DNA from: a virus
DNA: 64,000 nt
Reading direction: 5' to 3' (one strand)
Virus record (IMG/VR): IMGVR_UViG_3300048838_000238
Coordinates: 1-64,000 of that record
In this document: positions 1 through 64,000 of the stretch, piece after piece
Numbering within the stretch: the first letter of the stretch is position 1
Layout of the letters: each line of letters begins with the position of its first letter
Translations under genes and position numbers: made by a program
The notes under the pieces: model-generated
Databases searched by the model: none
Told to the model about the DNA's origin: nothing
Seen by the model: only the letters and a program-made list of their open reading frames with translations

Positions 1-185
1 CCGAGTTGGACGCGGCACCTCTGTAGCCCGAGTTGGACGCGGCACCGCTGTAGCCCGAGTTGGACGCGGCACCTCTGTAGCCCGAGTTGGACGCGGCACC
101 GCTGTAGCCCGAGTTGGACGCGGCACCTCTGTAGCCCGAGTTGGACGCGGCACCGCTGTAGCCCGAGTTGGACGCGGCACCGCTG
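1..185. repeat. 27-bp coding tandem repeat, about 6.9 copies visible
   Basis: Unit ccgagttggacgcggcacc(t/g)ctgtagc starts at 1, 28, 55, 82, 109, 136 and 163; t/g alternates, giving a 54-bp super-period. Confidence 0.97.
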
Positions 186-589
186 GAGTAATGCTCGATC
201 CACGCATCGCGACCAGAACCAATGAAGTGCATCGCTGCCCACCACGAGCCGCAGAATTCCACCACGCAATCCACTTCGTCCGGTGTGTCAGACGCGACTT
301 TTGACTTTCCTTCAACTTCGATTACCTGCGAAGCTGGCGCAGAAAATACAATCCACTTGCCAGAGTAGTCCGGCTCCTTGCCCTGACCGTTTCCGATTCC
401 CCACGGCCAGCCGACCAGGCCACCCGATTCGCAAGTCGGATTCCGGCTGCAACTCAGTGGCTTTACCGGACCACTTTCCGGCCACGCAAACCCGTTATAT
501 GAAGTGCCGTCCGCATTCACGCACTTCAGGAGCATCACCCGCTCACCGCCGTTCGTCCATTGATGGACTGGGATTTTCTCTTGTGTCAT
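1..589 (-). CDS. Phage protein with C-terminal (GYxGAASNS)n repeats, DUF7666-like; runs off the window edge and is absent from the ORF track
   Basis: ATG at 589 opens MTQEKIPVHQWTNGGERVMLLKCVNADGTSYNGFAWPESG...CESGGLVGWPWG...KWIVF...HYSSGAASNSGYSGAASNSGYRG, with no stop before base 1. Confidence 0.8.
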   Translation of the reverse strand, partial: MTQEKIPVHQWTNGGERVMLLKCVNADGTSYNGFAWPESGPVKPLSCSRNPTCESGGLVGWPWGIGNGQGKEPDYSGKWIVFSAPASQVIEVEGKSKVASDTPDEVDCVVEFCGSWWAAMHFIGSGRDAWIEHYSSGAASNSGYSGAASNSGYRGAASNSGYSGAASNSGYRGAASNSGYSGAASNSGYRGAASNS

Positions 590-635
590 GGATCACTCCG
601 TTGTTTTGAAAATGTCAGCGATACAGAACATGCCA

Positions 636-863
636 CTAACTGGCTTCTACCGGAACCCAGGCTCTCGATTCCGCGAACCATCGTGCTACGCGCACTTCCC
701 GGTACTCGCCGGGTGGCAGGTCCGGATTCTCCAAAGCGACTCGTGGAATCCAAATCGGGCTCACCATCCCGTTATCAACCGGTTTTAGGCCGATGGCCTT
801 AGTTGACGACGACAGGACTGTCTTCATCATCTCTTCGAAGTCGACAGTAACGTACTTGGACAT
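636..863 (-). CDS. Hypothetical protein
   Basis: 75-aa ORF with a GGAGG RBS, directly downstream of the promoter motif at 901-927. Confidence 0.65.
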   Translation of the reverse strand: MSKYVTVDFEEMMKTVLSSSTKAIGLKPVDNGMVSPIWIPRVALENPDLPPGEYREVRVARWFAESRAWVPVEAS

Positions 864-900
864 GGCTTTTACCTCCGGTTGAGTTGTGTTCTCTACCAGG

Positions 901-937
901 TATTCGCCGCCGCGTGGACTATATTGGAGTGATATAG
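901..937 (-). promoter_or_regulatory. Sigma28-like promoter (CCAA-N15-GGCGAATA) with palindrome 919-937 over the -35
   Basis: tattcgcc at 901, ttgg at 924, ctatatt-ggagt-gatatag at 919-937. Confidence 0.75.
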
Positions 938-938
938 G

Positions 939-1493
939 CTAAAAATCTAGCAGAAATTCGCGGAGCAAGTCCAGTAGGCGCGGTTCGTCTGAATGGCGAT
1001 CGTTCCACGGGCGCGGCGCGAGCCAGACGCGGCCACCGAATCTCTGGAATTCTCGACAGTTTCCAGCGTAGTCGTCGATCAGCAGCGACTCGGGAGAAGC
1101 ACAGAACCACTTCGGAGGCGCGCCGGCGCGGCTCCTGCAACTCAGCAGCACCGGGATCTCGGGGTAGTGCCGCTCGGCCCAGGCCCGCTTTCCGTCGGCG
1201 CAGCCCTGATACTTGGTCGGAGAAGTCAGAAAGCAGACGCCGTCCTTGCCGAACGTCCGCAGTGCCAGATCTACGATCCGATCGGCTTCCTCGGTCTTTG
1301 GCAGACCGGCCCAGAAGTCTTGATCCAGCGGCCCCCAGAATGTTTCAGAGTCCATGCCAACCAGCGGACACGGATCATAGACGAGTTCGCCGCGATGTCC
1401 TCCGACTCGATACGGACACGGCAGCTTGTGAAACTCGCTTGCGCCGCGCATCACGTCCGCGACTACGCCGTCCATGTCAAGCAAGCATTTCAT
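939..1493 (-). CDS. HAD-family 5'(3')-deoxyribonucleotidase-like protein
   Basis: N-terminal LDMDGVVAD, central FLTSP, LLIDD and RPWN motifs. Confidence 0.8.
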   Translation of the reverse strand: MKCLLDMDGVVADVMRGASEFHKLPCPYRVGGHRGELVYDPCPLVGMDSETFWGPLDQDFWAGLPKTEEADRIVDLALRTFGKDGVCFLTSPTKYQGCADGKRAWAERHYPEIPVLLSCRSRAGAPPKWFCASPESLLIDDYAGNCREFQRFGGRVWLAPRPWNDRHSDEPRLLDLLREFLLDF

Positions 1494-1496
1494 CGG

Positions 1497-1943
1497 CTAC
1501 TCCGTTGTCGGCGGTGGTTCCGGCGGTGCCGGGGCGGCGACTGACTCGAATGGGAACAACCGGGGATCGAAAGGAATGTCCAGGAGTTCAGCAGGTAGCT
1601 TACCTTCTTTGACCCAGATTGTGGTCTGAATCGCGCAGGCGACATTCCACATCGCCATCGGCAAGTGCGGCTCGTCTTGCCAACCAGAGACTGCCTTGGC
1701 AAGGTGCCGCGAAGCGCTGTCGAGATAGCGAGAAATCGGGATACCGGCTTCCCAGTTACGGTCGCCGTACTTCAGACAGCCGGTTTCGTAGACGCAGGCC
1801 AGTTGATGCAACGCGCCGTAGGGTACGAGGTCGAAGCGGCCTTTGCCTAACTGGACGTCGCGTACCGCGCCGGTGCCGAACTCTTGCCGCTCGCCTGAAT
1901 CCTTGAACTGCATCGCGAGAACAGCCGCCTCTAATTCCGTCAT
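1497..1943 (-). CDS. dATP/dGTP diphosphohydrolase-like protein (DUF5664)
   Basis: DSGERQEFGTGAVRD...KGRFDLVP...GCLKYGDRNWEAGIP...SASRHL...HL; start placed at 1943 because of an ATGA overlap. Confidence 0.8.
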   Translation of the reverse strand: MTELEAAVLAMQFKDSGERQEFGTGAVRDVQLGKGRFDLVPYGALHQLACVYETGCLKYGDRNWEAGIPISRYLDSASRHLAKAVSGWQDEPHLPMAMWNVACAIQTTIWVKEGKLPAELLDIPFDPRLFPFESVAAPAPPEPPPTTE

Positions 1944-2065
1944 GTCCCAAGTTCCACCATCCAAAGTTGAATCAGCACAGTTGCCAAGATGAATATAGCA
2001 AGCCCTTGCGGAGTGATCGGCGGCAGCCGTCCGCAGTCGTCCGTCACAATTAAATCCACCGTCAT
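1940..2065 (-). CDS. 41-aa single-pass membrane peptide (not in the ORF track)
   Basis: MTVDLIVTDDCGRLPPITPQGLAIFILATVLIQLWMVELGT; ATGA overlaps with both neighbouring genes. Confidence 0.6.
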   Translation of the reverse strand: MTVDLIVTDDCGRLPPITPQGLAIFILATVLIQLWMVELGT

Positions 2066-3222
2066 CGCAGCGCCTCGACATTCACTGTCGTGCGGGCGCA
2101 CTCGCCGTGATCGCGATTAAAGACGATGCTGCAAATGTCCCGTGGCGAACGGTAGCCAGCACCGTGCGCATAATTGTCGCCGGGGATCAGCGTCCGAAAG
2201 CTCTCGATCTTTTGCGAGCCAATGTCTTTGCGAGTGTCATGGTGGACATGCCCGGTCAGCCACCGTCGATGCTTGCACCGGCCCCACGCTTCGGCCTTGT
2301 CTTCGCACATCACTCGATACAACGCTTCCGGCTTGCACTGGTGTCCGTGGTGAATGCCGATGAGATTCTGCCCGAATTCGTACCAGTGAAAAACGTCAGG
2401 GGAAGTGTCTACGGTTAGTCGAGGATCTCGGCTGTAATAGCCCTCGATGACCATACTCAGCATGATTGAGGTCTGGTCGTCGTGATTGCCGATCTCATTG
2501 ATGACGTGGACTTTCTTGTGCTTCTCCAACGCGCGGTCGATCAGATACCGCATGATGGTGACGCCGACGCGAGTCACCTTGGCCCACCGCGTATCGACGT
2601 CCAAGTGGTGACCGCTCCGGCGAGTCAGATTCTCAGTCGTGTCCGTGTGGAACCAATCGCCAAGATTTACGATCAGCGCCTGATCGGCAGCGGGAGTTGC
2701 TGCCAATACTTGGTCGAACCCGTTTGTCATCAACTGAGTTGCGATCTTCAGGTCGTAATCTTCTCCAGCATCTTCATCCCAGCAGTAGAGCCCGATATGG
2801 GCATCGCCGATCGGATAGACCGCCAACTTATCTTTGACCGTCACCTTCGGCTGCTTTGATCGTTTGGCCGGCTTCACCGACTGGCAGATCGAAGTGGCCA
2901 GTTCTTCGGAGAAGATCTTCAGCCGGTCTTGATCGGCGGTCGTCTTCACCCATTGGAGCTTCTGGACGCCGTCTGCGTCGTACAGCGTCGAAGTGCCTTT
3001 GACGTAGTGCGTCTCGGGACACATCTTCGTCATGTCGTGCTCTGGCGACCAGCCTTGCAGTGCTGCCTTTTTCTTCACCGCCGCGTAGTGCCGATGAGCT
3101 GCCGCCTTGTCGATGCCCAGCTTCTTGCCGATCTGTGCGTAACTCATCACGCCGACCAGAGCACACACTTCGCGTTGCCGCTCCGTGGTGGCGAAGTCAC
3201 TCAGATCGCTGACGGCTGCCAT
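2062..3222 (-). CDS. Calcineurin-like metallophosphoesterase with N-terminal HTH
   Basis: GDAHIG, LGDWFH, GNHD, HHGH and GHVHH motifs; N-terminal SYAQIGKKLGIDKAAAHRH. Confidence 0.85.
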   Translation of the reverse strand: MAAVSDLSDFATTERQREVCALVGVMSYAQIGKKLGIDKAAAHRHYAAVKKKAALQGWSPEHDMTKMCPETHYVKGTSTLYDADGVQKLQWVKTTADQDRLKIFSEELATSICQSVKPAKRSKQPKVTVKDKLAVYPIGDAHIGLYCWDEDAGEDYDLKIATQLMTNGFDQVLAATPAADQALIVNLGDWFHTDTTENLTRRSGHHLDVDTRWAKVTRVGVTIMRYLIDRALEKHKKVHVINEIGNHDDQTSIMLSMVIEGYYSRDPRLTVDTSPDVFHWYEFGQNLIGIHHGHQCKPEALYRVMCEDKAEAWGRCKHRRWLTGHVHHDTRKDIGSQKIESFRTLIPGDNYAHGAGYRSPRDICSIVFNRDHGECARTTVNVEALR

Positions 3223-3252
3223 ACTGCTGATTCCGTTCAGGTCGGGGGGTCG

Positions 3253-3555
3253 TCACTCTTGCTTCGCGGCTTGCTTCGTGTTCGTGTAGCCGAGCCGGGT
3301 CAATGCGCGAGCCATGTCCTTCGCTACTCCTCCGACCCATTCTTCGCTGCGGTGCCAATCAGCAGCATGTAGCATCTCGTGGAGCAACACTTCTAGTTGG
3401 TCCTCTCCACGCAGTCCGGATAATACTCGCAGTGATTTATTGATCGCTTCGGGAGGGTCGCAATCGCCGCGTTTTGGATCCTCCGCAGATCCCAAAGTCG
3501 GCACAAATCGCAGCGACCAAAACTTTCCGAGTATCCTGATCCTCATGCGAAACAC
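3253..3555 (-). CDS. Small HExxH metallopeptidase-like protein
   Basis: EVLLHEMLHAA motif. Confidence 0.55.
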   Translation of the reverse strand: MFRMRIRILGKFWSLRFVPTLGSAEDPKRGDCDPPEAINKSLRVLSGLRGEDQLEVLLHEMLHAADWHRSEEWVGGVAKDMARALTRLGYTNTKQAAKQE

Positions 3556-3575
3556 CTCGCCACGGCAGGATGCGA

Positions 3576-3935
3576 CTATGTGCTCTGTTCGTTTCTTAGG
3601 ACGCTCTGCATTCTGTCGAGATGAGCGCGAACTTGCTCGCGACGTTCTTCGGGAGTCATTTCCTCTAGCGCCCTAGCAAGATGCCCGGCGGCTTGATGCT
3701 GTCGGGCGTTATGCTCGCCGTCCGCCGCCACCTGACGGCTGATATCATTCAGCACAAACGTGTTCATCGTTTGCGTCTGAATCGAATGGTCCATCATGGT
3801 GTTCTGTTTAGAAAACCACGTCGGGATGTACTTCAGGCAGATAAAGAGGAATACGACGAACAGCGACCATAGGGGCGCGTCTTCGCGCAAGAACGATGTC
3901 CACGAGAACGGGTCGACTCCTGCGAGTATGAACAT
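3576..3935 (-). CDS. Single-TM membrane protein, holin candidate
   Basis: TM segment PLWSLFVVFLFICLKYI followed by a helical tail; lies at the end of the peptidase cassette. Confidence 0.5.
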   Translation of the reverse strand: MFILAGVDPFSWTSFLREDAPLWSLFVVFLFICLKYIPTWFSKQNTMMDHSIQTQTMNTFVLNDISRQVAADGEHNARQHQAAGHLARALEEMTPEERREQVRAHLDRMQSVLRNEQST

Positions 3936-3975
3936 TGGCGCTGCCTCGTATCTGCCTTTAGAGTTGAGCGATTGA

Positions 3976-4455
3976 TTACCGGCGTCGCCCGAACAGACGG
4001 CCGAGAATTGGGAAGCGGTTTCCTGGTCCTCGGTTGGCAAAGAACCTCCGCTGGCCGCTACTGGACGAATTGGGTGTTACGACAATTCGCCGTCCGAACA
4101 AGCCTCGTCGAACCTGCGATTTCCCAGCATACGATGACCGCGAGACTACTCCGCAACTCCCAGACGTACAAACCGCATCGCTTCGCATGTTCACGAACTG
4201 CGTATCAACCGGACCATCGATCGGCACGAACTTGCCTTGGTCCGTGATACTTGGGCTCGCGGCCTTCGGTTCGGCAAGTCGCTGCTCGATCGACTCCAGC
4301 CTCTCCAAGATTTGCAGCATTGCAGCCGATCCAGCCGAGTCTTCGGATGCGAACGTCGGCTGTGATGCAGCTTGCGTTTCGGTGGACTGATCCTGCGACA
4401 GGAAGTGCGCTCCGAACATCGAAGCACAGACGGCAAGGATTGCAAAGTTTCTCAT
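3976..4455 (-). CDS. Secreted low-complexity protein
   Basis: Signal peptide MRNFAILAVCASMFGA, short coiled coil, CTSGSC, Arg-rich RRGLFGRR tail. Confidence 0.6.
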   Translation of the reverse strand: MRNFAILAVCASMFGAHFLSQDQSTETQAASQPTFASEDSAGSAAMLQILERLESIEQRLAEPKAASPSITDQGKFVPIDGPVDTQFVNMRSDAVCTSGSCGVVSRSSYAGKSQVRRGLFGRRIVVTPNSSSSGQRRFFANRGPGNRFPILGRLFGRRR

Positions 4456-4507
4456 CAGTTCAGGTTCTCCAAGGGCTAAATTTAGTTGACCGGATAGACG
4501 CGACTAA

Positions 4508-6550
4508 TTATGCAGCCACTCCAAGTCCATCCAGTTGCAAGAACTGCTCTTTCGTCAATAGAGTGACTCCAGCTTGGCTTCCGCACGGCTCCCACGGCTT
4601 GGCAAGATTCGGTGGCAGCATAACCTCACGGCAGCACCACGCGCCGCCTGTGCCCATCTTCCCTGGCGAGTCGTAAAGATAACCATCTTCCCCACGTCCG
4701 TGGCCGTATGAGTCGAGATACTTGCAGATCGCTTGGTTCTTATTCCAAACCGCCTGCAAGCCTGCGATTGAATGCCCGCTACGTCCGTAGCAAACTCCCC
4801 AACCACGAATCAGCGCGGACACGAATTGCTCGTACGATTCGATCGCGTACCATTCCACAACCGTGAACCATTGAGCGATGTCTTCCCAGCCAGCCTTAAA
4901 GTAACTTCGCCCGTTCCCGGAAATGAACGGCGTATTTTGGTGAACGCAGAAGTCACCGAACATCGCAATGTTACGCGGGTTCTTCTCGGGGAGCTGGCCA
5001 TTCCCGCGAACGCCAGCCTTGAGGATCTGCAAGGCACCCCACATCGTTGATCCGCTACCACGGCGAGTCGTTACGCGACAGTAGCTCGACATCGGCGAGC
5101 ACTTGACGGACCACTTCTCGCCGATCTGCTTGTTGCGCATCGTATCGCGGACAACTTCCGCAGCGTTATGCACGCAGTTATGAACTCCAATCCCCTCGGC
5201 AACGTAGGAGTTGTCGCCTTCCACTTCCATGTTATAGACGTCGCCCGTGAATGCTTCCGTTTCAACGGATCGAACTCGTCTCCACACATGCTTGTCTTCG
5301 CGACGAAAGAATCGACCGTTGCCGACATCCTTTTTTCTCGGTGTCTTCCTGAACATGACGTCCCATCGCGGAAGTCGTTTCTTGACACCATGACTTGCCT
5401 TTGGATTCGACAAGCGAATCTGAGGATTGTAACCAAGGGCGTTTGCGATATCCCACATTGCCAACGCTAGATCGCGAGACACCGTGACACCCTGCCAATT
5501 GTCGTCGTAAGTTCGGTCGTGACCGTCTCCTGACATCCAGCCAAACAGCAGCGACTCGACGAATTCGGCTGGGCCGCTAAGCAAGTCCGCGTGGGGCTTC
5601 TTATTTCCAGCGCCACCGGGACCACATAGCGACTCAAATAGCCTAGCCCATTGAGTGCCTTGAACATGAACTTTACATGTGTTGGCACACTCGCGAATTT
5701 GAATCCGCCCTTCTACGCCCCACGCATCTCGCAGTAAATCCACCAGTTCTTGCGCCAAAGTGTCACGTTCTGTGATCGAGAACGTCCACGTAACCTGACC
5801 CTTATTTGTCGATCCCTCAGATAAGAACAGGCCGAAGATTCTCCCTGCGGCTGCGTCCAATGAAATCAAGTCGGGAACAACGTGCTTTGTGTACTCGATG
5901 CACGTCTTATCTTTCGCAAGAGGGCCTGTGTTGAATTTCCTTTTCCCGTACGTTTCCCTCGTCGCATAATGACGCTTCAGAACGGTCAGATGCGCAGACG
6001 TCTGCAAGACGCTACTCGACACAGGCAAGTAACGAGGTATGGCAACAAAGTCACCAGACTTGATGTCACCAGCCTTAACGTATCCATGATCCGTTAACAC
6101 CGGATGTTCCTTGGTCATCTTCAATCCGCGATGACCAAAAAGCTTCATATTTACCAGCTCTTTTGGTTCATGCCTGATGAACAGATGAGTGACGCGGCCG
6201 ATGTTCCTTTCGGCAGTCAACACCTTCTCTCCAAGCCTGATTTCGTCGATCGGCTTGTTCGATCCGTCCGCCATTCGAACGCGAGTTCCCTTCGGAAAGC
6301 AGCTTGACTCCGGGGCCTGATTGTTCCGCGCCTTGCGGAAAAACGGCAACGCGGTTTTCTCACGCTCCGCCTGCTCGATGCGGTCTTTCCATTCGTCACG
6401 AGGCACGAGCCAGTCTGAACTGAAACTCGGCGCGGCCGACATTTCGGCTGGGTCGATGATGAGCCCGCAAAAACCTGGGATGGCCTTTGCGTCCCGATCA
6501 AAGTCGACGTCAATCAGATTCGGATTGACTTGGAATAAATCAATTGCCAT
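4508..6550 (-). CDS. Papain-like (C1) cysteine peptidase interrupted by an intein
   Basis: Spliced extein reads NQAPESS/CVHNA (Q..SC motif), with SGHSIAG (His) and LDSYG (NSWG equivalent). Confidence 0.8.
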   Translation of the reverse strand: MAIDLFQVNPNLIDVDFDRDAKAIPGFCGLIIDPAEMSAAPSFSSDWLVPRDEWKDRIEQAEREKTALPFFRKARNNQAPESSCFPKGTRVRMADGSNKPIDEIRLGEKVLTAERNIGRVTHLFIRHEPKELVNMKLFGHRGLKMTKEHPVLTDHGYVKAGDIKSGDFVAIPRYLPVSSSVLQTSAHLTVLKRHYATRETYGKRKFNTGPLAKDKTCIEYTKHVVPDLISLDAAAGRIFGLFLSEGSTNKGQVTWTFSITERDTLAQELVDLLRDAWGVEGRIQIRECANTCKVHVQGTQWARLFESLCGPGGAGNKKPHADLLSGPAEFVESLLFGWMSGDGHDRTYDDNWQGVTVSRDLALAMWDIANALGYNPQIRLSNPKASHGVKKRLPRWDVMFRKTPRKKDVGNGRFFRREDKHVWRRVRSVETEAFTGDVYNMEVEGDNSYVAEGIGVHNCVHNAAEVVRDTMRNKQIGEKWSVKCSPMSSYCRVTTRRGSGSTMWGALQILKAGVRGNGQLPEKNPRNIAMFGDFCVHQNTPFISGNGRSYFKAGWEDIAQWFTVVEWYAIESYEQFVSALIRGWGVCYGRSGHSIAGLQAVWNKNQAICKYLDSYGHGRGEDGYLYDSPGKMGTGGAWCCREVMLPPNLAKPWEPCGSQAGVTLLTKEQFLQLDGLGVAA
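5177..6301 (-). mobile_element. 375-aa intein with LAGLIDADG homing endonuclease
   Basis: Block A CFPKGTRVRMADG, block B MTKEHPV, endonuclease motifs FGLFLSEGS and LFGWMSGDG, block F VYNMEVEG, block G GIGVHN/C. Confidence 0.95.
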
Positions 6551-6941
6551 TTACCCACCCCACCATTTCTTCGCTTTTTGCAGGCATGGCGACGGAACGC
6601 AAAACAGCGCCGGTGTCGCCAATAAGAACAATCGCCTTGCCGCCGTACTTTTTGGATTCATCGACGATCGCCGGACCTTGCTCTATGGAGCCAATCGACT
6701 CTGGCGTGTCGTCGATCTTGACCACGACGTCATACTTTTGGCGAAGGATCTCAGTCGCTTTCGTGACTTCAACGTCCAAGTCGATGTCCGGCGCGTCGTT
6801 TTCCAATACAAACGCCACGATTGACACAGACTCAGGACCGACGCTCGGCCACGGCATATCAATCCGATCGGTCTGTACCGCCCAAGTGCCGGTCCATAGC
6901 AGGATCAGCAACAGGACGATCAGGTTGTTACGGTTTAGCAC
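6540..6941 (-). CDS. Membrane-anchored or secreted protein coupled to the peptidase gene
   Basis: N-terminal TM LIVLLLILLW; overlaps both neighbours. Confidence 0.65.
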   Translation of the reverse strand: MLNRNNLIVLLLILLWTGTWAVQTDRIDMPWPSVGPESVSIVAFVLENDAPDIDLDVEVTKATEILRQKYDVVVKIDDTPESIGSIEQGPAIVDESKKYGGKAIVLIGDTGAVLRSVAMPAKSEEMVGWVNGN

Positions 6942-7419
6942 GCTTCACCTTTCCGACTTGCACGCCGTTCTCGTTCACGACCACGGAAATATCGAAGTCT
7001 GGGTGCGCTACCGCCACGGCGTTCGCGCAGGCCACGAGGCTGGCAATGTCGCTGTGATGCTCTACAGGATCGATCAGCTCGTCGAGATCCGGCCCCGGCG
7101 CGATCGGAGACGTCGGCAGCGACAGCAGCGACAAGATGTAAGTGATCAGGTCTTGCGGCGACTTCGGTTCAGTGACAGGCGCAGGCAAAGGTTCATCCGG
7201 TGACACCGGCGGCGGCTTGCGTAGCAACTGATCCAACAGACTCGGCAGGAGCTTCAACAGATCGGTCGGCAACGGGTTCGTTGTTGGACTGGTTGTCGAT
7301 GGCTTCAGCACGTTCAGGATGTTCTGCAAAACCGTCTTGTCGTTCGTCGGCTTGGCGAACAGCCCTAGGATTACCGTGCCGATAAGCGGCACCGCGTAAG
7401 TGCTCAATAGAGACAACAT
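6928..7419 (-). CDS. Pro-rich membrane protein
   Basis: N-terminal TM, Pro/Thr-rich linker, AGGAAGGA RBS. Confidence 0.6.
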   Translation of the reverse strand: MLSLLSTYAVPLIGTVILGLFAKPTNDKTVLQNILNVLKPSTTSPTTNPLPTDLLKLLPSLLDQLLRKPPPVSPDEPLPAPVTEPKSPQDLITYILSLLSLPTSPIAPGPDLDELIDPVEHHSDIASLVACANAVAVAHPDFDISVVVNENGVQVGKVKRAKP

Positions 7420-7509
7420 CTGTCAGGTTCCTTCCTTGTCGCGGTCACGCCGCGAAGTGCGTTACGCTGCGCTCCGTGCAGCCATCTTCCTACTTGTTGA
7501 GTGCCATCC

Positions 7510-7809
7510 CTAAACGGTGATCCCGCGAGCCCGGAACAGTGCCTTGACGGCTCCCGGAATCTGGGCGCGAAGGAACGGATCGATGATGCTCCGCTCGATG
7601 AACTCGGGGATGTACGGCAGATCGATAATGACCGCGAAGTGATCGAAGGCTTGCTCGGCAGCCGAGACCAGCGGCGCATAGTCGCTGGCATCCAGATTGC
7701 CGTCCGCCAAGACTTCGGCGACCACCTCCCACAACGATCCGACGTTGAGAATTCCTGCCTCCTGGACACGCCCCTTGAGTCGATCCTGGAGCGATTCGAA
7801 TAGATTCAT
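7510..7809 (-). CDS. Hypothetical protein, first gene of the peptidase cassette
   Basis: 99-aa ORF with an IDLPYIPEFIE motif. Confidence 0.6.
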   Translation of the reverse strand: MNLFESLQDRLKGRVQEAGILNVGSLWEVVAEVLADGNLDASDYAPLVSAAEQAFDHFAVIIDLPYIPEFIERSIIDPFLRAQIPGAVKALFRARGITV

Positions 7810-7893
7810 CTTGAATTCCGTTTCGTGATGTGCTGCGTATTTCCTGCGAAATCACTGTGCAATCATCACGATACCAGCCGAATGCGGTGGTGG

Positions 7894-7912
7894 TTATATC
7901 GGCGCGATATAA
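7894..7912. promoter_or_regulatory. Palindromic operator-like site with no adjacent promoter motif
   Basis: ttatatc-ggcgc-gatataa. Confidence 0.65.
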
Positions 7913-8073
7913 GCCCTTTGGATACCGCAGTTTCGGTGCGGTCGGATGGCGCGATCAGTGCCCGTGGATCGCGAGATTTCTATTGCGGCGCAACGGTTAG
8001 CAGCCAAATAGCTTGAGTTTCTGCCACTTCTCGGAGTAAATCCGCATCATCGCGGTGGACCCATCCGCCGCCG

Positions 8074-8496
8074 TTATTCATCGTCATCGTAGTGTTTTGC
8101 CATTTCTGCCACGATTCGATCGCTCGCCAGATACCGTCTGAGGTCGGCTTTGATATCGGACTGGTCGGCCAGCCATGTCAGGTACGACAACGGGATGTCG
8201 CTGAACTTAGCGCCCTTATGCGTGCCGAACGTGCATTCTCGCTGTTCGAATGCCTTGCTTTCTGCGTCGGTCATTTTGGCTTGCCGCTCGGACTGCGGCG
8301 CTGGCGTCTCCACGGTTGATCCGATCTTCTCAGCGATCTTGGCGGCCAGAAGGCTCCAAAACCGCGTCACGAACTCGGGGGTGCCGATCGCTTCCGCGCA
8401 CTCGCTTTCGGCAAACGCAAATATCTCGTCCGCCAGTATGCGAGACCGGATGCGTTCGACAGTGATGCTGGTAGGTTCAGTTTCGATCTGTGCCAT
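8074..8496 (-). CDS. Hypothetical protein with DUF3820-like C-terminal motif
   Basis: FGTHKGAKFSDIPLSYLTWL. Confidence 0.65.
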   Translation of the reverse strand: MAQIETEPTSITVERIRSRILADEIFAFAESECAEAIGTPEFVTRFWSLLAAKIAEKIGSTVETPAPQSERQAKMTDAESKAFEQRECTFGTHKGAKFSDIPLSYLTWLADQSDIKADLRRYLASDRIVAEMAKHYDDDE

Positions 8497-8499
8497 AGT

Positions 8500-8763
8500 T
8501 CAGTATCCTCGTTCCTTCAGCCATTCGATTTCAGCGGCCAGCGCCTCGGATCTCAGACCGAACGGACCAAGAACTACTCCCGGTTCAACCGGTGAAAGAT
8601 CAGCGGTCCAGCCGCCTCCGACCGCTGGTTCAACATGCGACACGCGCCGAACAGACGCTCGACCTAAGTTCAGAAGTTCCGACAATTCGTCTGAGTAGAT
8701 GAACTGCAATTGGCCGTTTTCGTCGATCACTAGGTCGTGGGATTTTATGGCGGTTGTTGTCAT
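8500..8763 (-). CDS. Conserved small protein that I recall accompanying DUF1257/DUF2997/AAA clusters
   Basis: IYSDEL..LG.ASVRRVSHVEP..GWTADLSPV..VLGPF..RSEALAAEIEWL. Confidence 0.65.
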   Translation of the reverse strand: MTTTAIKSHDLVIDENGQLQFIYSDELSELLNLGRASVRRVSHVEPAVGGGWTADLSPVEPGVVLGPFGLRSEALAAEIEWLKERGY

Positions 8764-8769
8764 GGAAGT

Positions 8770-8796
8770 TATTCGCCGCGATCGCGGTTTTCTTTG
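8770..8796 (-). promoter_or_regulatory. Sigma28-like promoter 6 nt upstream of the ATG (possibly leaderless)
   Basis: CAAA-N15-GGCGAATA. Confidence 0.65.
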
Positions 8797-9006
8797 TTAG
8801 TGGCAATGTCCAGCGGGTTCTGCGGTGCGATCGTTCCATGCGCGAGTCACGCGATCATTCGTGTTCCAAAGGTTTACTCCCGGTTTTCTAGGTGGACCAA
8901 GAGCAAGACAGTCGAGACACAACACGCGGCGCACTTCGCTGAACTTCTTTTTGCGAATCTCGGCTCTGATACTGCCGCAAAACGGGCATGGATTTGGCAT
9001 CGCCAT
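8797..9006 (-). CDS. Lar-like restriction-alleviation zinc finger
   Basis: PCPFCG...VLCLDCLA.GP...AWNDR. Confidence 0.65.
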   Translation of the reverse strand: MAMPNPCPFCGSIRAEIRKKKFSEVRRVLCLDCLALGPPRKPGVNLWNTNDRVTRAWNDRTAEPAGHCH

Positions 9007-9045
9007 AAGGTTTCTCGCGTGCTAGATGCAATGTGATCGTCGGAA

Positions 9046-10182
9046 CTAATCGCGGCTAAGCGGCATCACCACGTACTTGTAACCGTCCAACTCAAACAGC
9101 ACGGCGCTGTCGCCGTCTCGGATGTGCATCGCGATCCCTGAGTCGCCGGCCACCTTCAGAAACTCCGCCACGAAAGTGTGGTCCAGAGTGATCGTTATGG
9201 GCTCGACTCCGTCTTGGCCGACAATCGGCAATTCAACGTGAGACTTCCCGACTTCCGCTGTATCGCAGGAGACCTCTAGCGTGCCGTCCGAGAACGTGAA
9301 TTCCATGCCTTTCGATTCTTGCGTGGCCACAATGGCGGCTTGCCTGACCGCCGATAACAGCACTGCCGCTGGCAAGTCGATGGTGCGGCAGCCGTCCGTG
9401 CTCGGTAGCACGTCGCGCCACTTCGGAAACTTTCCTTCGACCAGCCGCGAATAGAGCCGCACTCCAGCCGCCACGACGACAATGTGGTTTTCGTACACCG
9501 CGAGCGTGGCCTCGCCTGAATCCGGCAAGACTCGTTGGATCGCGCGTAGTGCCTTGCCGGGCACGATGGTCGTCAGCACGCTTGGCCCGCGTTCTTTCGC
9601 TGCTGCCGCCAGAGGCGCGGTGACTCGCGTTACCGCCAAACGTCTGCCGTCGGTCGCGACTCCCACTAACTCGTCATTGTCTCGGTCCAGCAGCACGCCA
9701 CCCAGTGCATACCGTGACGAGGTTTCATCGCACGCGAAGATCGTCCGCGAGATGAGTTGCCGCAGCGGTCCCGCCGGAACTTGGCAGCACTCGCCATCTT
9801 CGGTTCCAGTCGCGACATTCGGAAATTCATCCGGGTCCATCGTCGGCAGTTTCAGCTGGCTCCGCTCGCCGGATACCGTCAGAGGATCGCCGATCTCTCC
9901 GCTGTCGAGCGTCATGGATTCATCGCGGCATTCGCCGATCATCTTGGTGAACTCAGCTGGCGGCAGCAGCATCGCGCCGCACTGGTCGCCGGATACCTCG
10001 CATCCTTCGACCTCGATACTGACACCAATTTCCAAGTCAGTTGCATTCAGCGTCACGCCCTCTGGGCCGACGATCAACTTGACTTTGGACAGAATCGGCT
10101 TGGGGCAGTTCTTGGATGCCGCTACTGAGGCGGCCACGGCGAATGCCTTTTGCATCTTGGATCGGTTAAACGTGAGTCGCAT
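9046..10182 (-). CDS. dnaN: DNA polymerase III beta sliding clamp
   Basis: KPIL, ATDLEIG, SRYALGGVL, VATDGRRLA, SRLVEGKFPKWRDV, YVVMPL; 378 aa. Confidence 0.95.
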   Translation of the reverse strand: MRLTFNRSKMQKAFAVAASVAASKNCPKPILSKVKLIVGPEGVTLNATDLEIGVSIEVEGCEVSGDQCGAMLLPPAEFTKMIGECRDESMTLDSGEIGDPLTVSGERSQLKLPTMDPDEFPNVATGTEDGECCQVPAGPLRQLISRTIFACDETSSRYALGGVLLDRDNDELVGVATDGRRLAVTRVTAPLAAAAKERGPSVLTTIVPGKALRAIQRVLPDSGEATLAVYENHIVVVAAGVRLYSRLVEGKFPKWRDVLPSTDGCRTIDLPAAVLLSAVRQAAIVATQESKGMEFTFSDGTLEVSCDTAEVGKSHVELPIVGQDGVEPITITLDHTFVAEFLKVAGDSGIAMHIRDGDSAVLFELDGYKYVVMPLSRD

Positions 10183-10375
10183 CGGATTTGTTCCTTGATT
10201 CGGAATTGTCTGGGTTTGGAATGGGGATATGTTTAATCGCGCAATACAGACACGCTACGGTCGCAATCACTTTCAGGAAGCCAAGGTCGTCTTCCGGCGA
10301 CCACGTCGCCGACTCGATTGCCAAAAGAATCCAACACACGGGATACGGGTGACTTAAAACAGAGAACACATTCAC
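10166..10375 (-). CDS. Small membrane protein
   Basis: Two hydrophobic segments; overlaps both neighbours. Confidence 0.45.
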   Translation of the reverse strand: MNVFSVLSHPYPVCWILLAIESATWSPEDDLGFLKVIATVACLYCAIKHIPIPNPDNSESRNKSDATHV

Positions 10376-10563
10376 CGCGATGCCCTTTGCTGATTAGCTT
10401 GACTAGCGGCCAATCGGTACTCGGGTGTCCTGACGTCGGATGTCTTGTTACCGATGGCCTTCTCGATGGCCTCGGTCAAGTTCTGGCAGCCGGGGCCGGA
10501 AACGCCTTTGACTTCGATAGTGGTTTGTCCGTCTTCGTCGATCAGCAGGTCTATGTGTGCCAT
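10372..10563 (-). CDS. DUF2997-family protein
   Basis: IDEDGQTTIEVKGVSGPGCQNLTEAIEKAIG...TPEY. Confidence 0.85.
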   Translation of the reverse strand: MAHIDLLIDEDGQTTIEVKGVSGPGCQNLTEAIEKAIGNKTSDVRTPEYRLAASQANQQRASR

Positions 10564-10598
10564 GTTTCAAATTCCGATGGATGTTAGTTTCTTGGTCT

Positions 10599-10829
10599 TC
10601 AGATCAGAGGCACGACTCGTTCGATGACGAGATCGTCTGGAACGACGATGGCATCGCGAGCGTAAAGTTCCTCAAACAAATCCTCATCGACGTTTCCGGC
10701 GTCAATTGGAAGCCCTTGACTTGTCGCTGGCTCAATCAGACGCTTCCACTCATCGAGCGTCGCCATTACGACTTTGTCGCCGCCATCACGGTGGTAGTCC
10801 TCGAAGAAAATGTGAACGCTTTCAGGCAT
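10599..10829 (-). CDS. Hypothetical acidic protein
   Basis: MPESVHIFFED start with GAAGGA RBS; the longer ORF-track call overlaps DUF1257. Confidence 0.5.
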   Translation of the reverse strand: MPESVHIFFEDYHRDGGDKVVMATLDEWKRLIEPATSQGLPIDAGNVDEDLFEELYARDAIVVPDDLVIERVVPLI

Positions 10830-10870
10830 TATCTTGGTTCCTTCTGTTAAGCTGTTGCTGGTTTTTTGAA

Positions 10871-11320
10871 CTACCGCAGTCTGCCGCCTGTCAAACGCAG
10901 CCGGACCTTGGTGCCTTCCTCGATTCTCTGGACGCGGTAGCCGAGCTTCGCAGCGGCCCTCGCCGCCTTCGACGTCGCCAGTGCCTGCTTGAGCTTCTTG
11001 CAGTTCTCGCCGACTTTCTCCTTCAGGCCCCAGCCGCCCATCCAGAAATCCCATAGCGGCACCAACTTGCCGTCTCGTTCGACAAGTCCGATCTCGTACT
11101 CGGCTCCCGTGCCGTCCTTGACGCGGATGGCGTGATCACACTTACCCAGGTCGGATTTCGTGAAGCCGTCCTGCAAAGGGTAATCGCCTACGCTAGTTCC
11201 GTACCACTTGTAAGTCTTCTGGCCTCGCATCAGCTCGCAGCCGATCAGCTCGCAAGCCAGCGCGACGTCATCGAGTTCATCCGGTCGGATTTCCAAGTCA
11301 ACTACGGCGACGTGCGACAT
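10871..11320 (-). CDS. DUF1257 (Ycf35-like) family protein
   Basis: MSHVAVVDLEI..LALAC..G...CDHAIRV...YEIGL...WDFW...LKQA...AAKLGYRV. Confidence 0.8.
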   Translation of the reverse strand: MSHVAVVDLEIRPDELDDVALACELIGCELMRGQKTYKWYGTSVGDYPLQDGFTKSDLGKCDHAIRVKDGTGAEYEIGLVERDGKLVPLWDFWMGGWGLKEKVGENCKKLKQALATSKAARAAAKLGYRVQRIEEGTKVRLRLTGGRLR

Positions 11321-11344
11321 CGGTTCTGTTCTCCTAAAGAGGCT

Positions 11345-11716
11345 TTAGCCGAAGAGGCTTGTTTGAATATGTCGTTTTGATATATGTGATTCGCCGGCAG
11401 TTGCTGGTTCTTGGGAAGGTTGTTCTTTAATTCTCGGTGCCGGTTTTGGTGCCGGTTTCGGATTCACCGCGACTGCCGCTACACCCAGGGGCTCGGTCGG
11501 CTGATCGCCTTGCGCCGCTTCCATGAGCCTACTGGACCGGCCTCCGTCGATCGACTCGTAAGCGATATGGCCGTTGCAATTCTTGCAGAGGATGTAGACC
11601 CAGCGCGGATTCTGCGCCGCTACTTTCTTCCAGTTCACCGGATCTCGGTGATTCAGGCAGATGCGGACTCCGCGTTGGCTAGCCAGCGTCACTGTTTTAT
11701 TTTGCTTCCGTGACAT
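11345..11716 (-). CDS. Hypothetical zinc-ribbon protein
   Basis: CLNH...CKNC. Confidence 0.5.
   Translation of the reverse strand: MSRKQNKTVTLASQRGVRICLNHRDPVNWKKVAAQNPRWVYILCKNCNGHIAYESIDGGRSSRLMEAAQGDQPTEPLGVAAVAVNPKPAPKPAPRIKEQPSQEPATAGESHISKRHIQTSLFG
11367..11414 (-). promoter_or_regulatory. Promoter (11388-11414) plus operator (11367-11385) upstream of DUF1257
   Basis: CCAA-N15-GGCGAATC; atatgtc-gtttt-gatatat. Confidence 0.7.
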
Positions 11717-11728
11717 CGTATCGTTCTG

Positions 11729-12805
11729 TTAAGCGGTAAAGAGCGACCGTTGTTGTGTACGCTCTTTAGCCAGTGTGATGTACTCTTGGTTCAGCTCGAT
11801 TCCGATGCAGTTGCAGCCGAGTCGGTCGGCGACGTAGCCCGTCGTTCCGCTCCCAAAGAACGTGTCAAGAACCGTACCTCCTTCTGGGCATCCGGCCTTG
11901 ATGCAGGGCTCAATCAACTTTGGCGGGAAGGTCGCGAAGTGCGAGCCTTTGAACGACGCCACATTGACACTCCACACGGAACGACGATTTCTGTTCTCAG
12001 CGATGGCCCGCCTAGACAGTCCGCTGTTTCCGTTCGTGTTATTACATGGATGCTCAGCGGGGCCTCTCATTCGATTGCAAGTGACGGGCTCTTGAATCGC
12101 CTCATAATCAAAGTAGTACCTCGCCGACTTGCTCAACAAAAAGATGTACTCGTGAGACTTCACGCAGCGATCCTTGACAGGCTCGGGCATCACGTTCGTC
12201 TTGTTCCAAATGATATCTTGACGCAAATACCAACCGTCGGCCTGGAGCGCGAACGCGACACGCCACGGAATTCCGATCAGCGACTTCTGAGGGAGTCCAG
12301 TGCTAGTCCTATTGCGCCCGATTGCTGTCTCACCGTGCAATCCATCGGCATGCTTACCGCCCGTCTGACCTCCCCACTTCGTATCGTTCGCGTAACTGTC
12401 TCCGAGGTTCAGCCAAAGTGTTCCGTCGTCGCGCAGCACTCGCTTGACTTCTCGAAACACTTCAACGAGTTTTGCAACGTACTCGTCCGGAGTTTTCTCC
12501 AGGCCGAGCTGTTGATCGATAAGGACGGCCCCACAGTCGCCGCACACGCCACGATAACCATACTTCGCGACCACGGCAGCGCCGTCCTGCTTCGATCCGT
12601 TCAGGCCACTCCCGTCGCGTGCCCACATCGATTGATTCTTGCCATTCCTGACGTGTTCGCACTCCGCATCACCGCCCTGCCACTCCGCAGTTCCGTAATC
12701 GCGAAGCCCATAGTACGGAGGCGATGTCACGCAGCAATGTACCGATCCCGACTCGATAGTCGGAAGCACACTGCGGCAGTCCCCCTGGAGGATCGTGATT
12801 GTCAT
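11729..12805 (-). CDS. Orphan beta-class DNA methyltransferase (m4C likely)
   Basis: VTSPPY, WLNLGDSY, HEYIFLL, HFATFP, VLDTFFGSGTTG. Confidence 0.95.
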   Translation of the reverse strand: MTITILQGDCRSVLPTIESGSVHCCVTSPPYYGLRDYGTAEWQGGDAECEHVRNGKNQSMWARDGSGLNGSKQDGAAVVAKYGYRGVCGDCGAVLIDQQLGLEKTPDEYVAKLVEVFREVKRVLRDDGTLWLNLGDSYANDTKWGGQTGGKHADGLHGETAIGRNRTSTGLPQKSLIGIPWRVAFALQADGWYLRQDIIWNKTNVMPEPVKDRCVKSHEYIFLLSKSARYYFDYEAIQEPVTCNRMRGPAEHPCNNTNGNSGLSRRAIAENRNRRSVWSVNVASFKGSHFATFPPKLIEPCIKAGCPEGGTVLDTFFGSGTTGYVADRLGCNCIGIELNQEYITLAKERTQQRSLFTA

Positions 12806-12998
12806 CGCCTACTTGATCCTCATGTGGTAACTCGAAAAACCGGACGGCTCGATGCGGGCCACACGTCCTCGCCGTCCTTACTCTCAGACAATGCCCAGGC
12901 CGAATTTCTTAGGACGGCCAACCCTATCCAAGCGGCGGACAAAACTCCGCGACCGCCGCATGGAACATGCAGGTATCAAAGATTGACTGAATGCAGCG

Positions 12999-13184
12999 CT
13001 AACCAAAGCCGGTCGGAAACTCCTGCATCGTTTCGATGAACTCAATTATCAGCGGGAAGTGTGGGCTGCGGTTTCCAGGTAACTCGGTTCTCTCCAGTAC
13101 AACCGCATGTGATTCTCGTTCGCCGTGCAGGCCGTAGTAGGTAATCTGAACAACCGCTCGAAAGCGAGTCCGCTTTGGTATCAC
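12999..13184 (-). CDS. Hypothetical protein
   Basis: 61-aa ORF with GTGA overlap and GGAGG RBS. Confidence 0.45.
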   Translation of the reverse strand: MIPKRTRFRAVVQITYYGLHGERESHAVVLERTELPGNRSPHFPLIIEFIETMQEFPTGFG

Positions 13185-13735
13185 GTTACTGCGCCTCCTG
13201 TCTTCTCACGGACTTCGTTGGCGTGACGCTCAAGCTCGCAGCGCAAAACCTTTAACCACTCCACTCTCGTGATCTTTCTGCGTTCAGACTGCTTGAGATC
13301 GTAGTAGCCTCCAAAGCAGGATACCCGTACGTCAGGAGAACGCCCGACTTTATGATACGGCGCATTTTCCTCGCTGATCGGGCACCACCGCAGCAACCTC
13401 CTGGACGCCAGCAAGTTGGCGATATTACAGCTCCACGCGCCACAATTCACCGATATGAAACGGTCAAATGTCCCGATGCCGAAATCTAAGATGTGACTTA
13501 TCCACCACCCACTGCCGATTCCACATTCTACGGTGGAAGGCTCCTTGTACTGCCGACCACTATCCGCCGGATATCGCAGGTCGTAATCCAGCCGCGCGCG
13601 ATACGCCAGCCACTCTGGCAAAGTGAGAAGATCGTTCCATACCGTTCCGACATCACCATCTGAGTAGGCGTGTAACCACTGGCGAGATGACTTATCCTTG
13701 CCGTCGATTATTAACACGTCGCCGTGAGTTGACAT
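13181..13735 (-). CDS. Hypothetical protein
   Basis: Start MSTHGD; WLHAYSDG motif. Confidence 0.55.
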   Translation of the reverse strand: MSTHGDVLIIDGKDKSSRQWLHAYSDGDVGTVWNDLLTLPEWLAYRARLDYDLRYPADSGRQYKEPSTVECGIGSGWWISHILDFGIGTFDRFISVNCGAWSCNIANLLASRRLLRWCPISEENAPYHKVGRSPDVRVSCFGGYYDLKQSERRKITRVEWLKVLRCELERHANEVREKTGGAVT

Positions 13736-13748
13736 CCGCTTGCCTTTC

Positions 13749-14984
13749 CTAAACTTCGTCGTCAAAGGTGATCGCGCGAGTTGGGCGATCAATCAACATC
13801 GTTTCCATCCGGTCCTTCAAGTCGCGTAGGCCGTTGCTGATATGCAGCCGCGTGTCTTCGTCGCTGCGCAGCTTGGTCGGATCGACGCCGCCGACGAGCG
13901 CCTTGGCTTCCTGGACCAACTGGTCCAGCGCCGCGTTGCTGCCGATGTTCAACTGACCGAACCGGTCAAAGAAGTCCCGCAAGCCGCCTACAGCCGAGTC
14001 GCGGAACGTCTTGTGTTCCATCGTGGTCCGCTCAAAGCGGCAGCCGCATTCCGTGAGCCATGCGGCAGCCGCCTCTTTGTCGTCAAACTTAAATGTCGTT
14101 CTGCGGCCTTTCTCGGGAATCGCCGATACGTCGCCGTCGCGGACCTCGATCGCGCCAGCACGAGACAGCGCAGCGCGGCGATTGACTTCGGACAGCCGGT
14201 TATTAAGGGCTTCGACGTCGCTTGTGAACGCCGCCGTGGAACCGTCGGCAGACGGCAACTCCAATTCGATCGCTTCGGCTTGGGCTTCCAACTCGGCGGT
14301 AGAAGGTCCGTTCTGATAGACCCAGACTTCGACCGACTGCGGCTGCAACCGATCAAATAGGTGCTCGACCAGCCCTGAGAATTCATTGCTAAATGCTCGC
14401 TCTGTCATGGCAATCGCTTCGTCGAACTTGGCGGCGAGACGGGCTTCTTGCTGCGCGTACAGTTCCGGGTTCAGTTGCTTCAAGAAGTTTGGCGGCTTCA
14501 CCGATGGGAACTCCCAATCGACGCTGAACTCTTCTGCGATGTTGGTCGGATAGTCGGCCTCATCGAACAGAGAGCCCAGATCGGCTTCCGCCTGATTGCG
14601 GATTCCCTCGTAAGCTTCCTGCAAAGCTGCGGTCGCTTGATCCAGCTCCGCGCGGTAGACGACCATGCGAGAATTGAACTCGTCGATGCGGTCGCGGCGC
14701 AGCAGCCGAATACCAGACTCTGGATACGGGATTGTGGAGTTCTTCCAGAACTGATTGATCTGGTAGAACACGGCGCTGACCGCGAGATACGGCGCGCTCG
14801 ACGGATCGATCAGCCGCTTCGTGGCACGCAAGCTGTCGACCGATGCGCCAAAGGTCAGCGCGGCTTGCTGTGTCTTCTCCTTGGGCAGCGCCCGGCGGAC
14901 GCCAAACTTCTTGGTGCTGACCTTGGTGGCAGCGGTTTCCGCTTGCAGCTTGGTGGTCAGGTCTTGATCGAGTAGTTCCGGCAT
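13749..14984 (-). CDS. DUF3150-like coiled-coil protein
   Basis: ATKRLIDP, TIPYPESGIRLLRRDRI, LGSLFDEADYP, WEFPSVKPP, FRDSAV, LNIGSN. Confidence 0.75.
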   Translation of the reverse strand: MPELLDQDLTTKLQAETAATKVSTKKFGVRRALPKEKTQQAALTFGASVDSLRATKRLIDPSSAPYLAVSAVFYQINQFWKNSTIPYPESGIRLLRRDRIDEFNSRMVVYRAELDQATAALQEAYEGIRNQAEADLGSLFDEADYPTNIAEEFSVDWEFPSVKPPNFLKQLNPELYAQQEARLAAKFDEAIAMTERAFSNEFSGLVEHLFDRLQPQSVEVWVYQNGPSTAELEAQAEAIELELPSADGSTAAFTSDVEALNNRLSEVNRRAALSRAGAIEVRDGDVSAIPEKGRRTTFKFDDKEAAAAWLTECGCRFERTTMEHKTFRDSAVGGLRDFFDRFGQLNIGSNAALDQLVQEAKALVGGVDPTKLRSDEDTRLHISNGLRDLKDRMETMLIDRPTRAITFDDEV

Positions 14985-15009
14985 GGATCTGGTCCTTTCG
15001 TGTTCGGGA

Positions 15010-15057
15010 GTATAGCAGGGTGATATAGGTTATTCGCCTCGCGGGACGGAATCTTTA
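15010..15057 (-). promoter_or_regulatory. Promoter TAAA-N15-GGCGAATA (15031-15057) plus operator (15010-15028)
   Basis: Minus strand taaagattccgtcccgcgaggcgaataacctatatc. Confidence 0.8.
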
Positions 15058-15086
15058 CTCTCGGCGATCGTTGCATTCAAGAGGCG

Positions 15087-15392
15087 CTAATAGTTTTCCT
15101 GCGCGAAGTCAGTATCGAAAACCGCGTCAGCCCACTCATCGGTCCCGTCATCCCATGCACTCAGAATGCACGAGGCGAATCGATACCCGCGTCCGTCTGG
15201 AACGACGCGAACAACCTCTTGCAGAATCGCCACAGCAACAGCCGGCTCGACAAGCCTCCAACGCTTTGCGAATATGTCAACGTCCATCACCTCTAGGGGT
15301 CCTTTGTCGTCGTACGAGTATTCGCCGAATGCCTTAATCGCTCCAGCGATAGCGACAGCAGCGGAAGCCGCTTCTGAATTTATGTCCAGCAT
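15087..15392 (-). CDS. Hypothetical protein
   Basis: MLDINSE start with AAGGA RBS. Confidence 0.55.
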   Translation of the reverse strand: MLDINSEAASAAVAIAGAIKAFGEYSYDDKGPLEVMDVDIFAKRWRLVEPAVAVAILQEVVRVVPDGRGYRFASCILSAWDDGTDEWADAVFDTDFAQENY

Positions 15393-15573
15393 CGTCAATT
15401 CCTTTCCGGTCGATCGTATCGAAGAACGCACATCGGAAACCGTCTCGCTAGGCTGACTCGCCAACCAGCGTCCCATAGTCGCCGGTTAGGCTCCGTGCCA
15501 AGCGAGTACGTTACGCCTCGATACTTCCACACGATTCGATTTAGAAACCAGTTCATTGCACTCGCTCGCTGAG

Positions 15574-15621
15574 TAGTATCAGTTCGATATAGGTTATTCG
15601 CCGCGTGAGACAGAATCTTTA
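15574..15621 (-). promoter_or_regulatory. Promoter TAAA-N15-GGCGAATA (15595-15621) plus operator (15574-15592)
   Basis: Minus strand taaagattctgtctcacgcggcgaataacctatatc. Confidence 0.8.
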
Positions 15622-15930
15622 GCCGGTTTCTTCGCTATCGCTTGCGGCACCTTGCTCCACGACAGGCGGCGGATTAACGATCGCGTCGATGTTCGGGATC
15701 GTGGTATCGAGAAGTGCGGCCAGTGCTCGCAACTGCTCTCCCATTTTGGTTGCCTGCTTGGCTCTCTCGATGATACTGTTCACCGTCGCGAGGCGCTGGC
15801 ACGGGTCCGCTGAACATCCGACCGGCGGCCTGATGCGGCCGCCTAAGAATTCGTCCATTTCTTTCCAGGTCAATTCGACGATCGCATTGCCATAATCGCG
15901 ATCACTGGACGTGTACGCTATAACCTTCAT
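15619..15930 (-). CDS. Hypothetical protein
   Basis: 103-aa ORF with GGAG RBS. Confidence 0.55.
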   Translation of the reverse strand: MKVIAYTSSDRDYGNAIVELTWKEMDEFLGGRIRPPVGCSADPCQRLATVNSIIERAKQATKMGEQLRALAALLDTTIPNIDAIVNPPPVVEQGAASDSEETG

Positions 15931-15963
15931 CGCTTGCTTCTCCGTTACTTGGTTCTTGGGAAT

Positions 15964-17454
15964 CTACTCCAGTTCGATGGCCGCTCTTTGAGTCGGCTGG
16001 ATCATCTGTGCCGCGCCAGCCTTGCGGTAGAAACCGCGATATGACGCCGACAAGTACCGTCCGTCGCAACCGTCACGCAAAGCGTCGATTTGCTCGCCAG
16101 CACTGCGCGACACCGGCACGATGTAGTCCGCTGCTTGCTTGAGCGTGATCCCTTGCAGGTATGCCAGTTCACAGCAGTTCTCGATTTCGGCGCCGGTCCA
16201 GCCGCTGTCGACCGGCTTGTTCATGATGTACTTGCCGGGCAGCTCGTACTTGCCGATGTACATGGCCCAAATCGAGTCGCGCTCTTTATCGGTCGGCAAG
16301 TCAAAGAAAAACGTGCCGAGCTTAAACCTTCGGCGCAATTCTGGTTTGAGTGACTGAATGGAATTGCACGTTGCCACCCAGATCGCGTTACCGTTGGAAA
16401 CACTGGTGATGACCTTCAGCGCCTGTCGAATGGTCTTCTCTGATTCCCCGACGAGGCTTCCCTTGGCACTTCCCAGGTCTAACTGGATGGTCGGAACGCC
16501 CGCTTCGTTGCCGAGTGACTTCGCGACGGCGCTCTTGCCGGAACCGGCTGGTCCCAGGAAGATCGCGCCGCGGCTGCGCCGGTCCTGCATGTACGTCAGC
16601 AAGCAGCCGAGTTGGTCTTGCGAAACTCCAGACGTGTCGCCTTCGCCGCCGAGCGCCTTTTCGATCTCATCCAGGAAGATTATCGCGTTCGGGCGGGCCG
16701 GGCCGGATATGACGCGACCAAGGAATTCCTTGACGTTATCGTAGCCGCCGATGTCCTTGAACCGATTTCCTTCGCGCCACACACTGAGCGCCGGGCACTG
16801 TTCGATTTGCTGCCGCTTCCGCTCCCACAGGTCGTCGACATGAATACCTTCACGGGTGAAGCTCATCGCGATAGCCTGTTCAGCAGCAAACGCTGACAGC
16901 CCTTGTACGGCTTCGACGGCGCGAACTCGCGTTTCATCCGGCACCGGCACCTGCGCTGCGACCGATACCGAATCAACCACTTGACCGAGTTGCTCGCCGG
17001 TGGGGAGCGGATCGTCCAGGCATAACACGTCGTTTTGCAACTCGGCTGGCAACCGGAAGTCTGGACCAAGTAACACGAGCGTCCGCTTGTCACCCTTGAA
17101 TAAGTCGCGGACATTGCAGATCGCCTGCAAGAAGTCGACTTTCTCCAGGAAGCGATTTCCCATGTGGATGAAGAAGATCGTTTTGGCTGGCAGCCGTTCG
17201 CCGGCCAGAACTGCAAGCTGTTCGTTGCCAGCGGTCGCATCTGCTAGGTCGCCGACGGCGCCCACGGCCTCTAGTCCCAGGTCGTTAATCGCTTTCATGC
17301 CGCGCATCACGTCCCACTGGACGATTGGTGTATTGCCGTTGCTAACTTCCAGGATACGGTTAATGATCGCGGTCGGATCGGGGGTGCTGATTGCCATCAG
17401 CGGAACGGCTGCGTTACGGGCGGCTTTGAATTGTTTGAGAATATCGGCAGACAT
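15964..17454 (-). CDS. Ycf46-like AAA+ ATPase
   Basis: Degenerate N-terminal AAA domain, DIGGYDNVKEFL, FLDEIEKA, Walker A GPAGSGKS, GSLVGESE, LKPELRRRF..FFFDLP, GWTGAEI. Confidence 0.9.
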   Translation of the reverse strand: MSADILKQFKAARNAAVPLMAISTPDPTAIINRILEVSNGNTPIVQWDVMRGMKAINDLGLEAVGAVGDLADATAGNEQLAVLAGERLPAKTIFFIHMGNRFLEKVDFLQAICNVRDLFKGDKRTLVLLGPDFRLPAELQNDVLCLDDPLPTGEQLGQVVDSVSVAAQVPVPDETRVRAVEAVQGLSAFAAEQAIAMSFTREGIHVDDLWERKRQQIEQCPALSVWREGNRFKDIGGYDNVKEFLGRVISGPARPNAIIFLDEIEKALGGEGDTSGVSQDQLGCLLTYMQDRRSRGAIFLGPAGSGKSAVAKSLGNEAGVPTIQLDLGSAKGSLVGESEKTIRQALKVITSVSNGNAIWVATCNSIQSLKPELRRRFKLGTFFFDLPTDKERDSIWAMYIGKYELPGKYIMNKPVDSGWTGAEIENCCELAYLQGITLKQAADYIVPVSRSAGEQIDALRDGCDGRYLSASYRGFYRKAGAAQMIQPTQRAAIELE

Positions 17455-17482
17455 TGTGTTTCTCTCCGCGTTTTAGAACAAC

Positions 17483-17530
17483 CTACATCGTAGTGATATA
17501 TGTAGTTCGCCGCGAGATGCACGATATTGG
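17483..17530 (-). promoter_or_regulatory. Promoter (17504-17530) plus operator (17483-17501) upstream of the AAA gene
   Basis: CCAA-N15-GGCGAACT; ctacatc-gtagt-gatatat. Confidence 0.7.
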
Positions 17531-18730
17531 TTATTTCATAACCACATTTGTCAGCAGCTTCCTGCCAGAATGAAATGCCCACGACTCGCCCCTCTTGCCG
17601 CCCGGCTTCAGCACCATATTGTCGATCCGTCCAAACTTCCTCACGAGGCCAACCATGTCGATCACCAGAGCCGACGGCTTGCGAGAATGCGTCCTGATGG
17701 CCCGGCCAACTTGTTGGTAGTAGACGGCCAATGACATAGTCGGTCGCGCCAGAATCACGCAATCGAGTTCCGGGTAGTCGAATCCGATCGAAAGCACTCC
17801 CACGTTTGCGACCGCCGGGATATCGCCAGCACGAAACCGACGAATGACATCGTCCCGTTCTAGCGGATTCGTTTCCGCAGCGACCACAGCCACGCCGGGC
17901 ACGTTATCCGCCAGAGACTTTGCTTCCTTGACGAATCGAGTGAAGATCAGCGGCTTGCGACCGCTCTGCATGGCAGACTTGGTTTCAGCAACTAGTCGTC
18001 CGAAAAAGTCTCTGCCCATCGACCGTTCGACAGAAGCGTCCGTGTAGTCGGCACCAGTCGAATTCGGCTTGAGCAAGCTCGTATCGATCGCCAGCGAATC
18101 CCGGTACTCCAGAGGGCAAAGATAGCCGTCAGCAAACAGGTCCGTGATTTGCGAGTAGTGAACCAGATCGCGGAAGATGCGAGGCCGCGTTCGCGTTAGA
18201 AACCTCAACTCGCTCCCGAATGAGTTGCTAGCCAGTCGAAACGGAGTCGCTGTCAATCCCAAGATGCGGCTGCCGGCCATCGCCGCAACGAAGTCGCGAT
18301 ACATGCCACCCTTCGGATTCACTAAGTGGCATTCGTCTATCAGGACGTACGGTATTCCCGAAAACTTTGCGACTGCCTTATGAACGCTTCCGATCGTGGC
18401 CAGCGTCACCGATCCGATTTGCTTGCTGCCAAAACTGGCTGAGTAGATTTTAGGACGGCATCCGTAGCTGGCCAACTTGGCGGCGTTCTGCTCTAAGATT
18501 TCCTTCGTCGGCTGAAAGACGAGCGTGTCGCCTGGCAAGCGATCCACGATGTTCGCGATCACAAGACTTTTGCCGCTTCCTGTCGGTGCAACAACGATAC
18601 CGTGCCTGTCACGTCGACCGTCGGCAAGGTAGTTCACCGATGACTCGACGGCATCCCTCTGATACGGACGTAGCGTGTACGTCTTGGCCTGCGAGCTGAT
18701 GTCGAACAGTTCTGCTTGCGATGTGGTCAT
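17531..18730 (-). CDS. SF2 DExH helicase (RadD/YejH-like)
   Basis: LRPYQ, APTGSGKS, DECH, GLTATP, LSIGFD, QQVGRAIR. Confidence 0.93.
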   Translation of the reverse strand: MTTSQAELFDISSQAKTYTLRPYQRDAVESSVNYLADGRRDRHGIVVAPTGSGKSLVIANIVDRLPGDTLVFQPTKEILEQNAAKLASYGCRPKIYSASFGSKQIGSVTLATIGSVHKAVAKFSGIPYVLIDECHLVNPKGGMYRDFVAAMAGSRILGLTATPFRLASNSFGSELRFLTRTRPRIFRDLVHYSQITDLFADGYLCPLEYRDSLAIDTSLLKPNSTGADYTDASVERSMGRDFFGRLVAETKSAMQSGRKPLIFTRFVKEAKSLADNVPGVAVVAAETNPLERDDVIRRFRAGDIPAVANVGVLSIGFDYPELDCVILARPTMSLAVYYQQVGRAIRTHSRKPSALVIDMVGLVRKFGRIDNMVLKPGGKRGESWAFHSGRKLLTNVVMK

Positions 18731-19011
18731 TCGGAAACAACCTCCAGGATTGTCAGTGGCCACGGCATCATGTATTTGTGAGCCTTGTCGATCCGCATGT
18801 TCGCGCACCGTTCGAACCTGAACGAACTGGGCCGCTCCCGGCTAAAGCAGAGCGCCAAGAAGCTCTCACCGGACTGGTTTACCCGGATCGGACTGGTGAC
18901 ACGACTAGTTACTACTCCCTCGCTATCGGTGTAGTCAAAGAGTAGCACGACGTCGGTGTCGTTCTGAGTGCGCCGGACCATGCCGTGCATATTGCGGAGT
19001 TCAGGTTGCAT
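18727..19011 (-). CDS. Stand-alone WYL-domain protein
   Basis: FDYTDSEG.VTSRVTSP...FLALCFSR...SFRFERC. Confidence 0.7.
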   Translation of the reverse strand: MQPELRNMHGMVRRTQNDTDVVLLFDYTDSEGVVTSRVTSPIRVNQSGESFLALCFSRERPSSFRFERCANMRIDKAHKYMMPWPLTILEVVSE

Positions 19012-19525
19012 CTGGTGTTCCTTTCGGGCTGATTGGTCCGTAGAGCCTCAGTACGTTTCCGACTGCTCGAAGATCGGCAGTAGTAAATCCCTCGTGAAGT
19101 TCGACTAGGTTAAATAACGTGTGAGAAGCGGATATCATCACCTCGCATATCCAGAGTCCAGGTCCGCTCGGTCGGTCCATCCACTTCGGCGCGGCTTCAA
19201 CAAGAGAGTTAAGACGCATCAGTTCCGACTTAACCTCAATGGCATCGTCAGTAAACTCAGGAAGAAAGTCGGCGCTCACCATTAGGTCTAACTTGTGGAT
19301 TGCGCTCTTTGTGAGTTCGTGCATCGCGTTTAACCTTTCGGGGCTTGGGATCTCGCCTCTCAGGTGCTTGGCGACGATCTCTTTCACGTCGCTCAGATTC
19401 AGCCCCCCGACAGATCCTCTGTCATCGCACAGAAGGACACTGGAGACGGGACCAATTCCGTCTACTGTCGTGAAGATGGCGGCGGCAATCGCTTCTGCCG
19501 CCACGGCGATTTCTTCCTCGTTCAT
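19001..19525 (-). CDS. Hypothetical protein
   Basis: 174-aa ORF with GGAG RBS. Confidence 0.55.
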   Translation of the reverse strand: MNEEEIAVAAEAIAAAIFTTVDGIGPVSSVLLCDDRGSVGGLNLSDVKEIVAKHLRGEIPSPERLNAMHELTKSAIHKLDLMVSADFLPEFTDDAIEVKSELMRLNSLVEAAPKWMDRPSGPGLWICEVMISASHTLFNLVELHEGFTTADLRAVGNVLRLYGPISPKGTPDAT

Positions 19526-19651
19526 CTCGCTACTCCAGTGTCAGCGCGGCGTAAACGACTACCGCCACTGCCAATAAGACGGTTACAACGCTAAGCACGA
19601 TCAAGATTACGGTCACGGGTGACTCCTTTCGAGGTTCTTTGTTCCTGCCAG

Positions 19652-20074
19652 TTATTCGCCGCGACCTGGCGTATATCGGAACGATATAGTCTCAGTCCGA
19701 AAGAATTCCACAATGTGCCGCAGCACTTCCATTTCGTCAATGGAGTCGGCCGCGCGGCCGCGCAAGGTATTCAGCAAGACGCGGTCGTAATGCTCAAAAT
19801 CCACGAGCGCCTTGAGCGCGTACTGCCTGGCTAGAGGCCAGATCGCGTAGTCTCCGAATTCATCGTGATGGGCGCGGCACGGAAATAGCCAAGCAGCGCG
19901 TTCTTGATAAGCGGCTTCACGGATTCCGCTGCCACGGGTTATCTCGTGGATGTCGCTACCGCGAGATTTGCACCTCGGGACCGGGCAGCGAAAGAGCATG
20001 TCCGCGCGAAAGGTCTCTCTGGCGTCTTCCATCTGGCGGACTACCTTCCGGCGCTTAGTGCTTTGGTGCCGCAT
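19652..20074 (-). CDS. HNH-like zinc-binding protein
   Basis: CPVPRC...DIHEITRG...FPCRAHH. Confidence 0.55.
   Translation of the reverse strand: MRHQSTKRRKVVRQMEDARETFRADMLFRCPVPRCKSRGSDIHEITRGSGIREAAYQERAAWLFPCRAHHDEFGDYAIWPLARQYALKALVDFEHYDRVLLNTLRGRAADSIDEMEVLRHIVEFFRTETISFRYTPGRGE
19653..19689 (-). promoter_or_regulatory. Promoter (19653-19679) with operator over the -35 (19671-19689)
   Basis: CCGA-N15-GGCGAATA; gtatatc-ggaac-gatatag. Confidence 0.7.
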
Positions 20075-20441
20075 CGGATACCGCTCCCTTCTGCGCGTCG
20101 TACTGACGGATGCCCCACACGAGAGCGTGGCAGCACCAGAGGAAGCGGAATGTGTATTCGCGAAGCCGGTGCTCGCTGATGTCGATTTGAAAACCGTCGT
20201 GCTCGAATTCGTAGAGACGACTGCGAAAGGCGTCCTCACCATGCTCAGCGTAAAATTCCAAGTCTTCGTCATCAACAGCTTGCCGAACCGAGTCCGATGC
20301 CTCGCAGTCGTCTAGGTAGTCCCGCAGAACTTGCCGGGCGATATCTAGCGAATACTCTTCGATGCCGCTTCTATCGGATGCCTGGCACTTCTGCGCCCAA
20401 TAACTTTCATCGAACGCGATCGGTCGCCCTAGGCATGTCAT
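20055..20441 (-). CDS. Conserved phage hypothetical protein
   Basis: YWAQKCQA...YTFRFLWCCHALVWGIRQYD. Confidence 0.65.
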   Translation of the reverse strand: MTCLGRPIAFDESYWAQKCQASDRSGIEEYSLDIARQVLRDYLDDCEASDSVRQAVDDEDLEFYAEHGEDAFRSRLYEFEHDGFQIDISEHRLREYTFRFLWCCHALVWGIRQYDAQKGAVSDAAPKH

Positions 20442-20445
20442 GGAT

Positions 20446-20736
20446 TCAGTCCTTTGTCTCGAATAGCGATGCTTGGGATTCCGTCCTGTCGGCGGCGCTC
20501 GCCTCTTTGGCCTTTTGCTTCTGCCGCTTCAGCACCCACTTAACGACGTCCTCTCGGATCAGCGAGTCGTCCGATGGGTTGTAGACGAAGTGTTTGCCTT
20601 GCACTTTACAGCCGCCGTAATGACGCGCTATCGACAGTTGCGTCCGGCTGACTTGTGCATAGGCGACGCTTTCATCCGCGCCGAACTCGGCCTTCAATTC
20701 GTCCTGGAACTCTTTCAGCGTTTCGATCGTTACCAC
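20446..20736 (-). CDS. Hypothetical protein
   Basis: VSRTQLSIARHYGG...YNPSDDSLIREDV. Confidence 0.6.
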   Translation of the reverse strand: MVTIETLKEFQDELKAEFGADESVAYAQVSRTQLSIARHYGGCKVQGKHFVYNPSDDSLIREDVVKWVLKRQKQKAKEASAADRTESQASLFETKD

Positions 20737-20756
20737 GCGGTTATTGCCTTCCGTGT

Positions 20757-20960
20757 TCAGGGCTTCAATAGGGCGCGAACAGCACGGACGAGGTCGTGCT
20801 CCATGCCTCGGGGAGCCAGCCGATCGACAATCCGGATCAGCAGTTCCCGGTGTTCGCGCAGAGACGCGATCAGGATCTCTTTCTCTTCCAGAAGATCGGC
20901 GATTGACATTAACTGTTCGCCGGCAGCGCGGACTTCCTTGCTATCGCGTTCTTCATCCAT
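20757..20960 (-). CDS. Hypothetical helical protein
   Basis: MDEERDS... portion of ORF 20757..21059. Confidence 0.45.
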   Translation of the reverse strand: MDEERDSKEVRAAGEQLMSIADLLEEKEILIASLREHRELLIRIVDRLAPRGMEHDLVRAVRALLKP

Positions 20961-21004
20961 GTTTTCGATTTCCGTTTTCTGGCGGTGGGGGGGAAAGGAG
21001 GGTG

Positions 21005-22120
21005 TTAAATGCGGGGTGCTGATTCGGGCAGAATTCTCACTCGAAGGTCTTCCGGCCATTCGGACATATCGCCACCTTTTTTATCGCGCAGATTCAGCTT
21101 ACGGTGGCAGCCGTAGCCTTCCTCGGCGTTCGATCCGAGTTGCTTGACGAACACTGGCACCGACTCGGATTCGCACTGCATAACGATGTCGCTTATCCAT
21201 GTCGCACGGCATGGCCTCGCATTGTGTCCGCTCTCACCGCCGACGATCACCCAGTCGATAGCTCGACCGCCACGCTCGCCATCGCATCCGCACTCTGAGA
21301 TTGTTCCGTTGCAACATGGCGATGTGAGGTATTCGTCTAGATCAACTGGCCCCAATAACGGTTCGCAACTCAAGAACAACACCGGTGCCAGATCGCGGCA
21401 CTCGACCAACACGTTGATGCGTTTTTTGGCCTGCTCTTGGTTCTCGACCGAAGTCCCGAGCATGACGTTAGAACGATACCAATAGCCGCCACACTCACGA
21501 TTAAGCTCAAGATTTGCAGGCTGGCATCGCGCCCGACAATACCAACCCTCTTCATTCGGTAAGTATTCAAGCTCCGAACTACATGAACAGCACTTGCGTC
21601 CTTCCGGCAATCGCCTAGGAGTCATCCGCCGGATATTCTCCGGCCGCTTCGTCAGCAGCATGAAGATCAAGTTCTGACATTCGTCGAACAACGAGAACGC
21701 TTCCTCGCGAAGATCATTAATTGTCAGCCACCGCAGTTCGTCGTCGCACTTCGTGCATTTACAGGAAACGAGCAACGCTTGCGGCACACATCGCAATCCA
21801 CAAGCGTTCTGGCACGTCGCAACTCTTTCTCCGTTGTGATCCACGATCGGACCGTCAAACTCTTCAAAGAAGTCAGCTAAGTCGTTCACGAACACGGTAT
21901 CGACCCGCCCAGCAGCCTTGGCCTTTTTGTTCAGCTTGCGAATTAACGCTGGTCCGCCCTTGGTCCACTTACGAGGCTTGAGTTTGCCCCACACGTCGTT
22001 GCCGACACGCTTCTCAAATGACTCTGCGTAGCAGTGGGCGCAGCCGGCGCTGATCTTGGTACAGCCTTCCCAAAAGGACGCGGTGTGATCGGCCCACTGA
22101 ATCTTCGTATTCTCACCCAT
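21005..22120 (-). CDS. Gp37/Gp68 (DUF5131) family protein
   Basis: MGENTKIQWADHT, GCTKISAGCAHCYA, LLTKRPEN, GTSVENQ, FLSCEPLLG, DWVIVGGESG, VFVKQLG. Confidence 0.93.
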   Translation of the reverse strand: MGENTKIQWADHTASFWEGCTKISAGCAHCYAESFEKRVGNDVWGKLKPRKWTKGGPALIRKLNKKAKAAGRVDTVFVNDLADFFEEFDGPIVDHNGERVATCQNACGLRCVPQALLVSCKCTKCDDELRWLTINDLREEAFSLFDECQNLIFMLLTKRPENIRRMTPRRLPEGRKCCSCSSELEYLPNEEGWYCRARCQPANLELNRECGGYWYRSNVMLGTSVENQEQAKKRINVLVECRDLAPVLFLSCEPLLGPVDLDEYLTSPCCNGTISECGCDGERGGRAIDWVIVGGESGHNARPCRATWISDIVMQCESESVPVFVKQLGSNAEEGYGCHRKLNLRDKKGGDMSEWPEDLRVRILPESAPRI

Positions 22121-22124
22121 GACG

Positions 22125-23009
22125 TTACTTGCCTTTCGCTTTCTTGCGACGTTCGCGCTGTCCTGCTGGTGAGTACCAGTATGCAGGCGTGTTTCCGGCA
22201 CCTTCAAAGTACTCAACAGAGTCGGCTGCTAGTTTCTTCAGCGACTCCGGTGTGCCGTCCCGACCGAAGATGTTGAACGTCACGTCGCGCACATAAGTCG
22301 GTTTGAGTAGGTCTAGCAATGTCGCGCGGATCGCGACCTTCACTTTTTTTTGGAACTTCGTTTCACGCCATGCGATTTCGCGCTTGTTCATTTTCGGCAG
22401 TCGCACCTCGGGATGATGCTCTTTGATGAGTTCGCTGAGCCACCACATCATCTCCCACTGATTCTTGCGGCCGATGGCATTCCCTCGCTGGTCGATCTTG
22501 CGGCCGTCGGCGAGTTTCCAAGCGCCCCACACCATACCGTCTTCTGGATCGCCGGCCGCGTAGACGAGCGTATCCTCGTCACCTTCGACTTTGCCCTGTC
22601 CGAGTTGGTACAGATAGCGGCCCTTAGTGTTCCACCAGTTGGTGATTGCTTTACTTTTCCGCGCGATGTACGACTCTCGTCCAGGATCGGCGCTGAGTTG
22701 CTTCAAGACGTCCTTGGTACACCGAACGGCAAAGTGCAGATTTGACCCGCCCATGTAAGGCGTCACACACAGATAGAACCCCTTGATGGGAGTCGTCAGA
22801 TTCCAACTCATCAGATTCTTGTACGGATCGCTACCAGCGTTCGGCCATCCGAAGCGGCGAAGCATGTAGCAGCACAGCCACGGCCCTGGAATCTCGGTTC
22901 CGAATATCTCGTCGGCGATACCGCCCGGGTCGATCGTGCCGTTAGACGCGAACCCACTAAGTCGATCGCCTTGATCGTCGAGATACGTCTTAAATACTTT
23001 CCTTGGCAT
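22125..23009 (-). CDS. Hypothetical protein
   Basis: 294-aa ORF; YMLRRFGWPNAGSDPYK motif; GGAG RBS. Confidence 0.65.
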   Translation of the reverse strand: MPRKVFKTYLDDQGDRLSGFASNGTIDPGGIADEIFGTEIPGPWLCCYMLRRFGWPNAGSDPYKNLMSWNLTTPIKGFYLCVTPYMGGSNLHFAVRCTKDVLKQLSADPGRESYIARKSKAITNWWNTKGRYLYQLGQGKVEGDEDTLVYAAGDPEDGMVWGAWKLADGRKIDQRGNAIGRKNQWEMMWWLSELIKEHHPEVRLPKMNKREIAWRETKFQKKVKVAIRATLLDLLKPTYVRDVTFNIFGRDGTPESLKKLAADSVEYFEGAGNTPAYWYSPAGQRERRKKAKGK

Positions 23010-23244
23010 CGATTAATCTCCAGTTCCTAGTTCGCGTTCACAGTCTTCGCATCGCGGCCGCGTTGGCGGCACGAGGCAGCCGCAATCGCAACTCGATAAT
23101 CCAGATTCGTCGCCTACCGATACGTGAGTTTGTTCTCGCTCCATCCGTGTCACCTCAGTTCGTAGAAGGTTAAACCGGTCTTAAAGTCCGCCGCGACTAA
23201 TCCGCTGGCGTCCGCGCCCGACTCGACGAATAAAGATCGCTGGG

Positions 23245-23490
23245 TCATTTCTTGAATCCTTTCCCGAAGATCGAATCAAACGCATCCATGATGAAGGCAG
23301 GAGGTTTTGTCGGTGTCTCGTTCATGGAGTTGCGCAGATCATCGAGTTCCGACTGAGCGCCCTCTAAGAACGCTTTACTGACTTGCCTTTTGAACGACGC
23401 CACTGAGAGCGTCATCTCGGATGATTCGCTGATGAGCGCCGGATTGCTACGACATAGGCGTTGCCAGTATTGCTCGAATTCTGCGCTCAT
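23245..23490 (-). CDS. Hypothetical protein
   Basis: 81-aa ORF on the coding strand. Confidence 0.5.
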   Translation of the reverse strand: MSAEFEQYWQRLCRSNPALISESSEMTLSVASFKRQVSKAFLEGAQSELDDLRNSMNETPTKPPAFIMDAFDSIFGKGFKK

Positions 23491-23539
23491 GTGAATAACA
23501 CTCGTTGCCTGTTAGTGATCCAGACTTCCGAACCCCCGG

Positions 23540-23914
23540 CTAGAATTCTGTGCATACCCATCCGCCGCCGTCCTTTTTTGTCTGGCGCTTTTCTTGTCGG
23601 AACTTGAACATCCAAAACTTTTCAGCCGCGACCTTGATCTTCACGATACTCTTGTCGTCGATCGGCCCAGCACCTTTGACGTCTATAAATTCCATCGTTC
23701 CGTCAGGGAGCATAACGCCAAAGTCTGGCGTGAACGTGCAACGATCGCCGGTAAGTCGAAACGCGATCGGCTCAAACATCCACTCGACTATCTCGCCGGC
23801 CAGCTTGCGATCCTGAAGGATCTCCGCGTAGGCCGCTTCCGTGACATTCATTTCTCCTGGCTTATGTCGCTTGCCGTACTTCGAGCTATCCCGTCGGAAT
23901 GTGAATCGAGCCAT
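23540..23914 (-). CDS. PD-(D/E)xK endonuclease (DUF1064-like)
   Basis: MNVTEAAY...FTPDF...EFIDVKG. Confidence 0.8.
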   Translation of the reverse strand: MARFTFRRDSSKYGKRHKPGEMNVTEAAYAEILQDRKLAGEIVEWMFEPIAFRLTGDRCTFTPDFGVMLPDGTMEFIDVKGAGPIDDKSIVKIKVAAEKFWMFKFRQEKRQTKKDGGGWVCTEF

Positions 23915-23939
23915 GTTTTCCTTTACGCCTCCGTGCTGT

Positions 23940-23987
23940 CTATATCCTTACGATATAGGTCATTCGCCGCAAGACGGTGAATCTTGC
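23940..23987 (-). promoter_or_regulatory. Promoter (23961-23987) plus perfect operator (23940-23958)
   Basis: GCAA-N15-GGCGAATG; ctatatc-cttac-gatatag. Confidence 0.8.
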
Positions 23988-24556
23988 TGTTCGGCGGAAT
24001 TCTTTTTGATTTGCTCGACGAGCCGCTCAAAATCCTCGTCATGCAGTCCGTCCCAGTCGTAAGTCAGCGAGCCGTGGCGAGCGAAGAACGTCGTCAAAAC
24101 AGCGATCCTTCCGACAACGTGCAAGCACGGCACGACAAAGCAGCACAGCTTAGTTCGCTCGCACACAAACAGCGTTACTTTCCGGCCTCTATTGCACCAC
24201 TTCGCGTTCTTCAGCCACAACTTGTACTCGTCAAGAACCTTTGGATCGTGGTCGCTTCGGCGGCCACGCATCACCGCGCGCTTGATCCTACCGGCCACTT
24301 CTTCGCGGCTCTTTACTGAGTCCCGAGTCCGAAACAAATACTGGTCGATCGCGTGATCTGGTACGGTGATCAGATCCCATTCCGGCAAGATGCCGCTGAC
24401 GTCGAAAGGTGTCTGCGGATGCTCGCTGTCTGGGTGCTGCTGATGAATCGGTTGCTGTTGGCTCCGGTAGGCCATGCGGTCCAGGCGTTCCGCGCGGATG
24501 TTGCGGCCCTTCCGTTGGCGCTTTGAATTGGTGTTCCGTCGCATGGCTGGGCTCAC
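23960..24556 (-). CDS. Hypothetical protein
   Basis: PDHAIDQYLFR...VLTTF. Confidence 0.55.
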   Translation of the reverse strand: MSPAMRRNTNSKRQRKGRNIRAERLDRMAYRSQQQPIHQQHPDSEHPQTPFDVSGILPEWDLITVPDHAIDQYLFRTRDSVKSREEVAGRIKRAVMRGRRSDHDPKVLDEYKLWLKNAKWCNRGRKVTLFVCERTKLCCFVVPCLHVVGRIAVLTTFFARHGSLTYDWDGLHDEDFERLVEQIKKNSAEQQDSPSCGE

Positions 24557-25215
24557 TTTCCGTCGGCGGATGGGTTCTTCAATTCCAATTGCGGCACATT
24601 ATCCCTGTGGCCGACTCTCTGATGCGGTAACGCCAGCGGCGGCAAGCCGGTTTTCACCTTCTTCGCGCCGCCAAGATCAATCAGCTTTGTCGTTCCGTCT
24701 CCGTAGCGGACTTCATGGACCCCGACGTCCGATAGTCCGACCAGCGGACGACAGGCATCGCCGTTCACGCCGACTCGCATGAACGCCTGGTAGGTCTTGA
24801 TAAAATCTTGTTTTGCCCACTTGTCGAACTCTTCCTCGGTTTTACTCAGGAGCGCGACCCAGCCGCCCAGGTTCCGAATCGTGGCGTTAATTAGGCCGTC
24901 GTCAAAGTCGACGTGGTGATACGAGTTGTGTCCGGACGCGATCGCGTCACAGACGGCTTGCCAAGCGGCTACGGCGCGATCCTCGGGAGCCATTTCGCCG
25001 CAGAGTCGGCGAATCTCGACCGGCTTCGGCATGAATGTGAGGGTGTTAATCGCTCTCGTCGTCGCCTGCTCGATCGCCGTGACAGGAATATCCTGCAAGC
25101 CGAGTTGGTAGGCATTCAGCAGGGCGTCAGTCGGCTTCCTGTCGAACGTCTCGGCCAGCGCCAAGATGCACAGGTCGACAGAGTCCTGTTCAGTTTGCGG
25201 TCTGTTGATTTGCAC
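24553..25215 (-). CDS. Replication-associated protein (DUF6475-like, helicase-loader position)
   Basis: FMPKPVEIR...AW..V..AI...Y..VDFDD..INATIRNLGGW; directly downstream of the initiator. Confidence 0.7.
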   Translation of the reverse strand: MQINRPQTEQDSVDLCILALAETFDRKPTDALLNAYQLGLQDIPVTAIEQATTRAINTLTFMPKPVEIRRLCGEMAPEDRAVAAWQAVCDAIASGHNSYHHVDFDDGLINATIRNLGGWVALLSKTEEEFDKWAKQDFIKTYQAFMRVGVNGDACRPLVGLSDVGVHEVRYGDGTTKLIDLGGAKKVKTGLPPLALPHQRVGHRDNVPQLELKNPSADGK

Positions 25216-26122
25216 GATCGCGTCTCCGCTGTTCGAGTAATGCGTACGATCCACGAGGATCGGAAACGGGCTTCTGCGGTGGCTTGTGGAAGTTCTCGAT
25301 GAATCGCGCCACATGGCCCGACGTTCTCATGATCAACTCAAGAGTCTGGTAAACCGTGCCGCTTTCGTTCTCCCCGCAGTTGTGCGGTGTTACGTGGCAA
25401 CCGTCGATGGCATGTCGAAGGTCGTCGACCGAATATCCTTCCAGGAACCGATCTCGGATTTTGTTTCGCTCTTTGTCTCCAGGCTTGCTCTTGACGTGGT
25501 ACGTCTGGTAATGGGCCATGACGGCGCTGATCGCTTTCTGAATTTCCACCTTCGACAGCGTCTTGCCGTTCGCCGAATCAAGCTGTTCGCCGCTTCGGCA
25601 CGGAGTTCCGTTCTGTTCCGTTCCGTTCCCTTCCCTTCTATTCCCTTCTATTCCGTTCCCTTCCCTTCCATAGTCACTTACCTGCGGGATGGCCGCAGGA
25701 AGGTGCGGGATTGCCGCAGACTCTCCGCAGGTAGATGCAACGGCTTGTCCTGGTTGATCTTGCGAGATTTCCAGTTCCAGCCACTTGATATCCAGAAGTC
25801 TCCCGATTGCCACCGCGACGATAGCGGCAGGCAGCCTTGTGATCCGGCTTATAGACTGTGCGCAGTGTGGTGCGCCGCAGCTCCGCAGTAGGGTGCCGCG
25901 AGGCTCGCACTTAGATGCGACCTGCACGATAGCCACCCACGCACCTAAGTGCGCCGCGCCGTCGGGATGGTCCACAAGCTCGGTGTAGCCGTCGCCGTCG
26001 TGCTTGTTCGGGAACGGCACCCAGGACATTTGTTTCATATCGCGAGTCCTGTTGTTCTCAAAATGCGTATCCCAGCCAGCAATGCGAAGCACGCCTTCCA
26101 TGACCCAGACTCCGTTATCCAC
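25190..26122 (-). CDS. Phage replication initiator protein
   Basis: N-terminal RIAGWDTHFEN winged-helix region, REGNG linker, C-terminal YSVDDLRHAIDG...LELIMR. Confidence 0.75.
   Translation of the reverse strand: MDNGVWVMEGVLRIAGWDTHFENNRTRDMKQMSWVPFPNKHDGDGYTELVDHPDGAAHLGAWVAIVQVASKCEPRGTLLRSCGAPHCAQSISRITRLPAAIVAVAIGRLLDIKWLELEISQDQPGQAVASTCGESAAIPHLPAAIPQVSDYGREGNGIEGNRREGNGTEQNGTPCRSGEQLDSANGKTLSKVEIQKAISAVMAHYQTYHVKSKPGDKERNKIRDRFLEGYSVDDLRHAIDGCHVTPHNCGENESGTVYQTLELIMRTSGHVARFIENFHKPPQKPVSDPRGSYALLEQRRRDRANQQTAN
25606..25730. repeat. Pentamer repeats plus 21-bp-phased palindromic repeats in the initiator gene; putative origin
   Basis: (g/c)ttcc-type pentamers about 25606-25669; tgcgggat(g/t)gccgcag at 25683 and 25704. 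Confidence 0.55.
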
Positions 26123-26201
26123 GACGTCTCGCGACGCCTAATCCGTTCGGTGCCGTAATTCCCTGCCGCAGACGATCCGCGACTGATAGGTACAACTCCG
26201 T

Positions 26202-26690
26202 CTAATCCCAAACTCCAGCCGCATTCCCCATCGCGAACGCCAGCAGCCTTTCAGCGGCGTGCTGACTCATGGCGTCGCCAAGGACGTGCAATTCTGAAAA
26301 TCCCAATTCGTTCCGGCGCTTCAGTAGTTGGATCTTCTCGGCGCTGCCGGGCTCGAAAGACGTCGGCAGCGATTCCGCCAGAGTTTCTCCCGAGTCGCTG
26401 AGCCTCTGAACTCTCCTGCGAAGCGCCATGCTGCGATTCAATTGTCGGTAGTAGTCCCGGCACAACTCGCATCGCTTGATCGATTGGTCTTCGCGCAGCT
26501 CGCCACAACGGACGCACCGCTTCCTAGCGTCCCTAGACGCCGCCTGCCGGAGTTTGTAGTTCTGCTTTTGCTTCCGGCACGGCTTGCACATCTTGAACCC
26601 GGTTGGCGCTTCCTTCGCGCGACACCGCGTACACTTCGTCACGGGCACCTCCATGCACTCACGCATCAATCGTTGCTGTTGCGCGGCCAA
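26202..26690 (-). CDS. Zinc-finger protein
   Basis: Four CxxC pairs; C-terminal PGSAEKIQLLKRR. Confidence 0.6.
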   Translation of the reverse strand: MAAQQQRLMRECMEVPVTKCTRCRAKEAPTGFKMCKPCRKQKQNYKLRQAASRDARKRCVRCGELREDQSIKRCELCRDYYRQLNRSMALRRRVQRLSDSGETLAESLPTSFEPGSAEKIQLLKRRNELGFSELHVLGDAMSQHAAERLLAFAMGNAAGVWD

Positions 26691-26692
26691 TA

Positions 26693-26725
26693 AACGACGG
26701 TCCTGTCGTACGATAGGACCGTCGT
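26693..26725 (-). terminator. Hairpin, possible terminator
   Basis: acgacggtcct-gtcgtacgat-aggaccgtcgt. Confidence 0.5.
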
Positions 26726-26788
26726 ATTAGCCGCTGTTTCGTCACATGGATTTGTCTCCTTTGAAGAGATACTTCCGAGTTGCTTTCG

Positions 26789-26977
26789 TCACTCCCAACC
26801 GCTATTGCAGTCCTCGCAGACGAGAATCAACCCGCGAGTTGGTGAGTGATCTTGGGTTAGCTTGTCGCGATCCATCCACCGACCGCAGTGTTCGCACTTG
26901 CATTCCACCGCGTCGCCGTCGATGTCACTCGGTAGTCTTCCGCGACTTGCGAGCGGTCTGTCTGGTATTTGTCGCAC
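26789..26977 (-). CDS. Small zinc-ribbon protein
   Basis: CEHC...CEDC; GAGGA RBS. Confidence 0.45.
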   Translation of the reverse strand: MRQIPDRPLASRGRLPSDIDGDAVECKCEHCGRWMDRDKLTQDHSPTRGLILVCEDCNSGWE

Positions 26978-27112
26978 TTCGTTCCTCCAGTTTTCTGAGT
27001 TCTTCGTCGATCAAAAACGCGATGTACTTGTGCGCCAGTCGGAGGCGGCACAGTCGCTTCCGACCGCACGCCTTTCCGCACTGGCTACACAAGTCCGATG
27101 TCCCGGTGTCGC

Positions 27113-28708
27113 TCATGCCGCTTGCCCGTAAATCTCTGCCCGCAGTTCGCCGTCCGAGCATTCAGCGGTCAAGATCGTCACGCCGTACATTTCGGCCAGA
27201 TCGGCAACGTGGTCGCGGTTTCCGGGATCAAGGTCTTGCCAAGCGTCTTGGTCCAGAATTAACAATCTGGTGCCGTCGCCTTCCGCCTCTCCGACCGCCT
27301 TGGCGCCGATCCGAATCGCCTCTGTCCAGCGTTCGCCAACCGAGAGCCTCGCAAACGGTTCTTCGCGCTCGTCTCGCTTGACTAACCAGCGCCCGCCAGA
27401 GAATCGCAGGCCGTCGATCTTGACCGCTGCCGAGAGCAAACCATCGGCTTGATCGGCTGCTGTACGCAGGGATGCGGCGACGGCAGCGATGCCGGACGCT
27501 TCCTTTGCCAGCTTATCGGCAGACGCTTTAATCTCTTGAGCTTGCCGAATCTTGTAGCCGACGGATTCGCGCTCCCGAGCGACTGTCAAATCCTGCAAGG
27601 ACTTGTCGAGTTCCTCTTGGCTTGGTCCGGCAATCGTGTTCAGCGTGACGGTATCTTGCAGGGCCGCGATCGACGCCTCGGTTTCTTCGGCGCGCAGCAC
27701 GCGCTGTTCGGCCATCTTGCGGCGCGATTCAGCTTCGGCAAGCTGTTCCTTCGCCAATTGCAGCGAGGCTTCCGCCGCCTTCACGAGGTCTTGAAAGCCC
27801 GTCACTTCCTCTGCGGTTCTGGCCAAAACGGCTTTCTCGGCGTCCAGGGAAAGCCCGGTCGCCGCGCGATGTACCTTGAGCTTTTCAAGTTCTTCCTGTG
27901 CGGCCTTCGCGGCTTGCGATTGCCGCTCGGCAGACCGCCGCTGCTCGTCCAGGCTCGTGTGACGCTTCAGCGCCGCTTCCACGTCCCGTTGGAGTTCTTC
28001 GCGGTCCCACTCCTGAGTCAGGTCAAGGTTGCCAGCGTTGGCCATGTCCTGTTGCGTCCGTGCCGCGTCGGCCTTGGCTTTGGCGTCTTTCTCTTGACGC
28101 AGCGCAGCCTGCTGAACCGCCCTCTTGAACATCGCATTGATCGTCACGAGGTCGCCAGCCTCTTCGGCGGCTGCCAGTGCTTCGGCATCCACCAAATCGG
28201 TAGCAGCTTTTGGGATCAATTCGCGGAACCGCTCGAAGGGCACCGATGCGCCGGTGATCTGGACCAACGCCAAGAGCCGCTTAGCGTCCGCCGCTTCCGG
28301 GTCAATCAACCCAGGATCGACGATGGTGCTCAAGTCAAAGCGGTCCTCGATATGCACGACTTCCAGTTCTTCCGGTCGCGCGCCGCTGTGCCGAACCTGT
28401 TTGGCAATCGTGGTCCGGCCGCCGAAGGCTTCGACGTAGCCGGTCCCGAGCGAGTCGTTGGCCGTGAGGCTGGTGACTTTCATCCCTAGTCGCGTTCGGA
28501 CGGCATTCAAGCAGGTTGTCTTGCCAGAGCCGTTTTTGCCCTTCAAGACCACGACGCAGCCTTTCTCAGGGATCGGAATCGTGCGGTGGGTAACGAGCCC
28601 CAGGCCGTCGATTTCAATGACGGAAGTTGTGCCGACGTTTGGTAACGTCGGCTGTTGCTTTGAGTTTTTCTTCTTGGTGCTCGCACCGTTCGTTGTGGAC
28701 GTTGCCAT
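27113..28708 (-). CDS. SMC/Rad50-like ATPase
   Basis: Walker A GKNGSGKT, long coiled coil, signature LSVGER, Walker B LLILDQD. Confidence 0.85.
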   Translation of the reverse strand: MATSTTNGASTKKKNSKQQPTLPNVGTTSVIEIDGLGLVTHRTIPIPEKGCVVVLKGKNGSGKTTCLNAVRTRLGMKVTSLTANDSLGTGYVEAFGGRTTIAKQVRHSGARPEELEVVHIEDRFDLSTIVDPGLIDPEAADAKRLLALVQITGASVPFERFRELIPKAATDLVDAEALAAAEEAGDLVTINAMFKRAVQQAALRQEKDAKAKADAARTQQDMANAGNLDLTQEWDREELQRDVEAALKRHTSLDEQRRSAERQSQAAKAAQEELEKLKVHRAATGLSLDAEKAVLARTAEEVTGFQDLVKAAEASLQLAKEQLAEAESRRKMAEQRVLRAEETEASIAALQDTVTLNTIAGPSQEELDKSLQDLTVARERESVGYKIRQAQEIKASADKLAKEASGIAAVAASLRTAADQADGLLSAAVKIDGLRFSGGRWLVKRDEREEPFARLSVGERWTEAIRIGAKAVGEAEGDGTRLLILDQDAWQDLDPGNRDHVADLAEMYGVTILTAECSDGELRAEIYGQAA

Positions 28709-28941
28709 TAGGCGGCCTCCTGAGTAGGTGATGGAAGTGGGGATACAGTTGGTACTTGGGATTCGGTTGGTGTTTGGTCGGCGCTGGCCCGCTTATCGGT
28801 CACGCCGGGACGGCGCACGGGAACGTCCCGTGGTGCCGTGATCGACACACTCGATGAGCTGTGGCTGCGCCGTGTGATAACGACCGTCGCGCTGCCAATT
28901 TGGAGCTTCTCGCCGTCCTTGATGGTTAAGACCAATGCCAT
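28708..28941 (-). CDS. CsrA/RsmA-like protein
   Basis: MALVLTIKDGEKLQIG.ATVVI....VSITAPRDVPVRR follows the CsrA pattern. Confidence 0.7.
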   Translation of the reverse strand: MALVLTIKDGEKLQIGSATVVITRRSHSSSSVSITAPRDVPVRRPGVTDKRASADQTPTESQVPTVSPLPSPTQEAA

Positions 28942-28974
28942 GATTTGGATTCCTTCCAAAGCTTGAAGTGGGTA

Positions 28975-29022
28975 CTATATCTACACGATATAGGCTGTTC
29001 GCCGCAAGTCGGAATATCTTGG
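28975..29022 (-). promoter_or_regulatory. Promoter (28996-29022) plus perfect operator (28975-28993)
   Basis: CCAA-N15-GGCGAACA; ctatatc-tacac-gatatag. Confidence 0.8.
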
Positions 29023-29023
29023 A

Positions 29024-30157
29024 CTACTTTTTGGCGAGAACTTCTTGCTTCGCCGAAATCGCCCTCAAAGTGAGTTCTCGGCACTGACTATCAGACCAGT
29101 CTGTACGAGCCGCTAACGCTAGAGACAGCACGGCGTCAGCGGTTTTAGCCGCGCGGATCGTTCCGAACTTGCGCATCCAGTCGGCGAACGCGGCATCTCG
29201 CTCCGCATCGGCAAGCTGCTCTGGAGTCTCGCTATCGCCGACGGGCGAATTGGAAGCCGCAACTTCCCCGGTGACTTCCGGGGTAGCTTCGGTGGCAACC
29301 TGCTGGGTATCCTGCTGCGCAGCAAGATCGACCGCATCCGCGCTCACCTGACCATCCATCGTGCTGAAAGATCCGAACATCGCAGCGACGTCTTGATCGG
29401 TCAGGTCGCGACCAGCGCTGTGCAGATTGTCGGCCACTTCGTCTGCTGACCACGGAACGGAATCGGGAACATCCTCGACGAACGGATCGTCGTCGTTCTC
29501 GCGGATCGAACCGTCGCTCTGAGTCGCTGCCGCTTCGCCGGCCACGCCGCCGCCAGACGCGCCGCCAGATACCTCCTGCCGCCTGATAATGATCTTAGCC
29601 TCTTCCTCGGTCACGACGTTGCCGCCCAACGGCATAAACAGCCTTGCGCAATGCCGAAACGAAAAGTTCCCGAGCATGTGGACCGGCATCTTCTCGGTCC
29701 ACATCCCGGCTATCGCTTCGTACTCTGTACGGTAGGCGCGATAGGCGGCCGGATACTTGCGGTGCTTGCTGTAGATCCGCGTCTCGACACAGACCACGTC
29801 GCCGTCTGAGTCGGTGCGATGGAGCTGCCGGAAGCCGTCGTAATGATCGCAGCGGTCCAGAATCTTAACCCAGCCGTCGATCGTGACGACTGCTAGAGTC
29901 CGCCCTTCCGGCGTCCGCTTGACGTAGATTTCCCGCGCTATCGGGTCCAAGTCGAACTTCGCGATCAGCGCGATCCCTTGATTCAGCTCTTGATCGGTTA
30001 GCTCTGGCCCGTCGGATACCCATAGATCGCGCAGGTATTCGTAGACTGCTTCCGGCTTTACTCCGAGCACTTCGGCGGCATCGGTCAGCCATTTTTGGCG
30101 AGGGCTCTTGTCTTTTGCGGGGACTGCTTTGGCAGCCGCCGGTGTTTTTTGAATCAC
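29024..30157 (-). CDS. Bet/RecT-family single-strand annealing protein
   Basis: KFDLDPIAREIY...VVTIDGWVKI...YDGF...W..MPVHML...RHCARL. Confidence 0.85.
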   Translation of the reverse strand: MIQKTPAAAKAVPAKDKSPRQKWLTDAAEVLGVKPEAVYEYLRDLWVSDGPELTDQELNQGIALIAKFDLDPIAREIYVKRTPEGRTLAVVTIDGWVKILDRCDHYDGFRQLHRTDSDGDVVCVETRIYSKHRKYPAAYRAYRTEYEAIAGMWTEKMPVHMLGNFSFRHCARLFMPLGGNVVTEEEAKIIIRRQEVSGGASGGGVAGEAAATQSDGSIRENDDDPFVEDVPDSVPWSADEVADNLHSAGRDLTDQDVAAMFGSFSTMDGQVSADAVDLAAQQDTQQVATEATPEVTGEVAASNSPVGDSETPEQLADAERDAAFADWMRKFGTIRAAKTADAVLSLALAARTDWSDSQCRELTLRAISAKQEVLAKK

Positions 30158-30170
30158 GGCTATTGTCCTT

Positions 30171-30581
30171 TTACTGATTTGGTGGATTCGCAGCAAAGCA
30201 AACGCGCGTCACGTAGATCGAGACGCACTTCTGCGTCTCGTCGTCTTCGATCACAGCGACCGGGAACAACGCGACTTCCTCACCGCCACCGTTTGGCTGG
30301 TCAAAGTCGGTTCCCCACATTCGCAGAATTCCGCCGCGCCACTTCTGCGGTGGAATGGACGGCCCCGCTGGCTGATACCAACACGCCGATCCGATGCGAT
30401 TGGGATTCGACCACAAGGCGTCTCTCGTCACCGACACCCAGGAAGCGAACGCCTCCACAGCTTGTTGAAAGCGATCCACGTCCGACGTGAGCTGACTTGA
30501 TCCGCCAAACCTTTCCATCGCATGTTGCAGCGAGTAAGCCGCTCTTTCAAACGATTCGGAGTTCAAAATCGGATTGTTCAT
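30171..30581 (-). CDS. Hypothetical protein
   Basis: WGTDFD...FPVAVIEDDETQ motif. Confidence 0.55.
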   Translation of the reverse strand: MNNPILNSESFERAAYSLQHAMERFGGSSQLTSDVDRFQQAVEAFASWVSVTRDALWSNPNRIGSACWYQPAGPSIPPQKWRGGILRMWGTDFDQPNGGGEEVALFPVAVIEDDETQKCVSIYVTRVCFAANPPNQ

Positions 30582-30598
30582 GATGGTTCATTTCCTGG

Positions 30599-30646
30599 TT
30601 ATGTCATCTCGATATAGGTCATTCGCCGGTCGCGATTGAATCTTGG
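30599..30646 (-). promoter_or_regulatory. Promoter (30620-30646) plus operator (30599-30617)
   Basis: CCAA-N15-GGCGAATG; ttatgtc-atctc-gatatag. Confidence 0.8.
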
Positions 30647-30654
30647 GATTCATT

Positions 30655-31095
30655 TTAGAAGGGAATGTCCTCGTCCGGCGGCCCGTCGTAAGCAGCCGGT
30701 TCGTCCTGCATTTCTCCGCGATCGCTGCGAGAAGATCCGTTCGACTGCCCCTGTCCGCTGCCGTCCCTCTTACCGCCAAGGAGTTGCAGCCGCTCGCCGA
30801 TAACCTTTAGTTTCGACCGCTTCTGGCCGTCAGATTCCCACTGATCGAACTTGAGCTTGCCTTCTATAAAGACAGGGTCGCCTTTGCGCAGATACTCGTT
30901 TGCGATCTCTGCGGTGCGAGCAAAAAGAGAAACGTCGACAAACACGGTCGACTCTACCCACTCACCTTGCTTGTTCTTATACCTCTCGTTGATCGCTAGA
31001 CCGATCTCAGCAACGGCGGTCCCGCTTTGAAGATACTTCAGCGTGATATCACGGGTGACATTCCCCATAATAGCCACTCGGTTGTACGACGGCAT
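30655..31095 (-). CDS. ssb: Single-stranded DNA-binding protein
   Basis: [13 protein letters not shown]...[14 protein letters not shown]...C-terminal DEDIPF. Confidence 0.97.
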
Positions 31096-31149
31096 ACGAT
31101 TTCCTTTCTGAAATAACGGGCGTAACTTCCTGTACGAAGCGATCAAATC

Positions 31150-31923
31150 TTAAGATTCAAGAACCTCGGTTATCAGGTACTGAGACTCTGACATTTGAGT
31201 CAGCACAGATTCAACGGCGAGACAATCCAGTCGCGAATCATCTGGCGTCCGAACCCATGTTTCCATGTCGATCCATATCCTTGCATCGCCAGCGGCAGCG
31301 GCAATGAGCGGCAGTTGCCTTGATAGATTCTTTGGCCCGAGACCGCCGGCGTATCCGCAGTAAGCTGGTTGCTCCACGCCTTCGCCATGCTCTCCAGGAA
31401 ACACGTCGATCATTTCCGGTTTCGGCCACTGCTTGGGAACGATGCCAGCGCCGCCGCTAACATCGAACAGCACGAAGCATCTCTCGAAGTCGTTTTCCAT
31501 CGCCGCTTCCATGTGCTTGTTGCCGGTCGCGCCGTCGAACTGGAAAATGAAGTCCTTGCCTTTGATGGTGTCCAATGCACTCGCGAACGCCTTGCCATCG
31601 CAGCGCGTCCGTTCGGCGTGAAAGTTCAGTTGCACGCGAGTGAAGCAATCCAGAAGACTTGGTGGAATCGCAAGTTCTCCGACAAGTAATTGCCGCACCC
31701 ATCGGCCACAAAGGTGAAGCGAAAGCGGCAAGCCGCCTCTTGCTATCGCGACCCCCTGTAGATCAGTGATCCACCTTGGCGACGGAAAGCGGTAGCGTCC
31801 CTGACTCGATTCAGAAGCCAAAATTCCCCACTCAACAAACGGGAATCGTTCCGTCATCCTCACAAGCCACTCGATGTCAGTTGAGTCGTCCGCTCCGGTG
31901 ATTGTTACTCGGTCAATTTTCAT
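31150..31923 (-). CDS. PRAI-like TIM-barrel phage protein of unknown function
   Basis: TITGADD, FVEWGIL, SLHLCG, RVQLN, FDVSGGAG, GYAGGLGP, WIDMET. Confidence 0.65.
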   Translation of the reverse strand: MKIDRVTITGADDSTDIEWLVRMTERFPFVEWGILASESSQGRYRFPSPRWITDLQGVAIARGGLPLSLHLCGRWVRQLLVGELAIPPSLLDCFTRVQLNFHAERTRCDGKAFASALDTIKGKDFIFQFDGATGNKHMEAAMENDFERCFVLFDVSGGAGIVPKQWPKPEMIDVFPGEHGEGVEQPAYCGYAGGLGPKNLSRQLPLIAAAAGDARIWIDMETWVRTPDDSRLDCLAVESVLTQMSESQYLITEVLES

Positions 31924-31955
31924 AACTCTCAGGCTCCTTGTTGAACTTTCTGTTA

Positions 31956-32366
31956 TCAATCCCACTCTTGTCCGAACCCATCGAATGTTTCCACGATCGT
32001 CCCAGTCGCGCCTTCGCCGCCGGGAAGCTGCGTTCTGAATTTGCAACCAGCCACATCAAATCCTGAACCTGCCGCGTATTCGGCAAAGAGTTCGATCGCA
32101 GAGTGAAGTTGCATCTCTAGGATCTGCTGGTCGCATTCGTCGAAGGCGGCGATATTGCCATTGGCGTACAGCATCATCTCGGCAATGCGCCGACCGTTAG
32201 GAACGTCGCTATGCTCTTGCTCTGGAGGTGGCATCTCACCTAGCAGTTCGTCTATTTGTGCCTTGCAATCCTCGATTGAACTCCCCTGACCGCACCGTCG
32301 GTCTTCAGGTCCGTCGTAGTCGCGAGGTGCGTCTTTAACCTCATATTCCAGATAGTCCATGTTCAC
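31956..32366 (-). CDS. Hypothetical protein
   Basis: 136-aa acidic ORF with GTGA overlap. Confidence 0.5.
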   Translation of the reverse strand: MNMDYLEYEVKDAPRDYDGPEDRRCGQGSSIEDCKAQIDELLGEMPPPEQEHSDVPNGRRIAEMMLYANGNIAAFDECDQQILEMQLHSAIELFAEYAAGSGFDVAGCKFRTQLPGGEGATGTIVETFDGFGQEWD

Positions 32367-33118
32367 GCGGCCTTTACAAATTGAGGGTATTTTTCGGCGA
32401 TCTCACGCAACGCTCGTTCGCGCTCCGCTTCGGCGCGACGCCGCTCATGCAGCAAAGACGAGTAGGTTCGCGCCACATACGGATCTGACGACTGAACAAC
32501 TAGAAACCGATGCACAGGTTGAACTCGGTATTGCTGCCTCACACCTTCGCAGTAATGAACCTCTTGAATGCCATAGCCGAAATCGCGGTAGTGCTTTGAG
32601 AACACGTAGGCGATGTTGCGGTGGATTGTTTTCAAGTCCAGGACCAGTACGCGGCCTTCGCGGAAGATCAACTTATCGGGGCGGCATTTCAGCCAGAGCC
32701 CTGTCGCGGTGTGCCGCCACTTGATCGTCGTCTCAACTGGTCCGGGATCGCGCAGCCAGTCGCCGGCCTTCTTGAACAGCGAGTCGGACATCCTCCGCAC
32801 CGCTTCTAGTTCGTTGGACCGCAAGAGAAGCATGTCCGGGTTATCTGCGCGGAACGCATCCCAGACCTTGCCGCGACGGCTCTTGATGTACGGCGGAATC
32901 TCGCGAACAGTCTCTTTGAATTTAGCCGTTTCAAGAACTCTCGTGTGCGTAGCCGTGCCGATATCCAAGTAGCCTTTGCGCGGTTCGCGCTCCTTGCCTC
33001 CGAGTATCCACTTGTCGTGGAACTCAGTAGGTTTGAACAGGTAGTCCGAGAGCATCGAAGCGCTGATCGCGGTTCGATCGGCGTGGTACTGTTCGTTGGT
33101 GACGTTTTCGATTATCAC
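32363..33118 (-). CDS. RecE/exonuclease VIII-like PD-(D/E)xK nuclease (DUF3799)
   Basis: NEQYHAD..ISASML, GTATH..VLE, KCRPD, DLKT, YGIQ..HY. Confidence 0.88.
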   Translation of the reverse strand: MIIENVTNEQYHADRTAISASMLSDYLFKPTEFHDKWILGGKEREPRKGYLDIGTATHTRVLETAKFKETVREIPPYIKSRRGKVWDAFRADNPDMLLLRSNELEAVRRMSDSLFKKAGDWLRDPGPVETTIKWRHTATGLWLKCRPDKLIFREGRVLVLDLKTIHRNIAYVFSKHYRDFGYGIQEVHYCEGVRQQYRVQPVHRFLVVQSSDPYVARTYSSLLHERRRAEAERERALREIAEKYPQFVKAA

Positions 33119-33798
33119 GCTTCCACCGCCGTTTGCATTAACTCGCCGTCCGCCATTCTTCGCAGCCGCTCTCCGAGAATCGGCAACTCGTCTCTGATTC
33201 GCATGGCAACGTAGCACTGCGAACATCCGACTTGTTTTGCAATATCAACGAACGTCCAGTCGTACCGGAATCGAAGATCGATCATCGTGCGCATTGGTTC
33301 GCTAAGCGAAAGCAAAAGCCGATCAAAGCTATCTTCATCTTCCAAGACTTGCCTGTCGTACTCGCAGCCTTCGTCGGCGTAATCTTGCAAGATGGTCCAC
33401 TGCTGACCGCTGGTGCCTTGTACCTGATCGATGGAGGCGGTTTTCTGAAAGACTGCCATCGCTTCTTCGCGAGAAGCGATTCCCTTTGGCCGGCGGCAGC
33501 CGCTCGGAACCAGTTCGCGCAGAAAGTCCGCCACCGCACCATCGATCTGACCCGTCAAGAACGTCGACACCGTGCCGCTTTCGCGCCGGTATCGGTCGAT
33601 CGCGCCCAGTAACCTGATAACCACAACCTGCGATGCGTCATTTATGTTGTCGCCGAAGACGCGACGCGCTGCGCGATAGCGAATCGTCGGCCACCAGTAT
33701 TGAATCAGTTGATCGCGAGCTTGCATGTCGCCGGCCTGCGCCTTGAGGATAAGATCAAGATCCCGATCTGCGTTTGACTTGATCTTCTCTTTCGCCAT
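33115..33798 (-). CDS. Sigma70-family sigma factor, FliA/WhiG-like
   Basis: AQAGDMQARDQLI, LLGAIDRYRRESGTVSTFL..QIDGAVADFLR (region 2), LSEPMRTMIDLRF...TFVDIAKQVGCSQCYV (region 4). Confidence 0.85.
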   Translation of the reverse strand: MAKEKIKSNADRDLDLILKAQAGDMQARDQLIQYWWPTIRYRAARRVFGDNINDASQVVVIRLLGAIDRYRRESGTVSTFLTGQIDGAVADFLRELVPSGCRRPKGIASREEAMAVFQKTASIDQVQGTSGQQWTILQDYADEGCEYDRQVLEDEDSFDRLLLSLSEPMRTMIDLRFRYDWTFVDIAKQVGCSQCYVAMRIRDELPILGERLRRMADGELMQTAVEA

Positions 33799-33857
33799 CA
33801 CACTTCCTTGCAGGCAACAGGCACGCTTTCCTGCGCGAGCCACGATGAAATAAAACG

Positions 33858-34046
33858 CTATGCGGCGCGACGCCATCCGCGCCGCATAGCGAGAAGAGAA
33901 CTACCGCCCTCTTGCGAATCCTTCCATCGCCGATTGACAGTCCATGAGACACGCGCCATCCGGTTCCCTCCGCGCGCTTCGGCGATTCCACTTAACAGGA
34001 CAGAAGTCTTGGTCGCGCTCCTTGCGGTTTCTCGGTCAGTTTCCAT
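33858..34046 (-). CDS. Hypothetical basic protein
   Basis: 62-aa ORF between the promoters and the sigma gene. Confidence 0.3.
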   Translation of the reverse strand: METDRETARSATKTSVLLSGIAEARGGNRMARVSWTVNRRWKDSQEGGSSLLAMRRGWRRAA

Positions 34047-34080
34047 ACTCGTCTGCCGACTCCCGTCCCGTGTTCCAATG

Positions 34081-34204
34081 CTATGTCAGTGTGATATAGG
34101 CTATTCGCAGCGACTCGGGGAATCTTGGATTGAGTTTTCAGGAATTTCCCTATATCAAGGTGACATAGCTTACGAACTATTCGCTGCGCGTCAACATATC
34201 TTTG
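34081..34204 (-). promoter_or_regulatory. Tandem promoters (34102-34128, 34178-34204) and operators (34081-34099, 34150-34168) upstream of the sigma/recombination operon
   Basis: CCAA-N15-TGCGAATA and CAAA-N15-AGCGAATA; ctatgtc-agtgt-gatatag and ctatatc-aaggt-gacatag. Confidence 0.8.
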
Positions 34205-34228
34205 GTCGAACTTGCAAGATTGCGGTTT

Positions 34229-35359
34229 TTATTCTTGAACAGCCGCGCCGAACAGCCATCCGCGAACGTGATCGGCGACAGCGCGCAACCGCCGATCTTC
34301 AATGTTCTCGCGATACATGCCTGATATCGTGTTGTCCGAATGCCCCATGATGGCGCGAGTCGACAAGTAATCGCCGTGCTGGTCGCCGATCGTCTGGAAG
34401 CCGTGACGTAATGCGTAGAAGCCGCGATTCGCCTCATAGACATCTTGGGACACGCAGAGCTTTTTGAACTCCGCCGACAAAGGATTTGCTTTGGAATCGG
34501 TGAACCAGCATTGGCCGCGCTTCGTGCGGAACACCAGCGGATCGGTGTCGGACTTGCGTGATTCGAGCGCCGCCTGCAACGCCCCGACTGTCTCGGGCCA
34601 CAATGGGCAGCGCCGCGCAATCCCGGTCTTCGGCCTCGGGTAGTCGATCCAGCCGTTTTGCATGTCAAGAGCGCTCACCGGAAGTTGCCCGCAGTCCCCG
34701 TTCCCGAACCCGCAGTTGATCGCTAGCAGGATCATGGCTTTCATCTGGACGTCGGCGGCAGCGATCAGCTTGCGAATCTCGACTGCGTTGAACAGTTTGC
34801 TTCCGGCCTTAGCCTTTTCGCGCCTGGTGACCCTCTTGGCAGGCCGTTTGAAATCCCCGAACCGGACTGGCTTATCGATCAACCCGTTCTCAAACCCATA
34901 CCTCAGAATCACCCGACAGCGAGTGACTTCGTTCCCTAGACTGGTCGCGTTCATGGTCTTCGACAAGGCGCGGCGGAGCTTCATCAAATCATGCGGCTGC
35001 AACTCCTGAACCACGGATGCCTTACCGAGATGCTCGATCATCCGTTCGCACGACTTGTAGTAGTCGTCATACGTCCGGTGGGCAAGTTCGCCACCGTCAC
35101 GCTTACTCTTCGCGTTCGTCATGAACGAGTTACAGAGCGTCATTAGGTCGCAGGCATCGCCGTCGAAGATCCGTGGTGACCGCCCGGACAGAAGATCGTC
35201 CTTGACGCGCAGCCATTCGGCTAAAGCTTTATCAGGGTCCGTGCCGAAGTAGAAGTCGCGGCCTCGAATCCGCTTGCGATACTGACCGGTCTTGTGGAGT
35301 CCCAACGGGAACTTATCGGCCCGCTTGCCCTTACCTGCTTCCGGATTAGAATTGTCCAT
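34229..35359 (-). CDS. int: Tyrosine integrase
   Basis: Arm-binding YRKRIRGRDFYFG, PRPKTG, FYALRHGF, IMGH, ISGMY; adjacent to a tRNA-derived attP. Confidence 0.92.
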   Translation of the reverse strand: MDNSNPEAGKGKRADKFPLGLHKTGQYRKRIRGRDFYFGTDPDKALAEWLRVKDDLLSGRSPRIFDGDACDLMTLCNSFMTNAKSKRDGGELAHRTYDDYYKSCERMIEHLGKASVVQELQPHDLMKLRRALSKTMNATSLGNEVTRCRVILRYGFENGLIDKPVRFGDFKRPAKRVTRREKAKAGSKLFNAVEIRKLIAAADVQMKAMILLAINCGFGNGDCGQLPVSALDMQNGWIDYPRPKTGIARRCPLWPETVGALQAALESRKSDTDPLVFRTKRGQCWFTDSKANPLSAEFKKLCVSQDVYEANRGFYALRHGFQTIGDQHGDYLSTRAIMGHSDNTISGMYRENIEDRRLRAVADHVRGWLFGAAVQE

Positions 35360-35489
35360 TGTCGACCGCTCGCATGGTAGAAAAGTGGTACTAGGGTAGC
35401 TTTTAGGGTAGCGACAAAAATACCAAGTAGACGTTTTACCTGCAAGACAACGACGAAAACCAATAAAAACAAGCATCAAACGACTTCAT

Positions 35490-35527
35490 TCCCCTGTAGC
35501 TCAGTCGGTAGAGCAGCGGACTGTTAA
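35490..35527 (+). other. attP core: 5' half of tRNA-Asn(GTT)
   Basis: TCCCCTG-TA-GCTCAGTCGGTAGAGC-A-GCGGA-CTGTTAA, then similarity stops; repeats tagggtagc x2 on the left and gaaaagtggta on both sides (arm-site-like). Confidence 0.85.
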
Positions 35528-35640
35528 ACTACTTAGCCGATGAGACAGGCTTGATTTCCCAAGGAAAACGCCTCATCTGGTCTCACCGATCCCGGTCAAA
35601 TCAGTCGAAAAGTGGTAGGCTACCACCGATGAACGACTGT

Positions 35641-35931
35641 TCAGAGTGACGACTGTATGTGATTCAAGATGCGTTCCACATCGGTCCTGTCAAGTCCGAC
35701 CGTCACTTGTATACCGAACAGATACCAACTCTCAATCGGCTGCTTGTTCATTAACCGGCCGTTGAAGTCTCGCGTTATCCGATCGTAAAAGCGAACCCAC
35801 TTTATCGGATAATGACCATTGTGAAACTTCCCCAGTACAAGCACCTCGTCTGATGCTGTCGACATAGGCCGGACAGCGTCTAGTTCGCGCAGCCATTCTG
35901 ACGTTCCACAACATGGGTCGTCCTTAGCCAT
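35641..35931 (-). CDS. Hypothetical protein
   Basis: 96-aa ORF overlapping its upstream neighbour. Confidence 0.5.
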   Translation of the reverse strand: MAKDDPCCGTSEWLRELDAVRPMSTASDEVLVLGKFHNGHYPIKWVRFYDRITRDFNGRLMNKQPIESWYLFGIQVTVGLDRTDVERILNHIQSSL

Positions 35932-36090
35932 TGCGCGACCTCAATCTCTGTACCATGCCTCGTTGCTTGTTGTACGAGTACACCGTGCGGATAATTTCCG
36001 GCAGAGCGTCGATGACTCCGGCCTTCTGCGCCTTTTGGATCAATCGCCGCTTTCTCGCAATATCCAGCCGCTTGACGCTTCGGTGCATGA

Positions 36091-36315
36091 TCACGTCTCC
36101 TTGAGCCAGTTGTTCCGCACGCCGCGCATCCACGAATAAGCGTAGAGGAAGCACAGCGCGAAGATACCCCACTGACCAGCCACCCAGGCCGAGTAGAACC
36201 AGAACGGCTGACCAGCCAGTCCAAAGATACAAGCCCACTTCCGATAGTGCGGTCGCTCATCCTGGCTGAGCCAGATGGCAACTGCGCCGGTCATCGCGAT
36301 GGCGATCTGTTCCAT
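36091..36315 (-). CDS. Small multi-pass membrane protein
   Basis: KWACIFGLAGQPFWFYSA..GQWGIF. Confidence 0.65.
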   Translation of the reverse strand: MEQIAIAMTGAVAIWLSQDERPHYRKWACIFGLAGQPFWFYSAWVAGQWGIFALCFLYAYSWMRGVRNNWLKET

Positions 36316-36319
36316 AGCC

Positions 36320-36577
36320 TCACTTGAAGAACTGAATTACGTCGCGTCTGACCTTGCGACGTTTCTTGACTGGAGTGGCCGGAGCGGCGACAGTGCGGAT
36401 GTCTTCAAACGCCTCCAGCGCCTCCGATGTTACGATGTACCGCGACCTCCCGGAAGTCTTGGTTCGGATATCGATCGCCGTTAGTTGCCCTGATCTGACT
36501 AGCGTCAAGACGTGGCTATGGCAGCAGCGCCACCGCTCTGCGATCTCTGCCAAGGTGTAAGAGGCTTGCGCGGTCAT
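36320..36577 (-). CDS. xis: Excisionase-like HTH protein
   Basis: YTLAEIAERWRCCHSHVLTLVRSGQLTAI...RYIVTSEALEAF; near int and attP. Confidence 0.78.
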   Translation of the reverse strand: MTAQASYTLAEIAERWRCCHSHVLTLVRSGQLTAIDIRTKTSGRSRYIVTSEALEAFEDIRTVAAPATPVKKRRKVRRDVIQFFK

Positions 36578-36954
36578 GCTGGACCTAGCTTTTTGATCGT
36601 GATCTTCCAGTTCCCGAGTTCGCTCTTTCCGTCCGTTGCTCCAACTAAGTCAACCGTCAAGTCAGTCGCACCGTTGCGGACCGCCTCGGAGATTAAAAAC
36701 ACCGCCGCCCCCGTTGCCTTTAGCGCGTGCTTTCCGTGATCGTCATCGCAAATAGCGGCGACCGCCTCCGGCAACGGCTTCGCCAAAACTGTCTCGCGAG
36801 CCTCGATTTCATGCCTCACCCAATCTTCGGTCACTCCAGGTGAGCCAAGAGAGATGCCATTTACGCACTTACCTGACAGAATCGCCTTTAGCGACCGTAA
36901 CTCTGACTCCAGTATCTTCCGGCCTTCTGTCTGAGTTGCGGTCGTCATCGGCAT
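36574..36954 (-). CDS. Hypothetical protein
   Basis: 126-aa ORF with ATGA overlap. Confidence 0.55.
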   Translation of the reverse strand: MPMTTATQTEGRKILESELRSLKAILSGKCVNGISLGSPGVTEDWVRHEIEARETVLAKPLPEAVAAICDDDHGKHALKATGAAVFLISEAVRNGATDLTVDLVGATDGKSELGNWKITIKKLGPA

Positions 36955-37375
36955 TCGTCCCTTCTGGAGTCCCGTTCGTAGTCCGCTTTATCGGCGCGGT
37001 CTTCGTCGTGTAGGCGGCGTTGCTCGCGCTCGTCCGCTTCGTCTTCTGCGTTGGAGGTTCGCCAAGCGTCATAGCTTGCAGGTAGTCCGTCTTGCATCGA
37101 TCTTTACCTCAGTAGAGTTTCAGTGACAGCGGCATAAACCGCCGTTGCTCGCGTATGGTCCGTTAGGTCCGACAGGATCATCGGATGTGTAATGCTCTCC
37201 TGGAATTGCGTACCATCCGTCGCCGTCCGGGTGCGTTACCAATTCCGCCACAGTCCCACATCGCGTGATGCCTCTTGGCTTGTACGGCGCTCAAACTCGC
37301 GACACTAGGCACCGTATCTGCTATCTCGTCACTCGCACCAGATCTATGCTTTTAGCGTGACGTGATTTGAAAAAG

Positions 37376-37448
37376 TTGCGGGCCTTGGAATCGCACCAAG
37401 TTTGCTCTGCTTATGAGACAGAGAAGATGACTACACCTACCGCCCGCA
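37376..37448 (-). tRNA. tRNA with CAT anticodon (elongator Met or Ile2), atypical T-loop
   Basis: Acceptor stem TGCGGGC/GCCCGCA; anticodon arm TCTGT-CTCATAA-GCAGA; T arm CTTGG-TGCGATT-CCAAG. Confidence 0.75.
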
Positions 37449-37452
37449 ATAA

Positions 37453-37698
37453 CTACGCTGACTTTCGTGCCGCTATCGCCCGTCCCGTGGTTGTGTTCGG
37501 CAGACCAGACACAAGGTTTGCCGCGCTCTCGATATCCCACGTATCGTCAACAGAGATCGAATCCAGACCTACCGCGAACGCCTCCTGGCTGACTCTCCAG
37601 ACGAGGCAATCGAACTTCACCGCGCAGAATCCGACCTTCATCGATCGCAGCGCCTTCGTGATTCTCTCCAGTTTGTCGAGTTGTTGCTTAGTCTTCAC
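37453..37698 (-). CDS. Hypothetical protein
   Basis: 81-aa ORF with GGAG RBS, just after a promoter copy. Confidence 0.55.
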   Translation of the reverse strand: MKTKQQLDKLERITKALRSMKVGFCAVKFDCLVWRVSQEAFAVGLDSISVDDTWDIESAANLVSGLPNTTTGRAIAARKSA

Positions 37699-37736
37699 CT
37701 GTTGGCTCCATAAACTGGTTGTGTGTTGATACCAGT

Positions 37737-37773
37737 AATTCGCCCGTCGCAGAACTATATTGGATTGATATAG
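37737..37773 (-). promoter_or_regulatory. Promoter (37737-37763) with operator over the -35 (37755-37773), upstream of the tRNA/xis block
   Basis: CCAA-N15-GGCGAATT; ctatatt-ggatt-gatatag. Confidence 0.75.
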
Positions 37774-37797
37774 CCGAATCGGGAAAAATTTTAAAGG

Positions 37798-38310
37798 CTA
37801 CCAATCGCCCAGTATGTCGTATCTGGCCAATATCCGACGGCAGTTGTCGTCCGTCACTATCGTCGACTGGTCCGGCGCGCGACCGACTAGACTAGCCAGC
37901 TTGCTTTCGTCGATTGGATCGTGGACGTGATACTTGCACGCGCCGGCCGGCCATAAGTAGGGTACGCTGATAATCACGCACTTCGTCGCGGCCGCGAAGA
38001 GGGCGGCGGAGAACTCTTGCGTTTCTTTGAGATGCTCGATGACTTGGCAGCACGTGACGACCGACACTGGCAAAGGGACGTGTTTGGCGCTGGTGGGCCA
38101 GTAGCCGCGCGCCGCTTGGACTCCTGGCAGATGCGGGCGGGCCTCGGGTCCGAGCGTCCACCGCTCGGCAAATGCGCCCCACGTCGCTACTGGCGTGTCC
38201 ATCGGGCCGATGTCGAGGATCGACTGTTGTGGTCCGAGTTCGTCAATCCATTGGCGGAGAACGCGGTAATAGTTGTAGTGCTTTCGCTGCTCGTAGTATC
38301 CTGGCATCAT
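37798..38310 (-). CDS. Class I SAM-dependent methyltransferase-like protein
   Basis: SILDIGP, VVTCCQVIEHL, IISVPY. Confidence 0.65.
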   Translation of the reverse strand: MMPGYYEQRKHYNYYRVLRQWIDELGPQQSILDIGPMDTPVATWGAFAERWTLGPEARPHLPGVQAARGYWPTSAKHVPLPVSVVTCCQVIEHLKETQEFSAALFAAATKCVIISVPYLWPAGACKYHVHDPIDESKLASLVGRAPDQSTIVTDDNCRRILARYDILGDW

Positions 38311-39428
38311 TCGTCCTCGCGGCGGGAATGGATGTAGGTGCGTACCGCGTCCCGCAATTCATTCGGCGCGGCCGACGACCAACGCAGCATCCCGTTGGGG
38401 TCGCGCACGAGGTGCTTTTCAGGGTCGAATCGGTGGCGGCGCAGGGCCTCATGCCGCGACATATATTGACGATGTTTGCGCGATCCGTGATAGAGATGCA
38501 ATGCCGGTGAGTCGACGACCCCAACGCGGCCGTGCGTTAATTTGGTCAATCCGCGCGACCAGCGAAGCATGTGGGACCGATACTCATCGCCCCAACTTCG
38601 GATATCAATTGCTCGCGCGTCGCCGACTGCCGCCGCCGCCCAGACGACGTCTCCACCGCCAGTGATCGCCATGTCGTACATGCCGCCACATTTTGCGAGC
38701 GTCTCACGTCTAGCTGCCCATGCCATTCCAGGGAATGATCTGCGCGAGTCGGCGTTTGCTTGTCGGCGGACTCGATTGTCCCACGCCATGCTAGGTCGTG
38801 GCGGGTCTTCTGCCATTGGCTGATCGTCTGCGTCCAGATACGTAATCATCGACCAAGGCTGAACAACAGCATGCAAGTTGAGTTGCTGAAGGATCTGGTC
38901 GCCGATCCCAGGACGCTCGTAAACCACGTCCGCGTCAATCCAGACAGCACAGTCGTATTGATCCGGCAGTCGATCGATCGCGGCGTTTAGCAGTGATTCT
39001 TTGTGCCAAAACTGGGCGTCACCGTCGATTTTGAACTGCCAAGTGGAGTCAATTTCAGACCGCATTCCAGGAAACAGCCCTTCGGCGCAAAATAGCGGCA
39101 GCCCTTGCTCTCTGATAGCGCCTGCGAATCGCGGATAGATTTGAACGCGCCGCCGACTCCCGTGAGGATTAAAAAACGATGTAACAACGGCGAGATTCTT
39201 TGCCGGTGGACCAGTATGCGACGGTAGGTCAAGGGGATTTTCAGCCTGCGCCACGATTCTTGCCGCCGTCGCCTCCTTGGCGCGGGGCTGCGCCACAATC
39301 CTCGCTGCCGCCGCTTCCTTGGCGAGGGGCTTCAGCTTCCAAAACGAATCGGGGATTTTCGCTTGCCCCCGCGCTACCATCTGCATTAAGCGACCCGTGT
39401 CGGTGAGCCCTACGCCGATCTTTGCCAC
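38307..39428 (-). CDS. GT-A-fold glycosyltransferase-like protein
   Basis: VVTSFFNP, WHKESLLN, VWIDADV (DxD), PGMAWAARR, GGGD, HLYHG. Confidence 0.75.
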   Translation of the reverse strand: MAKIGVGLTDTGRLMQMVARGQAKIPDSFWKLKPLAKEAAAARIVAQPRAKEATAARIVAQAENPLDLPSHTGPPAKNLAVVTSFFNPHGSRRRVQIYPRFAGAIREQGLPLFCAEGLFPGMRSEIDSTWQFKIDGDAQFWHKESLLNAAIDRLPDQYDCAVWIDADVVYERPGIGDQILQQLNLHAVVQPWSMITYLDADDQPMAEDPPRPSMAWDNRVRRQANADSRRSFPGMAWAARRETLAKCGGMYDMAITGGGDVVWAAAAVGDARAIDIRSWGDEYRSHMLRWSRGLTKLTHGRVGVVDSPALHLYHGSRKHRQYMSRHEALRRHRFDPEKHLVRDPNGMLRWSSAAPNELRDAVRTYIHSRREDE

Positions 39429-40396
39429 ACCGCGCCTCCTTGCGCTCTCATAATGAAGATGCCGTCCGTCAGATTGCAGTCTACCGCGCCGGTGTAACGA
39501 GGTACGACTTCGTCACCCGGTTTCAGTCTGAGCATGAACGATAGGCAGACGTGTAGCGTCTCGGCTTTGTGCCGCAAGAAGTTGTAGGCGCCATAGTCGC
39601 CGTCCCATGTATTGCCGAGTTTGAATGGTGTCGCGGTTTCCGATCCCGCGCGGCGGACGTTGATCTGTAACCCGCAAGCCAGCGACCGCTCAGACGAGGT
39701 TTGTTCTTCGATCGATAGCGTCGCGGCCACAGATCCGCAGTAGACTCCAGAGCGGACCACGCCATAAGATCCGATCGCGGCGTTTGGTCGGAACAGAAAT
39801 GCCGATCGGCTCCAAGCCGGAATGCCGCCCGTCGCTTCATCCGTCAGTAATTCCAAGCCGGAAGGAAAGAACAATCCGGCTGGCGCAAGCGAAGCCGCCG
39901 CGCACTTGGCCGCGATCGCGTGCCTCGCTATCAATCCGTTCGGCATGATCTTGGCCAACCATAGACCAGGATGCACTTCAGCTTTGCTGATGCACAGAAA
40001 GGCGTTCCCAGCGGGGTGGAGCTTCCAAGAGTCGTCAATGGGGCCGCATGGCAGGCCAGGACGGATGAGACTCTGCTTTGTAGAGTCGACCAATGCCCAC
40101 AGCGGCCAATCGCGCGAGAACTGCCCCTTGGCGTTCGCCGGTGTCGCGATGTGGTGGTTGACCGCGTAGAAGTTCGCGTCTTGCGCTTCGCAGGAATAGC
40201 TAGTAGGCCGGTAGCCGCTGTATAAAGTCAGACCGTTTACTGAGTCCCATTGGTGCTCGACATCACTGACGACGCCTTCCGCTGGTTCTTTGTGCGGAGG
40301 CAGCGCCACGAGTCCCCAGGCTGGGCAACTATGCCCGCTCTTGTTCTGCCAATCCTCGCTGCGCGCGTGAAAGAACTCTTTGTGAAAGGCTTTCAT
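39410..40396 (-). CDS. Tail-tip/receptor-binding protein candidate, paralog 3
   Basis: WQNKSGHSCPAWG N-motif; C-terminal jelly-roll-like strand FMLRLKPGDEV. Confidence 0.55.
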   Translation of the reverse strand: MKAFHKEFFHARSEDWQNKSGHSCPAWGLVALPPHKEPAEGVVSDVEHQWDSVNGLTLYSGYRPTSYSCEAQDANFYAVNHHIATPANAKGQFSRDWPLWALVDSTKQSLIRPGLPCGPIDDSWKLHPAGNAFLCISKAEVHPGLWLAKIMPNGLIARHAIAAKCAAASLAPAGLFFPSGLELLTDEATGGIPAWSRSAFLFRPNAAIGSYGVVRSGVYCGSVAATLSIEEQTSSERSLACGLQINVRRAGSETATPFKLGNTWDGDYGAYNFLRHKAETLHVCLSFMLRLKPGDEVVPRYTGAVDCNLTDGIFIMRAQGGAVWQRSA

Positions 40397-41700
40397 ATTG
40401 ACGAGTGTCCTTCCCGACTGTCGCTAGGACCGATGTACTCGATCAGCAGAGATGGGTTATCGACCGTGGCGTCGTAGTATTGGTTTTGGCCGCCGGATCT
40501 GGGCAGCGCATCGTAGATTAATATCCGCACGGACAACTCGGCATCTCGTTGAACGCGGCAAGTGAACGGCATGTAAACCGATCGCTTCATGTCTTCATTG
40601 AAAGGAACAAACTGCGACTCGCCGATATCACCGCCAAGCCTGATTGCATATTCCGCCACTGGCTCACCAGGAATGTTTTGAGGATAGAATCTGATAGTTG
40701 ACGGAATAATGGCGTTAGCCGCATAATCACCCCAGTCGTCTTCTCCAGCATCCAGCGATATCCTTACAAGCAGCAGTCCTCCCTGCCTTGGCTCACCAGC
40801 GTATCCGTCATACGCCGACTTCAACAGCATTCCGACCGTGGCCTGAAAGACGCAGTCGTAGAATCCAGGCTCGTTAAGGCGGATTTTAGACACTACGGAA
40901 GCCCCAGAGTTCTCCGGATAGATGTCGCAGTTCCTTGGATTGGTTGGTACTCGCAGCCCGAAGGTATCCGCAAAATTGTAGTGCGCTGCATCGCCTTCGA
41001 AGGGGTCGCCGTCGTCGGTTAAGACCGTCTGTGTGTCGGCTTCCTTGACCGCGCACAATAGATCCGCTTGCGGCGACCGCCACGGCGCGATCAGCAGCAC
41101 GTCGCGATCTTTTATGCGAGGCTCGCTTTGAACGCCAAGGGAAGTGAATTGTCTTCCTGAATCGAATCGCTTCGCGCCAGTGCGGTATTGCGGTCCAGGT
41201 CCAATCCATTCAACGGTTTCATCTTGTGCTTCGCGAGTAACCTCCCACGAACCAGACTTCGGCGAGCATCGTTCTCCGACAAGGATCTGCGGCGAGTCTG
41301 GGTGTCGGAGAACCATCAGCGGCCAATCAAACGTGGCCAGACCGACCTTCCCTGGCTGTACAGCTAAGTGCGAATTTGCGGCGAACAGATCTCCCTGCCA
41401 TTCTTCGCGGTCCTGTGGTGGATCAGCGTAGCGACTCAGACTCAGCACACTGAGGGCAGCCCCGGAAATAAACGGGGTGCCCTGCAAATACAAATCATCC
41501 AGACCTTCGAATCCGACTCCACGACTCAAAACATTTACGTCGGTGTTGACGAAACGCCCTTCGAACGTTGTCGCGCGATCGATGAGACCGAAGGCCGGAC
41601 AGACTGTGTCGCTCATGTTCCTCCACAGCACCCAACGTCGCGATGCGAAGTAACCTTGATAGCGCGGTAACGCGATTCTCTGAGACACTCTGCTAGGCAT
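40393..41700 (-). CDS. Tail-tip/receptor-binding protein candidate, paralog 2
   Basis: WRNMSDTVCPAFG; AVQPGKVGLATFDWP. Confidence 0.55.
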   Translation of the reverse strand: MPSRVSQRIALPRYQGYFASRRWVLWRNMSDTVCPAFGLIDRATTFEGRFVNTDVNVLSRGVGFEGLDDLYLQGTPFISGAALSVLSLSRYADPPQDREEWQGDLFAANSHLAVQPGKVGLATFDWPLMVLRHPDSPQILVGERCSPKSGSWEVTREAQDETVEWIGPGPQYRTGAKRFDSGRQFTSLGVQSEPRIKDRDVLLIAPWRSPQADLLCAVKEADTQTVLTDDGDPFEGDAAHYNFADTFGLRVPTNPRNCDIYPENSGASVVSKIRLNEPGFYDCVFQATVGMLLKSAYDGYAGEPRQGGLLLVRISLDAGEDDWGDYAANAIIPSTIRFYPQNIPGEPVAEYAIRLGGDIGESQFVPFNEDMKRSVYMPFTCRVQRDAELSVRILIYDALPRSGGQNQYYDATVDNPSLLIEYIGPSDSREGHSSI

Positions 41701-42829
41701 CTTCGTACCTCGGCAGAGTCTGCGATTGCCACCGCATTTGCAGCGCAAAGTCCCACGGAAAGCGAACATCCGGAGACTCCAGAGTGTAGTCCAATCGGAC
41801 GTCGATCCAGGAGTTCGGTTGGAGTTGGATCAGAAATGGAAACTCTAGCGCGCGCGGATTGTATCTCGTCTCCACGCCGTCACCGTAGTACTCGTCTTCG
41901 GTGTTCGCGAGTCGACCGGCAAACGGCGTATCAGCTGGTCCGGACCCAGAGTCGTAGGTCATGGTCACAGCGAGCGAGGAGACACGCCGGTCATAATTAA
42001 CGAATACTAACGACCCCAGGATGTCGGCGTCAAACCGCACCGTTCCATAGTAGATTCCGCCATCACGAATCCAGAGACCTCGCGAGTCCTGCGGGTTATT
42101 GATGTCAAACTCTCGTGTCTGGGCGCCGTAGTTGTTGAAGTGCGGAAGAATTCGATTATCAATATCCGACTCAGAAATTCCACCAAACCGGCCCTCAGAA
42201 CCGGTCCAGCGTCCGTAACCAATGACCGACGAACCGCTGGGCATCTCCAACGCAGGGTAAGGCTCGTTTCGATTCGTCGTATGCAGCAAGATTATGTTCG
42301 GATCTTTCTGCTGACGAGCGCGAACAGATTGAGCGGCGTGACTACGAGGACCGCCCTGAGTCGCCGCCGCATACTTCACAGGAGACGAAATATAAGACGA
42401 GTTGTGCGACAAGCCGTCCGCCGTTCCTACCCACTTGCACTTGTGCCTGTAAAAGGCGTCGGTGAAGTAGTTGATCGGTCCTGGTCCGGTGTTGCCGGTC
42501 GTGCTACTGGTCGCCGCCAAGCACAGCGGGTGCATGGTCGCCAGTCCGCGTTTACCTGGCGCGACCGCGCCTAGTCCGTTAAACGCCAACAGCGCCGGAT
42601 TCTGCAACTCCTGACCATAGACATTAGGCACGGTCCCGTACCAAACTGGCTTCGATCCGTCCATGAAGAACGACTTTGGATCTTCGGTATCGTCGATCGT
42701 GAACGGCTTGAGTTGGATCATGCCGAGCGCGGGGCAGGTTTCGGCGCTCTCGTTCTGCCAATCGAACCAGCGCTGCGTCTGGAACCAGTCTTGGAAGCTC
42801 GTCGCGCGCGGCGTTAATGGACTGCTCAT
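41693..42829 (-). CDS. Tail-tip/receptor-binding protein candidate, paralog 1
   Basis: WQNESAETCPALG; AVAPGKRGLATMHP. Confidence 0.55.
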   Translation of the reverse strand: MSSPLTPRATSFQDWFQTQRWFDWQNESAETCPALGMIQLKPFTIDDTEDPKSFFMDGSKPVWYGTVPNVYGQELQNPALLAFNGLGAVAPGKRGLATMHPLCLAATSSTTGNTGPGPINYFTDAFYRHKCKWVGTADGLSHNSSYISSPVKYAAATQGGPRSHAAQSVRARQQKDPNIILLHTTNRNEPYPALEMPSGSSVIGYGRWTGSEGRFGGISESDIDNRILPHFNNYGAQTREFDINNPQDSRGLWIRDGGIYYGTVRFDADILGSLVFVNYDRRVSSLAVTMTYDSGSGPADTPFAGRLANTEDEYYGDGVETRYNPRALEFPFLIQLQPNSWIDVRLDYTLESPDVRFPWDFALQMRWQSQTLPRYEDA

Positions 42830-44535
42830 GCCGTCCCCGGCTTCTTGGGTGCGGTGCGATTGGCGGAATCTTTCTTGAGCAGTTCCGCGACTTCCGCTTG
42901 CTGCTTGCGCTCTTCGTAAGTGAGCGACATGAACGCTTGTTCGCGGTTGCGGCTGATCTGCGTTCTTGCATAGCCTTGTCCGTCGATCGTCCAAGTGATT
43001 TGATGCAACGCGCCGTCGAGGGTGATGTAGCGGAAACCGGCATAGCCACGCGCGCCTGGTCCGGTCATTTGAAACGACCGCAAGAGTTGGTCGATGTAGT
43101 ACAGGGCTTGCTGCTTGACTTCGGTCTTATTGTCGATCGTTTTCGAGGGACCGGCCGCCGACTTCTGTACCCAAATCTTCCGCTGGATATCGTTTCTCTC
43201 GATGTAGAACGGCTTGGTGCCGAGCTTCTGACCGGGCGGTGTGAACTCGACAAGTTCGCGCTTTACCGCGCCGGTCTTCTCGTCTTTGATATGCACGCCA
43301 GTTACCAGCCACAGTTTGGGCGGACGAACGTCTTGAGACGTGGAGTCGACCGCGCGGTCCGAATCGATGATCCCAGCCGAGTCGCCGAACAAAAACAGCG
43401 GCTCGTCGGTCATCACAATGCCGCGATCCTTGTCAATCGAAAAGCTGCCCTCGTACTTGGCTAGCCTTCCGTGCGGAGTATCGGCGGTCTTCTCGGGATC
43501 AAGCTTCAAGTCGCCTGGGAAAAACAGCCCCCACAACTCCGCCGGCATCGGCTCTTGGACTTCTTTCTTCGGCTCGAACTTCTTGATCTTCGACTTGGCG
43601 ACCCGCTCGTCCGTGAGCGGCAAGATGCGGTCGATGTCGTCCTCTTTGATCTTCTCCGGTTTCCCGTCTGCGGTAATGTCGATCGGCAGCTTCACGCGGA
43701 ACCATCGCCACACGCACTTTTGCGCCTGCTTGCGGTCTTCAGGCTTGACGACCTCGGGGAAGTCCGGCGGCATGGACGTCTTCCATCCGCCTTGCGGCTT
43801 GAAGCTCAAGTCGTCGACTAGATCAATTTCGCCTTCGGTGTCCGCGCCCACCGCTTCTAATTCGAGCCACTCCTCATAGACCGTTGGCCCCGCGCGGAAG
43901 ATGATCTTATCCGGCATTTCTGGCGGATTGATCGACAGCGAATCGGACTCCACGTCAAAGCCCATCGGCAGTTGCTGCCCTTCGCCGGACTTGGCTATCA
44001 AGATGCCATCCGACTGAGGGTCGTAAATCACTCGGCAGCCGAGACCGTCGACTAGCTCTTGCAGCGCGCGTGAAGGATTGCCGTTCCACTTCACGTAGGG
44101 CAGCGAATCGTTCGGCAGCTTCGAGACGTCGAACTTCTTCTCGCCCATTTCCTTCAGACAGAGTTCCGCGAGTTCGCGCGGCTTCTTCTTGGTCTTCTCG
44201 CGGACCTTATTGTCGGCGGATTCGCGGATGTTGTACTCGCCTTCGATCCAGCCGTAATCGCGCCACTTCCAGCGTCGATCCAAGATTGTCAAGGCCATGA
44301 ACTGGCGGCCGTCGGTGCCGGTTTCAAACGCTACCGAATCGAGCAAGCAGTCGCGCAGCGTAATCGCGTTGCCGCCGTAGATCACTCGAAGATTCGACCG
44401 CATCGGATAGGGGCCGGGCTGTGGCGCGCAGTAGATCACGTTCGCGCCGGGAGTCACGCCATGCGACACGGATACCGCGCCGTGCATGACGTAGCGGAAG
44501 CCACCAAACTCGAATAGTCCTTGCGGATCGGCCAA
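42826..44535 (-). CDS. Tail hub/baseplate-like structural protein
   Basis: 569 aa, LTILDRRWKW motif, position within the tail block. Confidence 0.55.
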   Translation of the reverse strand: MADPQGLFEFGGFRYVMHGAVSVSHGVTPGANVIYCAPQPGPYPMRSNLRVIYGGNAITLRDCLLDSVAFETGTDGRQFMALTILDRRWKWRDYGWIEGEYNIRESADNKVREKTKKKPRELAELCLKEMGEKKFDVSKLPNDSLPYVKWNGNPSRALQELVDGLGCRVIYDPQSDGILIAKSGEGQQLPMGFDVESDSLSINPPEMPDKIIFRAGPTVYEEWLELEAVGADTEGEIDLVDDLSFKPQGGWKTSMPPDFPEVVKPEDRKQAQKCVWRWFRVKLPIDITADGKPEKIKEDDIDRILPLTDERVAKSKIKKFEPKKEVQEPMPAELWGLFFPGDLKLDPEKTADTPHGRLAKYEGSFSIDKDRGIVMTDEPLFLFGDSAGIIDSDRAVDSTSQDVRPPKLWLVTGVHIKDEKTGAVKRELVEFTPPGQKLGTKPFYIERNDIQRKIWVQKSAAGPSKTIDNKTEVKQQALYYIDQLLRSFQMTGPGARGYAGFRYITLDGALHQITWTIDGQGYARTQISRNREQAFMSLTYEERKQQAEVAELLKKDSANRTAPKKPGTA

Positions 44536-44578
44536 GACACCCTCCTTGCTATCCTGCTACCTGCAATCCAGATTTCTT

Positions 44579-47500
44579 CTAGCCGCGAACGTGACGCTTG
44601 TTCGCGCCACCCAGCACGCCGAACCGCGTCGTGTTGTACCACTGGATCGCGAACTCTCCGTCTTCCTGGGTCAGCGTCGTAATGCGATCCTGCAAGTCGA
44701 TGATTTCCACCGAGTCGCCGTAGGCCACGATCGGCGCGGACACCAATCGCTCTGCGATTTGAGTGGTGAAGTCAAGCTGCGCGGCGCGTGCAAGTTGCAC
44801 CGATCCGACTCGCCCCCACGTCCCCGCCGATGAGTAGGCGGTGTACCCGGTGGAGTCCAAACCGATCAGTTGGAACGAGTAATCGTCCACAACCTGAATC
44901 GTGAATTCGCGCTGATTGACCTCCAGCATTCCAGCGACTTCGGCGATGCGGATACTGTGACCGTTTGACAATCCGTGCGGCACGAAGGCCCGCGCCGAAT
45001 CGCCTACCGGATCAGTCGAGACAGTTCCGCCGTTGCGCCGCGCCCGGACGAAGTACAGATCGGCGGAGCTGTTGACTGATGTTTTCTTCCAATCCAGACC
45101 AGGTGCTGTCCAAGTGACATCGTACGAAGACGTGCCGGCCTTGAAGGCGGTGGTCCCATCCGAGATCCCCGCCAGCGCCACCCACTCGTCTCCGTCCCAG
45201 TATTCCCACGTCACGGTATAAGTGCCTGCGCCAGCCGTGCCTAAGTCGATAGCCAGCTTGCCGAATCGCTGTGCAAGGCCGAAGTAACAGGCATCGTCCG
45301 CGCCGACGCCAGCCGGGAAGATATCCCAGTCTCCAGTGCCAGCGTCGTTCGCGTCCGTCGTTTCGGTGACAAACGATTCGCCGCTGCTGTCCTCTTGCAG
45401 CACGATCGCGAGTTGGCTGGAGTAGCTTGTGACCACCGCCGGGCTGGCCTGAGTAATGCCCGAGATCGACCCGTATTGACCAAGTATTCCGGTCGTTTGC
45501 GCGAAGATCACGCCCGCCGTCGCGTCGATCGTGGTTACTTCCTTTGTGCCTTTCAGTAGCGTATCGCCGCCGTGGTTGTTCAGGGTGCCGAGACTGGCCG
45601 CGCAGATCAGCGCCCCGCCAGTCTTGTAGACCTCGTCAATTTCCGCATCGGCTCCGACCGTGACTTCCGCATCGGAACTGACGCTGCTTTGATAACTCAT
45701 CCACAGTTGCGAGACCGTGGCTACCTGCCCGTAGAAGTAGCCGAGACCGAGTTTGCCGCGCTGAATGCGAATGACGTTATCGGGGTGAGTGCCGCGCCAG
45801 TTAATGGCCGGCACGGAGCCGTCAACCGATGTCGAACTGGTATACACGTCGATCACGGTTTCGCGCTTGCCAGTATTGATCCTCGTCAAGCCCGATCCAG
45901 ACCCGCTACCTTCGCCGATTTCGATGATGAGCTGACCATCGTCCGCGCCGTCGCCGAGAACCAACTCGGTCGGTCGGTATTCGTAGTACAGTCCGGTATG
46001 CTGCTTGAGCCCGACCTCCCCGGTGTAGGTTGACTTTTGGATGTACTTCGCTGGCGGCGCTGCCGAGAAGTCGATGCCGTAGAGCAGCGACACGGTGGAG
46101 TTTTCCAGAAGCATCGTTTCGCCGGTTGTCGGGGCGTGACCGAGCGTCCAGTTTGCGGCTTCAGTGCCCCAGTTCGGACCTGTCGGCGACTGGGAAGTAG
46201 TCTGCGTGATTTCAGAAGCGCTCGCGCCGGTCAGCAATTCTCCATCGCCGGTGATGGCTTCGACGTTCGTCGCGGCAAGCGCCGATCCGAACGTGACCAC
46301 CACGGGCAAAGTCGGCAGCGGACCTCCCGTGCAAGTCACGTCGCCAGCGCCGATATTGCTCAAGGCTTCCAAGGCTGAATCGACAGCGGCGGCCGTGGCG
46401 TTGTAGGCGATCACGGAAGTGGTCTGTCCTGAATACGACAGCGTGAACGTGCCAGCATCTGGCGTTTTGTCGAAGGCAATCGATTGGATTTCATTGACCG
46501 GCGCGATACCGCCTTGAAGAGTCGAGACTGCCACGGTAGCGCCGGTGAGATTACTGCCATCTCCGGTCATCAGAACTACGTCGGTCAGCGCATAAGCGCC
46601 GGTGAACTCGACCAGCCAAGGCCCGCCGTTCGGACCTGTTACTGAGATGTCTCCTGGGACCGGTGTGGTGAGCGCCTCCAAGGCGAGTTGCACGTCCACC
46701 GCTGCCGCATCGAAAGCGATCGCGGCGGTTGTTTCGGAGTCAAAGGTGAGCGTAAACGTCCCGGCTTCAGGAGTTCCGTCGAAGCTCACTTGCTGGATTT
46801 CATTTTGTCCTTTGGAGTAAATGAAGAACGCTCCCGCGCTTGCGACAGAGTTCGCGCCGCTCTCGTCGTAGTCCTGAGCCGGCGCGCCAATCGCTACCAC
46901 GGTCCCTGTGATTGCCACAGATAGTCCGAACTGGTCTCCAGCAACCCTTCCATTTGTGCCGCTGCCGACCAACTTATCGGCGAGACTCCAAGTCGTGCCA
47001 CTGCGAGTGAAAGTGTACGCCGCTCCGGCGCCGCTCAGCAGGTTTGCCCCGGCAGCATCATAATCCTGGCCGAACGCTCCGACGATCGCCATGTCTCCTT
47101 CTACGGCCACTGAAATCCCAAAAACGTCCGCAGCGAGCCTACCATTCGTGCCGCTGCCAACGAGTTTTTGTTCGAGCGCCCAAGTCGATCCTGTTCTCAG
47201 GTACACGTATGCCGCGCCTGCTTCAGTCAGGGCATTAGCGCCTGCTTCGTCATATTGCTGCCGAGGGGCACCGACGATAGCCGTGTCGCCATCGATCGCT
47301 ACGCTTTCTCCGAACCTATCCCCTGCCACACGTCCGTTCGTGCCGCTGCCGACGATCTTTTGCTGAAGCGCCCAAGTCGAGCCGGTACGAAGATACACAT
47401 AGGCAGCGCCAGCGTTACTGGCAAGATTAGCGCCGGAGGCGTCATAATCCTGGAATGGTGCCCCGACGATGATGGTGTCGCCTGAGATCGCTACTCTAAA

Positions 47501-49087
47501 TCCGAAAACGTCTCCAGCGATCCGTCCGTTCGTGCCGCTGCCGACCAGTTTTTGTTGCAGCGTCCACGTCGATCCGGTGCGAGTAAATACAAAAGCCGCG
47601 CCGGCATCCGTCAAGGCGGTCGCGCCGGATGCGTCATAGTCCTGCCTTTGCGCGCCGACCACAATCGTGTCGCCAGAGATCGCCACCGACCACCCAAAGA
47701 AGTCGCCGCTCTGACGCCCGTTGGTGCCACTTCCTACGAGCTTTTGCTGCTTGGTCCATGTCGCTCCGCTGCGAGTGAATACATACACAGCCCCCGCATT
47801 GGCGAGAGAATCTTCGCCATCGGCGTCTAAATCTCCGTTGTACGCGCCAACGACCGCCGTGTCGCCGTCCACAGCGACCGCGAATCCGAAAGAATCGCTC
47901 GATTCGTCACTAACAAGTCGGTCCTGGTAAGCCCATGTCGATCCCTTTAAGAACACCACCGCCTCGTTGTCACCTCCAGCGACCGCAGTGTCGTCGTCAA
48001 TGTCGACGCCCGTGCCAAGTTGATCAGAGGCAGTCCTGTGCGGCGACGGCGCTACCAGCTTTTGTAAGTACCCAAGAGGCAGCGCTTCTTGAGTAGTCTC
48101 GATCTCAACGTCATATCCGCCGACGGTTAGACTTGCGCCGTCTCCGGTCATGGCCGCGACATTGGTTTCGGCCAACGCTTCCACAAACTCAACTGTCCAA
48201 GGTCCGCCGTCGGAGCCGGTGACTGTCACGTCAGACGCTACGCCGGCCGTCGTCGTACTGGGAACGACCGTTCCGCCTGTCGCATTGGAGTTATCGACCG
48301 TGACTTGCGTGCGGTTGGCGCGACCGAGGGACTTCTTGAAGGTGATTGTGATGGGGGTCGTATTTAGCGGTCCTCCGGCGCAGACGGCCTCATCGACTCC
48401 GATATTGCTCAGCGCTTCGAGTGCTGTTTCAAGGTTAGCGGCCGTCACATCGAAGGCGATCGTCGCGGCGGTCTGCCCCTCAAACGTCAAGTCAAATGTT
48501 CCTCCGGACGCGGTAGACGTCAGCGTCTGAACTTCGTTTGTGCCAGCGATATTCGATAGATCACACAGCGCATCGCGAACATCGTAGGCAGTAGCGTCAT
48601 AGGCGATGGCCGCTGTGACCTGTCCGTCGAATGTCAGTGCGAACGTGCCGCCTACCGCATCTGTATCCACGTCGATGTACTGAATCTCATTCTGCCCGGC
48701 CACGCCTTGCTGAGTGACTGTGACGACGACAGTCGCGACGATCGCATTGGACAGAGTCGCCGTGAAGGGTTTGCCGTCGTCCGGCCCGGTCAAAAGAATC
48801 GCCTCGATACCGTCGTCCCCGTCGTCGGATTCGTAGGTCATCTCGTTGAATTCGGCGATGTCTTCCGCGCCAGCGACCAGCGCCGCCAGCAGATTCGTCA
48901 TGGCGACTTGGTCGGTTGTCAGACTGGGCGCCGCGTCGATGTCGTCCTGCGTCAGCGTATAGGTGACGTCCTTGCGGTTGACGGTCGCGGTCCAGGTTTC
49001 GCCGACTTCCGCATCGACGATTACCCAGCGTTCGATTTGAGCCTTGGCCTGCGCGTCGCCGCGAAAACTGTTAATTACTTCGGGCAT
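44579..49087 (-). CDS. Large modular virion protein with FG-GAP beta-propeller and NE(I/V)Q repeats
   Basis: About 7 FG-GAP blades, 4 NExQ..GTFxLTF domains, split C-terminal E1-FCCH-like domain. Confidence 0.8.
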   Translation of the reverse strand: MPEVINSFRGDAQAKAQIERWVIVDAEVGETWTATVNRKDVTYTLTQDDIDAAPSLTTDQVAMTNLLAALVAGAEDIAEFNEMTYESDDGDDGIEAILLTGPDDGKPFTATLSNAIVATVVVTVTQQGVAGQNEIQYIDVDTDAVGGTFALTFDGQVTAAIAYDATAYDVRDALCDLSNIAGTNEVQTLTSTASGGTFDLTFEGQTAATIAFDVTAANLETALEALSNIGVDEAVCAGGPLNTTPITITFKKSLGRANRTQVTVDNSNATGGTVVPSTTTAGVASDVTVTGSDGGPWTVEFVEALAETNVAAMTGDGASLTVGGYDVEIETTQEALPLGYLQKLVAPSPHRTASDQLGTGVDIDDDTAVAGGDNEAVVFLKGSTWAYQDRLVSDESSDSFGFAVAVDGDTAVVGAYNGDLDADGEDSLANAGAVYVFTRSGATWTKQQKLVGSGTNGRQSGDFFGWSVAISGDTIVVGAQRQDYDASGATALTDAGAAFVFTRTGSTWTLQQKLVGSGTNGRIAGDVFGFRVAISGDTIIVGAPFQDYDASGANLASNAGAAYVYLRTGSTWALQQKIVGSGTNGRVAGDRFGESVAIDGDTAIVGAPRQQYDEAGANALTEAGAAYVYLRTGSTWALEQKLVGSGTNGRLAADVFGISVAVEGDMAIVGAFGQDYDAAGANLLSGAGAAYTFTRSGTTWSLADKLVGSGTNGRVAGDQFGLSVAITGTVVAIGAPAQDYDESGANSVASAGAFFIYSKGQNEIQQVSFDGTPEAGTFTLTFDSETTAAIAFDAAAVDVQLALEALTTPVPGDISVTGPNGGPWLVEFTGAYALTDVVLMTGDGSNLTGATVAVSTLQGGIAPVNEIQSIAFDKTPDAGTFTLSYSGQTTSVIAYNATAAAVDSALEALSNIGAGDVTCTGGPLPTLPVVVTFGSALAATNVEAITGDGELLTGASASEITQTTSQSPTGPNWGTEAANWTLGHAPTTGETMLLENSTVSLLYGIDFSAAPPAKYIQKSTYTGEVGLKQHTGLYYEYRPTELVLGDGADDGQLIIEIGEGSGSGSGLTRINTGKRETVIDVYTSSTSVDGSVPAINWRGTHPDNVIRIQRGKLGLGYFYGQVATVSQLWMSYQSSVSSDAEVTVGADAEIDEVYKTGGALICAASLGTLNNHGGDTLLKGTKEVTTIDATAGVIFAQTTGILGQYGSISGITQASPAVVTSYSSQLAIVLQEDSSGESFVTETTDANDAGTGDWDIFPAGVGADDACYFGLAQRFGKLAIDLGTAGAGTYTVTWEYWDGDEWVALAGISDGTTAFKAGTSSYDVTWTAPGLDWKKTSVNSSADLYFVRARRNGGTVSTDPVGDSARAFVPHGLSNGHSIRIAEVAGMLEVNQREFTIQVVDDYSFQLIGLDSTGYTAYSSAGTWGRVGSVQLARAAQLDFTTQIAERLVSAPIVAYGDSVEIIDLQDRITTLTQEDGEFAIQWYNTTRFGVLGGANKRHVRG
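46810..48070 (-). repeat. FG-GAP repeats, five at 192-bp spacing
   Basis: KLVGSGTNGR..GD.FG.SVAI.GDT.IVGA..QDYD units at about 46956, 47148, 47340, 47532 and 47724. Confidence 0.9.
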
Positions 49088-49123
49088 CCGTGCCGCTCCG
49101 TCGATGATTCTGAGTGGTGAAAC

Positions 49124-49142
49124 CTATATCCCTAAGATATAG
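49124..49142. promoter_or_regulatory. Perfect palindrome upstream of the 1502-aa gene
   Basis: ctatatc-cctaa-gatatag. Confidence 0.7.
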
Positions 49143-49193
49143 CAAGACGAGGCTCGTGTGCGGCGGCTGGACGTGTCTAACTAGCGGTCCAGA

Positions 49194-49967
49194 TCACGGG
49201 TAGTTGTACCCCAGCCGGTGCGCTCTGCCATACAGCGAGGAACTGCTGACGTAGTTGTAGGTCCAGGAAATCGGCCAATCGACCCACGCCTGCTTGCCGT
49301 CGCTCGCGACCAGTCTGGGTGTCCCCTCGGTAACGAGCGGCACGGAACTGGCGAGCTTACTGGGCCAGATCGGCGGCGGGATGGGCGGATATCCATAGAG
49401 CCCGACCGCCGATCCCTGCTGGACGGCGCGTACGGCAGTGTATTGACGAAGAGTCTGTTCGACCGCTGGTCCGGTCAGCACGTCGATCGCGCCCCGCTGC
49501 CTGCCAGCTTCCGGCCATTGCACGGTTTCCTGGAACGATTTGACCAGATTTGCCAGCGACAGCGAGCCCGCTGCGTAGGGTATAGTTGCCTTGGCGACGA
49601 TCTGGCTCTGGCAATTCGTAACCAGCGACGCGCGACCTGGATCCGGAAAGTGCGGCGGCGAGATGATTTGCACCCCAGCTAGGGTATCGACCGTCTTTAG
49701 AGTCAAGTGCGTTTCGGTGCCGTTGGGGTGGCAGAAGATCAGATCGCGACCGCTGACCGAGTAGGCTGCTTGCAGAGCCGCCATTTGTGCTTTGATATCG
49801 GCCCGCCGTAACGCTTCGGTTGCCTTATGCGAGATTAGCCAGACCGTGATATTCCACGTTTCTTCTTCGGCCCACGCGGTGCCAGCATCCGTCAGCAGGG
49901 CTTGCCTCTGTGTGGTGACTCGCGTCGTGCCGACCGGGTGCGTGAAATTGCCGTATTTCAGGATCAT
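49194..49967 (-). CDS. Probable distal tail protein
   Basis: Beta-rich 257-aa protein, first structural-looking gene after the tape measure and island. Confidence 0.45.
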   Translation of the reverse strand: MILKYGNFTHPVGTTRVTTQRQALLTDAGTAWAEEETWNITVWLISHKATEALRRADIKAQMAALQAAYSVSGRDLIFCHPNGTETHLTLKTVDTLAGVQIISPPHFPDPGRASLVTNCQSQIVAKATIPYAAGSLSLANLVKSFQETVQWPEAGRQRGAIDVLTGPAVEQTLRQYTAVRAVQQGSAVGLYGYPPIPPPIWPSKLASSVPLVTEGTPRLVASDGKQAWVDWPISWTYNYVSSSSLYGRAHRLGYNYP

Positions 49968-49974
49968 GACGCGA

Positions 49975-49993
49975 TTATATCAGATCGCTATAG
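49975..49993. promoter_or_regulatory. Palindromic operator-like site just upstream of the ATG
   Basis: ttatatc-agatc-gctatag. Confidence 0.55.
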
Positions 49994-50015
49994 CCTGCCG
50001 ATGGCGCGGAAGCGG

Positions 50016-51746
50016 TCACGCGACGTGTCCAATCCTCAGTAGATTCGACGGCTCGATCCGATTAGACAGCCGAAACACTTCGGCGACGTAAGCCACGTCT
50101 TCGGGGTCTGGCTGGAGTTCTCGAACAGCCTCTTCAGCCGTGCGAATCCAACCAAGCAGTTTGCCGGCCTGGACGTTGATCGCCAAGATAACTCGCTTTG
50201 CCACGCGGATGTGTAAATTTCCGTTCTGGTATGCCTTGGCGTCCATCAGCGGCTCGCCGTCCTGGAGACATAGTTCGTTTTTCTTGCCAGACGTCCAGCG
50301 GTAGTTAGCTGGGCTGTCCATACAGGCAAACCCGAGATTGTTGGCGACGGTCACGAAGTCCGAAAGGAACTCTATCGACCGCCGCGACAGACCGTTTACA
50401 GCATCGAAGGAATACTGGCTGGTATTGATCCCTCCGAACCCCTCAATAACGAGCCGGTAGTCGATCTTGTATTGAGTCTCGTCTTCGTGGAGGTATCGCC
50501 AATTTCCCTTGGTGAACACCTTGTCGTTGCTCTTGTAGCGGTGGACGTTGGCGTGTTGCGCGAGTGACTTAAACAGTTCAACGAGCTGGTCGTCAAAATG
50601 ATCACTAGCCCACTTGGAAATCCATATCAGCATCGACCGGACATTGCCTTCCGTGAAGTCTACGACAGTTTTGTTTCTGAGCGATTCGAGGAACGCATTG
50701 CGTTGCTTAGTGGCAAGCCTCTTGGTGATGTCTTCTAAGTGCTCAAACAGGACTTGCCAGTATTTGTTCTTGAGACCGACGATCTTTGACCGCAGGCCGT
50801 CCAGGATGGCTTTTTTCGTGACGCCCAGTTCCTTTAGTAGCAACGGGTTGATTTTGACCACCTTCCGGTAAGTCTCGTACATCTCTGTCAACTCGGTATC
50901 GTAGGCATGGACAAGCGATTCGATGATATTGCCACCCTTAGCGACTTGCCGCAGCCAATCCTTATCCTCTTCGCACTCGTCGTCGATCTTACAATCGAAC
51001 TTATCCAGTTCTGGAAGCATCTCTTCAATAGCTGAATTGAATGCCGAGTCTTTGTCGCGGTCTCCCATATCGAAGAGAACGATCTCGACCTTGGCCCGTG
51101 CTCGCCGATCGGCAGTCTCAAAGTCGAACTTGCCCAGCGACTTTGGCTTTAGTTCGAACTGGTCGATCAACTCTTGAATCTTCTGGCTGTCGCGCCAGCG
51201 TCGCGGAATGACCAAGTACACCGACTTGGCGGCGCACTCGCGCAGGATGCGATACGCCCATTCCTCGTACTCGCTGTAGGGCGGATTGCAGAAGACGATA
51301 TCGACCTGTTTGTCGACCAGCGTTTGCTCGTGGAACTCAGTGCCGATCACGACTATATGCTTTGGCATGTTCGCCAAATGGATCATCGATTTTTCAACGG
51401 CGAACTGATCCAGTGTGATCGTGTTCCGTGAATGCTCGCCCTCGTCACTCAGCATCTCTTGCAGCTTGACCAGCGCCCGGCCGTCGCCAGCCCCGATGTC
51501 GAGGATATCTAGCGACCCGTGACGACGATAGGCACGATCGGCTTCTCGCCGGATACTCTTGGCGATGACAGCAAGGATCTCATCGGTCGTGGGATAAAAA
51601 GCGTAATCTTCTCCGTTGGCCTTCAGTTCGTCAACTCTGCGACGCGTTGCTGGCCGAGTGAATATCCGCACCGGTTTGCGTGTTGTCCTCAGATTTACTG
51701 GCGAGGCCAGTTTCGCAGTCGTGCGTGGATGTGGTGTTGCATTCAC
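50016..51746 (-). CDS. Adenine methyltransferase-like protein with DUF4942-like C-terminus
   Basis: FYPT, ILDIGAGDG, FCNPPY, RRARAKV, YKSN, KAYQNGNLHI. Confidence 0.8.
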   Translation of the reverse strand: MNATPHPRTTAKLASPVNLRTTRKPVRIFTRPATRRRVDELKANGEDYAFYPTTDEILAVIAKSIRREADRAYRRHGSLDILDIGAGDGRALVKLQEMLSDEGEHSRNTITLDQFAVEKSMIHLANMPKHIVVIGTEFHEQTLVDKQVDIVFCNPPYSEYEEWAYRILRECAAKSVYLVIPRRWRDSQKIQELIDQFELKPKSLGKFDFETADRRARAKVEIVLFDMGDRDKDSAFNSAIEEMLPELDKFDCKIDDECEEDKDWLRQVAKGGNIIESLVHAYDTELTEMYETYRKVVKINPLLLKELGVTKKAILDGLRSKIVGLKNKYWQVLFEHLEDITKRLATKQRNAFLESLRNKTVVDFTEGNVRSMLIWISKWASDHFDDQLVELFKSLAQHANVHRYKSNDKVFTKGNWRYLHEDETQYKIDYRLVIEGFGGINTSQYSFDAVNGLSRRSIEFLSDFVTVANNLGFACMDSPANYRWTSGKKNELCLQDGEPLMDAKAYQNGNLHIRVAKRVILAINVQAGKLLGWIRTAEEAVRELQPDPEDVAYVAEVFRLSNRIEPSNLLRIGHVA

Positions 51747-52258
51747 TGTAACTCTCCTCTGTCGGCCTCTGTGGCCGCTATGTTGTAGGCGTTACTTGCT
51801 TCGTCGATTGTGTAGAAGGTTCCAAGGAACTGTGTCTTGCCATTGACGTACAGGTTCGCCATGTACGGTTTTTTGTTTCTTAATGTGCGAGATACGCCAG
51901 TGGGTAGGCCGCTGGACTTTCCTCTGATGCGATAGCCCTCCGCTATGTTCTTTCTCTGTGAGATGATACGGAGGTTGGATAAACGATCGTCTGTGCAGTC
52001 GTTGTTTATATGGTCAACAACTTTGTCGTACCCTGCTGGTGAGTAACCTAGAAATGCCATCGCCACGAAGACGGCGACAGGCTGTTTTGTTGCCCTTCCT
52101 AGCGAAACATATCGCCGGTTATTCTTGCTGTTGACGTGAGGCGTCAGCATCACACCCTTGCGTTTCCTGCCATCCGCAAGCACGCGATCGATGCTTCGCA
52201 CATGTCCGTTATCGGATGCTTCGTAGCCGTGGAATCCTGGTATCAGTCTCCATCTCAT
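51743..52258 (-). CDS. NUMOD4-HNH-AP2 homing endonuclease
   Basis: WRLIPGFHGYEASDNGHVRS, VDHINNDCTDDRLSNL, FLGTFYTIDEASNAY. Confidence 0.9.
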   Translation of the reverse strand: MRWRLIPGFHGYEASDNGHVRSIDRVLADGRKRKGVMLTPHVNSKNNRRYVSLGRATKQPVAVFVAMAFLGYSPAGYDKVVDHINNDCTDDRLSNLRIISQRKNIAEGYRIRGKSSGLPTGVSRTLRNKKPYMANLYVNGKTQFLGTFYTIDEASNAYNIAATEADRGELQ

Positions 52259-52350
52259 CACGATGAACCTCTTAGAAGAAGTCCGCTTCAATGCAGGCGG
52301 ATGGTCTGTTTGTAAACGTGACCCAATACGGCATCATGGCAATATCCCTT

Positions 52351-52605
52351 TCAGGAAGTGGCAGATAGTTCAACAGAAACTTCAGCAACTGGATGATTCT
52401 CCGGCAATCCGTGCTGAGCGCAGAAGCTCAGCCACAACTTGTATCCGTGGAGATTGATGAACTCGATCCGCGTGAGTGCGCGGAGTAATTCGAGCTGCTG
52501 AATGACTAGCTTGCGGCGACGATCGAAGATCAGGTACGACGGGGTGCCGCTGCGAAGCGAACATTCCTTCATCAGTTCGGCGAGTTGCTTTTCAAGTTCT
52601 TCCAT
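52351..52605 (-). CDS. Hypothetical protein
   Basis: 84-aa ORF directly after a promoter/operator copy. Confidence 0.55.
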   Translation of the reverse strand: MEELEKQLAELMKECSLRSGTPSYLIFDRRRKLVIQQLELLRALTRIEFINLHGYKLWLSFCAQHGLPENHPVAEVSVELSATS

Positions 52606-52626
52606 CGTTCCGTCCTCGTGGCTTGG

Positions 52627-52674
52627 TTATATCTGATTGATATAGGTTATTCGCCGCGCGCTGAACAGTATTGG
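52627..52674 (-). promoter_or_regulatory. Promoter (52648-52674) plus operator (52627-52645)
   Basis: CCAA-N15-GGCGAATA; ttatatc-tgatt-gatatag. Confidence 0.8.
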
Positions 52675-52720
52675 GACCGGCTGGTAAGAAATTGCCGGGA
52701 GAATCTGCAAGTCCCGACGC

Positions 52721-52759
52721 CTTATCCGGACACGAATGCGGACACCGTGTCCGGATAAG
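52721..52759. terminator. 14-bp perfect inverted repeat
   Basis: cttatccggacacg-N11-cgtgtccggataag. Confidence 0.55.
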
Positions 52760-52769
52760 CCTGTCGCAA

Positions 52770-52946
52770 CTACGGCTCCAGAGTTTCCCGGACAATATCC
52801 CGCAGTTCGCGGTTGCCTTCCAGTGCTGGCAGCACCTTCCACAGCACGCGACCGTAGAGGGTGATCGTGCCGTACAGCGATGCGATCAGCTCTCTGGACT
52901 CTTCGGGAGACTCAACCGACGGAAGAAAAGGACGTGCATTGCTCAT
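52770..52946 (-). CDS. Small hypothetical protein
   Basis: MSNARPF start with GAGGTG RBS. Confidence 0.5.
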   Translation of the reverse strand: MSNARPFLPSVESPEESRELIASLYGTITLYGRVLWKVLPALEGNRELRDIVRETLEP

Positions 52947-53132
52947 AATTACACCTCGTTGTGAGGGTTCTGACCCGCCGGACACGTAGCACTATCAATG
53001 CCACGAGTCCTTTATTTTTCGAGGCGGCGGCCGACTGCGCGTCGGTGCTGATAGATTATCGCCGCAACTCTCGTAGCAATCACAAGTTAACGATCAACCG
53101 AAACTTGCGAACTAGCAGACCAGAAAAGAGCG

Positions 53133-53160
53133 ATCCTAGCGTTTAGTGTACGCTTGTCAA
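53133..53160 (-). promoter_or_regulatory. Housekeeping sigma70-type promoter
   Basis: TTGACA-N16-TAGGAT. Confidence 0.5.
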
Positions 53161-53218
53161 CTATCCAAGAATGGAAAGATTTACCGACTGGTTTGAATGG
53201 CGAGAAACTCCGGAATGC

Positions 53219-53611
53219 CTAGCGGTCGGCCAGCAGCGGCACACTTCCGCGATCATCTGGCGGTACGGAATCGTAGCCGCGTAGCCATTCGGATTCCTGC
53301 TCGGGCGATTCGGGACAACAGAGTATTCGATAGCAGCCTTGTAATGCGGCGAGTTGTCCGCATTCGTATGTCTTGTTGTGCGCGGCAAAGAACTCCGGCA
53401 CATTGCACGGCATCCAGGCCAGCACGTCTGTCGGTGGCCATTGCTGGTAGTCGTCCGGCTCGTATCGATGCAGAATCAAGCCGTCCAGGTCAACGAACGT
53501 TTGCGCGTAGTCGACGTGCGCACTTACGCCATCCCGCTCAATGACTGCGACCCAAATAGAATCTCCATCTCCTGGACGTTCAGACGTTGGCATCCATCTC
53601 GGTTTCGTCAT
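53219..53611 (-). CDS. Hypothetical protein (DUF551-like N-terminus)
   Basis: WMPTSERP...VLAWMP; AAGGAG RBS. Confidence 0.55.
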   Translation of the reverse strand: MTKPRWMPTSERPGDGDSIWVAVIERDGVSAHVDYAQTFVDLDGLILHRYEPDDYQQWPPTDVLAWMPCNVPEFFAAHNKTYECGQLAALQGCYRILCCPESPEQESEWLRGYDSVPPDDRGSVPLLADR

Positions 53612-53699
53612 CGGTTCGGATCTCCTTGTGCCGCATCTCGCGGCCACGGTTGGTGGTGTCGTTGCCAAGTTCACAGCGAGACGTGGGAAGTGTGCTGGA

Positions 53700-53963
53700 C
53701 TAGGATTGCTGCCACCCTGCCAATCCATCCTCAGCAGCCTCGGTGGCAGCCACAGCCTCAGCGACGATCTCTGGCCAGCGGTCGGATTCCCACCACTCAC
53801 CGTATGGTGTCAGATTGCCATCGCTGTCGTGTGTCAATTCGGTGCCGTGGTCGTAGGTCAGATCCCACGGGCCACAGTCCGCAGTGGGGACGTAGCCGTG
53901 CATGTCCGCTGACAGATTCTCGCCAAATGATCCGAGATTTGATTTGTGGAATGCGTTCATCAT
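53700..53963 (-). CDS. Hypothetical acidic protein
   Basis: GAGGAG RBS. Confidence 0.55.
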   Translation of the reverse strand: MMNAFHKSNLGSFGENLSADMHGYVPTADCGPWDLTYDHGTELTHDSDGNLTPYGEWWESDRWPEIVAEAVAATEAAEDGLAGWQQS

Positions 53964-54030
53964 CCGTGTTTCTCCTCATGTTGAATTTACTCCCCGCTCA
54001 CTGCGAGACGGGGGTGGGTGGGTGGGGTAT

Positions 54031-54354
54031 TTAAGGTCCTGGTCCGCCAGTATGCTTTCCTCGCCGAATCGTTTTCTTGCCTCCGCCGCCGAGCGTAGCC
54101 CTCCTCACGCCCTTCGTTTTTGTCGCCTGCCTCGGCGGTGGAATCGGCGACGAGTCAGCCGGTGCGTGAGTGCCGCAGTACGCTCGCCAATCACCGCTTG
54201 ACTTGCTGACGTGCGTTACTTTTTTGCGGCAGACTTCGCACGCGGCTTTTAGGCGCGGATATCGACCGTGGCAGTCGAGGCATTCTTTCGCCGACGTGAT
54301 ACTATCTGCGGCGAGCATGTGAGATCCGCACTCAGGGCAGAGTAGGTGCCGCAT
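54031..54354 (-). CDS. Zinc-ribbon protein
   Basis: CPEC, CLDC, CEVC, CGTH. Confidence 0.5.
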   Translation of the reverse strand: MRHLLCPECGSHMLAADSITSAKECLDCHGRYPRLKAACEVCRKKVTHVSKSSGDWRAYCGTHAPADSSPIPPPRQATKTKGVRRATLGGGGKKTIRRGKHTGGPGP

Positions 54355-54572
54355 TACACCGCCTCCACGTACTCGCCACCGGCAGCCGTCACGCCGTCCA
54401 GGGTATTCGGGCCGAGGTCGCCTTCCTCGATCGCGTCGTATGCCGACTGGACGGAGGCTTGGTCTGACGGGTCGCATACGATCCAGCCGACTGATCGCGA
54501 ACCGAATCCGAATTCCCCGACGATCACTTTTCCGGAATCTGTTACTTCGCGTGCTGTCATTTGCTTCGTCAT
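54354..54572 (-). CDS. Hypothetical protein
   Basis: GAGGAG RBS; first gene after promoter 54693. Confidence 0.55.
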   Translation of the reverse strand: MTKQMTAREVTDSGKVIVGEFGFGSRSVGWIVCDPSDQASVQSAYDAIEEGDLGPNTLDGVTAAGGEYVEAV

Positions 54573-54624
54573 CGTGTTTCTCCTCGTGTTAGTTGGTTTC
54601 GTTCTCGCCGGGCTTGTGACCGGC

Positions 54625-54719
54625 CTATATCACCTAGATATCACCGCTTAGTTCTTGAAACTCCAGTCGGCGAGTTGCTTGCGTCTATAGGGTATTCGCC
54701 GCTGATATCAGGATCTTGG
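54625..54719 (-). promoter_or_regulatory. Promoter (54693-54719) and operator (54625-54643)
   Basis: CCAA-N15-GGCGAATA; ctatatc-accta-gatatca. Confidence 0.75.
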
Positions 54720-54828
54720 TCGGAATTAGCGGTTCTTTCCAGTGACTGAACACTCGTTCATCTACATTCAGACCACCCACTTTTGCTATCATCACGAAAG
54801 ATACAGACGAACTCTACGGGAGACGAAC

Positions 54829-55770
54829 ATGAGACACCTTCATTTCCTGATAGTGACCGCGATTGCCGCGTCCGCGTTCGGTCAGGGGCTATCTCCAACA
54901 GACGCATATGTTGAAGCGCACCACCGGCACTACGAGGCGCGGCGTGCAGAACTCATAGAAAAGCTGGCCGAAGCGACCGCCGAATACCAGCCGATTCGCG
55001 ATGCCAAAGTTGATCGCCGCGCGGAGTCGCTGGCTGCCTTGACGGTAACTTTCGGAGAAGGTGCCGACGCCGTCCAGTGGTTTGAAGACGAAAATGATGC
55101 CGTCTACTTTAGAACAGCTCGCGAGAAACGCTCTGTCACCGAAAGGTACGAACGACTCTACATTGATCCACGAAAAAAGGAACTTGCCGACTTGCCATTG
55201 ACGTACACAGACGAGCGTCCGTCGATGCCGTTTTCTGGCTCGCACCCAGGAATCATCCGGTGGAAGCCTTACGTATTCCAGGTAATCGACGACGACGAAG
55301 TGCTTTTGCGAGTCTTCAAGGACACCATTTTGTACTTCAAAGGCGTAGCGACTGAAGGCATGGTTGACGGCGAGTACATCAACTTAGATGGAGCGTATCA
55401 CAGTACCGGCACAACAACCTACCAGACTGCCTCCGGTGGATCGAAGACTGTCCGTGTGATCGAGCCGTTCGATACGTCCTCGGCTGATGCCATTATCTCA
55501 GAAAAACACGTTGAATTCTTGGACCGTCTAACCGCCGAGATGAAGAAATTAACCGCCGCAAATAAGAAGGAGACGGCAGACATTCGCGAATCCCTTACCC
55601 GCGAATTCACCGACATCACCGGCACATTCAAAGTGAAAGCCGAATACGCCGGGTACGCTAGCGGAAACGTCCGTCTCAAAAAAGAGAACGGCGAAACCAT
55701 TAGCGTTCCACTGGCAAAGCTGTCGGATACCGACAGACGGTGGGTCGCTGAACAAACCGCGAGGGATTAA
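54829..55770 (+). CDS. Secreted protein with C-terminal SHD1 domain (moron)
   Basis: Signal peptide MRHLHFLIVTAIAASAFG; REFTDITGTFKVKAEY...VRLKKENGETISVPLAKLSDTDRRWV; extended -10 TGcTATCAT at 54784-54792. Confidence 0.8.
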   Translation: MRHLHFLIVTAIAASAFGQGLSPTDAYVEAHHRHYEARRAELIEKLAEATAEYQPIRDAKVDRRAESLAALTVTFGEGADAVQWFEDENDAVYFRTAREKRSVTERYERLYIDPRKKELADLPLTYTDERPSMPFSGSHPGIIRWKPYVFQVIDDDEVLLRVFKDTILYFKGVATEGMVDGEYINLDGAYHSTGTTTYQTASGGSKTVRVIEPFDTSSADAIISEKHVEFLDRLTAEMKKLTAANKKETADIRESLTREFTDITGTFKVKAEYAGYASGNVRLKKENGETISVPLAKLSDTDRRWVAEQTARD

Positions 55771-58700
55771 CGCGGGATTCCGGCCTTGCGACTGGCGGTC
55801 ACTTGTGTAACTTGCAGGTTTCTCGTTTGCTTATCGGCTGCCAGCATCTTACTGACTTCTGCCAAGATCGCCTGATTATCTCGGTCGGTGTTCACGTTGA
55901 GGGCATTTTGGATCTGACGCAGCACCTCGTCGCGGTCTGTCACGACAGTGACATTGACGTCCGTTTTGGTTGTGACTTTCGCGGAAATCTCTTCTGCGAG
56001 TTTGTCGTGTGCTGGCCGCGACCGGGACTCGTGTTCCTGTACCGTGTTCCGGTTTTGGCTTTCTCTTGCGACAACCTCGTCCTGGAGCTGCCGCTTATTG
56101 CGGTCAGCGTCATTGGCGCGAGCACGTTCGTCGCCGCCGAGAATATCCTCGACTCGCCCGAAGCCGCCGGCGCGGGCCGACTGGTCGAAGCCTCGCCGCT
56201 GAATGTCTTCTCCCACCCGCAAGCCGCTTGAGCCTAAGATGTTCCGGTCTTCTCGCGACAAGCCGGAAGCGATCGCGTCACGCCGTCTATTCTCCGCATC
56301 CTCCAACTTCTGCTGCTCGTCGCCTGAGATCGGCATACCGGCTTGTTGTTTCGCCTTAATGGCATTGACCTCGCCATCGCGTTTCCGCTTCTCCTGCGAG
56401 GTTTGCGCGACATCGAACTGGACCATGTCCCTGGAGTTCATGGCTTTCGCCATGCGCTCTTTGGCCTTGGCGTGTCTTTCTTCCGCAGCCTTGATCTTCT
56501 CCTTGCGGTCTGGAGACTCTGTACTGGCCGCGCGGACCGCCTCTTGGGCCTCTTTGATACGTTTGGCCGCCGCTTGCCGAGCCGCGAACTGCTCTTTAGC
56601 AGCTTCTGGAGACTGTTTTTTATCAAAGCCGAAGGCGTCTTTCTTCTCCGACTCCTGCTTTTCTAGCAACTTCTTCTGAGCTTCCCGAGCCGCTTCCAAT
56701 TCGCCTTGTGCGTCCGTGAACTTATTGCCCTTGCCGGTCTTGAGCGTCTTCAGTGCGTCGCCAGATTCGGCCAATTCCTTTTGTGCTGCGGTGTACTCTG
56801 TTTTGGCTGCGCCGATCTTGTCGCGATCCGCCTTACTCATCCCGGTTCTGTCGAATTCCAAGCCTTCCTTGCGAACCCGCTCGGCAGCCAAAACAAGCTT
56901 TTTCTGGTCGGATACATCCATCTGCCCGAACTTCTGACGGGCGTTGTCGATGCGGCCGCGCTCCATCTCGGCTATCTGGCCGCGAAGTTCAATCTCGCGA
57001 TGCAAGTCCGCGATCGCCGCGCGATTGGCCGCAAGTTTGGCCTTGGTGATCTCGTTCTCGATCGCTAGTCGATCTTTGCCAGCCGCGATGGCCCTAGCGT
57101 GTGCATCCTGAATCTTCTGATCGGCTTCATCTCGCTTCCTGGTCAGTTCGTCCAGGGATTGTTTCTCGTTGTCAGACAGACCTTTTGCACTCTGTTTTTT
57201 CAGCTCCAGATTTCGGATATCCGCGTTGACGTTTCCGCTGCTGTTCAGGTCTTCGGTTTCTTGCTTGCGAATCTTAGCAAGATCGTTTAGTGCGTCCTGC
57301 TGCTTCTTAATCAGAAGCGTTCTTTTCTCCAGCATCTCCGGACTGAGGAAGTCAGCGCCGCTGTCCCGCCTCTGCTTCTCCAATCCCGCAATCTTCTGGC
57401 TTCGCGCCGCGAACTCCGCAGGATTCCGATCATGCTCTAGCGACCGCTTCTCGCCAGCGATCTTGCGATCCAAGGCGGATTGCTTATCCTCCTGATCCGC
57501 GTTAGCGACGAAGCGTTTAACGTCGTTTTCCTGGAAGCCTAGTTCGTCCCGCTGCTCGGTGCGCTGCCGTTCTAGGTCCATCTCGCGACGGTGCTGCTCT
57601 AGCTCCTTGAGCATCCGCTCTTTGGAATCGGCGCGAGCCTTCTCGGCGCGCTCGACTCTGGCGGACGTCGCTGTCAGGTCAGTGATTGCCTTGCCGAATC
57701 CGTTCAAACCAGGAATGAGCTTTCCAATTGGACTGATCAAGGCATCGATCGCCCCTGCGCGGGCCTCCGAAGACAGTCCAGTCTTGGCAGCCATTTTGTC
57801 GAGCATGGCCATGAACTTGACTTCCCCGGTGGCGATATTGTCTCCCACCGAGCCTTGCTTCATGCCGCCGCCGAAACCGCTACTGCTGATCCCCTTGGCA
57901 AAATCCTTAGTGACGATCCCGGCCAAGACCGAAGATGCCACCGCTGCGATCGCTGCCGCAACAGGAACACCAATAGTCGCGGCCGTCATGCCGCCGGTCG
58001 CCGCCCCGGCGCCAGCGGCACCAGCACCTGCCGCGCCAGTCGTGGCAGCGCCTGCCGCAGTCGCCGTCCCGGCCGCGCCCGCGCCGGTTAACGCGGATTT
58101 AGCCGCAGTCGCCGCGACGCCCGTCGCCGCGCCCTTGATGGCTGCATTACCGACTCCTCTCGTCGCCTCACCGGAGACAGCAGAACCGGCCGCGCCAGTC
58201 GCAGCCCCTGTAGTGAATCTGCCAGCCGCGATACCTGCCGCACTCGCGGTACCGGATGCCGCCGCGCGACCAGCCGCACTAGCCGCGAACCGAGTAGCGG
58301 CATTACCAGCCGCTCCCGCTGCGCCACCGCCGCCGCGCCCTGCGTTGAGCCGCATGTATGCCGCCGCCGCTGCGTTGGCGGCCACCGCTTCGCGCGCTAA
58401 CGCCGCTGTCATTGCCGTCGACTTCGTGCCTCCGATCGCACTAGCGGCACTAGCGGCATCCATCATGCTTCGAAGATTGGTCCAGACTCCAGAGAGCCTC
58501 TGAATCGATTGCATCCCGCCGACAACGACGTCGAACGTCCCTTGCAATTTCGCCAGACCCTTGACGAAATCCTCCATGTTCTCGTCGCCGACCAAGCCGA
58601 GCATCCCGATGCCACGGGCAAGCTGCATTACCGATGCGGTCGATTCAGCGAGCGAGCCCATTAGCGCCCGACGGCTGCTGGTGTACTGATTCTGGATAGC

Positions 58701-60116
58701 CTGCGCCTTGGCGACGGCTTCGACTTGCGCGGCTGATACGCTCGCTGCCGCTTCCCGTTCTGCGGCTGCCGATTCACGGGCCATCTTCGTCTGATTTGTA
58801 TAGAACTGCTTTTTCAGTCCTTCCCGTTTCTTTATGACGACTTCTTGCTCTTTGGCTGAAAGCTGCATGAACTTCGAATCGTCTACCAAGCCGGCGCGTT
58901 GAGCGTTCGCGACTCGCTTCTGCCACTCCAGCTTCCACTCGGCGGTTCGCTTGGCGATGTCCTTTTCTTCGCGTTCTCGTTCGCGAATCCGATCTAAGAT
59001 GCCCTGCTCTCTTTGCCGGTTGTCGTAGCGGTCCTCGCCTGCCTCGTCCTGCGCTGCCTGGCTGACGACGGGCCGCGTCGATCGGCCACGAGGTGCATTG
59101 CGTGACGTCGGCGATTCCGGCTGTCCTGTCGCCGCTGGAGGGCTTCCTGGAAGAGACGCAAGGATTCGCTTCTTGGCGTCGACCATCCGCTTAGTTTCGG
59201 CGATGCCGTGGTCCGCTTGTCCGGACTCGATGGCGCGGATTTTCCGATCGAGTTCAGCGGTCCATACTCCGTAGTCGCGAAGAATCCGCTTAATGCGATC
59301 CGTTTCCGATTCCTTGGTCGCGACCGCCGTGCTGCTCGGCGGAGGGACATTGGTAGGCGCGTCGTTTCTTGCAACGACGTCGACTCGATTTGCGGGGACG
59401 TTCGGCTTGCTCGGGGCCGGCTGAACGATCGGCGATTCCGGCAGAGAACCACGACCCGATTGGCTGCCGTACACTTCTGCCAAGATTCGTTTCTTCGCGT
59501 CGACCATCCGACGTGTTTCGGCGACGGCATGATCAGCCATGCCGGTTTCAATGGCGCGGATCTTCTGGTCGTGTTCGCCATAGGCAGCTTCGTGTTCGCG
59601 CAGTATCCGCTTCACTCTGTCGGTTTCTGCCTCGGGACCGCGTCCGCCGGCCGGCAAGTCCTGGACCTGCGGAACCCGATACTGATCACCCGGCTTGCTG
59701 GCGGCTGGCGTGCCCCGGTTGGCTGCTGTAACACTCGATTGTGGAACGCTGCGCTGCGGAGCATTCGCAAACGCCTTCATTTGATCGGTGGCGGACTGAA
59801 AGACAGATCGAATCTGCCCCACGACAGCCGCGCCGGTCGCCTCGATGGCACTCTTCGCGCCGTCTCTCGCCGCCCGGAATGCCGACAGTTGTTCGCGGCC
59901 GAAACCGCGATTCAGCAACTCGACTTCCCGCTTGATCTGATCGCTCGCGGACGTTGCGTGACGAGACACATCGCGCATCGAGGACGCGATTGTCTGCTGC
60001 GTGGCAGTGACCTGCTTGCCTAAGTCCGATAAGACTTTAGAGGTTGCCGGATGAGCCTCGACGCCAACCCGAAAAAGAACGTCCGCGCCGCCGCCTTTTG
60101 TTTTTTTCTTAGCCAT
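55767..60116 (-). CDS. Tape measure protein
   Basis: 1449 aa, helical/coiled-coil with Ala/Gly-rich and hydrophobic segments, downstream of tail tube and chaperones. Confidence 0.8.
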   Translation of the reverse strand: MAKKKTKGGGADVLFRVGVEAHPATSKVLSDLGKQVTATQQTIASSMRDVSRHATSASDQIKREVELLNRGFGREQLSAFRAARDGAKSAIEATGAAVVGQIRSVFQSATDQMKAFANAPQRSVPQSSVTAANRGTPAASKPGDQYRVPQVQDLPAGGRGPEAETDRVKRILREHEAAYGEHDQKIRAIETGMADHAVAETRRMVDAKKRILAEVYGSQSGRGSLPESPIVQPAPSKPNVPANRVDVVARNDAPTNVPPPSSTAVATKESETDRIKRILRDYGVWTAELDRKIRAIESGQADHGIAETKRMVDAKKRILASLPGSPPAATGQPESPTSRNAPRGRSTRPVVSQAAQDEAGEDRYDNRQREQGILDRIREREREEKDIAKRTAEWKLEWQKRVANAQRAGLVDDSKFMQLSAKEQEVVIKKREGLKKQFYTNQTKMARESAAAEREAAASVSAAQVEAVAKAQAIQNQYTSSRRALMGSLAESTASVMQLARGIGMLGLVGDENMEDFVKGLAKLQGTFDVVVGGMQSIQRLSGVWTNLRSMMDAASAASAIGGTKSTAMTAALAREAVAANAAAAAYMRLNAGRGGGGAAGAAGNAATRFAASAAGRAAASGTASAAGIAAGRFTTGAATGAAGSAVSGEATRGVGNAAIKGAATGVAATAAKSALTGAGAAGTATAAGAATTGAAGAGAAGAGAATGGMTAATIGVPVAAAIAAVASSVLAGIVTKDFAKGISSSGFGGGMKQGSVGDNIATGEVKFMAMLDKMAAKTGLSSEARAGAIDALISPIGKLIPGLNGFGKAITDLTATSARVERAEKARADSKERMLKELEQHRREMDLERQRTEQRDELGFQENDVKRFVANADQEDKQSALDRKIAGEKRSLEHDRNPAEFAARSQKIAGLEKQRRDSGADFLSPEMLEKRTLLIKKQQDALNDLAKIRKQETEDLNSSGNVNADIRNLELKKQSAKGLSDNEKQSLDELTRKRDEADQKIQDAHARAIAAGKDRLAIENEITKAKLAANRAAIADLHREIELRGQIAEMERGRIDNARQKFGQMDVSDQKKLVLAAERVRKEGLEFDRTGMSKADRDKIGAAKTEYTAAQKELAESGDALKTLKTGKGNKFTDAQGELEAAREAQKKLLEKQESEKKDAFGFDKKQSPEAAKEQFAARQAAAKRIKEAQEAVRAASTESPDRKEKIKAAEERHAKAKERMAKAMNSRDMVQFDVAQTSQEKRKRDGEVNAIKAKQQAGMPISGDEQQKLEDAENRRRDAIASGLSREDRNILGSSGLRVGEDIQRRGFDQSARAGGFGRVEDILGGDERARANDADRNKRQLQDEVVARESQNRNTVQEHESRSRPAHDKLAEEISAKVTTKTDVNVTVVTDRDEVLRQIQNALNVNTDRDNQAILAEVSKMLAADKQTRNLQVTQVTASRKAGIPR

Positions 60117-60135
60117 TACGTGATTGTATCACGAA

Positions 60136-60202
60136 GAAAAAAGCCGCCCGCGCCGCTGACTAACCTTACGGGGCCGGTTGCGATGCCGGCGCGGCGCGGG
60201 CT
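60136..60202 (-). terminator. Intrinsic terminator-like structure ending the moron
   Basis: Minus strand gcccgcgccgc...gcggcgcgggc-ggctttttt with inner stem gccgg/ccggc. Confidence 0.6.
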
Positions 60203-60267
60203 AAGGATCGCATCTATGCGGACCATCCGAGCGAGCGGGCCTTGTCCAGGATGGCGGACTCATCCGC

Positions 60268-60561
60268 CTAATCCCACCGCTGACGCTGTTGTTGCGCGAC
60301 ATGCTCGCGCTGCAACCGCACCTCGTACCACACCGGCTCCGTGACGTGGTGCCTGTGCTCCTGATGTGTGAGGGTGTTTCCTCCCAACACGTATTCACGG
60401 TCGCCGTCGACCGCTACCGAACCAATCAACTCGTGTGCGTGCCCAGTCCGCTCGCCTGCGATGCGAATGCCAACGCGGCCTTCCTGGACTTGCGCACCGG
60501 TCGGCAACTCGCCAACCGGAACCAACAACACGTCACCCTGCCTGATTGCCACTGCATTCAT
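60268..60561 (-). CDS. Conserved His-rich small protein (DUF6745 partner)
   Basis: RQGDVLL...GERTGHAH...LTHQEH..YEVRLQRE. Confidence 0.75.
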   Translation of the reverse strand: MNAVAIRQGDVLLVPVGELPTGAQVQEGRVGIRIAGERTGHAHELIGSVAVDGDREYVLGGNTLTHQEHRHHVTEPVWYEVRLQREHVAQQQRQRWD

Positions 60562-60562
60562 C

Positions 60563-61651
60563 TTAGCTCTCTCTTTCTGGACGGTACTCGTCCGGATTCA
60601 TTGAAAATGTCCATGCCACGGCAGCACGGATACGTTGTGATGCCGTCTCGCCAGAACGAAGCGGCATTGCGAATTGGGCTGGCACACCGATGCGGTGTTG
60701 CTGTCCGGTTGACGGGCAGCGGACACAGACTTGAGCCTGCGAGACTCGGGCCGTCGTCCCATCGACAGTACGATTAGTAATGATCGCGCCGTCATCGCTG
60801 GCACAAACCAACACCGGGTTCCATATGCTGATTGCGTCGTCTTCTCCGCGTGGACCGAGCCAGTCTAGTAGTCGCAAGTCATCACTATTAGACTCGCGAT
60901 CATGGTCGCCATCGCGGCGAGAAGAGAAGGTGCGGTAGACCGCGATCTGCTCGTACCAAGGTACCGCAGTCCAGTCTCTATTATCCCACAGGGATGCCTG
61001 GTGCTGCGTGCCGAACACGCGGGCCAGCGTGCCGATCGCAGCGCGGCGACCAGCATTGCGAGCGCCTAGTGGTCGATTTGTGTTGTATTCCTCATTGGCT
61101 TGCAACGCAAGATCCGCGAGTGCAACCCGCAGCCCCCAACCGGCCAAGATGCGATTAGCGGTGCGGCGCGCCTCACGTAGCCATCGCTCAGCCAGTCCAG
61201 GTGACTGGAATCGCTGAGCTACGTTTACTGGCGAAACCAAGCAAGCCGGGCTGCCAATTCCCCGCGGACTAATACCGCGAGTGAATACCGCCGACAGTAA
61301 AGGGTACTCCGGCACCGCCCGCAGCCACCCGCAGACGCGGCGGGCATGGGAGTAGACGCGGTCCACCTCACATAGAGTTGACTCGCTCCACCGTGCAGAC
61401 CAATGGCATGGCACGCCGCTAATCAGATACCCGTGTCCCCAGTTGCGGGGCAGCTTCTCTTGCATTTCACGCGGCCAGTACATGACCGCGTTCTCTAGCC
61501 ATCTCTCAATCACGGCTCGCCGAATGAATGGCGAGCGACTCGGAGACTGGGCGTGATGCCATCGGACATGCCGGCGACCGAATGCACCGGGCGTGCGAAC
61601 GGGGCGGTCTACAGATAGATGATCTCGGACTTCGGCGGTAAGTACACACAT
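60563..61651 (-). CDS. Protein with DUF6745-like C-terminus
   Basis: VCVRCPSTGQQHRIGVP...AAVAWTF...YRPERES; AAGGAG RBS before ATG 61651. Confidence 0.65.
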   Translation of the reverse strand: MCVLTAEVRDHLSVDRPVRTPGAFGRRHVRWHHAQSPSRSPFIRRAVIERWLENAVMYWPREMQEKLPRNWGHGYLISGVPCHWSARWSESTLCEVDRVYSHARRVCGWLRAVPEYPLLSAVFTRGISPRGIGSPACLVSPVNVAQRFQSPGLAERWLREARRTANRILAGWGLRVALADLALQANEEYNTNRPLGARNAGRRAAIGTLARVFGTQHQASLWDNRDWTAVPWYEQIAVYRTFSSRRDGDHDRESNSDDLRLLDWLGPRGEDDAISIWNPVLVCASDDGAIITNRTVDGTTARVSQAQVCVRCPSTGQQHRIGVPAQFAMPLRSGETASQRIRAAVAWTFSMNPDEYRPERES

Positions 61652-61728
61652 CGTTGTCACTCCTTGTGGCTTCGCGGGCCACGGCTGCAACTCCATCAGT
61701 TGCCGATTTACGCTTGTTTCTTACAGGT

Positions 61729-61755
61729 AATTCGCCGCAATCCGGCGAATCTTGG
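61729..61755 (-). promoter_or_regulatory. Sigma28-like promoter with no operator
   Basis: CCAA-N15-GGCGAATT. Confidence 0.7.
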
Positions 61756-61997
61756 GAAGTTTTTTTCACGAAATCAGTGTACTATTCGCGAAACAGAACC
61801 GCCATCGCGCCGTCGGATCACCGCAACAAGAGCAAGAGCCAAAGCAACCAACTTTGGTTATCTTCAGAGACCTTTTTGCCGACGCCGGCAAGATGGTCCG
61901 TTTTAGCGACTTCGTTCACCGGACGTGGCGGCGCTGCGGATGGCGATGAAAACTTGTCCTTTAATGGAGGTCCGTTGTGACCCATGATTAGCTCCAG

Positions 61998-62414
61998 CTA
62001 TTCGCGAAAGAGAACAGCCAGCGCCCCGGCTAGTTCGTTCGCGAGTTGCTTAGACCTCTGGCGAGAAAGCAGCGTCTCGCATATTTCAAATCCGCGACGG
62101 GTCCAAGCATCCCCTGGATCGGCCACGCCGCCGCCCATAGCGCGATGCTCGTAGTAGAGTTGCAGGAGCTGCTCGTTGCGCGCCGAGAGAACGTGAAGAT
62201 ACTCTCTCTCGGGTGACTCCTTGGGGCACTGAAATCCGCCCCGGCAAGGCGGTGGACCGTACTGGATGACGGGAAGCAACTCGCCGTCGCCTACCATGTA
62301 CGTCTCGCGCTCGCCGGTCTTCATGTTGAAGACGAACTTCTGGCACTCAGAGCAAGGGATATTGGCGATCTGCGGGCTGTTGATCCTGAGCAACAACCCG
62401 CCGATTAGTTTCCC
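61998..62414 (-). CDS. Tail assembly chaperone, frameshifted C-terminal extension (gpT equivalent)
   Basis: The -1 frame from GGGAAAC reads K-L-I-G-G-L-L-L-R-I-N into ORF 61998..62396. Confidence 0.7.
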   Translation of the reverse strand, partial: GKLIGGLLLRINSPQIANIPCSECQKFVFNMKTGERETYMVGDGELLPVIQYGPPPCRGGFQCPKESPEREYLHVLSARNEQLLQLYYEHRAMGGGVADPGDAWTRRGFEICETLLSRQRSKQLANELAGALAVLFRE

Positions 62415-62866
62415 TCTGCTCCCCGCTGCCGCTCGCCAGATACCGTAGTCCCGGCGATCGCCGCTTCCAGTTCCAAGTCAGCTTCGTCGGTGACTTGCTT
62501 CTGCGTCCATTCGGGATCTGGGTCGGAGATCTGGCTGCCGTAGATCACGATCGCGGCCAGCCGGTCCCAAATATCGAAGAACAGCGTCAAGATAAATTCG
62601 GCGGTAATCGGCGCTTCGCTGCCGTCTTTCAGTTTGATGTCCCAGGACTTGATCCGAGATGCCAAGGCGCGGGCAAAGAGCAAGTCTTGAGCGGCCGGCG
62701 ACTTACCGTGCATTGAACCAAGCAAGGTACTGCGCTCGGTGATCAGCGTCGGCCGATAGCGAAACTTCACCGCTGGGTGCAAGAACGGAGCTTCGGCGAC
62801 ATAGCCATGCAGACTCCAGCCGTCGTCACCAGGAGGGCTGTAGCACAGAGTATTTGGGCACGACAC
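62405..62866 (-). CDS. Tail assembly chaperone (gpG equivalent)
   Basis: IKSWDI..DG...PIT motif; ends GAG GGA AAC TAA. Confidence 0.75.
   Translation of the reverse strand: MSCPNTLCYSPPGDDGWSLHGYVAEAPFLHPAVKFRYRPTLITERSTLLGSMHGKSPAAQDLLFARALASRIKSWDIKLKDGSEAPITAEFILTLFFDIWDRLAAIVIYGSQISDPDPEWTQKQVTDEADLELEAAIAGTTVSGERQRGAEGN
62408..62414 (-). other. -1 ribosomal frameshift slippery site G GGA AAC
   Basis: X XXY YYZ heptamer immediately before the stop codon. Confidence 0.8.
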
Positions 62867-62884
62867 GGTAGAGTTTCCCTTCAG

Positions 62885-63250
62885 CTATCGAGTGTCTTCG
62901 GCGCCAGTCTCGTCAGGTCCAGTCACAGCTTCTGCCACCGCTGGCGGCGCGAAGACTTTCGGTAGATCGCGGACCTTCTGGACCGGAACGTCAGCGACTG
63001 GCTTGATATTCGGCCGCGACTTGGGCTTTCGGTCCTTGAATTTTTGGCCCTTTGGCTTCTCCGGATCGACCGGTTTTGGAATCGGCTCGGTCATGGCCGT
63101 GATCGTCAGATAGATGCCGTCATCGCCGGAAACGTACTCCACGTCCGTGTACGCGGACGGATTCGAGAACGCGCGCCGGATGTTGCGGATAAGCTCATCC
63201 AGCTTCTCGCGCTTCCGTGGGTCGTCGTGGGCGATTCGGATCTTTTTCAT
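62885..63250 (-). CDS. Hypothetical protein
   Basis: 121-aa ORF between tail tube and chaperone. Confidence 0.55.
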   Translation of the reverse strand: MKKIRIAHDDPRKREKLDELIRNIRRAFSNPSAYTDVEYVSGDDGIYLTITAMTEPIPKPVDPEKPKGQKFKDRKPKSRPNIKPVADVPVQKVRDLPKVFAPPAVAEAVTGPDETGAEDTR

Positions 63251-63298
63251 GGCACACTCGGTCTGAGGTTTGAGCGACTAGCAACTAGCCGTTAGCTA

Positions 63299-64000
63299 TT
63301 ACACTGTCGCGTCGTTGATGATTTGGATCGCGTTCGGAATCGCGTCGCCGTCCAGCGTCCGCGCCGTGAACACCAGCCGCTGCCGAAGCTCGGTCGAACT
63401 GCCTTCCAAGCCTGGCAACTCGGGAGCGATCTGCAAGCACGGGAACAAGAACGACAAGCTGCGCCCGCCATTCGTGTAGACGATCGAGGCGGCCACGCCC
63501 GCGAGCGCGATTTCATTCAGGTCGATGTCGTTGGTGGTAAACGGCGAATCGCAAGAGAACGTGATATTACGTCCGCCTTGTGGCAGTTCCGTACGAGTCG
63601 AACTTGTGAAGAACCGCTCGGTATCGAGCATGTTGTCGACCATCACTTCGACGTTGTCGACTGGTCGCGCCGTGCCGTCGATCGTGATGACCGCTTGATT
63701 GTGGATGTACGGCTGCAAGATGCTCAGGTCTAGCGTCGGGAACGTGTCAGCCGATGCCTTGGCTTGCGTCAGCCCCTCCAGTTCCCAGTTGAGCCTCAAT
63801 AATTGCCCGGCGCTGGACGTGAACGTCGCCTTGGACGTCCGCATGTCAGTGTGGTTGTAGACCGCGATCTTGCGGTCAACCGTGAGCGGAAAGTATTGCG
63901 TCAGATACGCCGGATCAAGCGTATTTCCAGAGAACGCACCGCCGAAGATCAACGGCAGAATCGCCGTGAGTTCATCGGGTCGCGGCGCCCACGCCATCGC
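63299..64000 (-). CDS. Major tail tube protein (5' end outside the window)
   Basis: Beta-rich, LTVDRK...VDNML..RF..S...RNITFS; upstream of chaperones and tape measure. Confidence 0.7.
   Translation of the reverse strand, partial: AMAWAPRPDELTAILPLIFGGAFSGNTLDPAYLTQYFPLTVDRKIAVYNHTDMRTSKATFTSSAGQLLRLNWELEGLTQAKASADTFPTLDLSILQPYIHNQAVITIDGTARPVDNVEVMVDNMLDTERFFTSSTRTELPQGGRNITFSCDSPFTTNDIDLNEIALAGVAASIVYTNGGRSLSFLFPCLQIAPELPGLEGSSTELRQRLVFTARTLDGDAIPNAIQIINDATV

Follow-up and report, generated by a model that had tools for sequence, protein, structure and literature searches.

Candidate alternative-sigma promoters paired with a palindromic operator recur across the genome of a probable planctomycete phage

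Promoter copies and palindromes in the window

The window, a 64,000-nt stretch comprising positions 1 to 64,000 of the viral record IMGVR_UViG_3300048838_000238, contains 16 copies of a 27-nt motif, here termed promoter copies, all of which are on the minus strand at the left coordinates listed in a first-pass annotation (16 of 16). Most promoter copies are paired with a 19-bp palindrome, CTATATC-N5-GATATAG, which lies either over the predicted start site (class 1) or over the -35 box (class 2). The copies of both elements considered here, with weight-matrix scores in bits, and the genes behind two of them are as follows.

901..927, minus strand: promoter copy, 30.0 bits, CCAATATAG-N11-GGCGAATA; class 2, palindrome 919-937 overlapping the -35 box
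919..937, unstranded: operator, 1 mismatch, overlying the 901 copy at its -35 box
7894..7912, unstranded: operator, 2 mismatches, intergenic, without a promoter copy
8770..8796, minus strand: promoter copy, 30.7 bits, GGCGAATAACTTCCATG; without operator; ATG begins 7 nt past the -10 box
11388..11414, minus strand: promoter copy, 29.1 bits; class 1, operator 11367-11385 over the start site
15031..15057, minus strand: promoter copy, 27.7 bits; class 1, TAAAG form of the -35 box, palindrome 15010-15028
15595..15621, minus strand: promoter copy, 31.1 bits; class 1, gap sequence begins TAAAGATTC
15964-17454: AAA ATPase gene (Pfam AAA match), downstream of the 17504 copy
17504..17530, minus strand: promoter copy, 34.2 bits; class 1, GGCGAAC variant, followed by the AAA ATPase gene
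19653..19679, minus strand: promoter copy, 35.2 bits; class 2, CCGATATAC form of the -35 box within palindrome 19671-19689
23961..23987, minus strand: promoter copy, 31.1 bits; class 1, perfect palindrome 23940-23958
28996..29022, minus strand: promoter copy, 34.0 bits; class 1, GGCGAAC variant, perfect palindrome 28975-28993
29024-30157: RecT/Bet-like gene (bet_lambda match), behind the 30620 copy
30620..30646, minus strand: promoter copy, 30.5 bits; class 1, followed by a 136-aa gene and the RecT/Bet-like gene
34081..34099, unstranded: operator, 1 mismatch, covering the start site predicted for the 34102 copy
34102..34128, minus strand: promoter copy, 34.0 bits; proximal tandem member before the sigma gene, -15 base T (TGCGAAT)
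34150..34168, unstranded: operator, 1 mismatch, between the two tandem promoter copies
34178..34204, minus strand: promoter copy, 26.0 bits; distal tandem member, A at -15 (AGCGAAT)
37737..37763, minus strand: promoter copy, 29.7 bits; class 2, palindrome 37755-37773
49124..49142, unstranded: operator, 0 mismatches, without a promoter copy, ahead of a 1502-aa FG-GAP (tail fibre-like) gene (Pfam FG-GAP_2)
49975..49993, unstranded: operator, 2 mismatches, without a promoter copy, in a 48-nt intergenic gap
52648..52674, minus strand: promoter copy, 34.7 bits; class 1, ahead of a small gene and of HNH endonuclease and DUF4942 methyltransferase genes (family matches)
54693..54719, minus strand: promoter copy, 24.9 bits; followed by a half-site only, full palindrome (54625-54643) 50 nt downstream
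61729..61755, minus strand: promoter copy, 35.5 bits; degenerate operator, tail-gene region, downstream sequence CCTGTAAG

The sites lie within or border intergenic gaps, typically with a start codon 40-50 nt downstream; at 8770 the short distance to the ATG suggests a leaderless mRNA. The first-pass annotation placed each copy upstream of a non-structural gene, and this holds wherever a function can be assigned, but several of the genes that follow lack a family match. Three copies, those at 61729, 54693 and 52648, sit inside the tail-gene region. Two copies do carry TAAA as described, the TAA of the TAAAG at 15595 being also the stop codon of the upstream gene.

Architecture of the motif and its operator

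The strict pattern BMAA-N15-GGCGAAT has 11 matches, all on the minus strand and none on the plus strand, against an expectation of 0.34 (maximum 2) from shuffled sequence. As a description of all 16 copies this pattern is too narrow, since five fall outside it: GGCGAAC at 17504 and 28996, TGCGAAT at 34102, AGCGAAT at 34178 and the CCGA form at 19653. A weight matrix seeded with the 16 copies and iterated across the whole 105,996-bp genome recovered 20 minus-strand sites scoring 24.9-35.5 bits, namely the 16 already listed and four outside the window (77290, 100811, 103964 and 105126); the next best scores were 10.6 bits on the minus strand and 7.8 bits on the plus strand. When the two boxes were scored separately and the spacing was allowed to vary by +/- 4 nt, the 20 sites retained their native spacing, a further site at 98131 was 1 nt shorter, a doubtful one at 34449 was 4 nt shorter and the plus strand gave none. 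The spacing, previously considered invariant, is thus fixed in 20 of 21 sites. The spacer itself carries only 0.07-0.5 bits per position, which argues that the copies are not recent duplicates. The strand bias is weak evidence on its own because approximately 137 of the 142 called genes are also on the minus strand.

The motif takes the form CCAAGAT-N12-GCGGCGAATA, from whose statistics and geometry we infer both promoter activity and the position of the start site. It would represent a two-box promoter of bacterial type, read by an alternative sigma factor of group 3 (sigma-28-like), with a -35 box CCAA(G/T)AT in which AAG occupies approximately -32 to -30, 14 nt between AAG and G-15, and a -10 box reading G-15 G-14 C-13 G-12 A-11 A T A-8. 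The predicted start of transcription lies 7-8 nt past the -10 box, within the left arm of the palindrome. The CGA core (C-13, G-12, A-11) is present in all 20 copies, of which 18 have G at -15; the two that do not form the tandem pair preceding the sigma gene, a placement that has a probability of 1 in 190 if exceptions fall at random.

In the open complex structure of the Pseudomonas aeruginosa fliC promoter, the sigma-28 elements are (-36)TCTAAAG(-30) and (-15)GCCGATAA(-8), and positions -15/-14 form the extended -10 element that is read by group-3 sigma factors (PMC12784957). The phage promoter shares with those of sigma-28 (FliA/SigD/WhiG) the two-box layout, AAG at -32 to -30, 14 nt to G-15 and the bases C-13, G-12, A-11 and A-8, and likewise lacks the sigma-70 pattern at -10. 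It differs from TAAA(G)-N-GCCGATAA in having a -35 box that opens with CC and not TA, G in place of C at -14 and AT in place of TA at -10/-9, and the phage copies precede replication, recombination and accessory genes rather than flagellar genes. The earlier equation of the motif with the FliA consensus TAAA-N15-GCCGATAA therefore does not stand: 14 of the 16 copies have more than 3 mismatches in 12 positions and only two come within 3.

The palindrome has 29 matches where 1.1 are expected, 25 of them intergenic. Among the 28 copies that we accepted, 31 of the 38 departures from consensus disrupt base pairing and compensation is seen for only 2, which rules out an RNA hairpin and indicates a DNA site; judged from these departures, the palindrome behaves as a DNA operator and is regarded here as essential to the working of these promoters. 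The 7-bp arms and 5-bp spacer imply binding by a dimer. A dimeric phage DNA-binding protein, most likely a lysogeny repressor, would block class 1 promoters at their start site and class 2 promoters at their -35 box, and lone palindromes ahead of packaging, head and tail genes may block read-through as well. No repressor gene for the palindrome was identified in the phage; helix-turn-helix candidates were limited to an excisionase-like protein (36320-36577) and one of 59 aa encoded outside the window. This arrangement resembles that of cluster A mycobacteriophages, whose immunity repressors act with about 30 dispersed stoperators (PMC9283540): in both cases one short repressor site recurs dozens of times across the genome in short intergenic gaps, with some copies over promoters and others by themselves before late genes, where elongation could be halted. 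Stoperators, however, are asymmetric 13-14-bp sites, bound by a monomer in an orientation-dependent manner (PMC9283540), in contrast to the 19-bp palindrome of the phage.

The sigma locus, relatives and host

Five further features, all on the minus strand, are as follows.

9046..10155, minus strand: DnaN sliding clamp gene, three Pfam DNA_pol3_beta domains, used to infer the host phylum
33115..33801, minus strand: phage sigma factor gene, Pfam Sigma70_r2 and r4, divergent group-3 sigma
33856..33891, minus strand: strong intrinsic terminator-like hairpin, 15-bp stem with 11 GC pairs, followed by TTTTATTTCA
33858..34046, minus strand: 62-aa ORF, first to follow the tandem promoters, without family match
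34229..35359, minus strand: tyrosine recombinase (integrase-like) gene, XerA-type match (E = 2.5e-5), upstream of the tandem promoters

The phage sigma factor scores 48.6 against TIGR02937 (cut-off 42.9) and matches SigBFG at E = 3e-13 and FliA_WhiG at E = 8e-4. It reaches only 19 bits against the FliA_WhiG cut-off of 190, and at best 50 bits against the SigB/F/G cut-off of 234; SigBFG was also matched by 49 of the 50 proteins in an alignment of the phage sigma with 49 relatives. Glutamine and aspartate replace FliA R80 and R82. From these matches the protein is classed as a divergent group-3 factor, nearer to SigB/F/G than to FliA and below both family cut-offs, and its earlier assignment to the sigma-28 class is not supported by the family models. 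Its only close relative (59% identity) is on an 826-bp contig, and no relative has usable context.

Only at the sigma locus are both promoter and operator doubled. The terminator-like hairpin separates the 62-aa ORF from the start codon of sigma, so that expression of sigma from the tandem promoters would need read-through. Between 33000 and 38500 we found neither a sigma-70-like site coinciding with the tandem pair nor another promoter for the sigma gene. A gene for a single-subunit RNA polymerase was not found in the phage, although the same search was also blank in all control genomes, which makes this weak evidence. The integrase-like gene suggests that the phage is temperate.

Two complete relatives, G001 and G002, share tail genes with the phage, as well as TerL at 35% and SSB at 55-58% identity. 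Each contains exactly two copies of TTCCAAkATT-N11-RRCGAAYAAC (none in the reversed-pattern control), at the head of early genes (DUF932, DUF7222 and DUF6717), and neither encodes a sigma factor according to Pfam or to a custom sigma profile run without filters. A host sigma factor is therefore probably able to read this type of promoter; the candidates are FliA, a different group-3 factor and a primary sigma of unusual type. The best named matches of DnaN are all from Planctomycetota (44-48% identity) and, together with the SSB matches, support a planctomycete host; protein matches point to the Pirellulales. The base at -15 is A in 3 of the 4 copies in the relatives, a comparison that involves two phage promoters and four promoters of relatives, and the lower GC content of the relatives (46-49%, against 57% in the phage) could be a partial source of the difference.

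Candidate readers of the promoters

It is highly probable that the repeated motif is an alternative-sigma promoter gated by the operator. That it might instead be an asymmetric site to which a phage protein binds, or a repeat that recombination has scattered over the genome, is very hard to reconcile with two boxes at fixed spacing around a free spacer sequence, a constant distance to start codons, an operator placed exactly where RNA polymerase would be blocked and conservation in distant relatives, where the motif heads early operons. Early phage genes are normally transcribed with the primary sigma, and a literature search gave no planctomycete promoter consensus, so the motif might be thought an ordinary housekeeping promoter of Pirellulales, read by a primary sigma with an unusual consensus. 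Primary sigmas, however, need T at -7 and a TAnnnT pattern in the -10 box, both absent here; the relatives have just two copies in 52-57 kb even with one mismatch allowed, and the sole convincing plus-strand gene has an ordinary extended -10, TGCTATCAT, upstream. We consider this reading improbable.

The question of host or phage sigma, raised in the first-pass annotation, is well posed; the presence of the same promoter in relatives lacking a sigma gene and the base at -15 bear on the choice. A closed positive-feedback loop, in which the phage sigma alone reads every copy including the tandem pair, would fit the co-occurrence of 20 copies with a sigma gene in one phage and the doubled promoter and operator found solely at its locus, but is rather unlikely, as such a loop lacks a means of starting up when no other promoter for the sigma gene is found, and two complete phages use the same promoter type without a sigma gene. 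A somewhat unlikely but more serious candidate is a host alternative sigma (FliA-like or other group-3) that reads all copies, leaving the phage sigma to serve another set such as late promoters. The sigma-less relatives, the position of the sigma gene as itself a product of the regulon, the classical use of phage-encoded sigmas in later stages and the retention of the CGA core by the promoters despite the absence of R80 and R82 in the phage sigma all speak for this. On the other side, the copy number is ten times that of the relatives, the split at -15 singles out the promoters of the sigma gene, and no separate late promoter motif shared ahead of late genes was found in the phage, the palindrome aside; the phage sigma could nevertheless act on an undetected target.

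We tentatively favour a relay from host sigma to phage sigma to the 18 GGCGAA copies, since only the tandem pair lacks G at -15, as do three of the four copies in the relatives. The assignment of sigma factors to copies would then be that a Pirellulales host sigma reads the basic form of the promoter, because sigma-less relatives use it for early genes, and starts transcription from the tandem [A/T]GCGAAT pair that precedes the sigma gene; the phage group-3 sigma would then fire the 18 GCGGCGAA(T/C) copies ahead of replication, recombination, DNA-modification and accessory genes. Phage sigma cascades that drive later stages are known from gp28 and gp33/34 of Bacillus phage SPO1 and from gp55 of T4. 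As in those systems, a phage-encoded factor of the sigma-70 family, made from an earlier promoter class, would redirect the host core polymerase to private promoters. In contrast to them, little beyond the extended -10 would separate the private promoters from those read by the host factor, the phage sigma is a divergent group-3 factor, and most of the promoters carry a repressor-type operator, as the phage appears to be temperate. Of the sigma-28-driven programme originally proposed, the FliA consensus does not survive; what the sequence supports is a genome-wide promoter regulon, in which about 20 non-structural gene groups would begin from one two-box promoter with sigma-28-like, and not sigma-70, geometry.

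Genome setting and probable host group

The window covers the first 64 kb of one 105,996-bp virus record with terminal repeats, in which about 137 of the 142 called genes lie on the minus strand. The replication, recombination and modification set comprises DnaN, SSB, a RecT/Bet-like protein, a RecE-like exonuclease, an SNF2/DEAD helicase, an N6/N4 methylase, AAA and SMC-like ATPases, an integrase-like recombinase and a sigma factor. Tail genes extend downward from about 64 kb to 38 kb and include one for a 1502-aa FG-GAP protein, while a 1449-aa protein occupies the tape-measure position in this group. Two genes of the packaging and head group are located outside the window:

genome 86519-88615, TerL gene
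genome 82132-85764, portal-MuF fusion gene

Clear terminator-like GC hairpins with T runs are seen on the minus strand at genome 70881-70971, after a 424-aa gene (70972-72246), and a similar hairpin with a T run occurs at window 60117-60267 (minus strand), before the gene for the 1449-aa protein; these would punctuate a long late transcription unit.

The planctomycete host proposed in the first-pass annotation is supported by the phage DnaN, since all of its named best matches (44-48% identity) belong to Planctomycetota, namely Pirellulaceae, Planctomycetaceae and Blastopirellula. A search of genome contigs with TerL matched only two Sphingomonas prophages, and no planctomycete record was matched when SSB was searched against plasmids. 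A 27-bp tandem repeat (GGTGCCGCGTCCAACTCGGGCTACAGC-like, at least 16 units) makes up both contig ends, at window 1-177 and at genome 105720-105996, and reads in frame on the minus strand as repeats of 9 aa. The “direct terminal repeats” of the record may therefore be the product of assembly through an intragenic repeat array rather than true genome ends. The window also encodes a 680-aa protein (4508-6550, minus strand) containing an intein with Hint and LAGLIDADG domains. A tRNA-Met (CAT) is called by ARAGORN at 37375-37448 (minus strand), downstream of the promoter copy at 37737, despite the Rfam gathering scan of the window, which returned zero families, tRNA included.

The predicted promoter motif and its sigma-factor class

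All 16 promoter copies listed in the first-pass annotation (named here by the left coordinate of each minus-strand 27-mer) are present at their positions. In an opposite-strand and shuffle comparison the strict pattern gave 11 matches, every one on the minus strand, against 0.34 expected; the remaining five copies are single-base variants of this pattern. A weight matrix iterated over the genome recovered 20 minus-strand sites scoring 24.9-35.5 bits, four of them beyond the window (77290, 100811, 103964 and 105126), the next-best scores in the whole genome being 10.6 bits on the minus strand and 7.8 bits on the plus strand. When the two boxes were scored apart with the spacing varied, the same native spacing was found at 20 sites and none was found on the plus strand, but the spacer that had been called invariant is 1 nt shorter at a twenty-first site (98131). 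A weaker copy is seen at 81945.

The information in the motif sits in CCAA(G/T)AT and (C)GCGGCGAA(T/C)A(A)C. Since the spacer carries almost none, the copies are maintained by selection and do not represent recent duplicates. Most occupy short intergenic gaps, often from the stop codon of the upstream gene onward, with about 40-50 nt between the -10 box and the following start codon. At the 8770 copy (window 8761-8796, minus strand) the ATG of an 87-aa gene, whose product has no family match, starts 7 nt past the last base of GCGAATA, a position that fits the predicted start site. This copy has no operator, and its transcript looks like a candidate leaderless, unrepressed mRNA.

The sigma-28 promoter of fliC carries (-36)TCTAAAG(-30) and (-15)GCCGATAA(-8); within its -10 core A-11 is flipped and G-12 makes contact with a residue that is conserved among group-3 sigmas, and the extended -10 element of group-3 promoters corresponds to position -15/-14 (PMC12784957). 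With the box spacing of that study as the reference geometry, 14 nt separate the AAG of the -35 box from G-15 of the -10 box in 20 of 21 sites. The C-13/G-12/A-11 core is CGA in 20/20 copies, and likewise in all four copies found in two related phages, G001 and G002. Compared with the fliC promoter, the phage motif thus retains AAG at -32 to -30, the 14-nt gap, G-15, C-13/G-12/A-11 and A-8, but differs at -34/-33, -14 and -10/-9. Only two of the 16 copies (15031 and 15595) come within three mismatches in 12 of the consensus TAAA-N15-GCCGATAA, the other 14 having four to five. Given the retained geometry and core on the one hand and the departures from consensus on the other, the promoter appears to work as a sigma-28/group-3 type, and we do not class it as a FliA promoter. 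The sigma-28 label given earlier therefore holds for the architecture (spacing and CGA core) but not for the family assignment, as few copies (2/16) are near consensus and the phage sigma scores below the FliA/WhiG cut-off.

The promoter is not of the sigma-70 type. On direct reading the -10 box GCGAATA does not contain a TAnnnT pattern, and no sigma-70 hexamers resembling TTGACA-N17-TATAAT coincide with promoter copies in 33000-38500. A search for a single-subunit RNA polymerase found no match in the phage and was also blank in its control genomes. Enrichment tests of k-mers and dyads in intergenic DNA revealed no second, late-promoter motif, and the sole further repeat in the repeat search, beside the promoter and the palindrome described below, was the 27-bp tandem array at the contig ends. 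A near-canonical sigma-28 sequence, TCAAG...GCCGATAA, with one mismatch to TAAA-N15-GCCGATAA, is found at window 27513-27539 (minus strand) within the coding region of the SMC-like ATPase and is probably a chance match. Upstream of the one convincing plus-strand gene (54853-55770) lies an ordinary extended -10-like TGCTATCAT (window 54780-54832, plus strand), which suggests that standard sigma-70-type signals are in use in the host too.

The palindrome, a probable operator

In most promoter copies a 19-bp palindrome, CTATATC-N5-GATATAG, begins two bases past GGCGAATA. Genome-wide there are 29 matches with up to three mismatches, against 1.1 in shuffled sequence; 25 are intergenic, and 28 of the 29 were accepted as sites. 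In one class of promoter the palindrome covers the predicted start site, spanning about -5 to +14, and in a second class (901, 19653, 37737 and 77290) its right arm forms the -35 box, so that many intergenic copies of one site overlap either a start site or a -35 box, as in an operator network. Eight palindromes stand alone, with no copy of the promoter. Six of these precede the gene in the small-terminase position, the portal gene, and head and tail genes, and the gaps concerned are often too small to accommodate another promoter; the other two lie at 7912 and 102352.

We considered whether the palindrome might act as an RNA hairpin or as a promoter element. Among the 38 departures from consensus in the 28 sites, 31 unpair the arms, five change a pair to G-U and only two are compensated, with the 5-nt centre free to vary; this rules out a hairpin and is the signature expected of a DNA site that a dimeric protein would bind. 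The right arm was also rejected as a sigma-70 -10 box: a T follows it in only 11 of the 28 sites and there is no -35 box at the right distance. The simplest reading is that the predicted dimeric protein is a repressor, because both the start-site and the -35 geometry would block RNA polymerase. The stand-alone sites resemble the stoperators of cluster A mycobacteriophages, although the latter are asymmetric and the site in this phage is a palindrome (PMC9283540).

No clear cognate repressor gene was found in the phage. The search for one brought up two helix-turn-helix proteins:

window 36320-36577, excisionase-like HTH_17 protein
genome 85768-85947 (L002:3768-3947 in the locus of this genome), minus strand, 59-aa helix-turn-helix protein scoring just below model cut-offs

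The models that the 59-aa protein approaches include HTH_Tnp_ISL3, Sigma70_r4, HTH_11 and HTH_3, and its gene lies directly behind a lone palindrome and ahead of the portal gene. On the basis of these matches and this position, it is a candidate for the palindrome-binding protein.

The phage sigma factor and the proposed reading of the promoter

The phage sigma gene (33115-33801) encodes regions 2 and 4 of a sigma factor. The protein passes only the general sigma-70 superfamily model (NCBIfam TIGR02937, 48.6 against a cut-off of 42.9 bits), together with Pfam Sigma70_r2 (29.7 against 24), and reaches no specific family cut-off; its best specific family is SigB/SigF/SigG (TIGR02980), with 49.9 bits against a cut-off of 234. 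In an alignment of 50 proteins, made up of the phage sigma and the best 49 of its 232 relatives, the SigB/F/G model matched 49 (best E = 5e-88) and the FliA/WhiG model 47 (best E = 1e-37), and among solved structures SigF and WhiG scored about equally, with FliA lower. In FliA the region 2.4 residues R80, R82 and D87 contact the -10 core (PMC12784957); in an alignment to FliA (6pmi_F) and WhiG (6pfv), these positions in the recognition helix are occupied by Q, D and D in the phage protein. The proposal that this is a sigma-28-class factor consequently fails, the FliA/WhiG model (TIGR02479) giving 19.2 bits against a cut-off of 189.6 and Q and D replacing R80 and R82. The protein is instead a divergent group-3 sigma and no sigma-28 orthologue.

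The 232 relatives came from a full HMMER scan, and only one of them is close (P0002, 59% identity), on a contig of 826 bp. Searches through the sigma protein yielded no relatives from the phage collection, from IMG/VR or from JGI metagenomes, nor was any close sigma-bearing relative with gene context present in the collections searched; the locus of a distant relative (L147) contains zero copies of the promoter motif.

The promoter itself is found in phages that have no sigma gene. G001 (52 kb, 45.5% GC) and G002 (57 kb, 48.9% GC) are complete IMG/VR phages, distant from this one, that have in common with it TerL (35% identity), SSB (55-58%), several tail genes and a 386-aa protein; the G001 SSB matches proteins named Pirellulales or Mariniblastus at 70-76% identity. 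Each contains exactly two copies of TTCCAA(G/T)ATT-N11-(A/G)(G/A)CGAA(T/C)AAC, heading early genes divergent from terL, against zero for a reversed-pattern control and about 0.007 copies expected by chance on our estimate. No sigma gene was found in either genome by Pfam or by a 50-sequence sigma profile run without filters. Three of the four promoter copies, all but the first in G001, are followed by a small palindrome, AACTC..GAGTT, unlike that of this phage (L138:10861-11060 in G001 and L141:15397-17829 in G002: CTCTATAGAG, AACTC-TAC-GAGTT and AACTCA-G-TGAGTT), so the layout of promoter plus private operator is conserved while the sequence of the operator varies. Searches for further relatives returned only G001 and G002 themselves with the DUF932 gene as query, and only single, chance-level matches with an IMG/VR DNA-pattern search.

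From these copies in phages without a sigma gene, a host-encoded sigma of this bacterial group is probably sufficient to read the promoter type. The base at -15 bears on what the phage sigma might add. It is G in 18 of the 20 copies, and the two exceptions, T at 34102 and A at 34178, form the tandem pair ahead of the sigma gene; in the relatives, three of the four copies have A. A further element separates a 62-aa ORF from the start codon of the sigma gene:

window 33856-33891, minus strand, strong intrinsic terminator-like hairpin, 15-bp stem with 11 GC pairs, then TTTTATTTCA

Expression of the sigma gene from the tandem promoters would thus need read-through or antitermination. Because the exceptions at -15 are the sigma gene's own promoters and the relatives mostly have A there, a relay is suggested in which a host sigma would fire the tandem pair, the phage sigma would be made, and this would in turn fire the 18 GCGGCGAA copies, with the 15-bp-stem terminator that separates the sigma gene from the first small ORF adding a further gate. 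We place this relay at slightly below an even chance, since few promoters are compared and part of the effect may come from the differing GC content of the phages. It is unlikely that the pattern extends to a general rule whereby Pirellulales phages routinely start infection via a host group-3 (flagellar or developmental) sigma and not the primary sigma, this phage adding its own surrogate sigma, tuned through a changed extended -10 element, that frees about 18 operons from the host factor after a repressor- and terminator-gated switch has fired. Were they to start in this way, early expression would depend on the stage of the host cell, e.g. the swarmer; a tie between phage promoters and the host life cycle is speculative.

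To our knowledge the transcription signals of Planctomycetota and their phages are almost wholly uncharacterized, and we know of few tools for planctomycete genetics. The promoter-operator regulon is genuine and unusually clean, and the phage-host system to which it belongs is poorly explored; the locus yields a precise definition of a promoter (about 20 copies) and of an operator (28), together with a candidate two-sigma relay. The regulon combines known kinds of element (alternative-sigma regulons, phage sigma cascades and dispersed repressor sites) in a variant that is itself new. As a regulated expression part, the promoter-operator pair would be ready for use in planctomycete genetics. 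Comparison with the relatives that have no sigma gene indicates that a host alternative sigma may start the early genes, which is unusual for phages and, if so, would tie phage development to host physiology or cell stage.

Follow-up and report, generated by a model that had tools for sequence, protein, structure and literature searches.

A dispersed 19-bp palindrome in fixed register with sigma-28-like promoters is a likely phage operator

The 19-bp palindrome CTATATC-N5-GATATAG, scattered through the intergenic DNA of this phage, is likely to be an operator at which a single sequence-specific DNA-binding protein binds with two-fold symmetry, most probably one encoded by the phage itself and acting across the phage sigma regulon. 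Such control resembles, in variant form, the multi-operator or stoperator systems described for other temperate phages. The window analysed is bases 1-64,000 of a 105,996-bp virus record, which is a complete genome; palindromes and promoters were also counted over the whole record.

Results

Within the window the symmetric 7-N5-7 pattern matched 15 times with 0-2 mismatches against 0.03 expected, a number that no shuffle attained, and 18 times with up to three mismatches against 0.67 expected. All 17 palindromes listed in an earlier sequence-only reading are present, 15 with at most two mismatches and two (11367 and 15574) with three each; the eighteenth match (13558) lies inside a coding sequence and is probably due to chance. 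The whole record has 25 sites with up to two mismatches, against one for the reversed control pattern, and 28 credible sites with up to three. Every one of these 28 sits in an intergenic gap, although the genome is about 84% coding, and has a minus-strand start codon 6-214 nt downstream. A shuffle restricted to intergenic DNA predicted 0.04 palindromes where 23 were observed. All but one of the genome's 27 exact half-site heptamers belong to a palindrome.

The right arm keeps five positions at 24-26 of the 28 sites, with a gap of exactly 5 nt, while position 1 is C at 22 of 28 sites and position 19 is G at 15. The loops have no common motif. No compensatory changes were found between the arms, the observed values being those of the shuffles: 84.2% of cells were paired against 84.6%, with a covariation score of 0.058 against 0.057. 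Folded as RNA, perfect palindromes gave -6.9 to -7.5 kcal/mol and degenerate ones 0 to -0.7 kcal/mol. As compensatory changes are absent and degenerate copies do not fold, what is conserved in the palindrome is the DNA sequence rather than an RNA hairpin. The missing covariation fits a sequence-specific DNA-binding protein that is dimeric or bound with two-fold symmetry.

The promoter motif associated with the palindrome, (C/T)AAGATTC-N11-GCGGCGAATAAC, has about 22 copies, all on the coding strand. Its consensus CAAGAT-N10-GCGGCGAATNAC was found at 22 places on the minus strand and at none on the plus strand, and a 38-nt position weight matrix (PWM) scored 18-40 bits at 22 minus-strand places, compared with a plus-strand best of 13 bits. 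The consensus for sigma-28 (FliA/SigD) promoters is TAAA-N15-GCCGATAA. Set against this textbook form, the phage family has a TAAA-like -35 element with (T/C)AAG, a fixed 15-nt gap and a GCCGATAA-like -10 element, the close variant GCGAATAA.

Seventeen of the genome's palindromes lie directly on promoter motifs, two lie 45-47 nt downstream of one, and about nine are bare and intergenic. In class 1, with 13 promoters genome-wide, the palindrome adjoins the -10 element. The nine class 1 sites of the window come directly after GCGGCGAATNAC: 11367-11385 (promoter 11386-11423, three mismatches), 15010-15028 (promoter 15029-15066, two), 15574-15592 (promoter 15593-15630, three, unfolded as RNA), 17483-17501 (promoter 17502-17539, two, ahead of an AAA ATPase gene), 23940-23958 (perfect, promoter 23959-23996), 28975-28993 (perfect, promoter 28994-29031, ahead of a CsrA-like gene at 28708-28959), 30599-30617 (promoter 30618-30655, two, unfolded as RNA), 34081-34099 (promoter 34100-34137, the proximal one of two in the sigma gene leader) and 52627-52645 (promoter 52646-52683, one). 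In class 2, with four promoters genome-wide, the right arm of the palindrome stands as the -35 element. Three are in the window: at 919-937 (one mismatch) the right arm CCAATATAG is the -35 of promoter 899-936, and the right arm is likewise at the -35 position at 19671-19689 (promoter 19651-19688, one mismatch) and at 37755-37773 (promoter 37735-37772), in an operon with a tRNA-Met and an Xis-like gene. The two geometries, nine window sites after the -10 and three on the -35, are those the sequence-only reading had described, as are the two sites further downstream (34150 and 54625) and the three without a promoter motif (7894, 49124 and 49975).

The bare palindromes (class 3) head packaging, portal, head, capsid, tail, fibre and lysis-side operons. 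They are confined to the start of structural and lysis-side operons. In the window they lie at 7894-7912 (two mismatches, 84 nt ahead of gene 7510-7809), 49124-49142 (perfect, 36 nt ahead of a 1502-aa FG-GAP tail-fibre-like gene) and 49975-49993 (two mismatches, 7 nt ahead of gene 49194-49967). Beyond the window there is a perfect palindrome at 72597. At 72597, 49975 and 85963 the start codon follows merely 6-15 nt past the palindrome. The bare palindromes showed no late promoter. Palindrome 34150-34168 lies 7 nt further off from a weaker sigma-28-like match (34176-34213), and overlaps the -10 of a sigma-70-like TTGACG-N16-TAAGCT picked out by eye, a reading that falls below the scan threshold. 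Palindrome 54625-54643 is 47 nt downstream of promoter 54691-54728, behind which stands a lone CTATAG.

The palindrome is a module separable from the promoter. The family's best-scoring member (61727-61764, minus strand, PWM 39.8) and another member (8768-8805, minus strand, PWM 33.5) have no palindrome, and class 2 promoters carry a TGGTA-like sequence after the -10 in its place. The class 2 right arm reads as a good -35, CCAATAT being also the -35 of promoter 17502-17539. Class 1 sites conserve their promoter-side arm better than the far arm, so part of the former could also serve initiation.

The phage encodes a group-3 sigma factor (33115-33876, minus strand, with a probable true start at ATG 33798), which probably reads this promoter family. 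Its product matched Sigma70_r2 at 29.7 bits (cut-off 24) and the sigma-70 superfamily at 48.6 bits (cut-off 42.9); the best-scoring subfamily was SigB/F/G, and FliA models also matched. A word search of 5.8 billion proteins found no homologue. While FliA/SigD is likewise of sigma group 3, the sigma here is phage-encoded and scores higher against SigB/F/G than against FliA models. Promoter and operator are doubled upstream of the gene, and a 15-bp GC-rich hairpin with a T-run, resembling an intrinsic terminator, lies between them and the sigma start (33856-33891, minus strand). A tyrosine integrase (34229-35479, minus strand, 38.5 bits) marks the phage as temperate. No relatives of the phage turned up in any collection searched.

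The sequence-only reading had stated that the window holds no repressor, and this is roughly right: the only HTH proteins recognisable there are the sigma factor and an Xis-like HTH_17 protein (36320-36577, minus strand), which is a weak candidate for the palindrome binder. It had placed the binder outside the window or in the host. It is plausible that the binder lies beyond the window, since two candidates are encoded elsewhere in this genome, whereas a host binder is not needed and found no support. The leading candidate, itself tentative, is encoded at genome 104035-104400 and is a TraY-like protein with two ribbon-helix-helix (RHH) units in tandem on a single chain. A 59-aa HTH protein (85768-85947) and some other, unrecognised phage protein come next and are about equally probable; a host protein is the least probable of the four.

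An AF2 model of the RHH candidate (pLDDT 88.3, pTM 0.80) has strand-helix-helix twice in one chain. The top ten Foldseek hits to this model are all F-relaxosome chains, namely E, F and G (probability 0.96-1.00, TM 0.50-0.63), which we take to be TraY from the structure's paper and the chain lengths. A single-sequence model also matched single-chain Arc, AvtR and NikR (Z 4.1-4.4). No Pfam family at E <=0.05 and no PDB sequence match was found. The gene has a sigma-70-like promoter of its own, TAGACA-N17-TAGAGT, at which the palindrome is absent. In the F relaxosome three TraY molecules are bound next to one another, in both direct and inverted orientation, and each forms an RHH 'dimer' from a single chain (PMC12117103). 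The phage candidate is similarly predicted to carry two RHH units per chain, and AvtR and VirC2 are proteins of the same kind. However, TraY shares only 16-20% sequence identity with it, and is a conjugation accessory protein at oriT rather than a genome-wide repressor.

The 59-aa protein matches Sigma70_r4, HTH_11, ISL3-HTH and HTH_3 at E 1e-4 to 1e-6. Its gene begins 15 nt past palindrome 85963, in a late operon and without a promoter of its own. No classical CI/Cro-type repressor was detectable in the phage.

Discussion

The approximately 22 sigma-28-like promoters would drive most of the non-structural genes, probably through the phage's group-3 sigma. At the 13 class 1 promoters the proposed operator begins right after the -10, over the presumed start site, and at the four class 2 promoters its right arm is itself the -35. 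In both classes bound protein and RNA polymerase holoenzyme would be mutually exclusive, and therefore each promoter would be turned off individually. With two promoter/operator pairs at the sigma gene, the regulator would also govern the supply of sigma. The nine or so bare sites would most likely be stoperator-like roadblocks to read-through, or else serve unrecognised late promoters. We infer that the palindrome is bound and that the sign of regulation is negative; the identity of the binder is putative. Silencing of each promoter by one dimeric regulator had been proposed from the sequence, and the real dispersed palindrome, its fixed registers and the lack of covariation agree with this, but the promoters are sigma-28-like rather than sigma-70. 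Given these promoters and the phage's own group-3 sigma, the silenced unit would be the phage sigma regulon.

An unlikely alternative is a dual-function temporal switch like phi29 p4 or Mu Mor/C, in which the binder closes the middle promoters, those of sigma-28-like type, and turns on late operons through the bare and -35-overlapping sites, instead of being a lysogeny repressor with roadblocks. This would agree with the confinement of bare sites to structural and lysis-side operon heads, 6-214 nt ahead of the first start codon, with the class 2 overlap of the -35, a typical activator position, and with the 59-aa HTH gene in the late region. By eye, a weak GAAT-containing -10-like element lies downstream of 49124 at the class 2 spacing, but the other bare sites have no conserved -10-like element at any fixed distance, and the start codons so close behind 72597, 49975 and 85963 leave no room for a downstream promoter. 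Since the class 2 right arm is already a good -35, an activator is not needed there. That the phage promoters are instead plugged into a host regulon, through a host protein, seems distinctly improbable. The lack of a detectable CI/Cro-type repressor points that way, as does an unrelated 41%-GC virus with about 30 copies of the same arms and 5-nt gap and no regulator in common; neither candidate binder is present in that virus, so chance or a host factor could account for its copies. However, the promoter-plus-palindrome composite gave a single match in 185,579 species genomes, with a lone, imperfect palindrome on that locus, which looks like chance, and the phage has at least two uncharacterised candidate DNA-binding proteins of its own. 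We know of no global regulator with a CTATATC-N5-GATATAG site, and a full-text literature search for both arms found nothing relevant.

An RNA element, whether a 5' stem-loop, a processing site in each transcript or a weak terminator, is very unlikely. Perfect copies do fold, palindromes occur in 5' leaders near ribosome-binding sites, and the phage encodes a CsrA-like RNA-binding protein (28708-28959), but the arms do not covary, degenerate copies stay unfolded, the loops share no motif and no T-run follows the palindromes. In addition, the class 2 palindrome is upstream of the -10 and so untranscribed from that promoter, and a class 1 start about 7 nt past the -10, as we infer, would remove the left arm. 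It is barely credible that the left arm does no more than form the region where the sigma-28-like promoter initiates, with the palindrome a by-product. The better-kept promoter-side arm of class 1 (C at position 1 as against G at position 19) and the lone CTATAG behind 54691-54728 would fit this, but nine palindromes have no promoter, four lie upstream of the -10, the top-scoring promoter (61727-61764) has no arm, and the right arm is kept, with its exact gap.

If the palindrome is indeed an operator that stops initiation, and perhaps elongation, at many sites, its closest parallels appear to be the L5 stoperators and phage P1 C1. L5-type repressors act at operators and intergenic stoperators, with a proposed block of both initiation and elongation (PMC9283540). 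As with L5 gp71 (cluster A), where one short site has more than 20 copies across a temperate phage genome, there are 28 copies here in 106 kb, and in both systems some copies occupy promoters and others the short intergenic spaces that separate operons. In contrast, each L5 site is an asymmetric 13-mer oriented with transcription, while the palindrome is symmetric and most copies hold one of two exact registers relative to promoters of a non-sigma-70 family. The L5 sites are bound by a two-domain monomer. No gp71-like two-domain HTH family appeared here among the 25 families listed per scan of the 29 Pfam and 72 PHROG families matched (119 proteins).

Phage P1 C1 and KorB/KorA of plasmid RK2 are each one regulator with a dozen or more dispersed operators, and their operator classes are, as here, set by distance from the promoter: overlapping, nearby or distant. 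P1 operators are asymmetric 17-mers, unlike the palindrome, and KorB is a ParB-family CTP-dependent clamp, whereas the phage's two ParB-domain proteins belong to modification and packaging cassettes and showed no link to the site. The c repressor of Streptomyces phage phiC31 uses conserved inverted repeats as operators at highly similar early promoters. Both L5 and phiC31 had been named as precedents for distributed repression, an apt analogy: phiC31 also ties many inverted-repeat operators to a promoter family of a temperate phage, although in another host group and with another site, while the promoters here are sigma-28-like and the matching sigma type is phage-encoded.

As a separate observation, palindrome 54625-54643 also faces gene 54742-55770, the only long one on the plus strand.

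Palindrome sites and their placement

The palindrome CTATATC-N5-GATATAG occurs 15 times in the window at up to two mismatches, against 0.03 expected, and 18 times at up to three, against 0.67 expected. The sequence-only reading had described 17 palindromes, and its description was confirmed, with all 17 coordinates recovered among the three-mismatch matches. The 18th match, at 13558, lies inside coding sequence and is probably due to chance. The complete record of 105,996 bp, of which the window covers bases 1-64000, holds 25 sites at up to two mismatches, compared with one for a reversed control pattern, and 28 credible sites at up to three. The phage carries nearly all its genes on the minus strand. 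Although about 84% of the genome is coding, each of the 28 sites falls between genes, 6-214 nt upstream of a minus-strand start codon. Shuffling the intergenic DNA alone gave 0.04 expected sites against the 23 seen. The exact heptamer, CTATATC or GATATAG, is found 27 times genome-wide and one copy, at 86612, is not part of a palindrome. By a rough estimate from composition, about eight such strays would be expected, which hints that stray half-sites are selected against.

A promoter family and the phage sigma factor

Most sites are preceded on the coding strand by (C/T)AAGATTC-N11-GCGGCGAATAAC. A matrix for this promoter scored 18-40 bits at 22 minus-strand places, while the best plus-strand match reached 13 bits. 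The layout, (T/C)AAG, 15 nt and then GCGAATAA, is akin to the sigma-28/SigD consensus, TAAA-N15-GCCGATAA. The phage has a sigma factor gene of its own (33115-33876; Sigma70_r2 29.7 bits against a cut-off of 24), whose product scored above the cut-off for the sigma-70 superfamily, SigB/F/G being its best subfamily alongside matches to FliA/WhiG; a word search for homologues returned none. We infer that this sigma reads the sigma-28-like promoters.

The phage is temperate, with a tyrosine integrase (34229-35479) and an Xis-like HTH_17 protein (36320-36577). Next downstream of the integrase comes the sigma gene, preceded by two promoter/operator pairs (at 34150 and at 34081) and then by a leader of about 300 nt, which contains a 15-bp GC-rich hairpin with a T-run, TTTTATTT (33891-33856, minus strand). 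The probable sigma start is the ATG at 33798, behind this hairpin, and sigma expression may also need read-through of the terminator-like structure at 33856-33891. By eye, a sigma-70-like TTGACG-N16-TAAGCT, below the scan threshold, could be seen over the distal palindrome.

Three geometries

At 13 sites genome-wide, 9 of them within the window (class 1), the palindrome starts directly after GCGGCGAATNAC, so that it would cover the presumed start site. In class 2 (919, 19671 and 37755 in the window and genome 77310) the right arm is CCAATATAG or CCGATATAG and lies exactly 10 nt ahead of GGCGAAT, a position where class 1 promoters have CCAAGATTC. An A takes the place of the arm's G at 919 and 37755, yielding CCAATAT, the same as the -35 of promoter 17513. 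The arm thus also serves as the -35 element.

Class 3 sites (7894, 49124 and 49975 in the window and genome 64710, 72597, 85963, 89595 and 102334) are bare. They head the terminase, portal, capsid, tail, fibre and lysis-side operons; no promoter motif was found near them, nor sigma-70 promoters by scan or by eye. Two further sites, 54625 and genome 81895, are 45-47 nt downstream of a promoter, and the site at 34150 has a weaker promoter match, 7 nt further off than the class 1 spacing.

Promoters 61738, the highest-scoring, and 8779 have no palindrome, and class 2 promoters carry a TGGTA-like sequence after the -10, which together argue that the palindrome is a separable module rather than part of the promoter. 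In the four class 2 promoters (899-910, 19651-19662, 37735-37746 and genome 77290-77301) TGGTA, TGGCA or TGATA follows the -10 directly. This is possibly a start-region motif that is swapped for the palindrome's left arm in class 1.

The operon driven from class 2 promoter 37746 begins with a tRNA-Met gene (CAT; 37375-37448, minus strand). A CsrA-family protein (28708-28959; 29 bits against a cut-off of 27) is encoded directly behind a perfect palindrome, and abutting it downstream is a gene (27113-28708) for a 531-aa P-loop protein with weak, sub-threshold Pfam matches of SMC/ABC type.

Is the palindrome a DNA site, and whose?

An inverted repeat close to start codons might be selected as an RNA hairpin, and transcripts of the perfect copies could indeed fold, at about -7 kcal/mol. 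The motif persists in degenerate copies such as 15574 and 30599, yet these do not fold. Over the 28 copies the arms change independently, with 84.2% of cells paired against 84.6% after shuffling and a covariation score of 0.058 against 0.057. The independent variation of the arms and the unfolded degenerate copies speak against a selected hairpin and bear the signature of a sequence read by a protein with two-fold symmetry. The spacer shows no common motif except a weak purine/pyrimidine symmetry at both ends; CsrA-type GGA loops were sought in the spacers and were absent. The most economical reading of the palindromes is as a multi-site operator, and the proposal of the sequence-only reading, a single dimeric repressor, is plausible.

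That proposal left room for a repressor encoded by the host. The palindrome alone, searched in viral contigs, gave mainly single chance matches and one unrelated multi-copy contig (IMGVR_UViG_3300028891_000081; 128,201 bp, 41% GC) with about 30 copies of AA-CTATATC-YGAGR-GATATAG. Arms and gap are as in our phage, and the YGAGR spacer is conserved and asymmetric. Some copies stand directly before an ATG; several are inside long ORFs, four of them in one ORF of 2033 aa. The two genomes have no regulator in common, and the only proteins they share are weak portal-like and intein-like matches. For want of a shared regulator we left this contig out as evidence and take it for a coincidence or a different element; it does lend a host factor some odds, if low ones.

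A related phage turned up in none of the collections searched. The fibre gene, compared by megablast with phage records, and related-loci scans with the phage sigma and TerL brought up no relatives, and the best identity in a TerL tblastn was 36%. The promoter-plus-palindrome composite pattern gave nothing in viral contigs; its one match in species genomes, a lone imperfect palindrome in what by eye is coding sequence, was set aside as apparent chance. A literature search for both arm sequences found nothing relevant.

Candidate binding proteins

The other location proposed for the repressor gene, in the phage outside the window, gained two concrete candidates, both putative binders. Apart from ParB-type proteins, only four genes with an HTH were seen among the matches listed by Pfam scans of 119 proteins and by six-frame searches for families across the genome. 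They encode the sigma, the Xis-like protein, an IbrB-like protein whose HTH is faint and a 59-aa protein (genome 85768-85947). This last, the first candidate, matched four HTH families (E 1e-4 to 1e-6) and has a basic N-terminal arm. Its gene lies between the terminase and portal genes and starts 15 nt past the palindrome at 85963. As a relative of the phage sigma's region 4 it was rejected, no similarity being found.

The second candidate, a 121-aa predicted tandem ribbon-helix-helix (RHH) protein (genome 104035-104400), was picked out by eye among the small proteins. Sigma-70-like promoters are scarce in the genome by scan, and its gene sits behind one of the two best, TAGACA-N17-TAGAGT at genome 104471, between two operator-bearing promoters. 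Its own promoter has no palindrome. No Pfam family matched the protein. A full HMMER search gave 14 matches at E <=0.001, 12 of them similar in length, and the query with these 12 formed the alignment for an AlphaFold2 model (pLDDT 88.3, pTM 0.80) showing strand-helix-helix twice. The best ten Foldseek matches of this model were chains E, F and G of the F-plasmid relaxosome (probability 0.96-1.00, TM 0.50-0.63), followed by VirC2 and DndE. Judging from the relaxosome paper and the chain lengths, we infer these chains to be TraY. The relaxosome holds three TraY molecules, each monomer containing a whole RHH 'dimer', and the monomers bind neighbouring sites, both direct and inverted (PMC12117103). 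Two RHH monomers on inverted arms with centres 12 bp apart would be a plausible geometry.

PDB sequence searches with both candidates gave nothing useful. For the RHH protein, scans with the family alignment or the homologue P0006 and tblastn against phage records likewise found nothing.

A possible circuit

A protein bound to the operator would keep the sigma holoenzyme off the start site in class 1 and off the -35 in class 2. The sigma gene would come under its guard at two places, and at the head of each late operon it might act as a roadblock or at promoters yet unrecognised.

It is possible, though we think it rather unlikely, that the TraY-like RHH protein, transcribed by host sigma-70, is the master repressor of the phage sigma regulon. 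The half-site would then mimic the -35, so that at some promoters the same bases would be contested between repressor and sigma region 4; at the remaining promoters the repressor would cover the start site, and the same protein would also road-block every structural operon. If true, neither the repressor fold nor the sigma/anti-promoter logic is known to have been described for phage immunity.

Among the closest known systems is L5-type operator/stoperator immunity; others are the conserved inverted repeats of phiC31, P1 C1 and RK2 KorB. Our phage differs from them in that its site is symmetric, that it makes use of two exact registers relative to a family of sigma-28-like promoters and that the sigma is encoded by the phage. 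L5-type sites are more than 20 asymmetric 13-mers, orientation-dependent and bound by a monomer (PMC9283540).

If the multi-site operator is confirmed, the phage would have a compact, fully modular circuit of one phage sigma, one promoter type and an operator that stands either alone or in one of two exact registers. Such a circuit would lend itself to reconstruction and testing in a surrogate host. Dispersed operators and stoperators would then no longer be a concept confined to actinobacteriophages, but would take in a symmetric site and promoters of a class other than sigma-70. A further lesson would be how an autocatalytic sigma loop is silenced in a temperate phage, with two operators and a terminator-like hairpin guarding the sigma gene. 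The perfect sites, four in all (23940, 28975, 49124 and genome 72597), and the two small candidate proteins would make cheap, concrete experiments possible.

Other features of the genome

The genome's best sigma-70-like promoter, TTGACA-N16-TAGGAT (53160-53133, minus strand), opens a unit at 52720-53165 (minus strand) with a leader of about 185 nt, an ORF (52770-52985; 58-71 aa) matching no family and a long inverted repeat at about 52720-52762. This stand-alone unit could be expressed in the lysogen by host polymerase. The sole long plus-strand gene (54742-55770), divergent from promoter 54702 and palindrome 54625, encodes 342 aa that include an SHD1 domain at the C-terminus (56 bits); it may be a gene for lysogenic conversion. 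The 680-aa protein at 4508-6550 contains an intein with a LAGLIDADG-like insert (Intein_splicing 47 bits). In the end regions of the record (1-589 and genome 105508-105996), its 127-bp direct terminal repeat lies within a 27-bp tandem repeat coding GAASNSGY-type repeats. One minus-strand ORF seems to cross the ends, so these look arbitrary, as expected of a circular or permuted assembly, and not like true termini.

Follow-up and report, generated by a model that had tools for sequence, protein, structure and literature searches.

A Ycf46-type AAA+ ATPase and four partner genes as a putative mobile-DNA module, split by insertions in an uncultured phage genome

Introduction

The closest described relatives of the locus considered here are the cyanobacterial and plastid proteins Ycf46, Ycf35 (DUF1257) and DUF2997, the same three families as in the phage module. 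Ycf46 is loosely characterised as a KaiC-interacting, stress-induced protein linked to CO2 use (PMC13683863), and the DUF2997 and DUF1257 genes are adjacent in cyanobacteria, together with fed7 (PMC4284462). The phage module has, in addition, a DUF3150-like protein and the SHVEP protein, neither of which is reported for the cyanobacterial set, and no paper describing the five-gene module was found.

The window, i.e., the whole stretch of DNA that was analysed, comprises the first 64,000 nucleotides of IMG/VR record IMGVR_UViG_3300048838_000238. Its source is a 106-kb uncultured phage genome that is complete (direct terminal repeats, 100% complete), and the host of the phage is probably a member of Planctomycetota.

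The five genes and their families

The five open reading frames of the original prediction, which had been made from the letters of the window, are all present on the minus strand, within 8.96 kb:

15964..17454, minus strand: Ycf46-type AAA+ ATPase, 496 aa (PF00004, AF2 model, Foldseek)
13749..14984, minus strand: DUF3150-like protein, 411 aa (fold match, BLASTP, position beside the ATPase)
10871..11320, minus strand: DUF1257 (Ycf35)-like protein, 149 aa, conserved MSH N-terminus (homologues)
10372..10563, minus strand: DUF2997 protein, 63 aa (PF11211, phrog_23133)
8500..8763, minus strand: fifth member, the SHVEP protein, 87 aa (conserved motif R-[AV]-SHVEP...W.ADLSPV...LGPF)

The family names proposed for them hold as well: AAA and DUF2997 are matched directly by Pfam, and the DUF1257-like and DUF3150-like proteins are reached through homologues. 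The DUF2997 protein scores 50.2 bits against PF11211 (cut-off 24.1; 2.3e-13). The DUF1257-like protein gives no direct Pfam match, including PF06868, even at E<=10; however, BLASTP aligns it over its full length to gp67 of Aeromonas phage HJ05 (1e-9), itself a DUF1257 protein (34.6 bits), and tblastn finds it 51–52% identical to a coding region in one of the collected loci (L004:3767-4225) that passes PF06868 (22.9 bits, cut-off 22.2). The SHVEP protein represents a conserved family for which Pfam has no model and is 51% identical to the product of the gene after DUF3150 on plasmid CP114559.

Co-occurrence of the five genes

In 240 loci, each fetched via a single member of the set, the remaining four genes are found again in the same direction, usually within 3.4–5.6 kb; the carriers are phages, islands of Planctomycetota and a plasmid of Nitrospirota. 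A first set of 80 viral loci was fetched through the DUF3150-like protein alone; its 36 closest loci have the ATPase within 10 kb, and these 36 contain DUF1257 in 32 cases, DUF2997 in 31 and SHVEP in 25. All five families are present in 45 of 80 loci from Planctomycetota genomes, most of the others ending at a contig edge, and the exact order DUF1257–DUF2997–AAA–DUF3150–SHVEP is found in 38 of the 45. With the ATPase as sole bait for viral loci, the DUF3150-like gene was detected in 78/80 and all five genes in 34/80; DUF1257 was found in 57/80 and DUF2997 in 42/80, with small-protein HMMs that were iterated on the loci of this analysis and whose profiles for DUF1257 and DUF2997 are merged in part via fusion proteins. 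The co-occurrence profiling that had been proposed as a check thus returned a reciprocal association, with either the DUF3150-like protein or the ATPase as bait.

The compact operon that the original prediction gave as usual for these families was recovered too, the five genes spanning 3.4–9.9 kb (median about 4.5 kb) in the 34 complete relatives. The nearest relatives (ATPase 49–53% identical) have the same gene order as the window within 4.1 kb, and plasmid CP114559 carries AAA–DUF1257–DUF2997–DUF3150–SHVEP in 3.3 kb under NCBI's own names. On a cyanobacterial plasmid, DUF1257, DUF2997 and AAA adjoin Hsp70 and GrpE, and Planctomycetota carry several module copies per genome, on recombinase-bearing islands. 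Two tight pairs stand out among the partners: DUF1257 and DUF2997, adjacent and sometimes fused (loci L027 and L028), and the DUF3150-like and SHVEP genes, the latter present in most module loci and lying directly 3' of DUF3150 in Planctomycetota. Reciprocal co-occurrence, together with a gene order that matches the compact operons of the nearest relatives, supports the prediction that the five genes would form one conserved functional set.

The uneven counts could instead reflect two separate neighbouring systems, an AAA–DUF3150–SHVEP unit and a self-sufficient DUF1257–DUF2997 unit like that beside the cyanobacterial ferredoxin. The ATPase and the DUF3150-like protein are the tightest partners, DUF2997–ycf35–fed7 clusters exist without an adjacent AAA gene (PMC4284462), and an AAA+ gene of another type can accompany DUF3150. 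We nevertheless regard this division as unlikely: the DUF1257–DUF2997 pair stays beside the ATPase across three gene orders and four host groups, plastid genomes also have Ycf46 and Ycf35 together, and the lower counts of the small proteins probably stem from weak HMM sensitivity and contig ends.

Parts of the set do occur apart, which counts against a single module: DUF2997–DUF1257 with fed7, DUF3150 with MoxR/VWA genes, and the ATPase without the rest of the set in mycobacteriophage Catdawg.

Insertions and promoter-like elements

The methylase, dnaN and Lar genes reported as interleaved with the five are seen in the window. dnaN recurs with the module in 0/80 loci and in 1/82 loci of the first set, and neither Lar nor any of the eight interleaved hypothetical ORFs recurs (0/80 each); methylase, dnaN and Lar are at most sporadic in module loci. 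Because the interleaved genes do not recur, the 8.96-kb spread is attributed to lineage-specific insertions; in this phage these would have left the module as three or four transcription units. The module's neighbours here are a helicase, the clamp, the methylase and Lar; in relatives they are PolA, Cas4-like nucleases, RepO and recombinases.

Promoter-like elements precede four of the five genes:

17481..17530, minus strand: promoter-like element 5' of the ATPase gene (-35-like box, GGCGAAC -10-like box, inverted repeat)
15008..15056, minus strand: the same element 5' of the DUF3150-like gene (motif search)
11365..11413, minus strand: the same element 5' of the DUF1257-like gene (motif search)
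8771..8794, minus strand: bipartite half-element AAGAA-N12-GGCGAAT, without the inverted repeat (motif search)

Matches to the 18-mer GGCGAANNACNTATATCA lie at 17494, 15021 and 11378, and the window has 10 of them in total, all on the minus strand, against 0.08 expected; the bipartite pattern has 11 matches against 0.7 expected. Between the copy at 11365..11413 and the site at 8771 there is no other. The claim that each piece has its own promoter stands for the three full copies, whereas the site given as 8770 is a half-element only. Its -10-like GGCGAATAA box (8779-8771) ends 5 nt 5' of the ATG (8763) of the 87-aa gene, whose transcript would be leaderless.

The original prediction had read these sites as repeated promoter acquisition by the module. 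As an argument this finds no support, since such acquisition is not peculiar to the five genes: the motif acts as general promoter of the phage and has 15 full copies across the genome, all on one strand and 5' of many unrelated genes; one of them, at 15585, belongs to an inserted gene within the module. A general sigma-28-like family of this kind implies ordinary re-promotion rather than special co-regulation, and each cut-off piece simply carries the phage's standard promoter. The motif is similar to sigma-28 promoters, and a sigma factor gene is present in the phage genome; middle expression would be as compatible with this as the early expression first suggested.

The AAA+ ATPase

The ATPase scores 60.3 bits against PF00004 (cut-off 21.2), matching model positions 2–54 only. 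Its AF2 model (pLDDT 93.7) gives whole-length Foldseek matches to Rix7, NVL and p97 D1–D2 (E about 3e-13), with alignments of about 580 columns over two stacked AAA domains. The N-domain (aa 1–235) is predicted to be D1-like and degenerate and is followed by an active D2-like AAA domain; by sequence reading, the first AAA-like tier lacks a P-loop. The protein thus models as a two-tier p97/Rix7-like unfoldase with an inactive upper tier. An Atlas structure search matches the N-domain to 'ycf46 family' clusters and cyanobacterial AAA clusters (TM 0.86–0.87), a lead-grade match, so that the Ycf46-type label comes from structure clusters rather than from reference-sequence alignment. In keeping with that label, a characteristic N-terminal domain of ~240 aa precedes a single active AAA domain in the structure match, and the gene is associated with DUF1257 and DUF2997.

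16573..16686, minus strand: Walker B beta-alpha unit, aa 257–294, IIFLDEIEK...LLTYMQD (alignment, motif search, tree)
16531..16554, minus strand: Walker A P-loop, aa 301–308, GPAGSGKS (K307 and S308 invariant in 69 sequences)
16438..16458, minus strand: pore-loop 1, aa 333–339, SLVGESE (sequence reading and conservation)
15967..15987, minus strand: C-terminal tail RAAIELE (likeness to the DUF3150-like tail)

The canonical AAA order is Walker A, pore loop, Walker B, sensor 1. Here Walker B (aa 257–265) is encoded upstream of Walker A (aa 301–308), whereas in canonical relatives it follows about 50 residues after Walker A in the alignment. Aligned locally with the Walker B segment found in canonical relatives, the displaced unit scores 82 (shuffles 26.7+-4.0). 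Among the 119 best homologues, the motif search finds Walker B before Walker A in all but one, which is unclassifiable, and the clade with this order is monophyletic in a quick tree. Walker A, the Walker B acidic pair, the sensor-1 Asn and the arginine fingers are all kept: across 69 sequences K307, S308, E263, N364 and R376 are invariant, and D262 and R375 reach at least 90% conservation. An apparently competent ATPase motor is part of the set, in line with the ATP-driven machine of the original prediction. In pore-loop 1, G336 does not vary among the same 69 sequences, and L334 and V335 are kept in at least 90% of them. An aromatic residue is usual in the pore loops of unfoldases; here it is replaced by Leu. 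Both this Leu and the unorthodox strand order count against the unfoldase reading.

The DUF3150-like protein

No direct Pfam match was obtained for this protein even at a permissive threshold, PF11348 included, and PF11348 matches 0/18 of its close relatives. Homologues and predicted fold nevertheless bear out the DUF3150 assignment: BLASTP aligns it to the NCBI-annotated DUF3150 protein WDT77850.1 (4e-20 and 3e-18), Foldseek to the BFVD DUF3150 entry A0A6J7WV52 (E 1.5e-14, TM 0.81), and 7/8 distant relatives show weak, colinear, sub-threshold PF11348 matches. Family members have ~315 aa; the 411-aa window copy carries an insertion.

14019..14339, minus strand: insertion of ~107 aa (aa 216–322), in this copy only (alignment)
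13752..13778, minus strand: C-terminal tail RAITFDDEV (tail comparison)

The insertion has no other match among the ORFs of the about 240 loci and its model, of low to moderate confidence, shows a small alpha/beta domain. The tails of the ATPase and the DUF3150-like protein are similar (R-x-I-x-hydrophobic-acidic); across loci the motif is enriched and tail charge is correlated between the two proteins, in statistics that ignore relatedness. Distant DUF3150 relatives follow a MoxR-type AAA+ gene in 40/44 loci, and since DUF3150 comes after an AAA+ gene in both settings, the family looks like a general AAA+ partner.

Proposed function

The explanation we lean towards is that the five genes are one mobile-DNA module, a Ycf46-type AAA+ unfoldase with four dedicated partners, split here by insertions. 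As to its function, the sequences and models fit a dedicated unfoldase with adaptors best. The ATPase hexamer would thread or extract a protein substrate, the four small proteins may be adaptors, regulators or substrates, and the similar tails of the ATPase and the DUF3150-like protein could dock onto one shared partner surface. Judging by the neighbouring genes, here and in relatives, the target would lie in the element's replication or in its establishment in the host. Of the roles first suggested, protein remodelling suits the ATPase fold, while nothing points to membrane remodelling.

More tentatively, and with considerable doubt, we hypothesize one physical machine: a p97-like hexameric unfoldase with a rewired AAA+ fold (Walker B unit ahead of the P-loop) and tail-docked cofactors, with which phages, plasmids and integrating islands would dismantle a specific protein complex of the host or the element during establishment or replication. 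If true, the plastid and cyanobacterial orphans ycf46 and ycf35 would gain a first mechanistic frame.

An unfoldase might also serve a ubiquitin-like tagging pathway, as Cdc48 does with ubiquitin, acting on proteins tagged by E1, E2 and JAB components. A ThiF-type E1 (83 bits) and a weak Prok-JAB match lie a few genes 3' of SHVEP in Planctomycetota islands, and on plasmid CP114559 a JAB gene lies 5' of the module. We give this little credence: compact viral loci show no E1 or JAB, and a profile search of the complete 106-kb genome found no match to ThiF or Prok-JAB, so the module must work without the cassette here.

A defence, counter-defence or toxin–antitoxin-like device, with the AAA+ protein governing a partner in the manner of IetA (IetAS) or SgiA (sgiAT), seems very unlikely too. 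The ATPase has weak, partial matches to IetA models (PADLOC 9e-9, NCBIfam 5e-7), Lar and an orphan methylase are inserted into the module, and the Planctomycetota copies are multiple and island-borne; yet the matches lie far below cut-off and span generic AAA segments only, PADLOC matches none of the four partners, and the set contains no protease or other recognisable effector. An anti-defence role, also raised at the outset, is possible, without direct support.

A DNA-directed replication accessory (clamp handling or origin remodelling) in place of a general protein unfoldase is scarcely probable: the module sits in a replication block and dnaN lies inside its split copy, but the clamp is not recurrent, and the matches of the ATPase lie in the classical p97/Rix7 clade and not among clamp loaders or initiators. 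This idea would overlap with the unfoldase module if the substrate were a replication protein.

Comparison with known systems

IetAS-like defence was considered as a counterpart and rejected, the IetA match reaching 29 bits against a 510-bit cut-off and no protease being present among the module genes or their neighbours. BilABCD/Bub resemble the module through the E1 and JAB genes near it in Planctomycetota islands and on one plasmid; these genes are absent from this phage, and the link is one of neighbourhood only. Systems of a MoxR ATPase with a VWA protein (e.g., RavA–ViaA, CbbQ–CbbO) offer a parallel in that distant DUF3150 relatives likewise follow an AAA+ gene, lying between MoxR-like AAA+ and DUF2201 VWA/metallopeptidase genes in 40–41/44 phage loci; however, the window ATPase is of another type than MoxR, and a VWA protein is missing from the module. 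Compared with Ycf46, the phage ATPase differs by its Walker B unit upstream of Walker A.

Cdc48/p97/VAT and Rix7/NVL share with the module ATPase the whole-length fold over two stacked AAA-like tiers, and the classical-clade motifs, among them the GESE pore-loop context and the paired arginine fingers. In contrast to Cdc48/p97, the module ATPase has no upper-tier P-loop, carries a Leu pore loop and a transposed Walker B, and has partners unrelated to Ufd1–Npl4 or UBX proteins; in the model, the N-terminal double-psi barrel of p97 is absent and the protein begins with the D1-like alpha/beta domain. As in Cdc48/p97, the cofactors of the module may dock through the C-terminal tail.

Family identity of the five genes

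The five genes of the module lie on the minus strand, which carries every gene between 8 and 19 kb of the window, and were assigned as follows:

15964-17454, minus: AAA ATPase, 496 aa (PF00004, 60 bits; N-terminal half matches phrog_8638)
13749-14984, minus: DUF3150-like protein, 411 aa (homologues and predicted fold)
10871-11320, minus: DUF1257-like protein (homologues)
10372-10563, minus: DUF2997 protein (Pfam, 50 bits)
8500-8763, minus: SHVEP protein, 87 aa (family without a Pfam model)

The family names in the original prediction proved right, two of them directly by Pfam and the DUF1257 and DUF3150 assignments through homologues or fold. The DUF1257-like, DUF3150-like and 87-aa proteins gave no match when scanned directly against Pfam, PHROG, NCBIfam and PADLOC, and the DUF1257-like product had no Pfam match even at E<=10. 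The latter aligns over its full length to gp67 (DUF1257) of Aeromonas phage HJ05 (1e-9) and shares 51-52% identity (tblastn) with a viral-contig protein scoring above the DUF1257 cut-off. The DUF3150-like product belongs to a family of ~315-aa proteins and carries a private insertion of ~107 aa (residues 216-322), on both flanks of which an NCBI-annotated DUF3150 protein was matched (4e-20 and 3e-18). Among BFVD structures, a "DUF3150 domain-containing protein" matches its AlphaFold model (pLDDT 85; E 1.5e-14, TM 0.81), and colinear sub-threshold DUF3150 matches occur in 7 of 8 distant relatives. The 87-aa family is defined by the conserved motif R-[AV]-SHVEP...W.ADLSPV...LGPF. PDB sequence searches with the four partner proteins gave no match.

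An iterated profile also placed gp96 of Tunturiibacter phage Tunturi_3 (L002:15699-16658), labelled "HNH endonuclease", in the DUF3150-like family; Pfam found no HNH domain in it, and the annotation is probably wrong.

Co-occurrence of the five families

To assess linkage, loci were fetched via one member only and the other families were then looked for. The DUF3150-like family as bait yielded 80 viral contigs; the window's own protein, run as a single sequence against viral contigs, gave no match. In the 36 closest contigs, the ATPase was located within 10 kb in every case, accompanied by DUF1257 in 32, DUF2997 in 31 and SHVEP in 25, always co-directionally. The reciprocal search with the ATPase alone (80 viral contigs) recovered the DUF3150-like family in 78, DUF1257 in 57, DUF2997 in 42 and SHVEP in 34, the small-protein counts being lower bounds, and the complete set was found in 34 of the 80. 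The ATPase itself is abundant, with 1951 homologues at E<1e-10 among 8000 candidates scored.

A scan of Planctomycetota genomes with alignment A3 revealed 286 loci encoding a relative of the DUF3150-like protein, 80 of which underlie the counts reported here. All five families were present in 45 of these 80 loci, with 38 showing precisely the order DUF1257-DUF2997-AAA-DUF3150-SHVEP, and most incomplete loci were interrupted by contig ends. The module also occurs in the cultured phages Tunturi_3 and HJ05, whose ATPase, DUF1257 and DUF2997 genes are gp103-101 and gp65, 67 and 68, respectively. On a Candidatus Manganitrophus (Nitrospirota) plasmid, AAA, DUF1257, DUF2997, DUF3150 and an 84-aa gene, the DUF names being NCBI's own, are packed into 3.3 kb, and the product of the 84-aa gene is 51% identical to the 87-aa protein of the window. 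The five genes are linked in viral contigs, Planctomycetota genomes and a plasmid.

None of the hypothetical ORFs that separate the five genes in the window recurs with the module in the compared loci. The clamp gene dnaN was considered as a sixth member and rejected, being present in 0 of 80 loci and in 1 of 82 loci of the first set; Lar recurred in 0 of 80 loci and the methylase in 2 of 80. Likewise, the window gene at 13181-13792 shows no similarity to the 185-aa gene that follows DUF3150 in a compared locus (L004), and that equivalence was discarded. In the viral lineage of L008:10891-11961 and 16 related contigs, a ~350-aa protein with similarity to left-handed beta-helix (hexapeptide-repeat) proteins is encoded between the DUF3150-like and SHVEP genes.

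The IMG/VR virus record holding the window, which is its first 64 kb, spans 105,996 bp, has direct terminal repeats and is rated complete. No close relative was found among the deposited phages searched. Because homologues of the window genes come overwhelmingly from Planctomycetota, this phylum is the likely host group.

The split arrangement in the window

In the nearest relatives (ATPase 49-53% identical), the genes follow exactly the order of the window (AAA, DUF3150-like, DUF1257, DUF2997, SHVEP) within ~4.1 kb and with overlapping stop and start codons. The 34 complete sets span 3.4-9.9 kb, all but four of them <=5.6 kb, and the window's module, at 8.96 kb, is the third widest. It has been pushed apart by about ten inserted ORFs, among them:

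15619-15930, minus: inserted ORF
15087-15476, minus: inserted ORF
13181-13792, minus: inserted ORF
12999-13184, minus: inserted ORF
11729-12805, minus: inserted N6/N4 methylase
11345-11716, minus: inserted ORF
10166-10375, minus: inserted ORF
9046-10182, minus: inserted dnaN
8797-9006, minus: inserted Lar

A 307-bp gap (10564-10870) parts the normally adjacent DUF1257-like and DUF2997 genes; it contains the tail of a putative ORF, 10599-11054, with a single weak relative in a compared locus (L012:13441-13650, 3e-7). The split in this phage shows that the parts of the module can do without translational coupling, which is useful for co-expression design.

Promoter-like elements

The 18-mer GGCGAANNACNTATATCA is present in 10 copies in the window, against 0.08 expected, on the minus strand only, and in 15 copies across the whole genome, on a single strand, 5 of them outside the window. 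Aligned copies consist of CCAAGAT, 13 nt and GGCGAAT.AC, followed by the inverted repeat CTATATC-N4/5-GATATAG, and a start codon lies 25-60 nt downstream of each element. The bipartite pattern AAGAA-N12-GGCGAAT gave 11 minus-strand matches against 0.7 expected. Sites in the window are:

11378, 15021, 15585, 17494, 23951, 28986, 30610, 34092, 37727, 52638, minus: full promoter-like copies
8771, 34179, 54694, 61730, minus: bipartite-only sites

The copies at 17494, 15021 and 11378 are situated upstream of the ATPase, DUF3150-like and DUF1257 genes, respectively, and the copy at 15585 upstream of an inserted gene. The 8770 site has both boxes at the right spacing (AAGAA-N12-GGCGAAT) without the inverted repeat. 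Because its -10-like GGCGAATAA box ends 5 nt upstream of the ATG of the 87-aa gene, a leaderless mRNA from this predicted site is possible. The inverted repeat of the element resembles an operator placed across the start of transcription.

Both boxes of the element are similar to the sigma-28 consensus TAAAGTTT-N11-GCCGATAA. The sole sigma-70-family gene of the phage (33115-33876, minus; Sigma70_r2, 32 bits) is a candidate reader of the promoter family. A scan of the region for consensus sigma-70 promoters and terminators gave matches at chance level only. The original prediction, that each piece of the module had acquired its own promoter for early expression, stands with respect to the copies, which are real, but not with respect to a special acquisition by the module, as 15 copies occur genome-wide and one precedes an inserted gene. 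The family is the general promoter of the phage and leaves the timing of expression unfixed.

The ATPase

AlphaFold modeling of the ATPase yielded a confident structure (pLDDT 93.7), which can be aligned from end to end with two-tier AAA+ proteins (Rix7, NVL, p97/Cdc48; E ~3e-13). In the model, the first 235 residues make up a D1-like tier that lacks a P-loop and matches "ycf46 family" clusters of the ESM Atlas (TM 0.86-0.87). The active tier retains the Walker A K307, the Walker B acidic pair D262/E263, the sensor-1 N364, R375/R376 and the conserved pore loop SLVG; the protein is an AAA+ motor.

The Walker B strand and helix (aa 257-294) come after the DIGG linker helix and ahead of the P-loop strand, and are absent from their usual position after the pore loop; in canonical relatives, all Planctomycetota genomic copies included, the homologous segment lies ~50 residues after Walker A. 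Local alignment of the moved and canonical segments scored 82, against 26.7+-4.0 for shuffles. Because the segment is moved, Pfam covers only the first 54 model positions. Among the 119 best homologues, a motif search found Walker B before Walker A in every protein except a single unclassifiable one, and the permuted ATPases form one clade in a quick maximum-likelihood tree (SH-aLRT 100). Unexpectedly, the Walker B unit thus appears to have been transposed upstream of the P-loop in this clade; if confirmed by structure, this would represent an unusual rewiring of the AAA+ core.

Partner proteins

DUF1257 and DUF2997 genes are normally adjacent and often overlapping in the compared loci, and in two of these a single ORF of ~240 aa combines DUF1257-like N-terminal and DUF2997 C-terminal parts (L027:10891-11616 and L028:10891-11610). 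Such adjacency and fusion are a classic sign of a heterodimer, which the two proteins may form. In 76 of the 80 Planctomycetota loci, the SHVEP gene lies directly 3' of the DUF3150-like gene.

The C-terminal tails of the ATPase and the DUF3150-like protein resemble each other: they read RAAIELE and RAITFDDEV in the window and RELDI and RELDLD in one compared locus (L029), while the Planctomycetota copies have basic RR-type tails on both proteins. Within the last 14 residues, 33% of ATPases and 41% of DUF3150-like proteins contain the rigid pattern R-x(1,2)-hydrophobic-x-hydrophobic; its frequency is 10% among control ORFs and 1-8% in the remaining three families. In the permuted clade, the tail charges of the two proteins correlate (Spearman 0.54, n=79, uncorrected for relatedness).

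The DUF3150-like protein is modelled with long helical hairpins and a terminal four-helix bundle. Foldseek against the PDB returned nothing at E<=0.001, and VIA-align wide gave generic four-helix-bundle matches only (Z<=9.3, residues 185-403); these searches, which barely probed the N-terminal half and the insertion, found no solved fold of known function. The distant DUF3150 relatives are not standalone, an AAA+ neighbour being present in 40-41 of 44 loci (L040-L083, e.g. L040:8413-12044), where MoxR-like AAA+, DUF3150 and a DUF2201 VWA/metallopeptidase form a triad followed by PolA, a PD-(D/E)XK nuclease, an SNF2 helicase and an Nmad5 protein. Given this triad, DUF3150 appears to accompany AAA+ motors generally.

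Function and genomic neighbourhood

On balance, we lean towards a module that comprises a dedicated p97-like unfoldase with two adaptor or regulator pairs. The motor would assemble into a hexamer and thread its substrates, with tail docking, and the two partner pairs would serve it as adaptors or regulators; mobile elements would direct the module at a target linked to replication or establishment. On the cyanobacterial Pseudanabaena galeata plasmid pPg_01 (L246), the GrpE and Hsp70 genes immediately precede those for DUF1257, an ATP-binding protein, DUF2997 and AAA, a neighbourhood that fits a proteostasis role.

In Planctomycetota (L084-L163, e.g. L084:3545-14220), the module is present in several copies per genome, which look like residents of integrating islands, with a large serine recombinase upstream. 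The SHVEP gene is followed 3' by two small conserved ORFs, a 413-aa protein, a weak Prok-JAB match and a ThiF E1, or alternatively by a 484-aa protein and a Cas4-like PD-(D/E)XK nuclease. The neighbourhood link to ubiquitin-like tagging genes is real in these islands and on one plasmid; it cannot apply to this phage, because its complete genome encodes neither E1 nor JAB.

For decades, Ycf46 and Ycf35 of plastids and cyanobacteria have remained orphan genes. The module is common, yet literature searches on the component families found no paper describing it; in the literature, its parts have no identity beyond DUF designations or the orphan names Ycf46 and Ycf35 (PMC4284462, PMC13683863). The window contributes an insertion-split and re-promoted module, a DUF3150-like protein with an insertion of its own, and a member of the permuted-ATPase clade. 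By linking Ycf46 and Ycf35 to DUF2997, DUF3150 and a fifth protein, the module on mobile DNA points to their joint action and names the partners for testing it.
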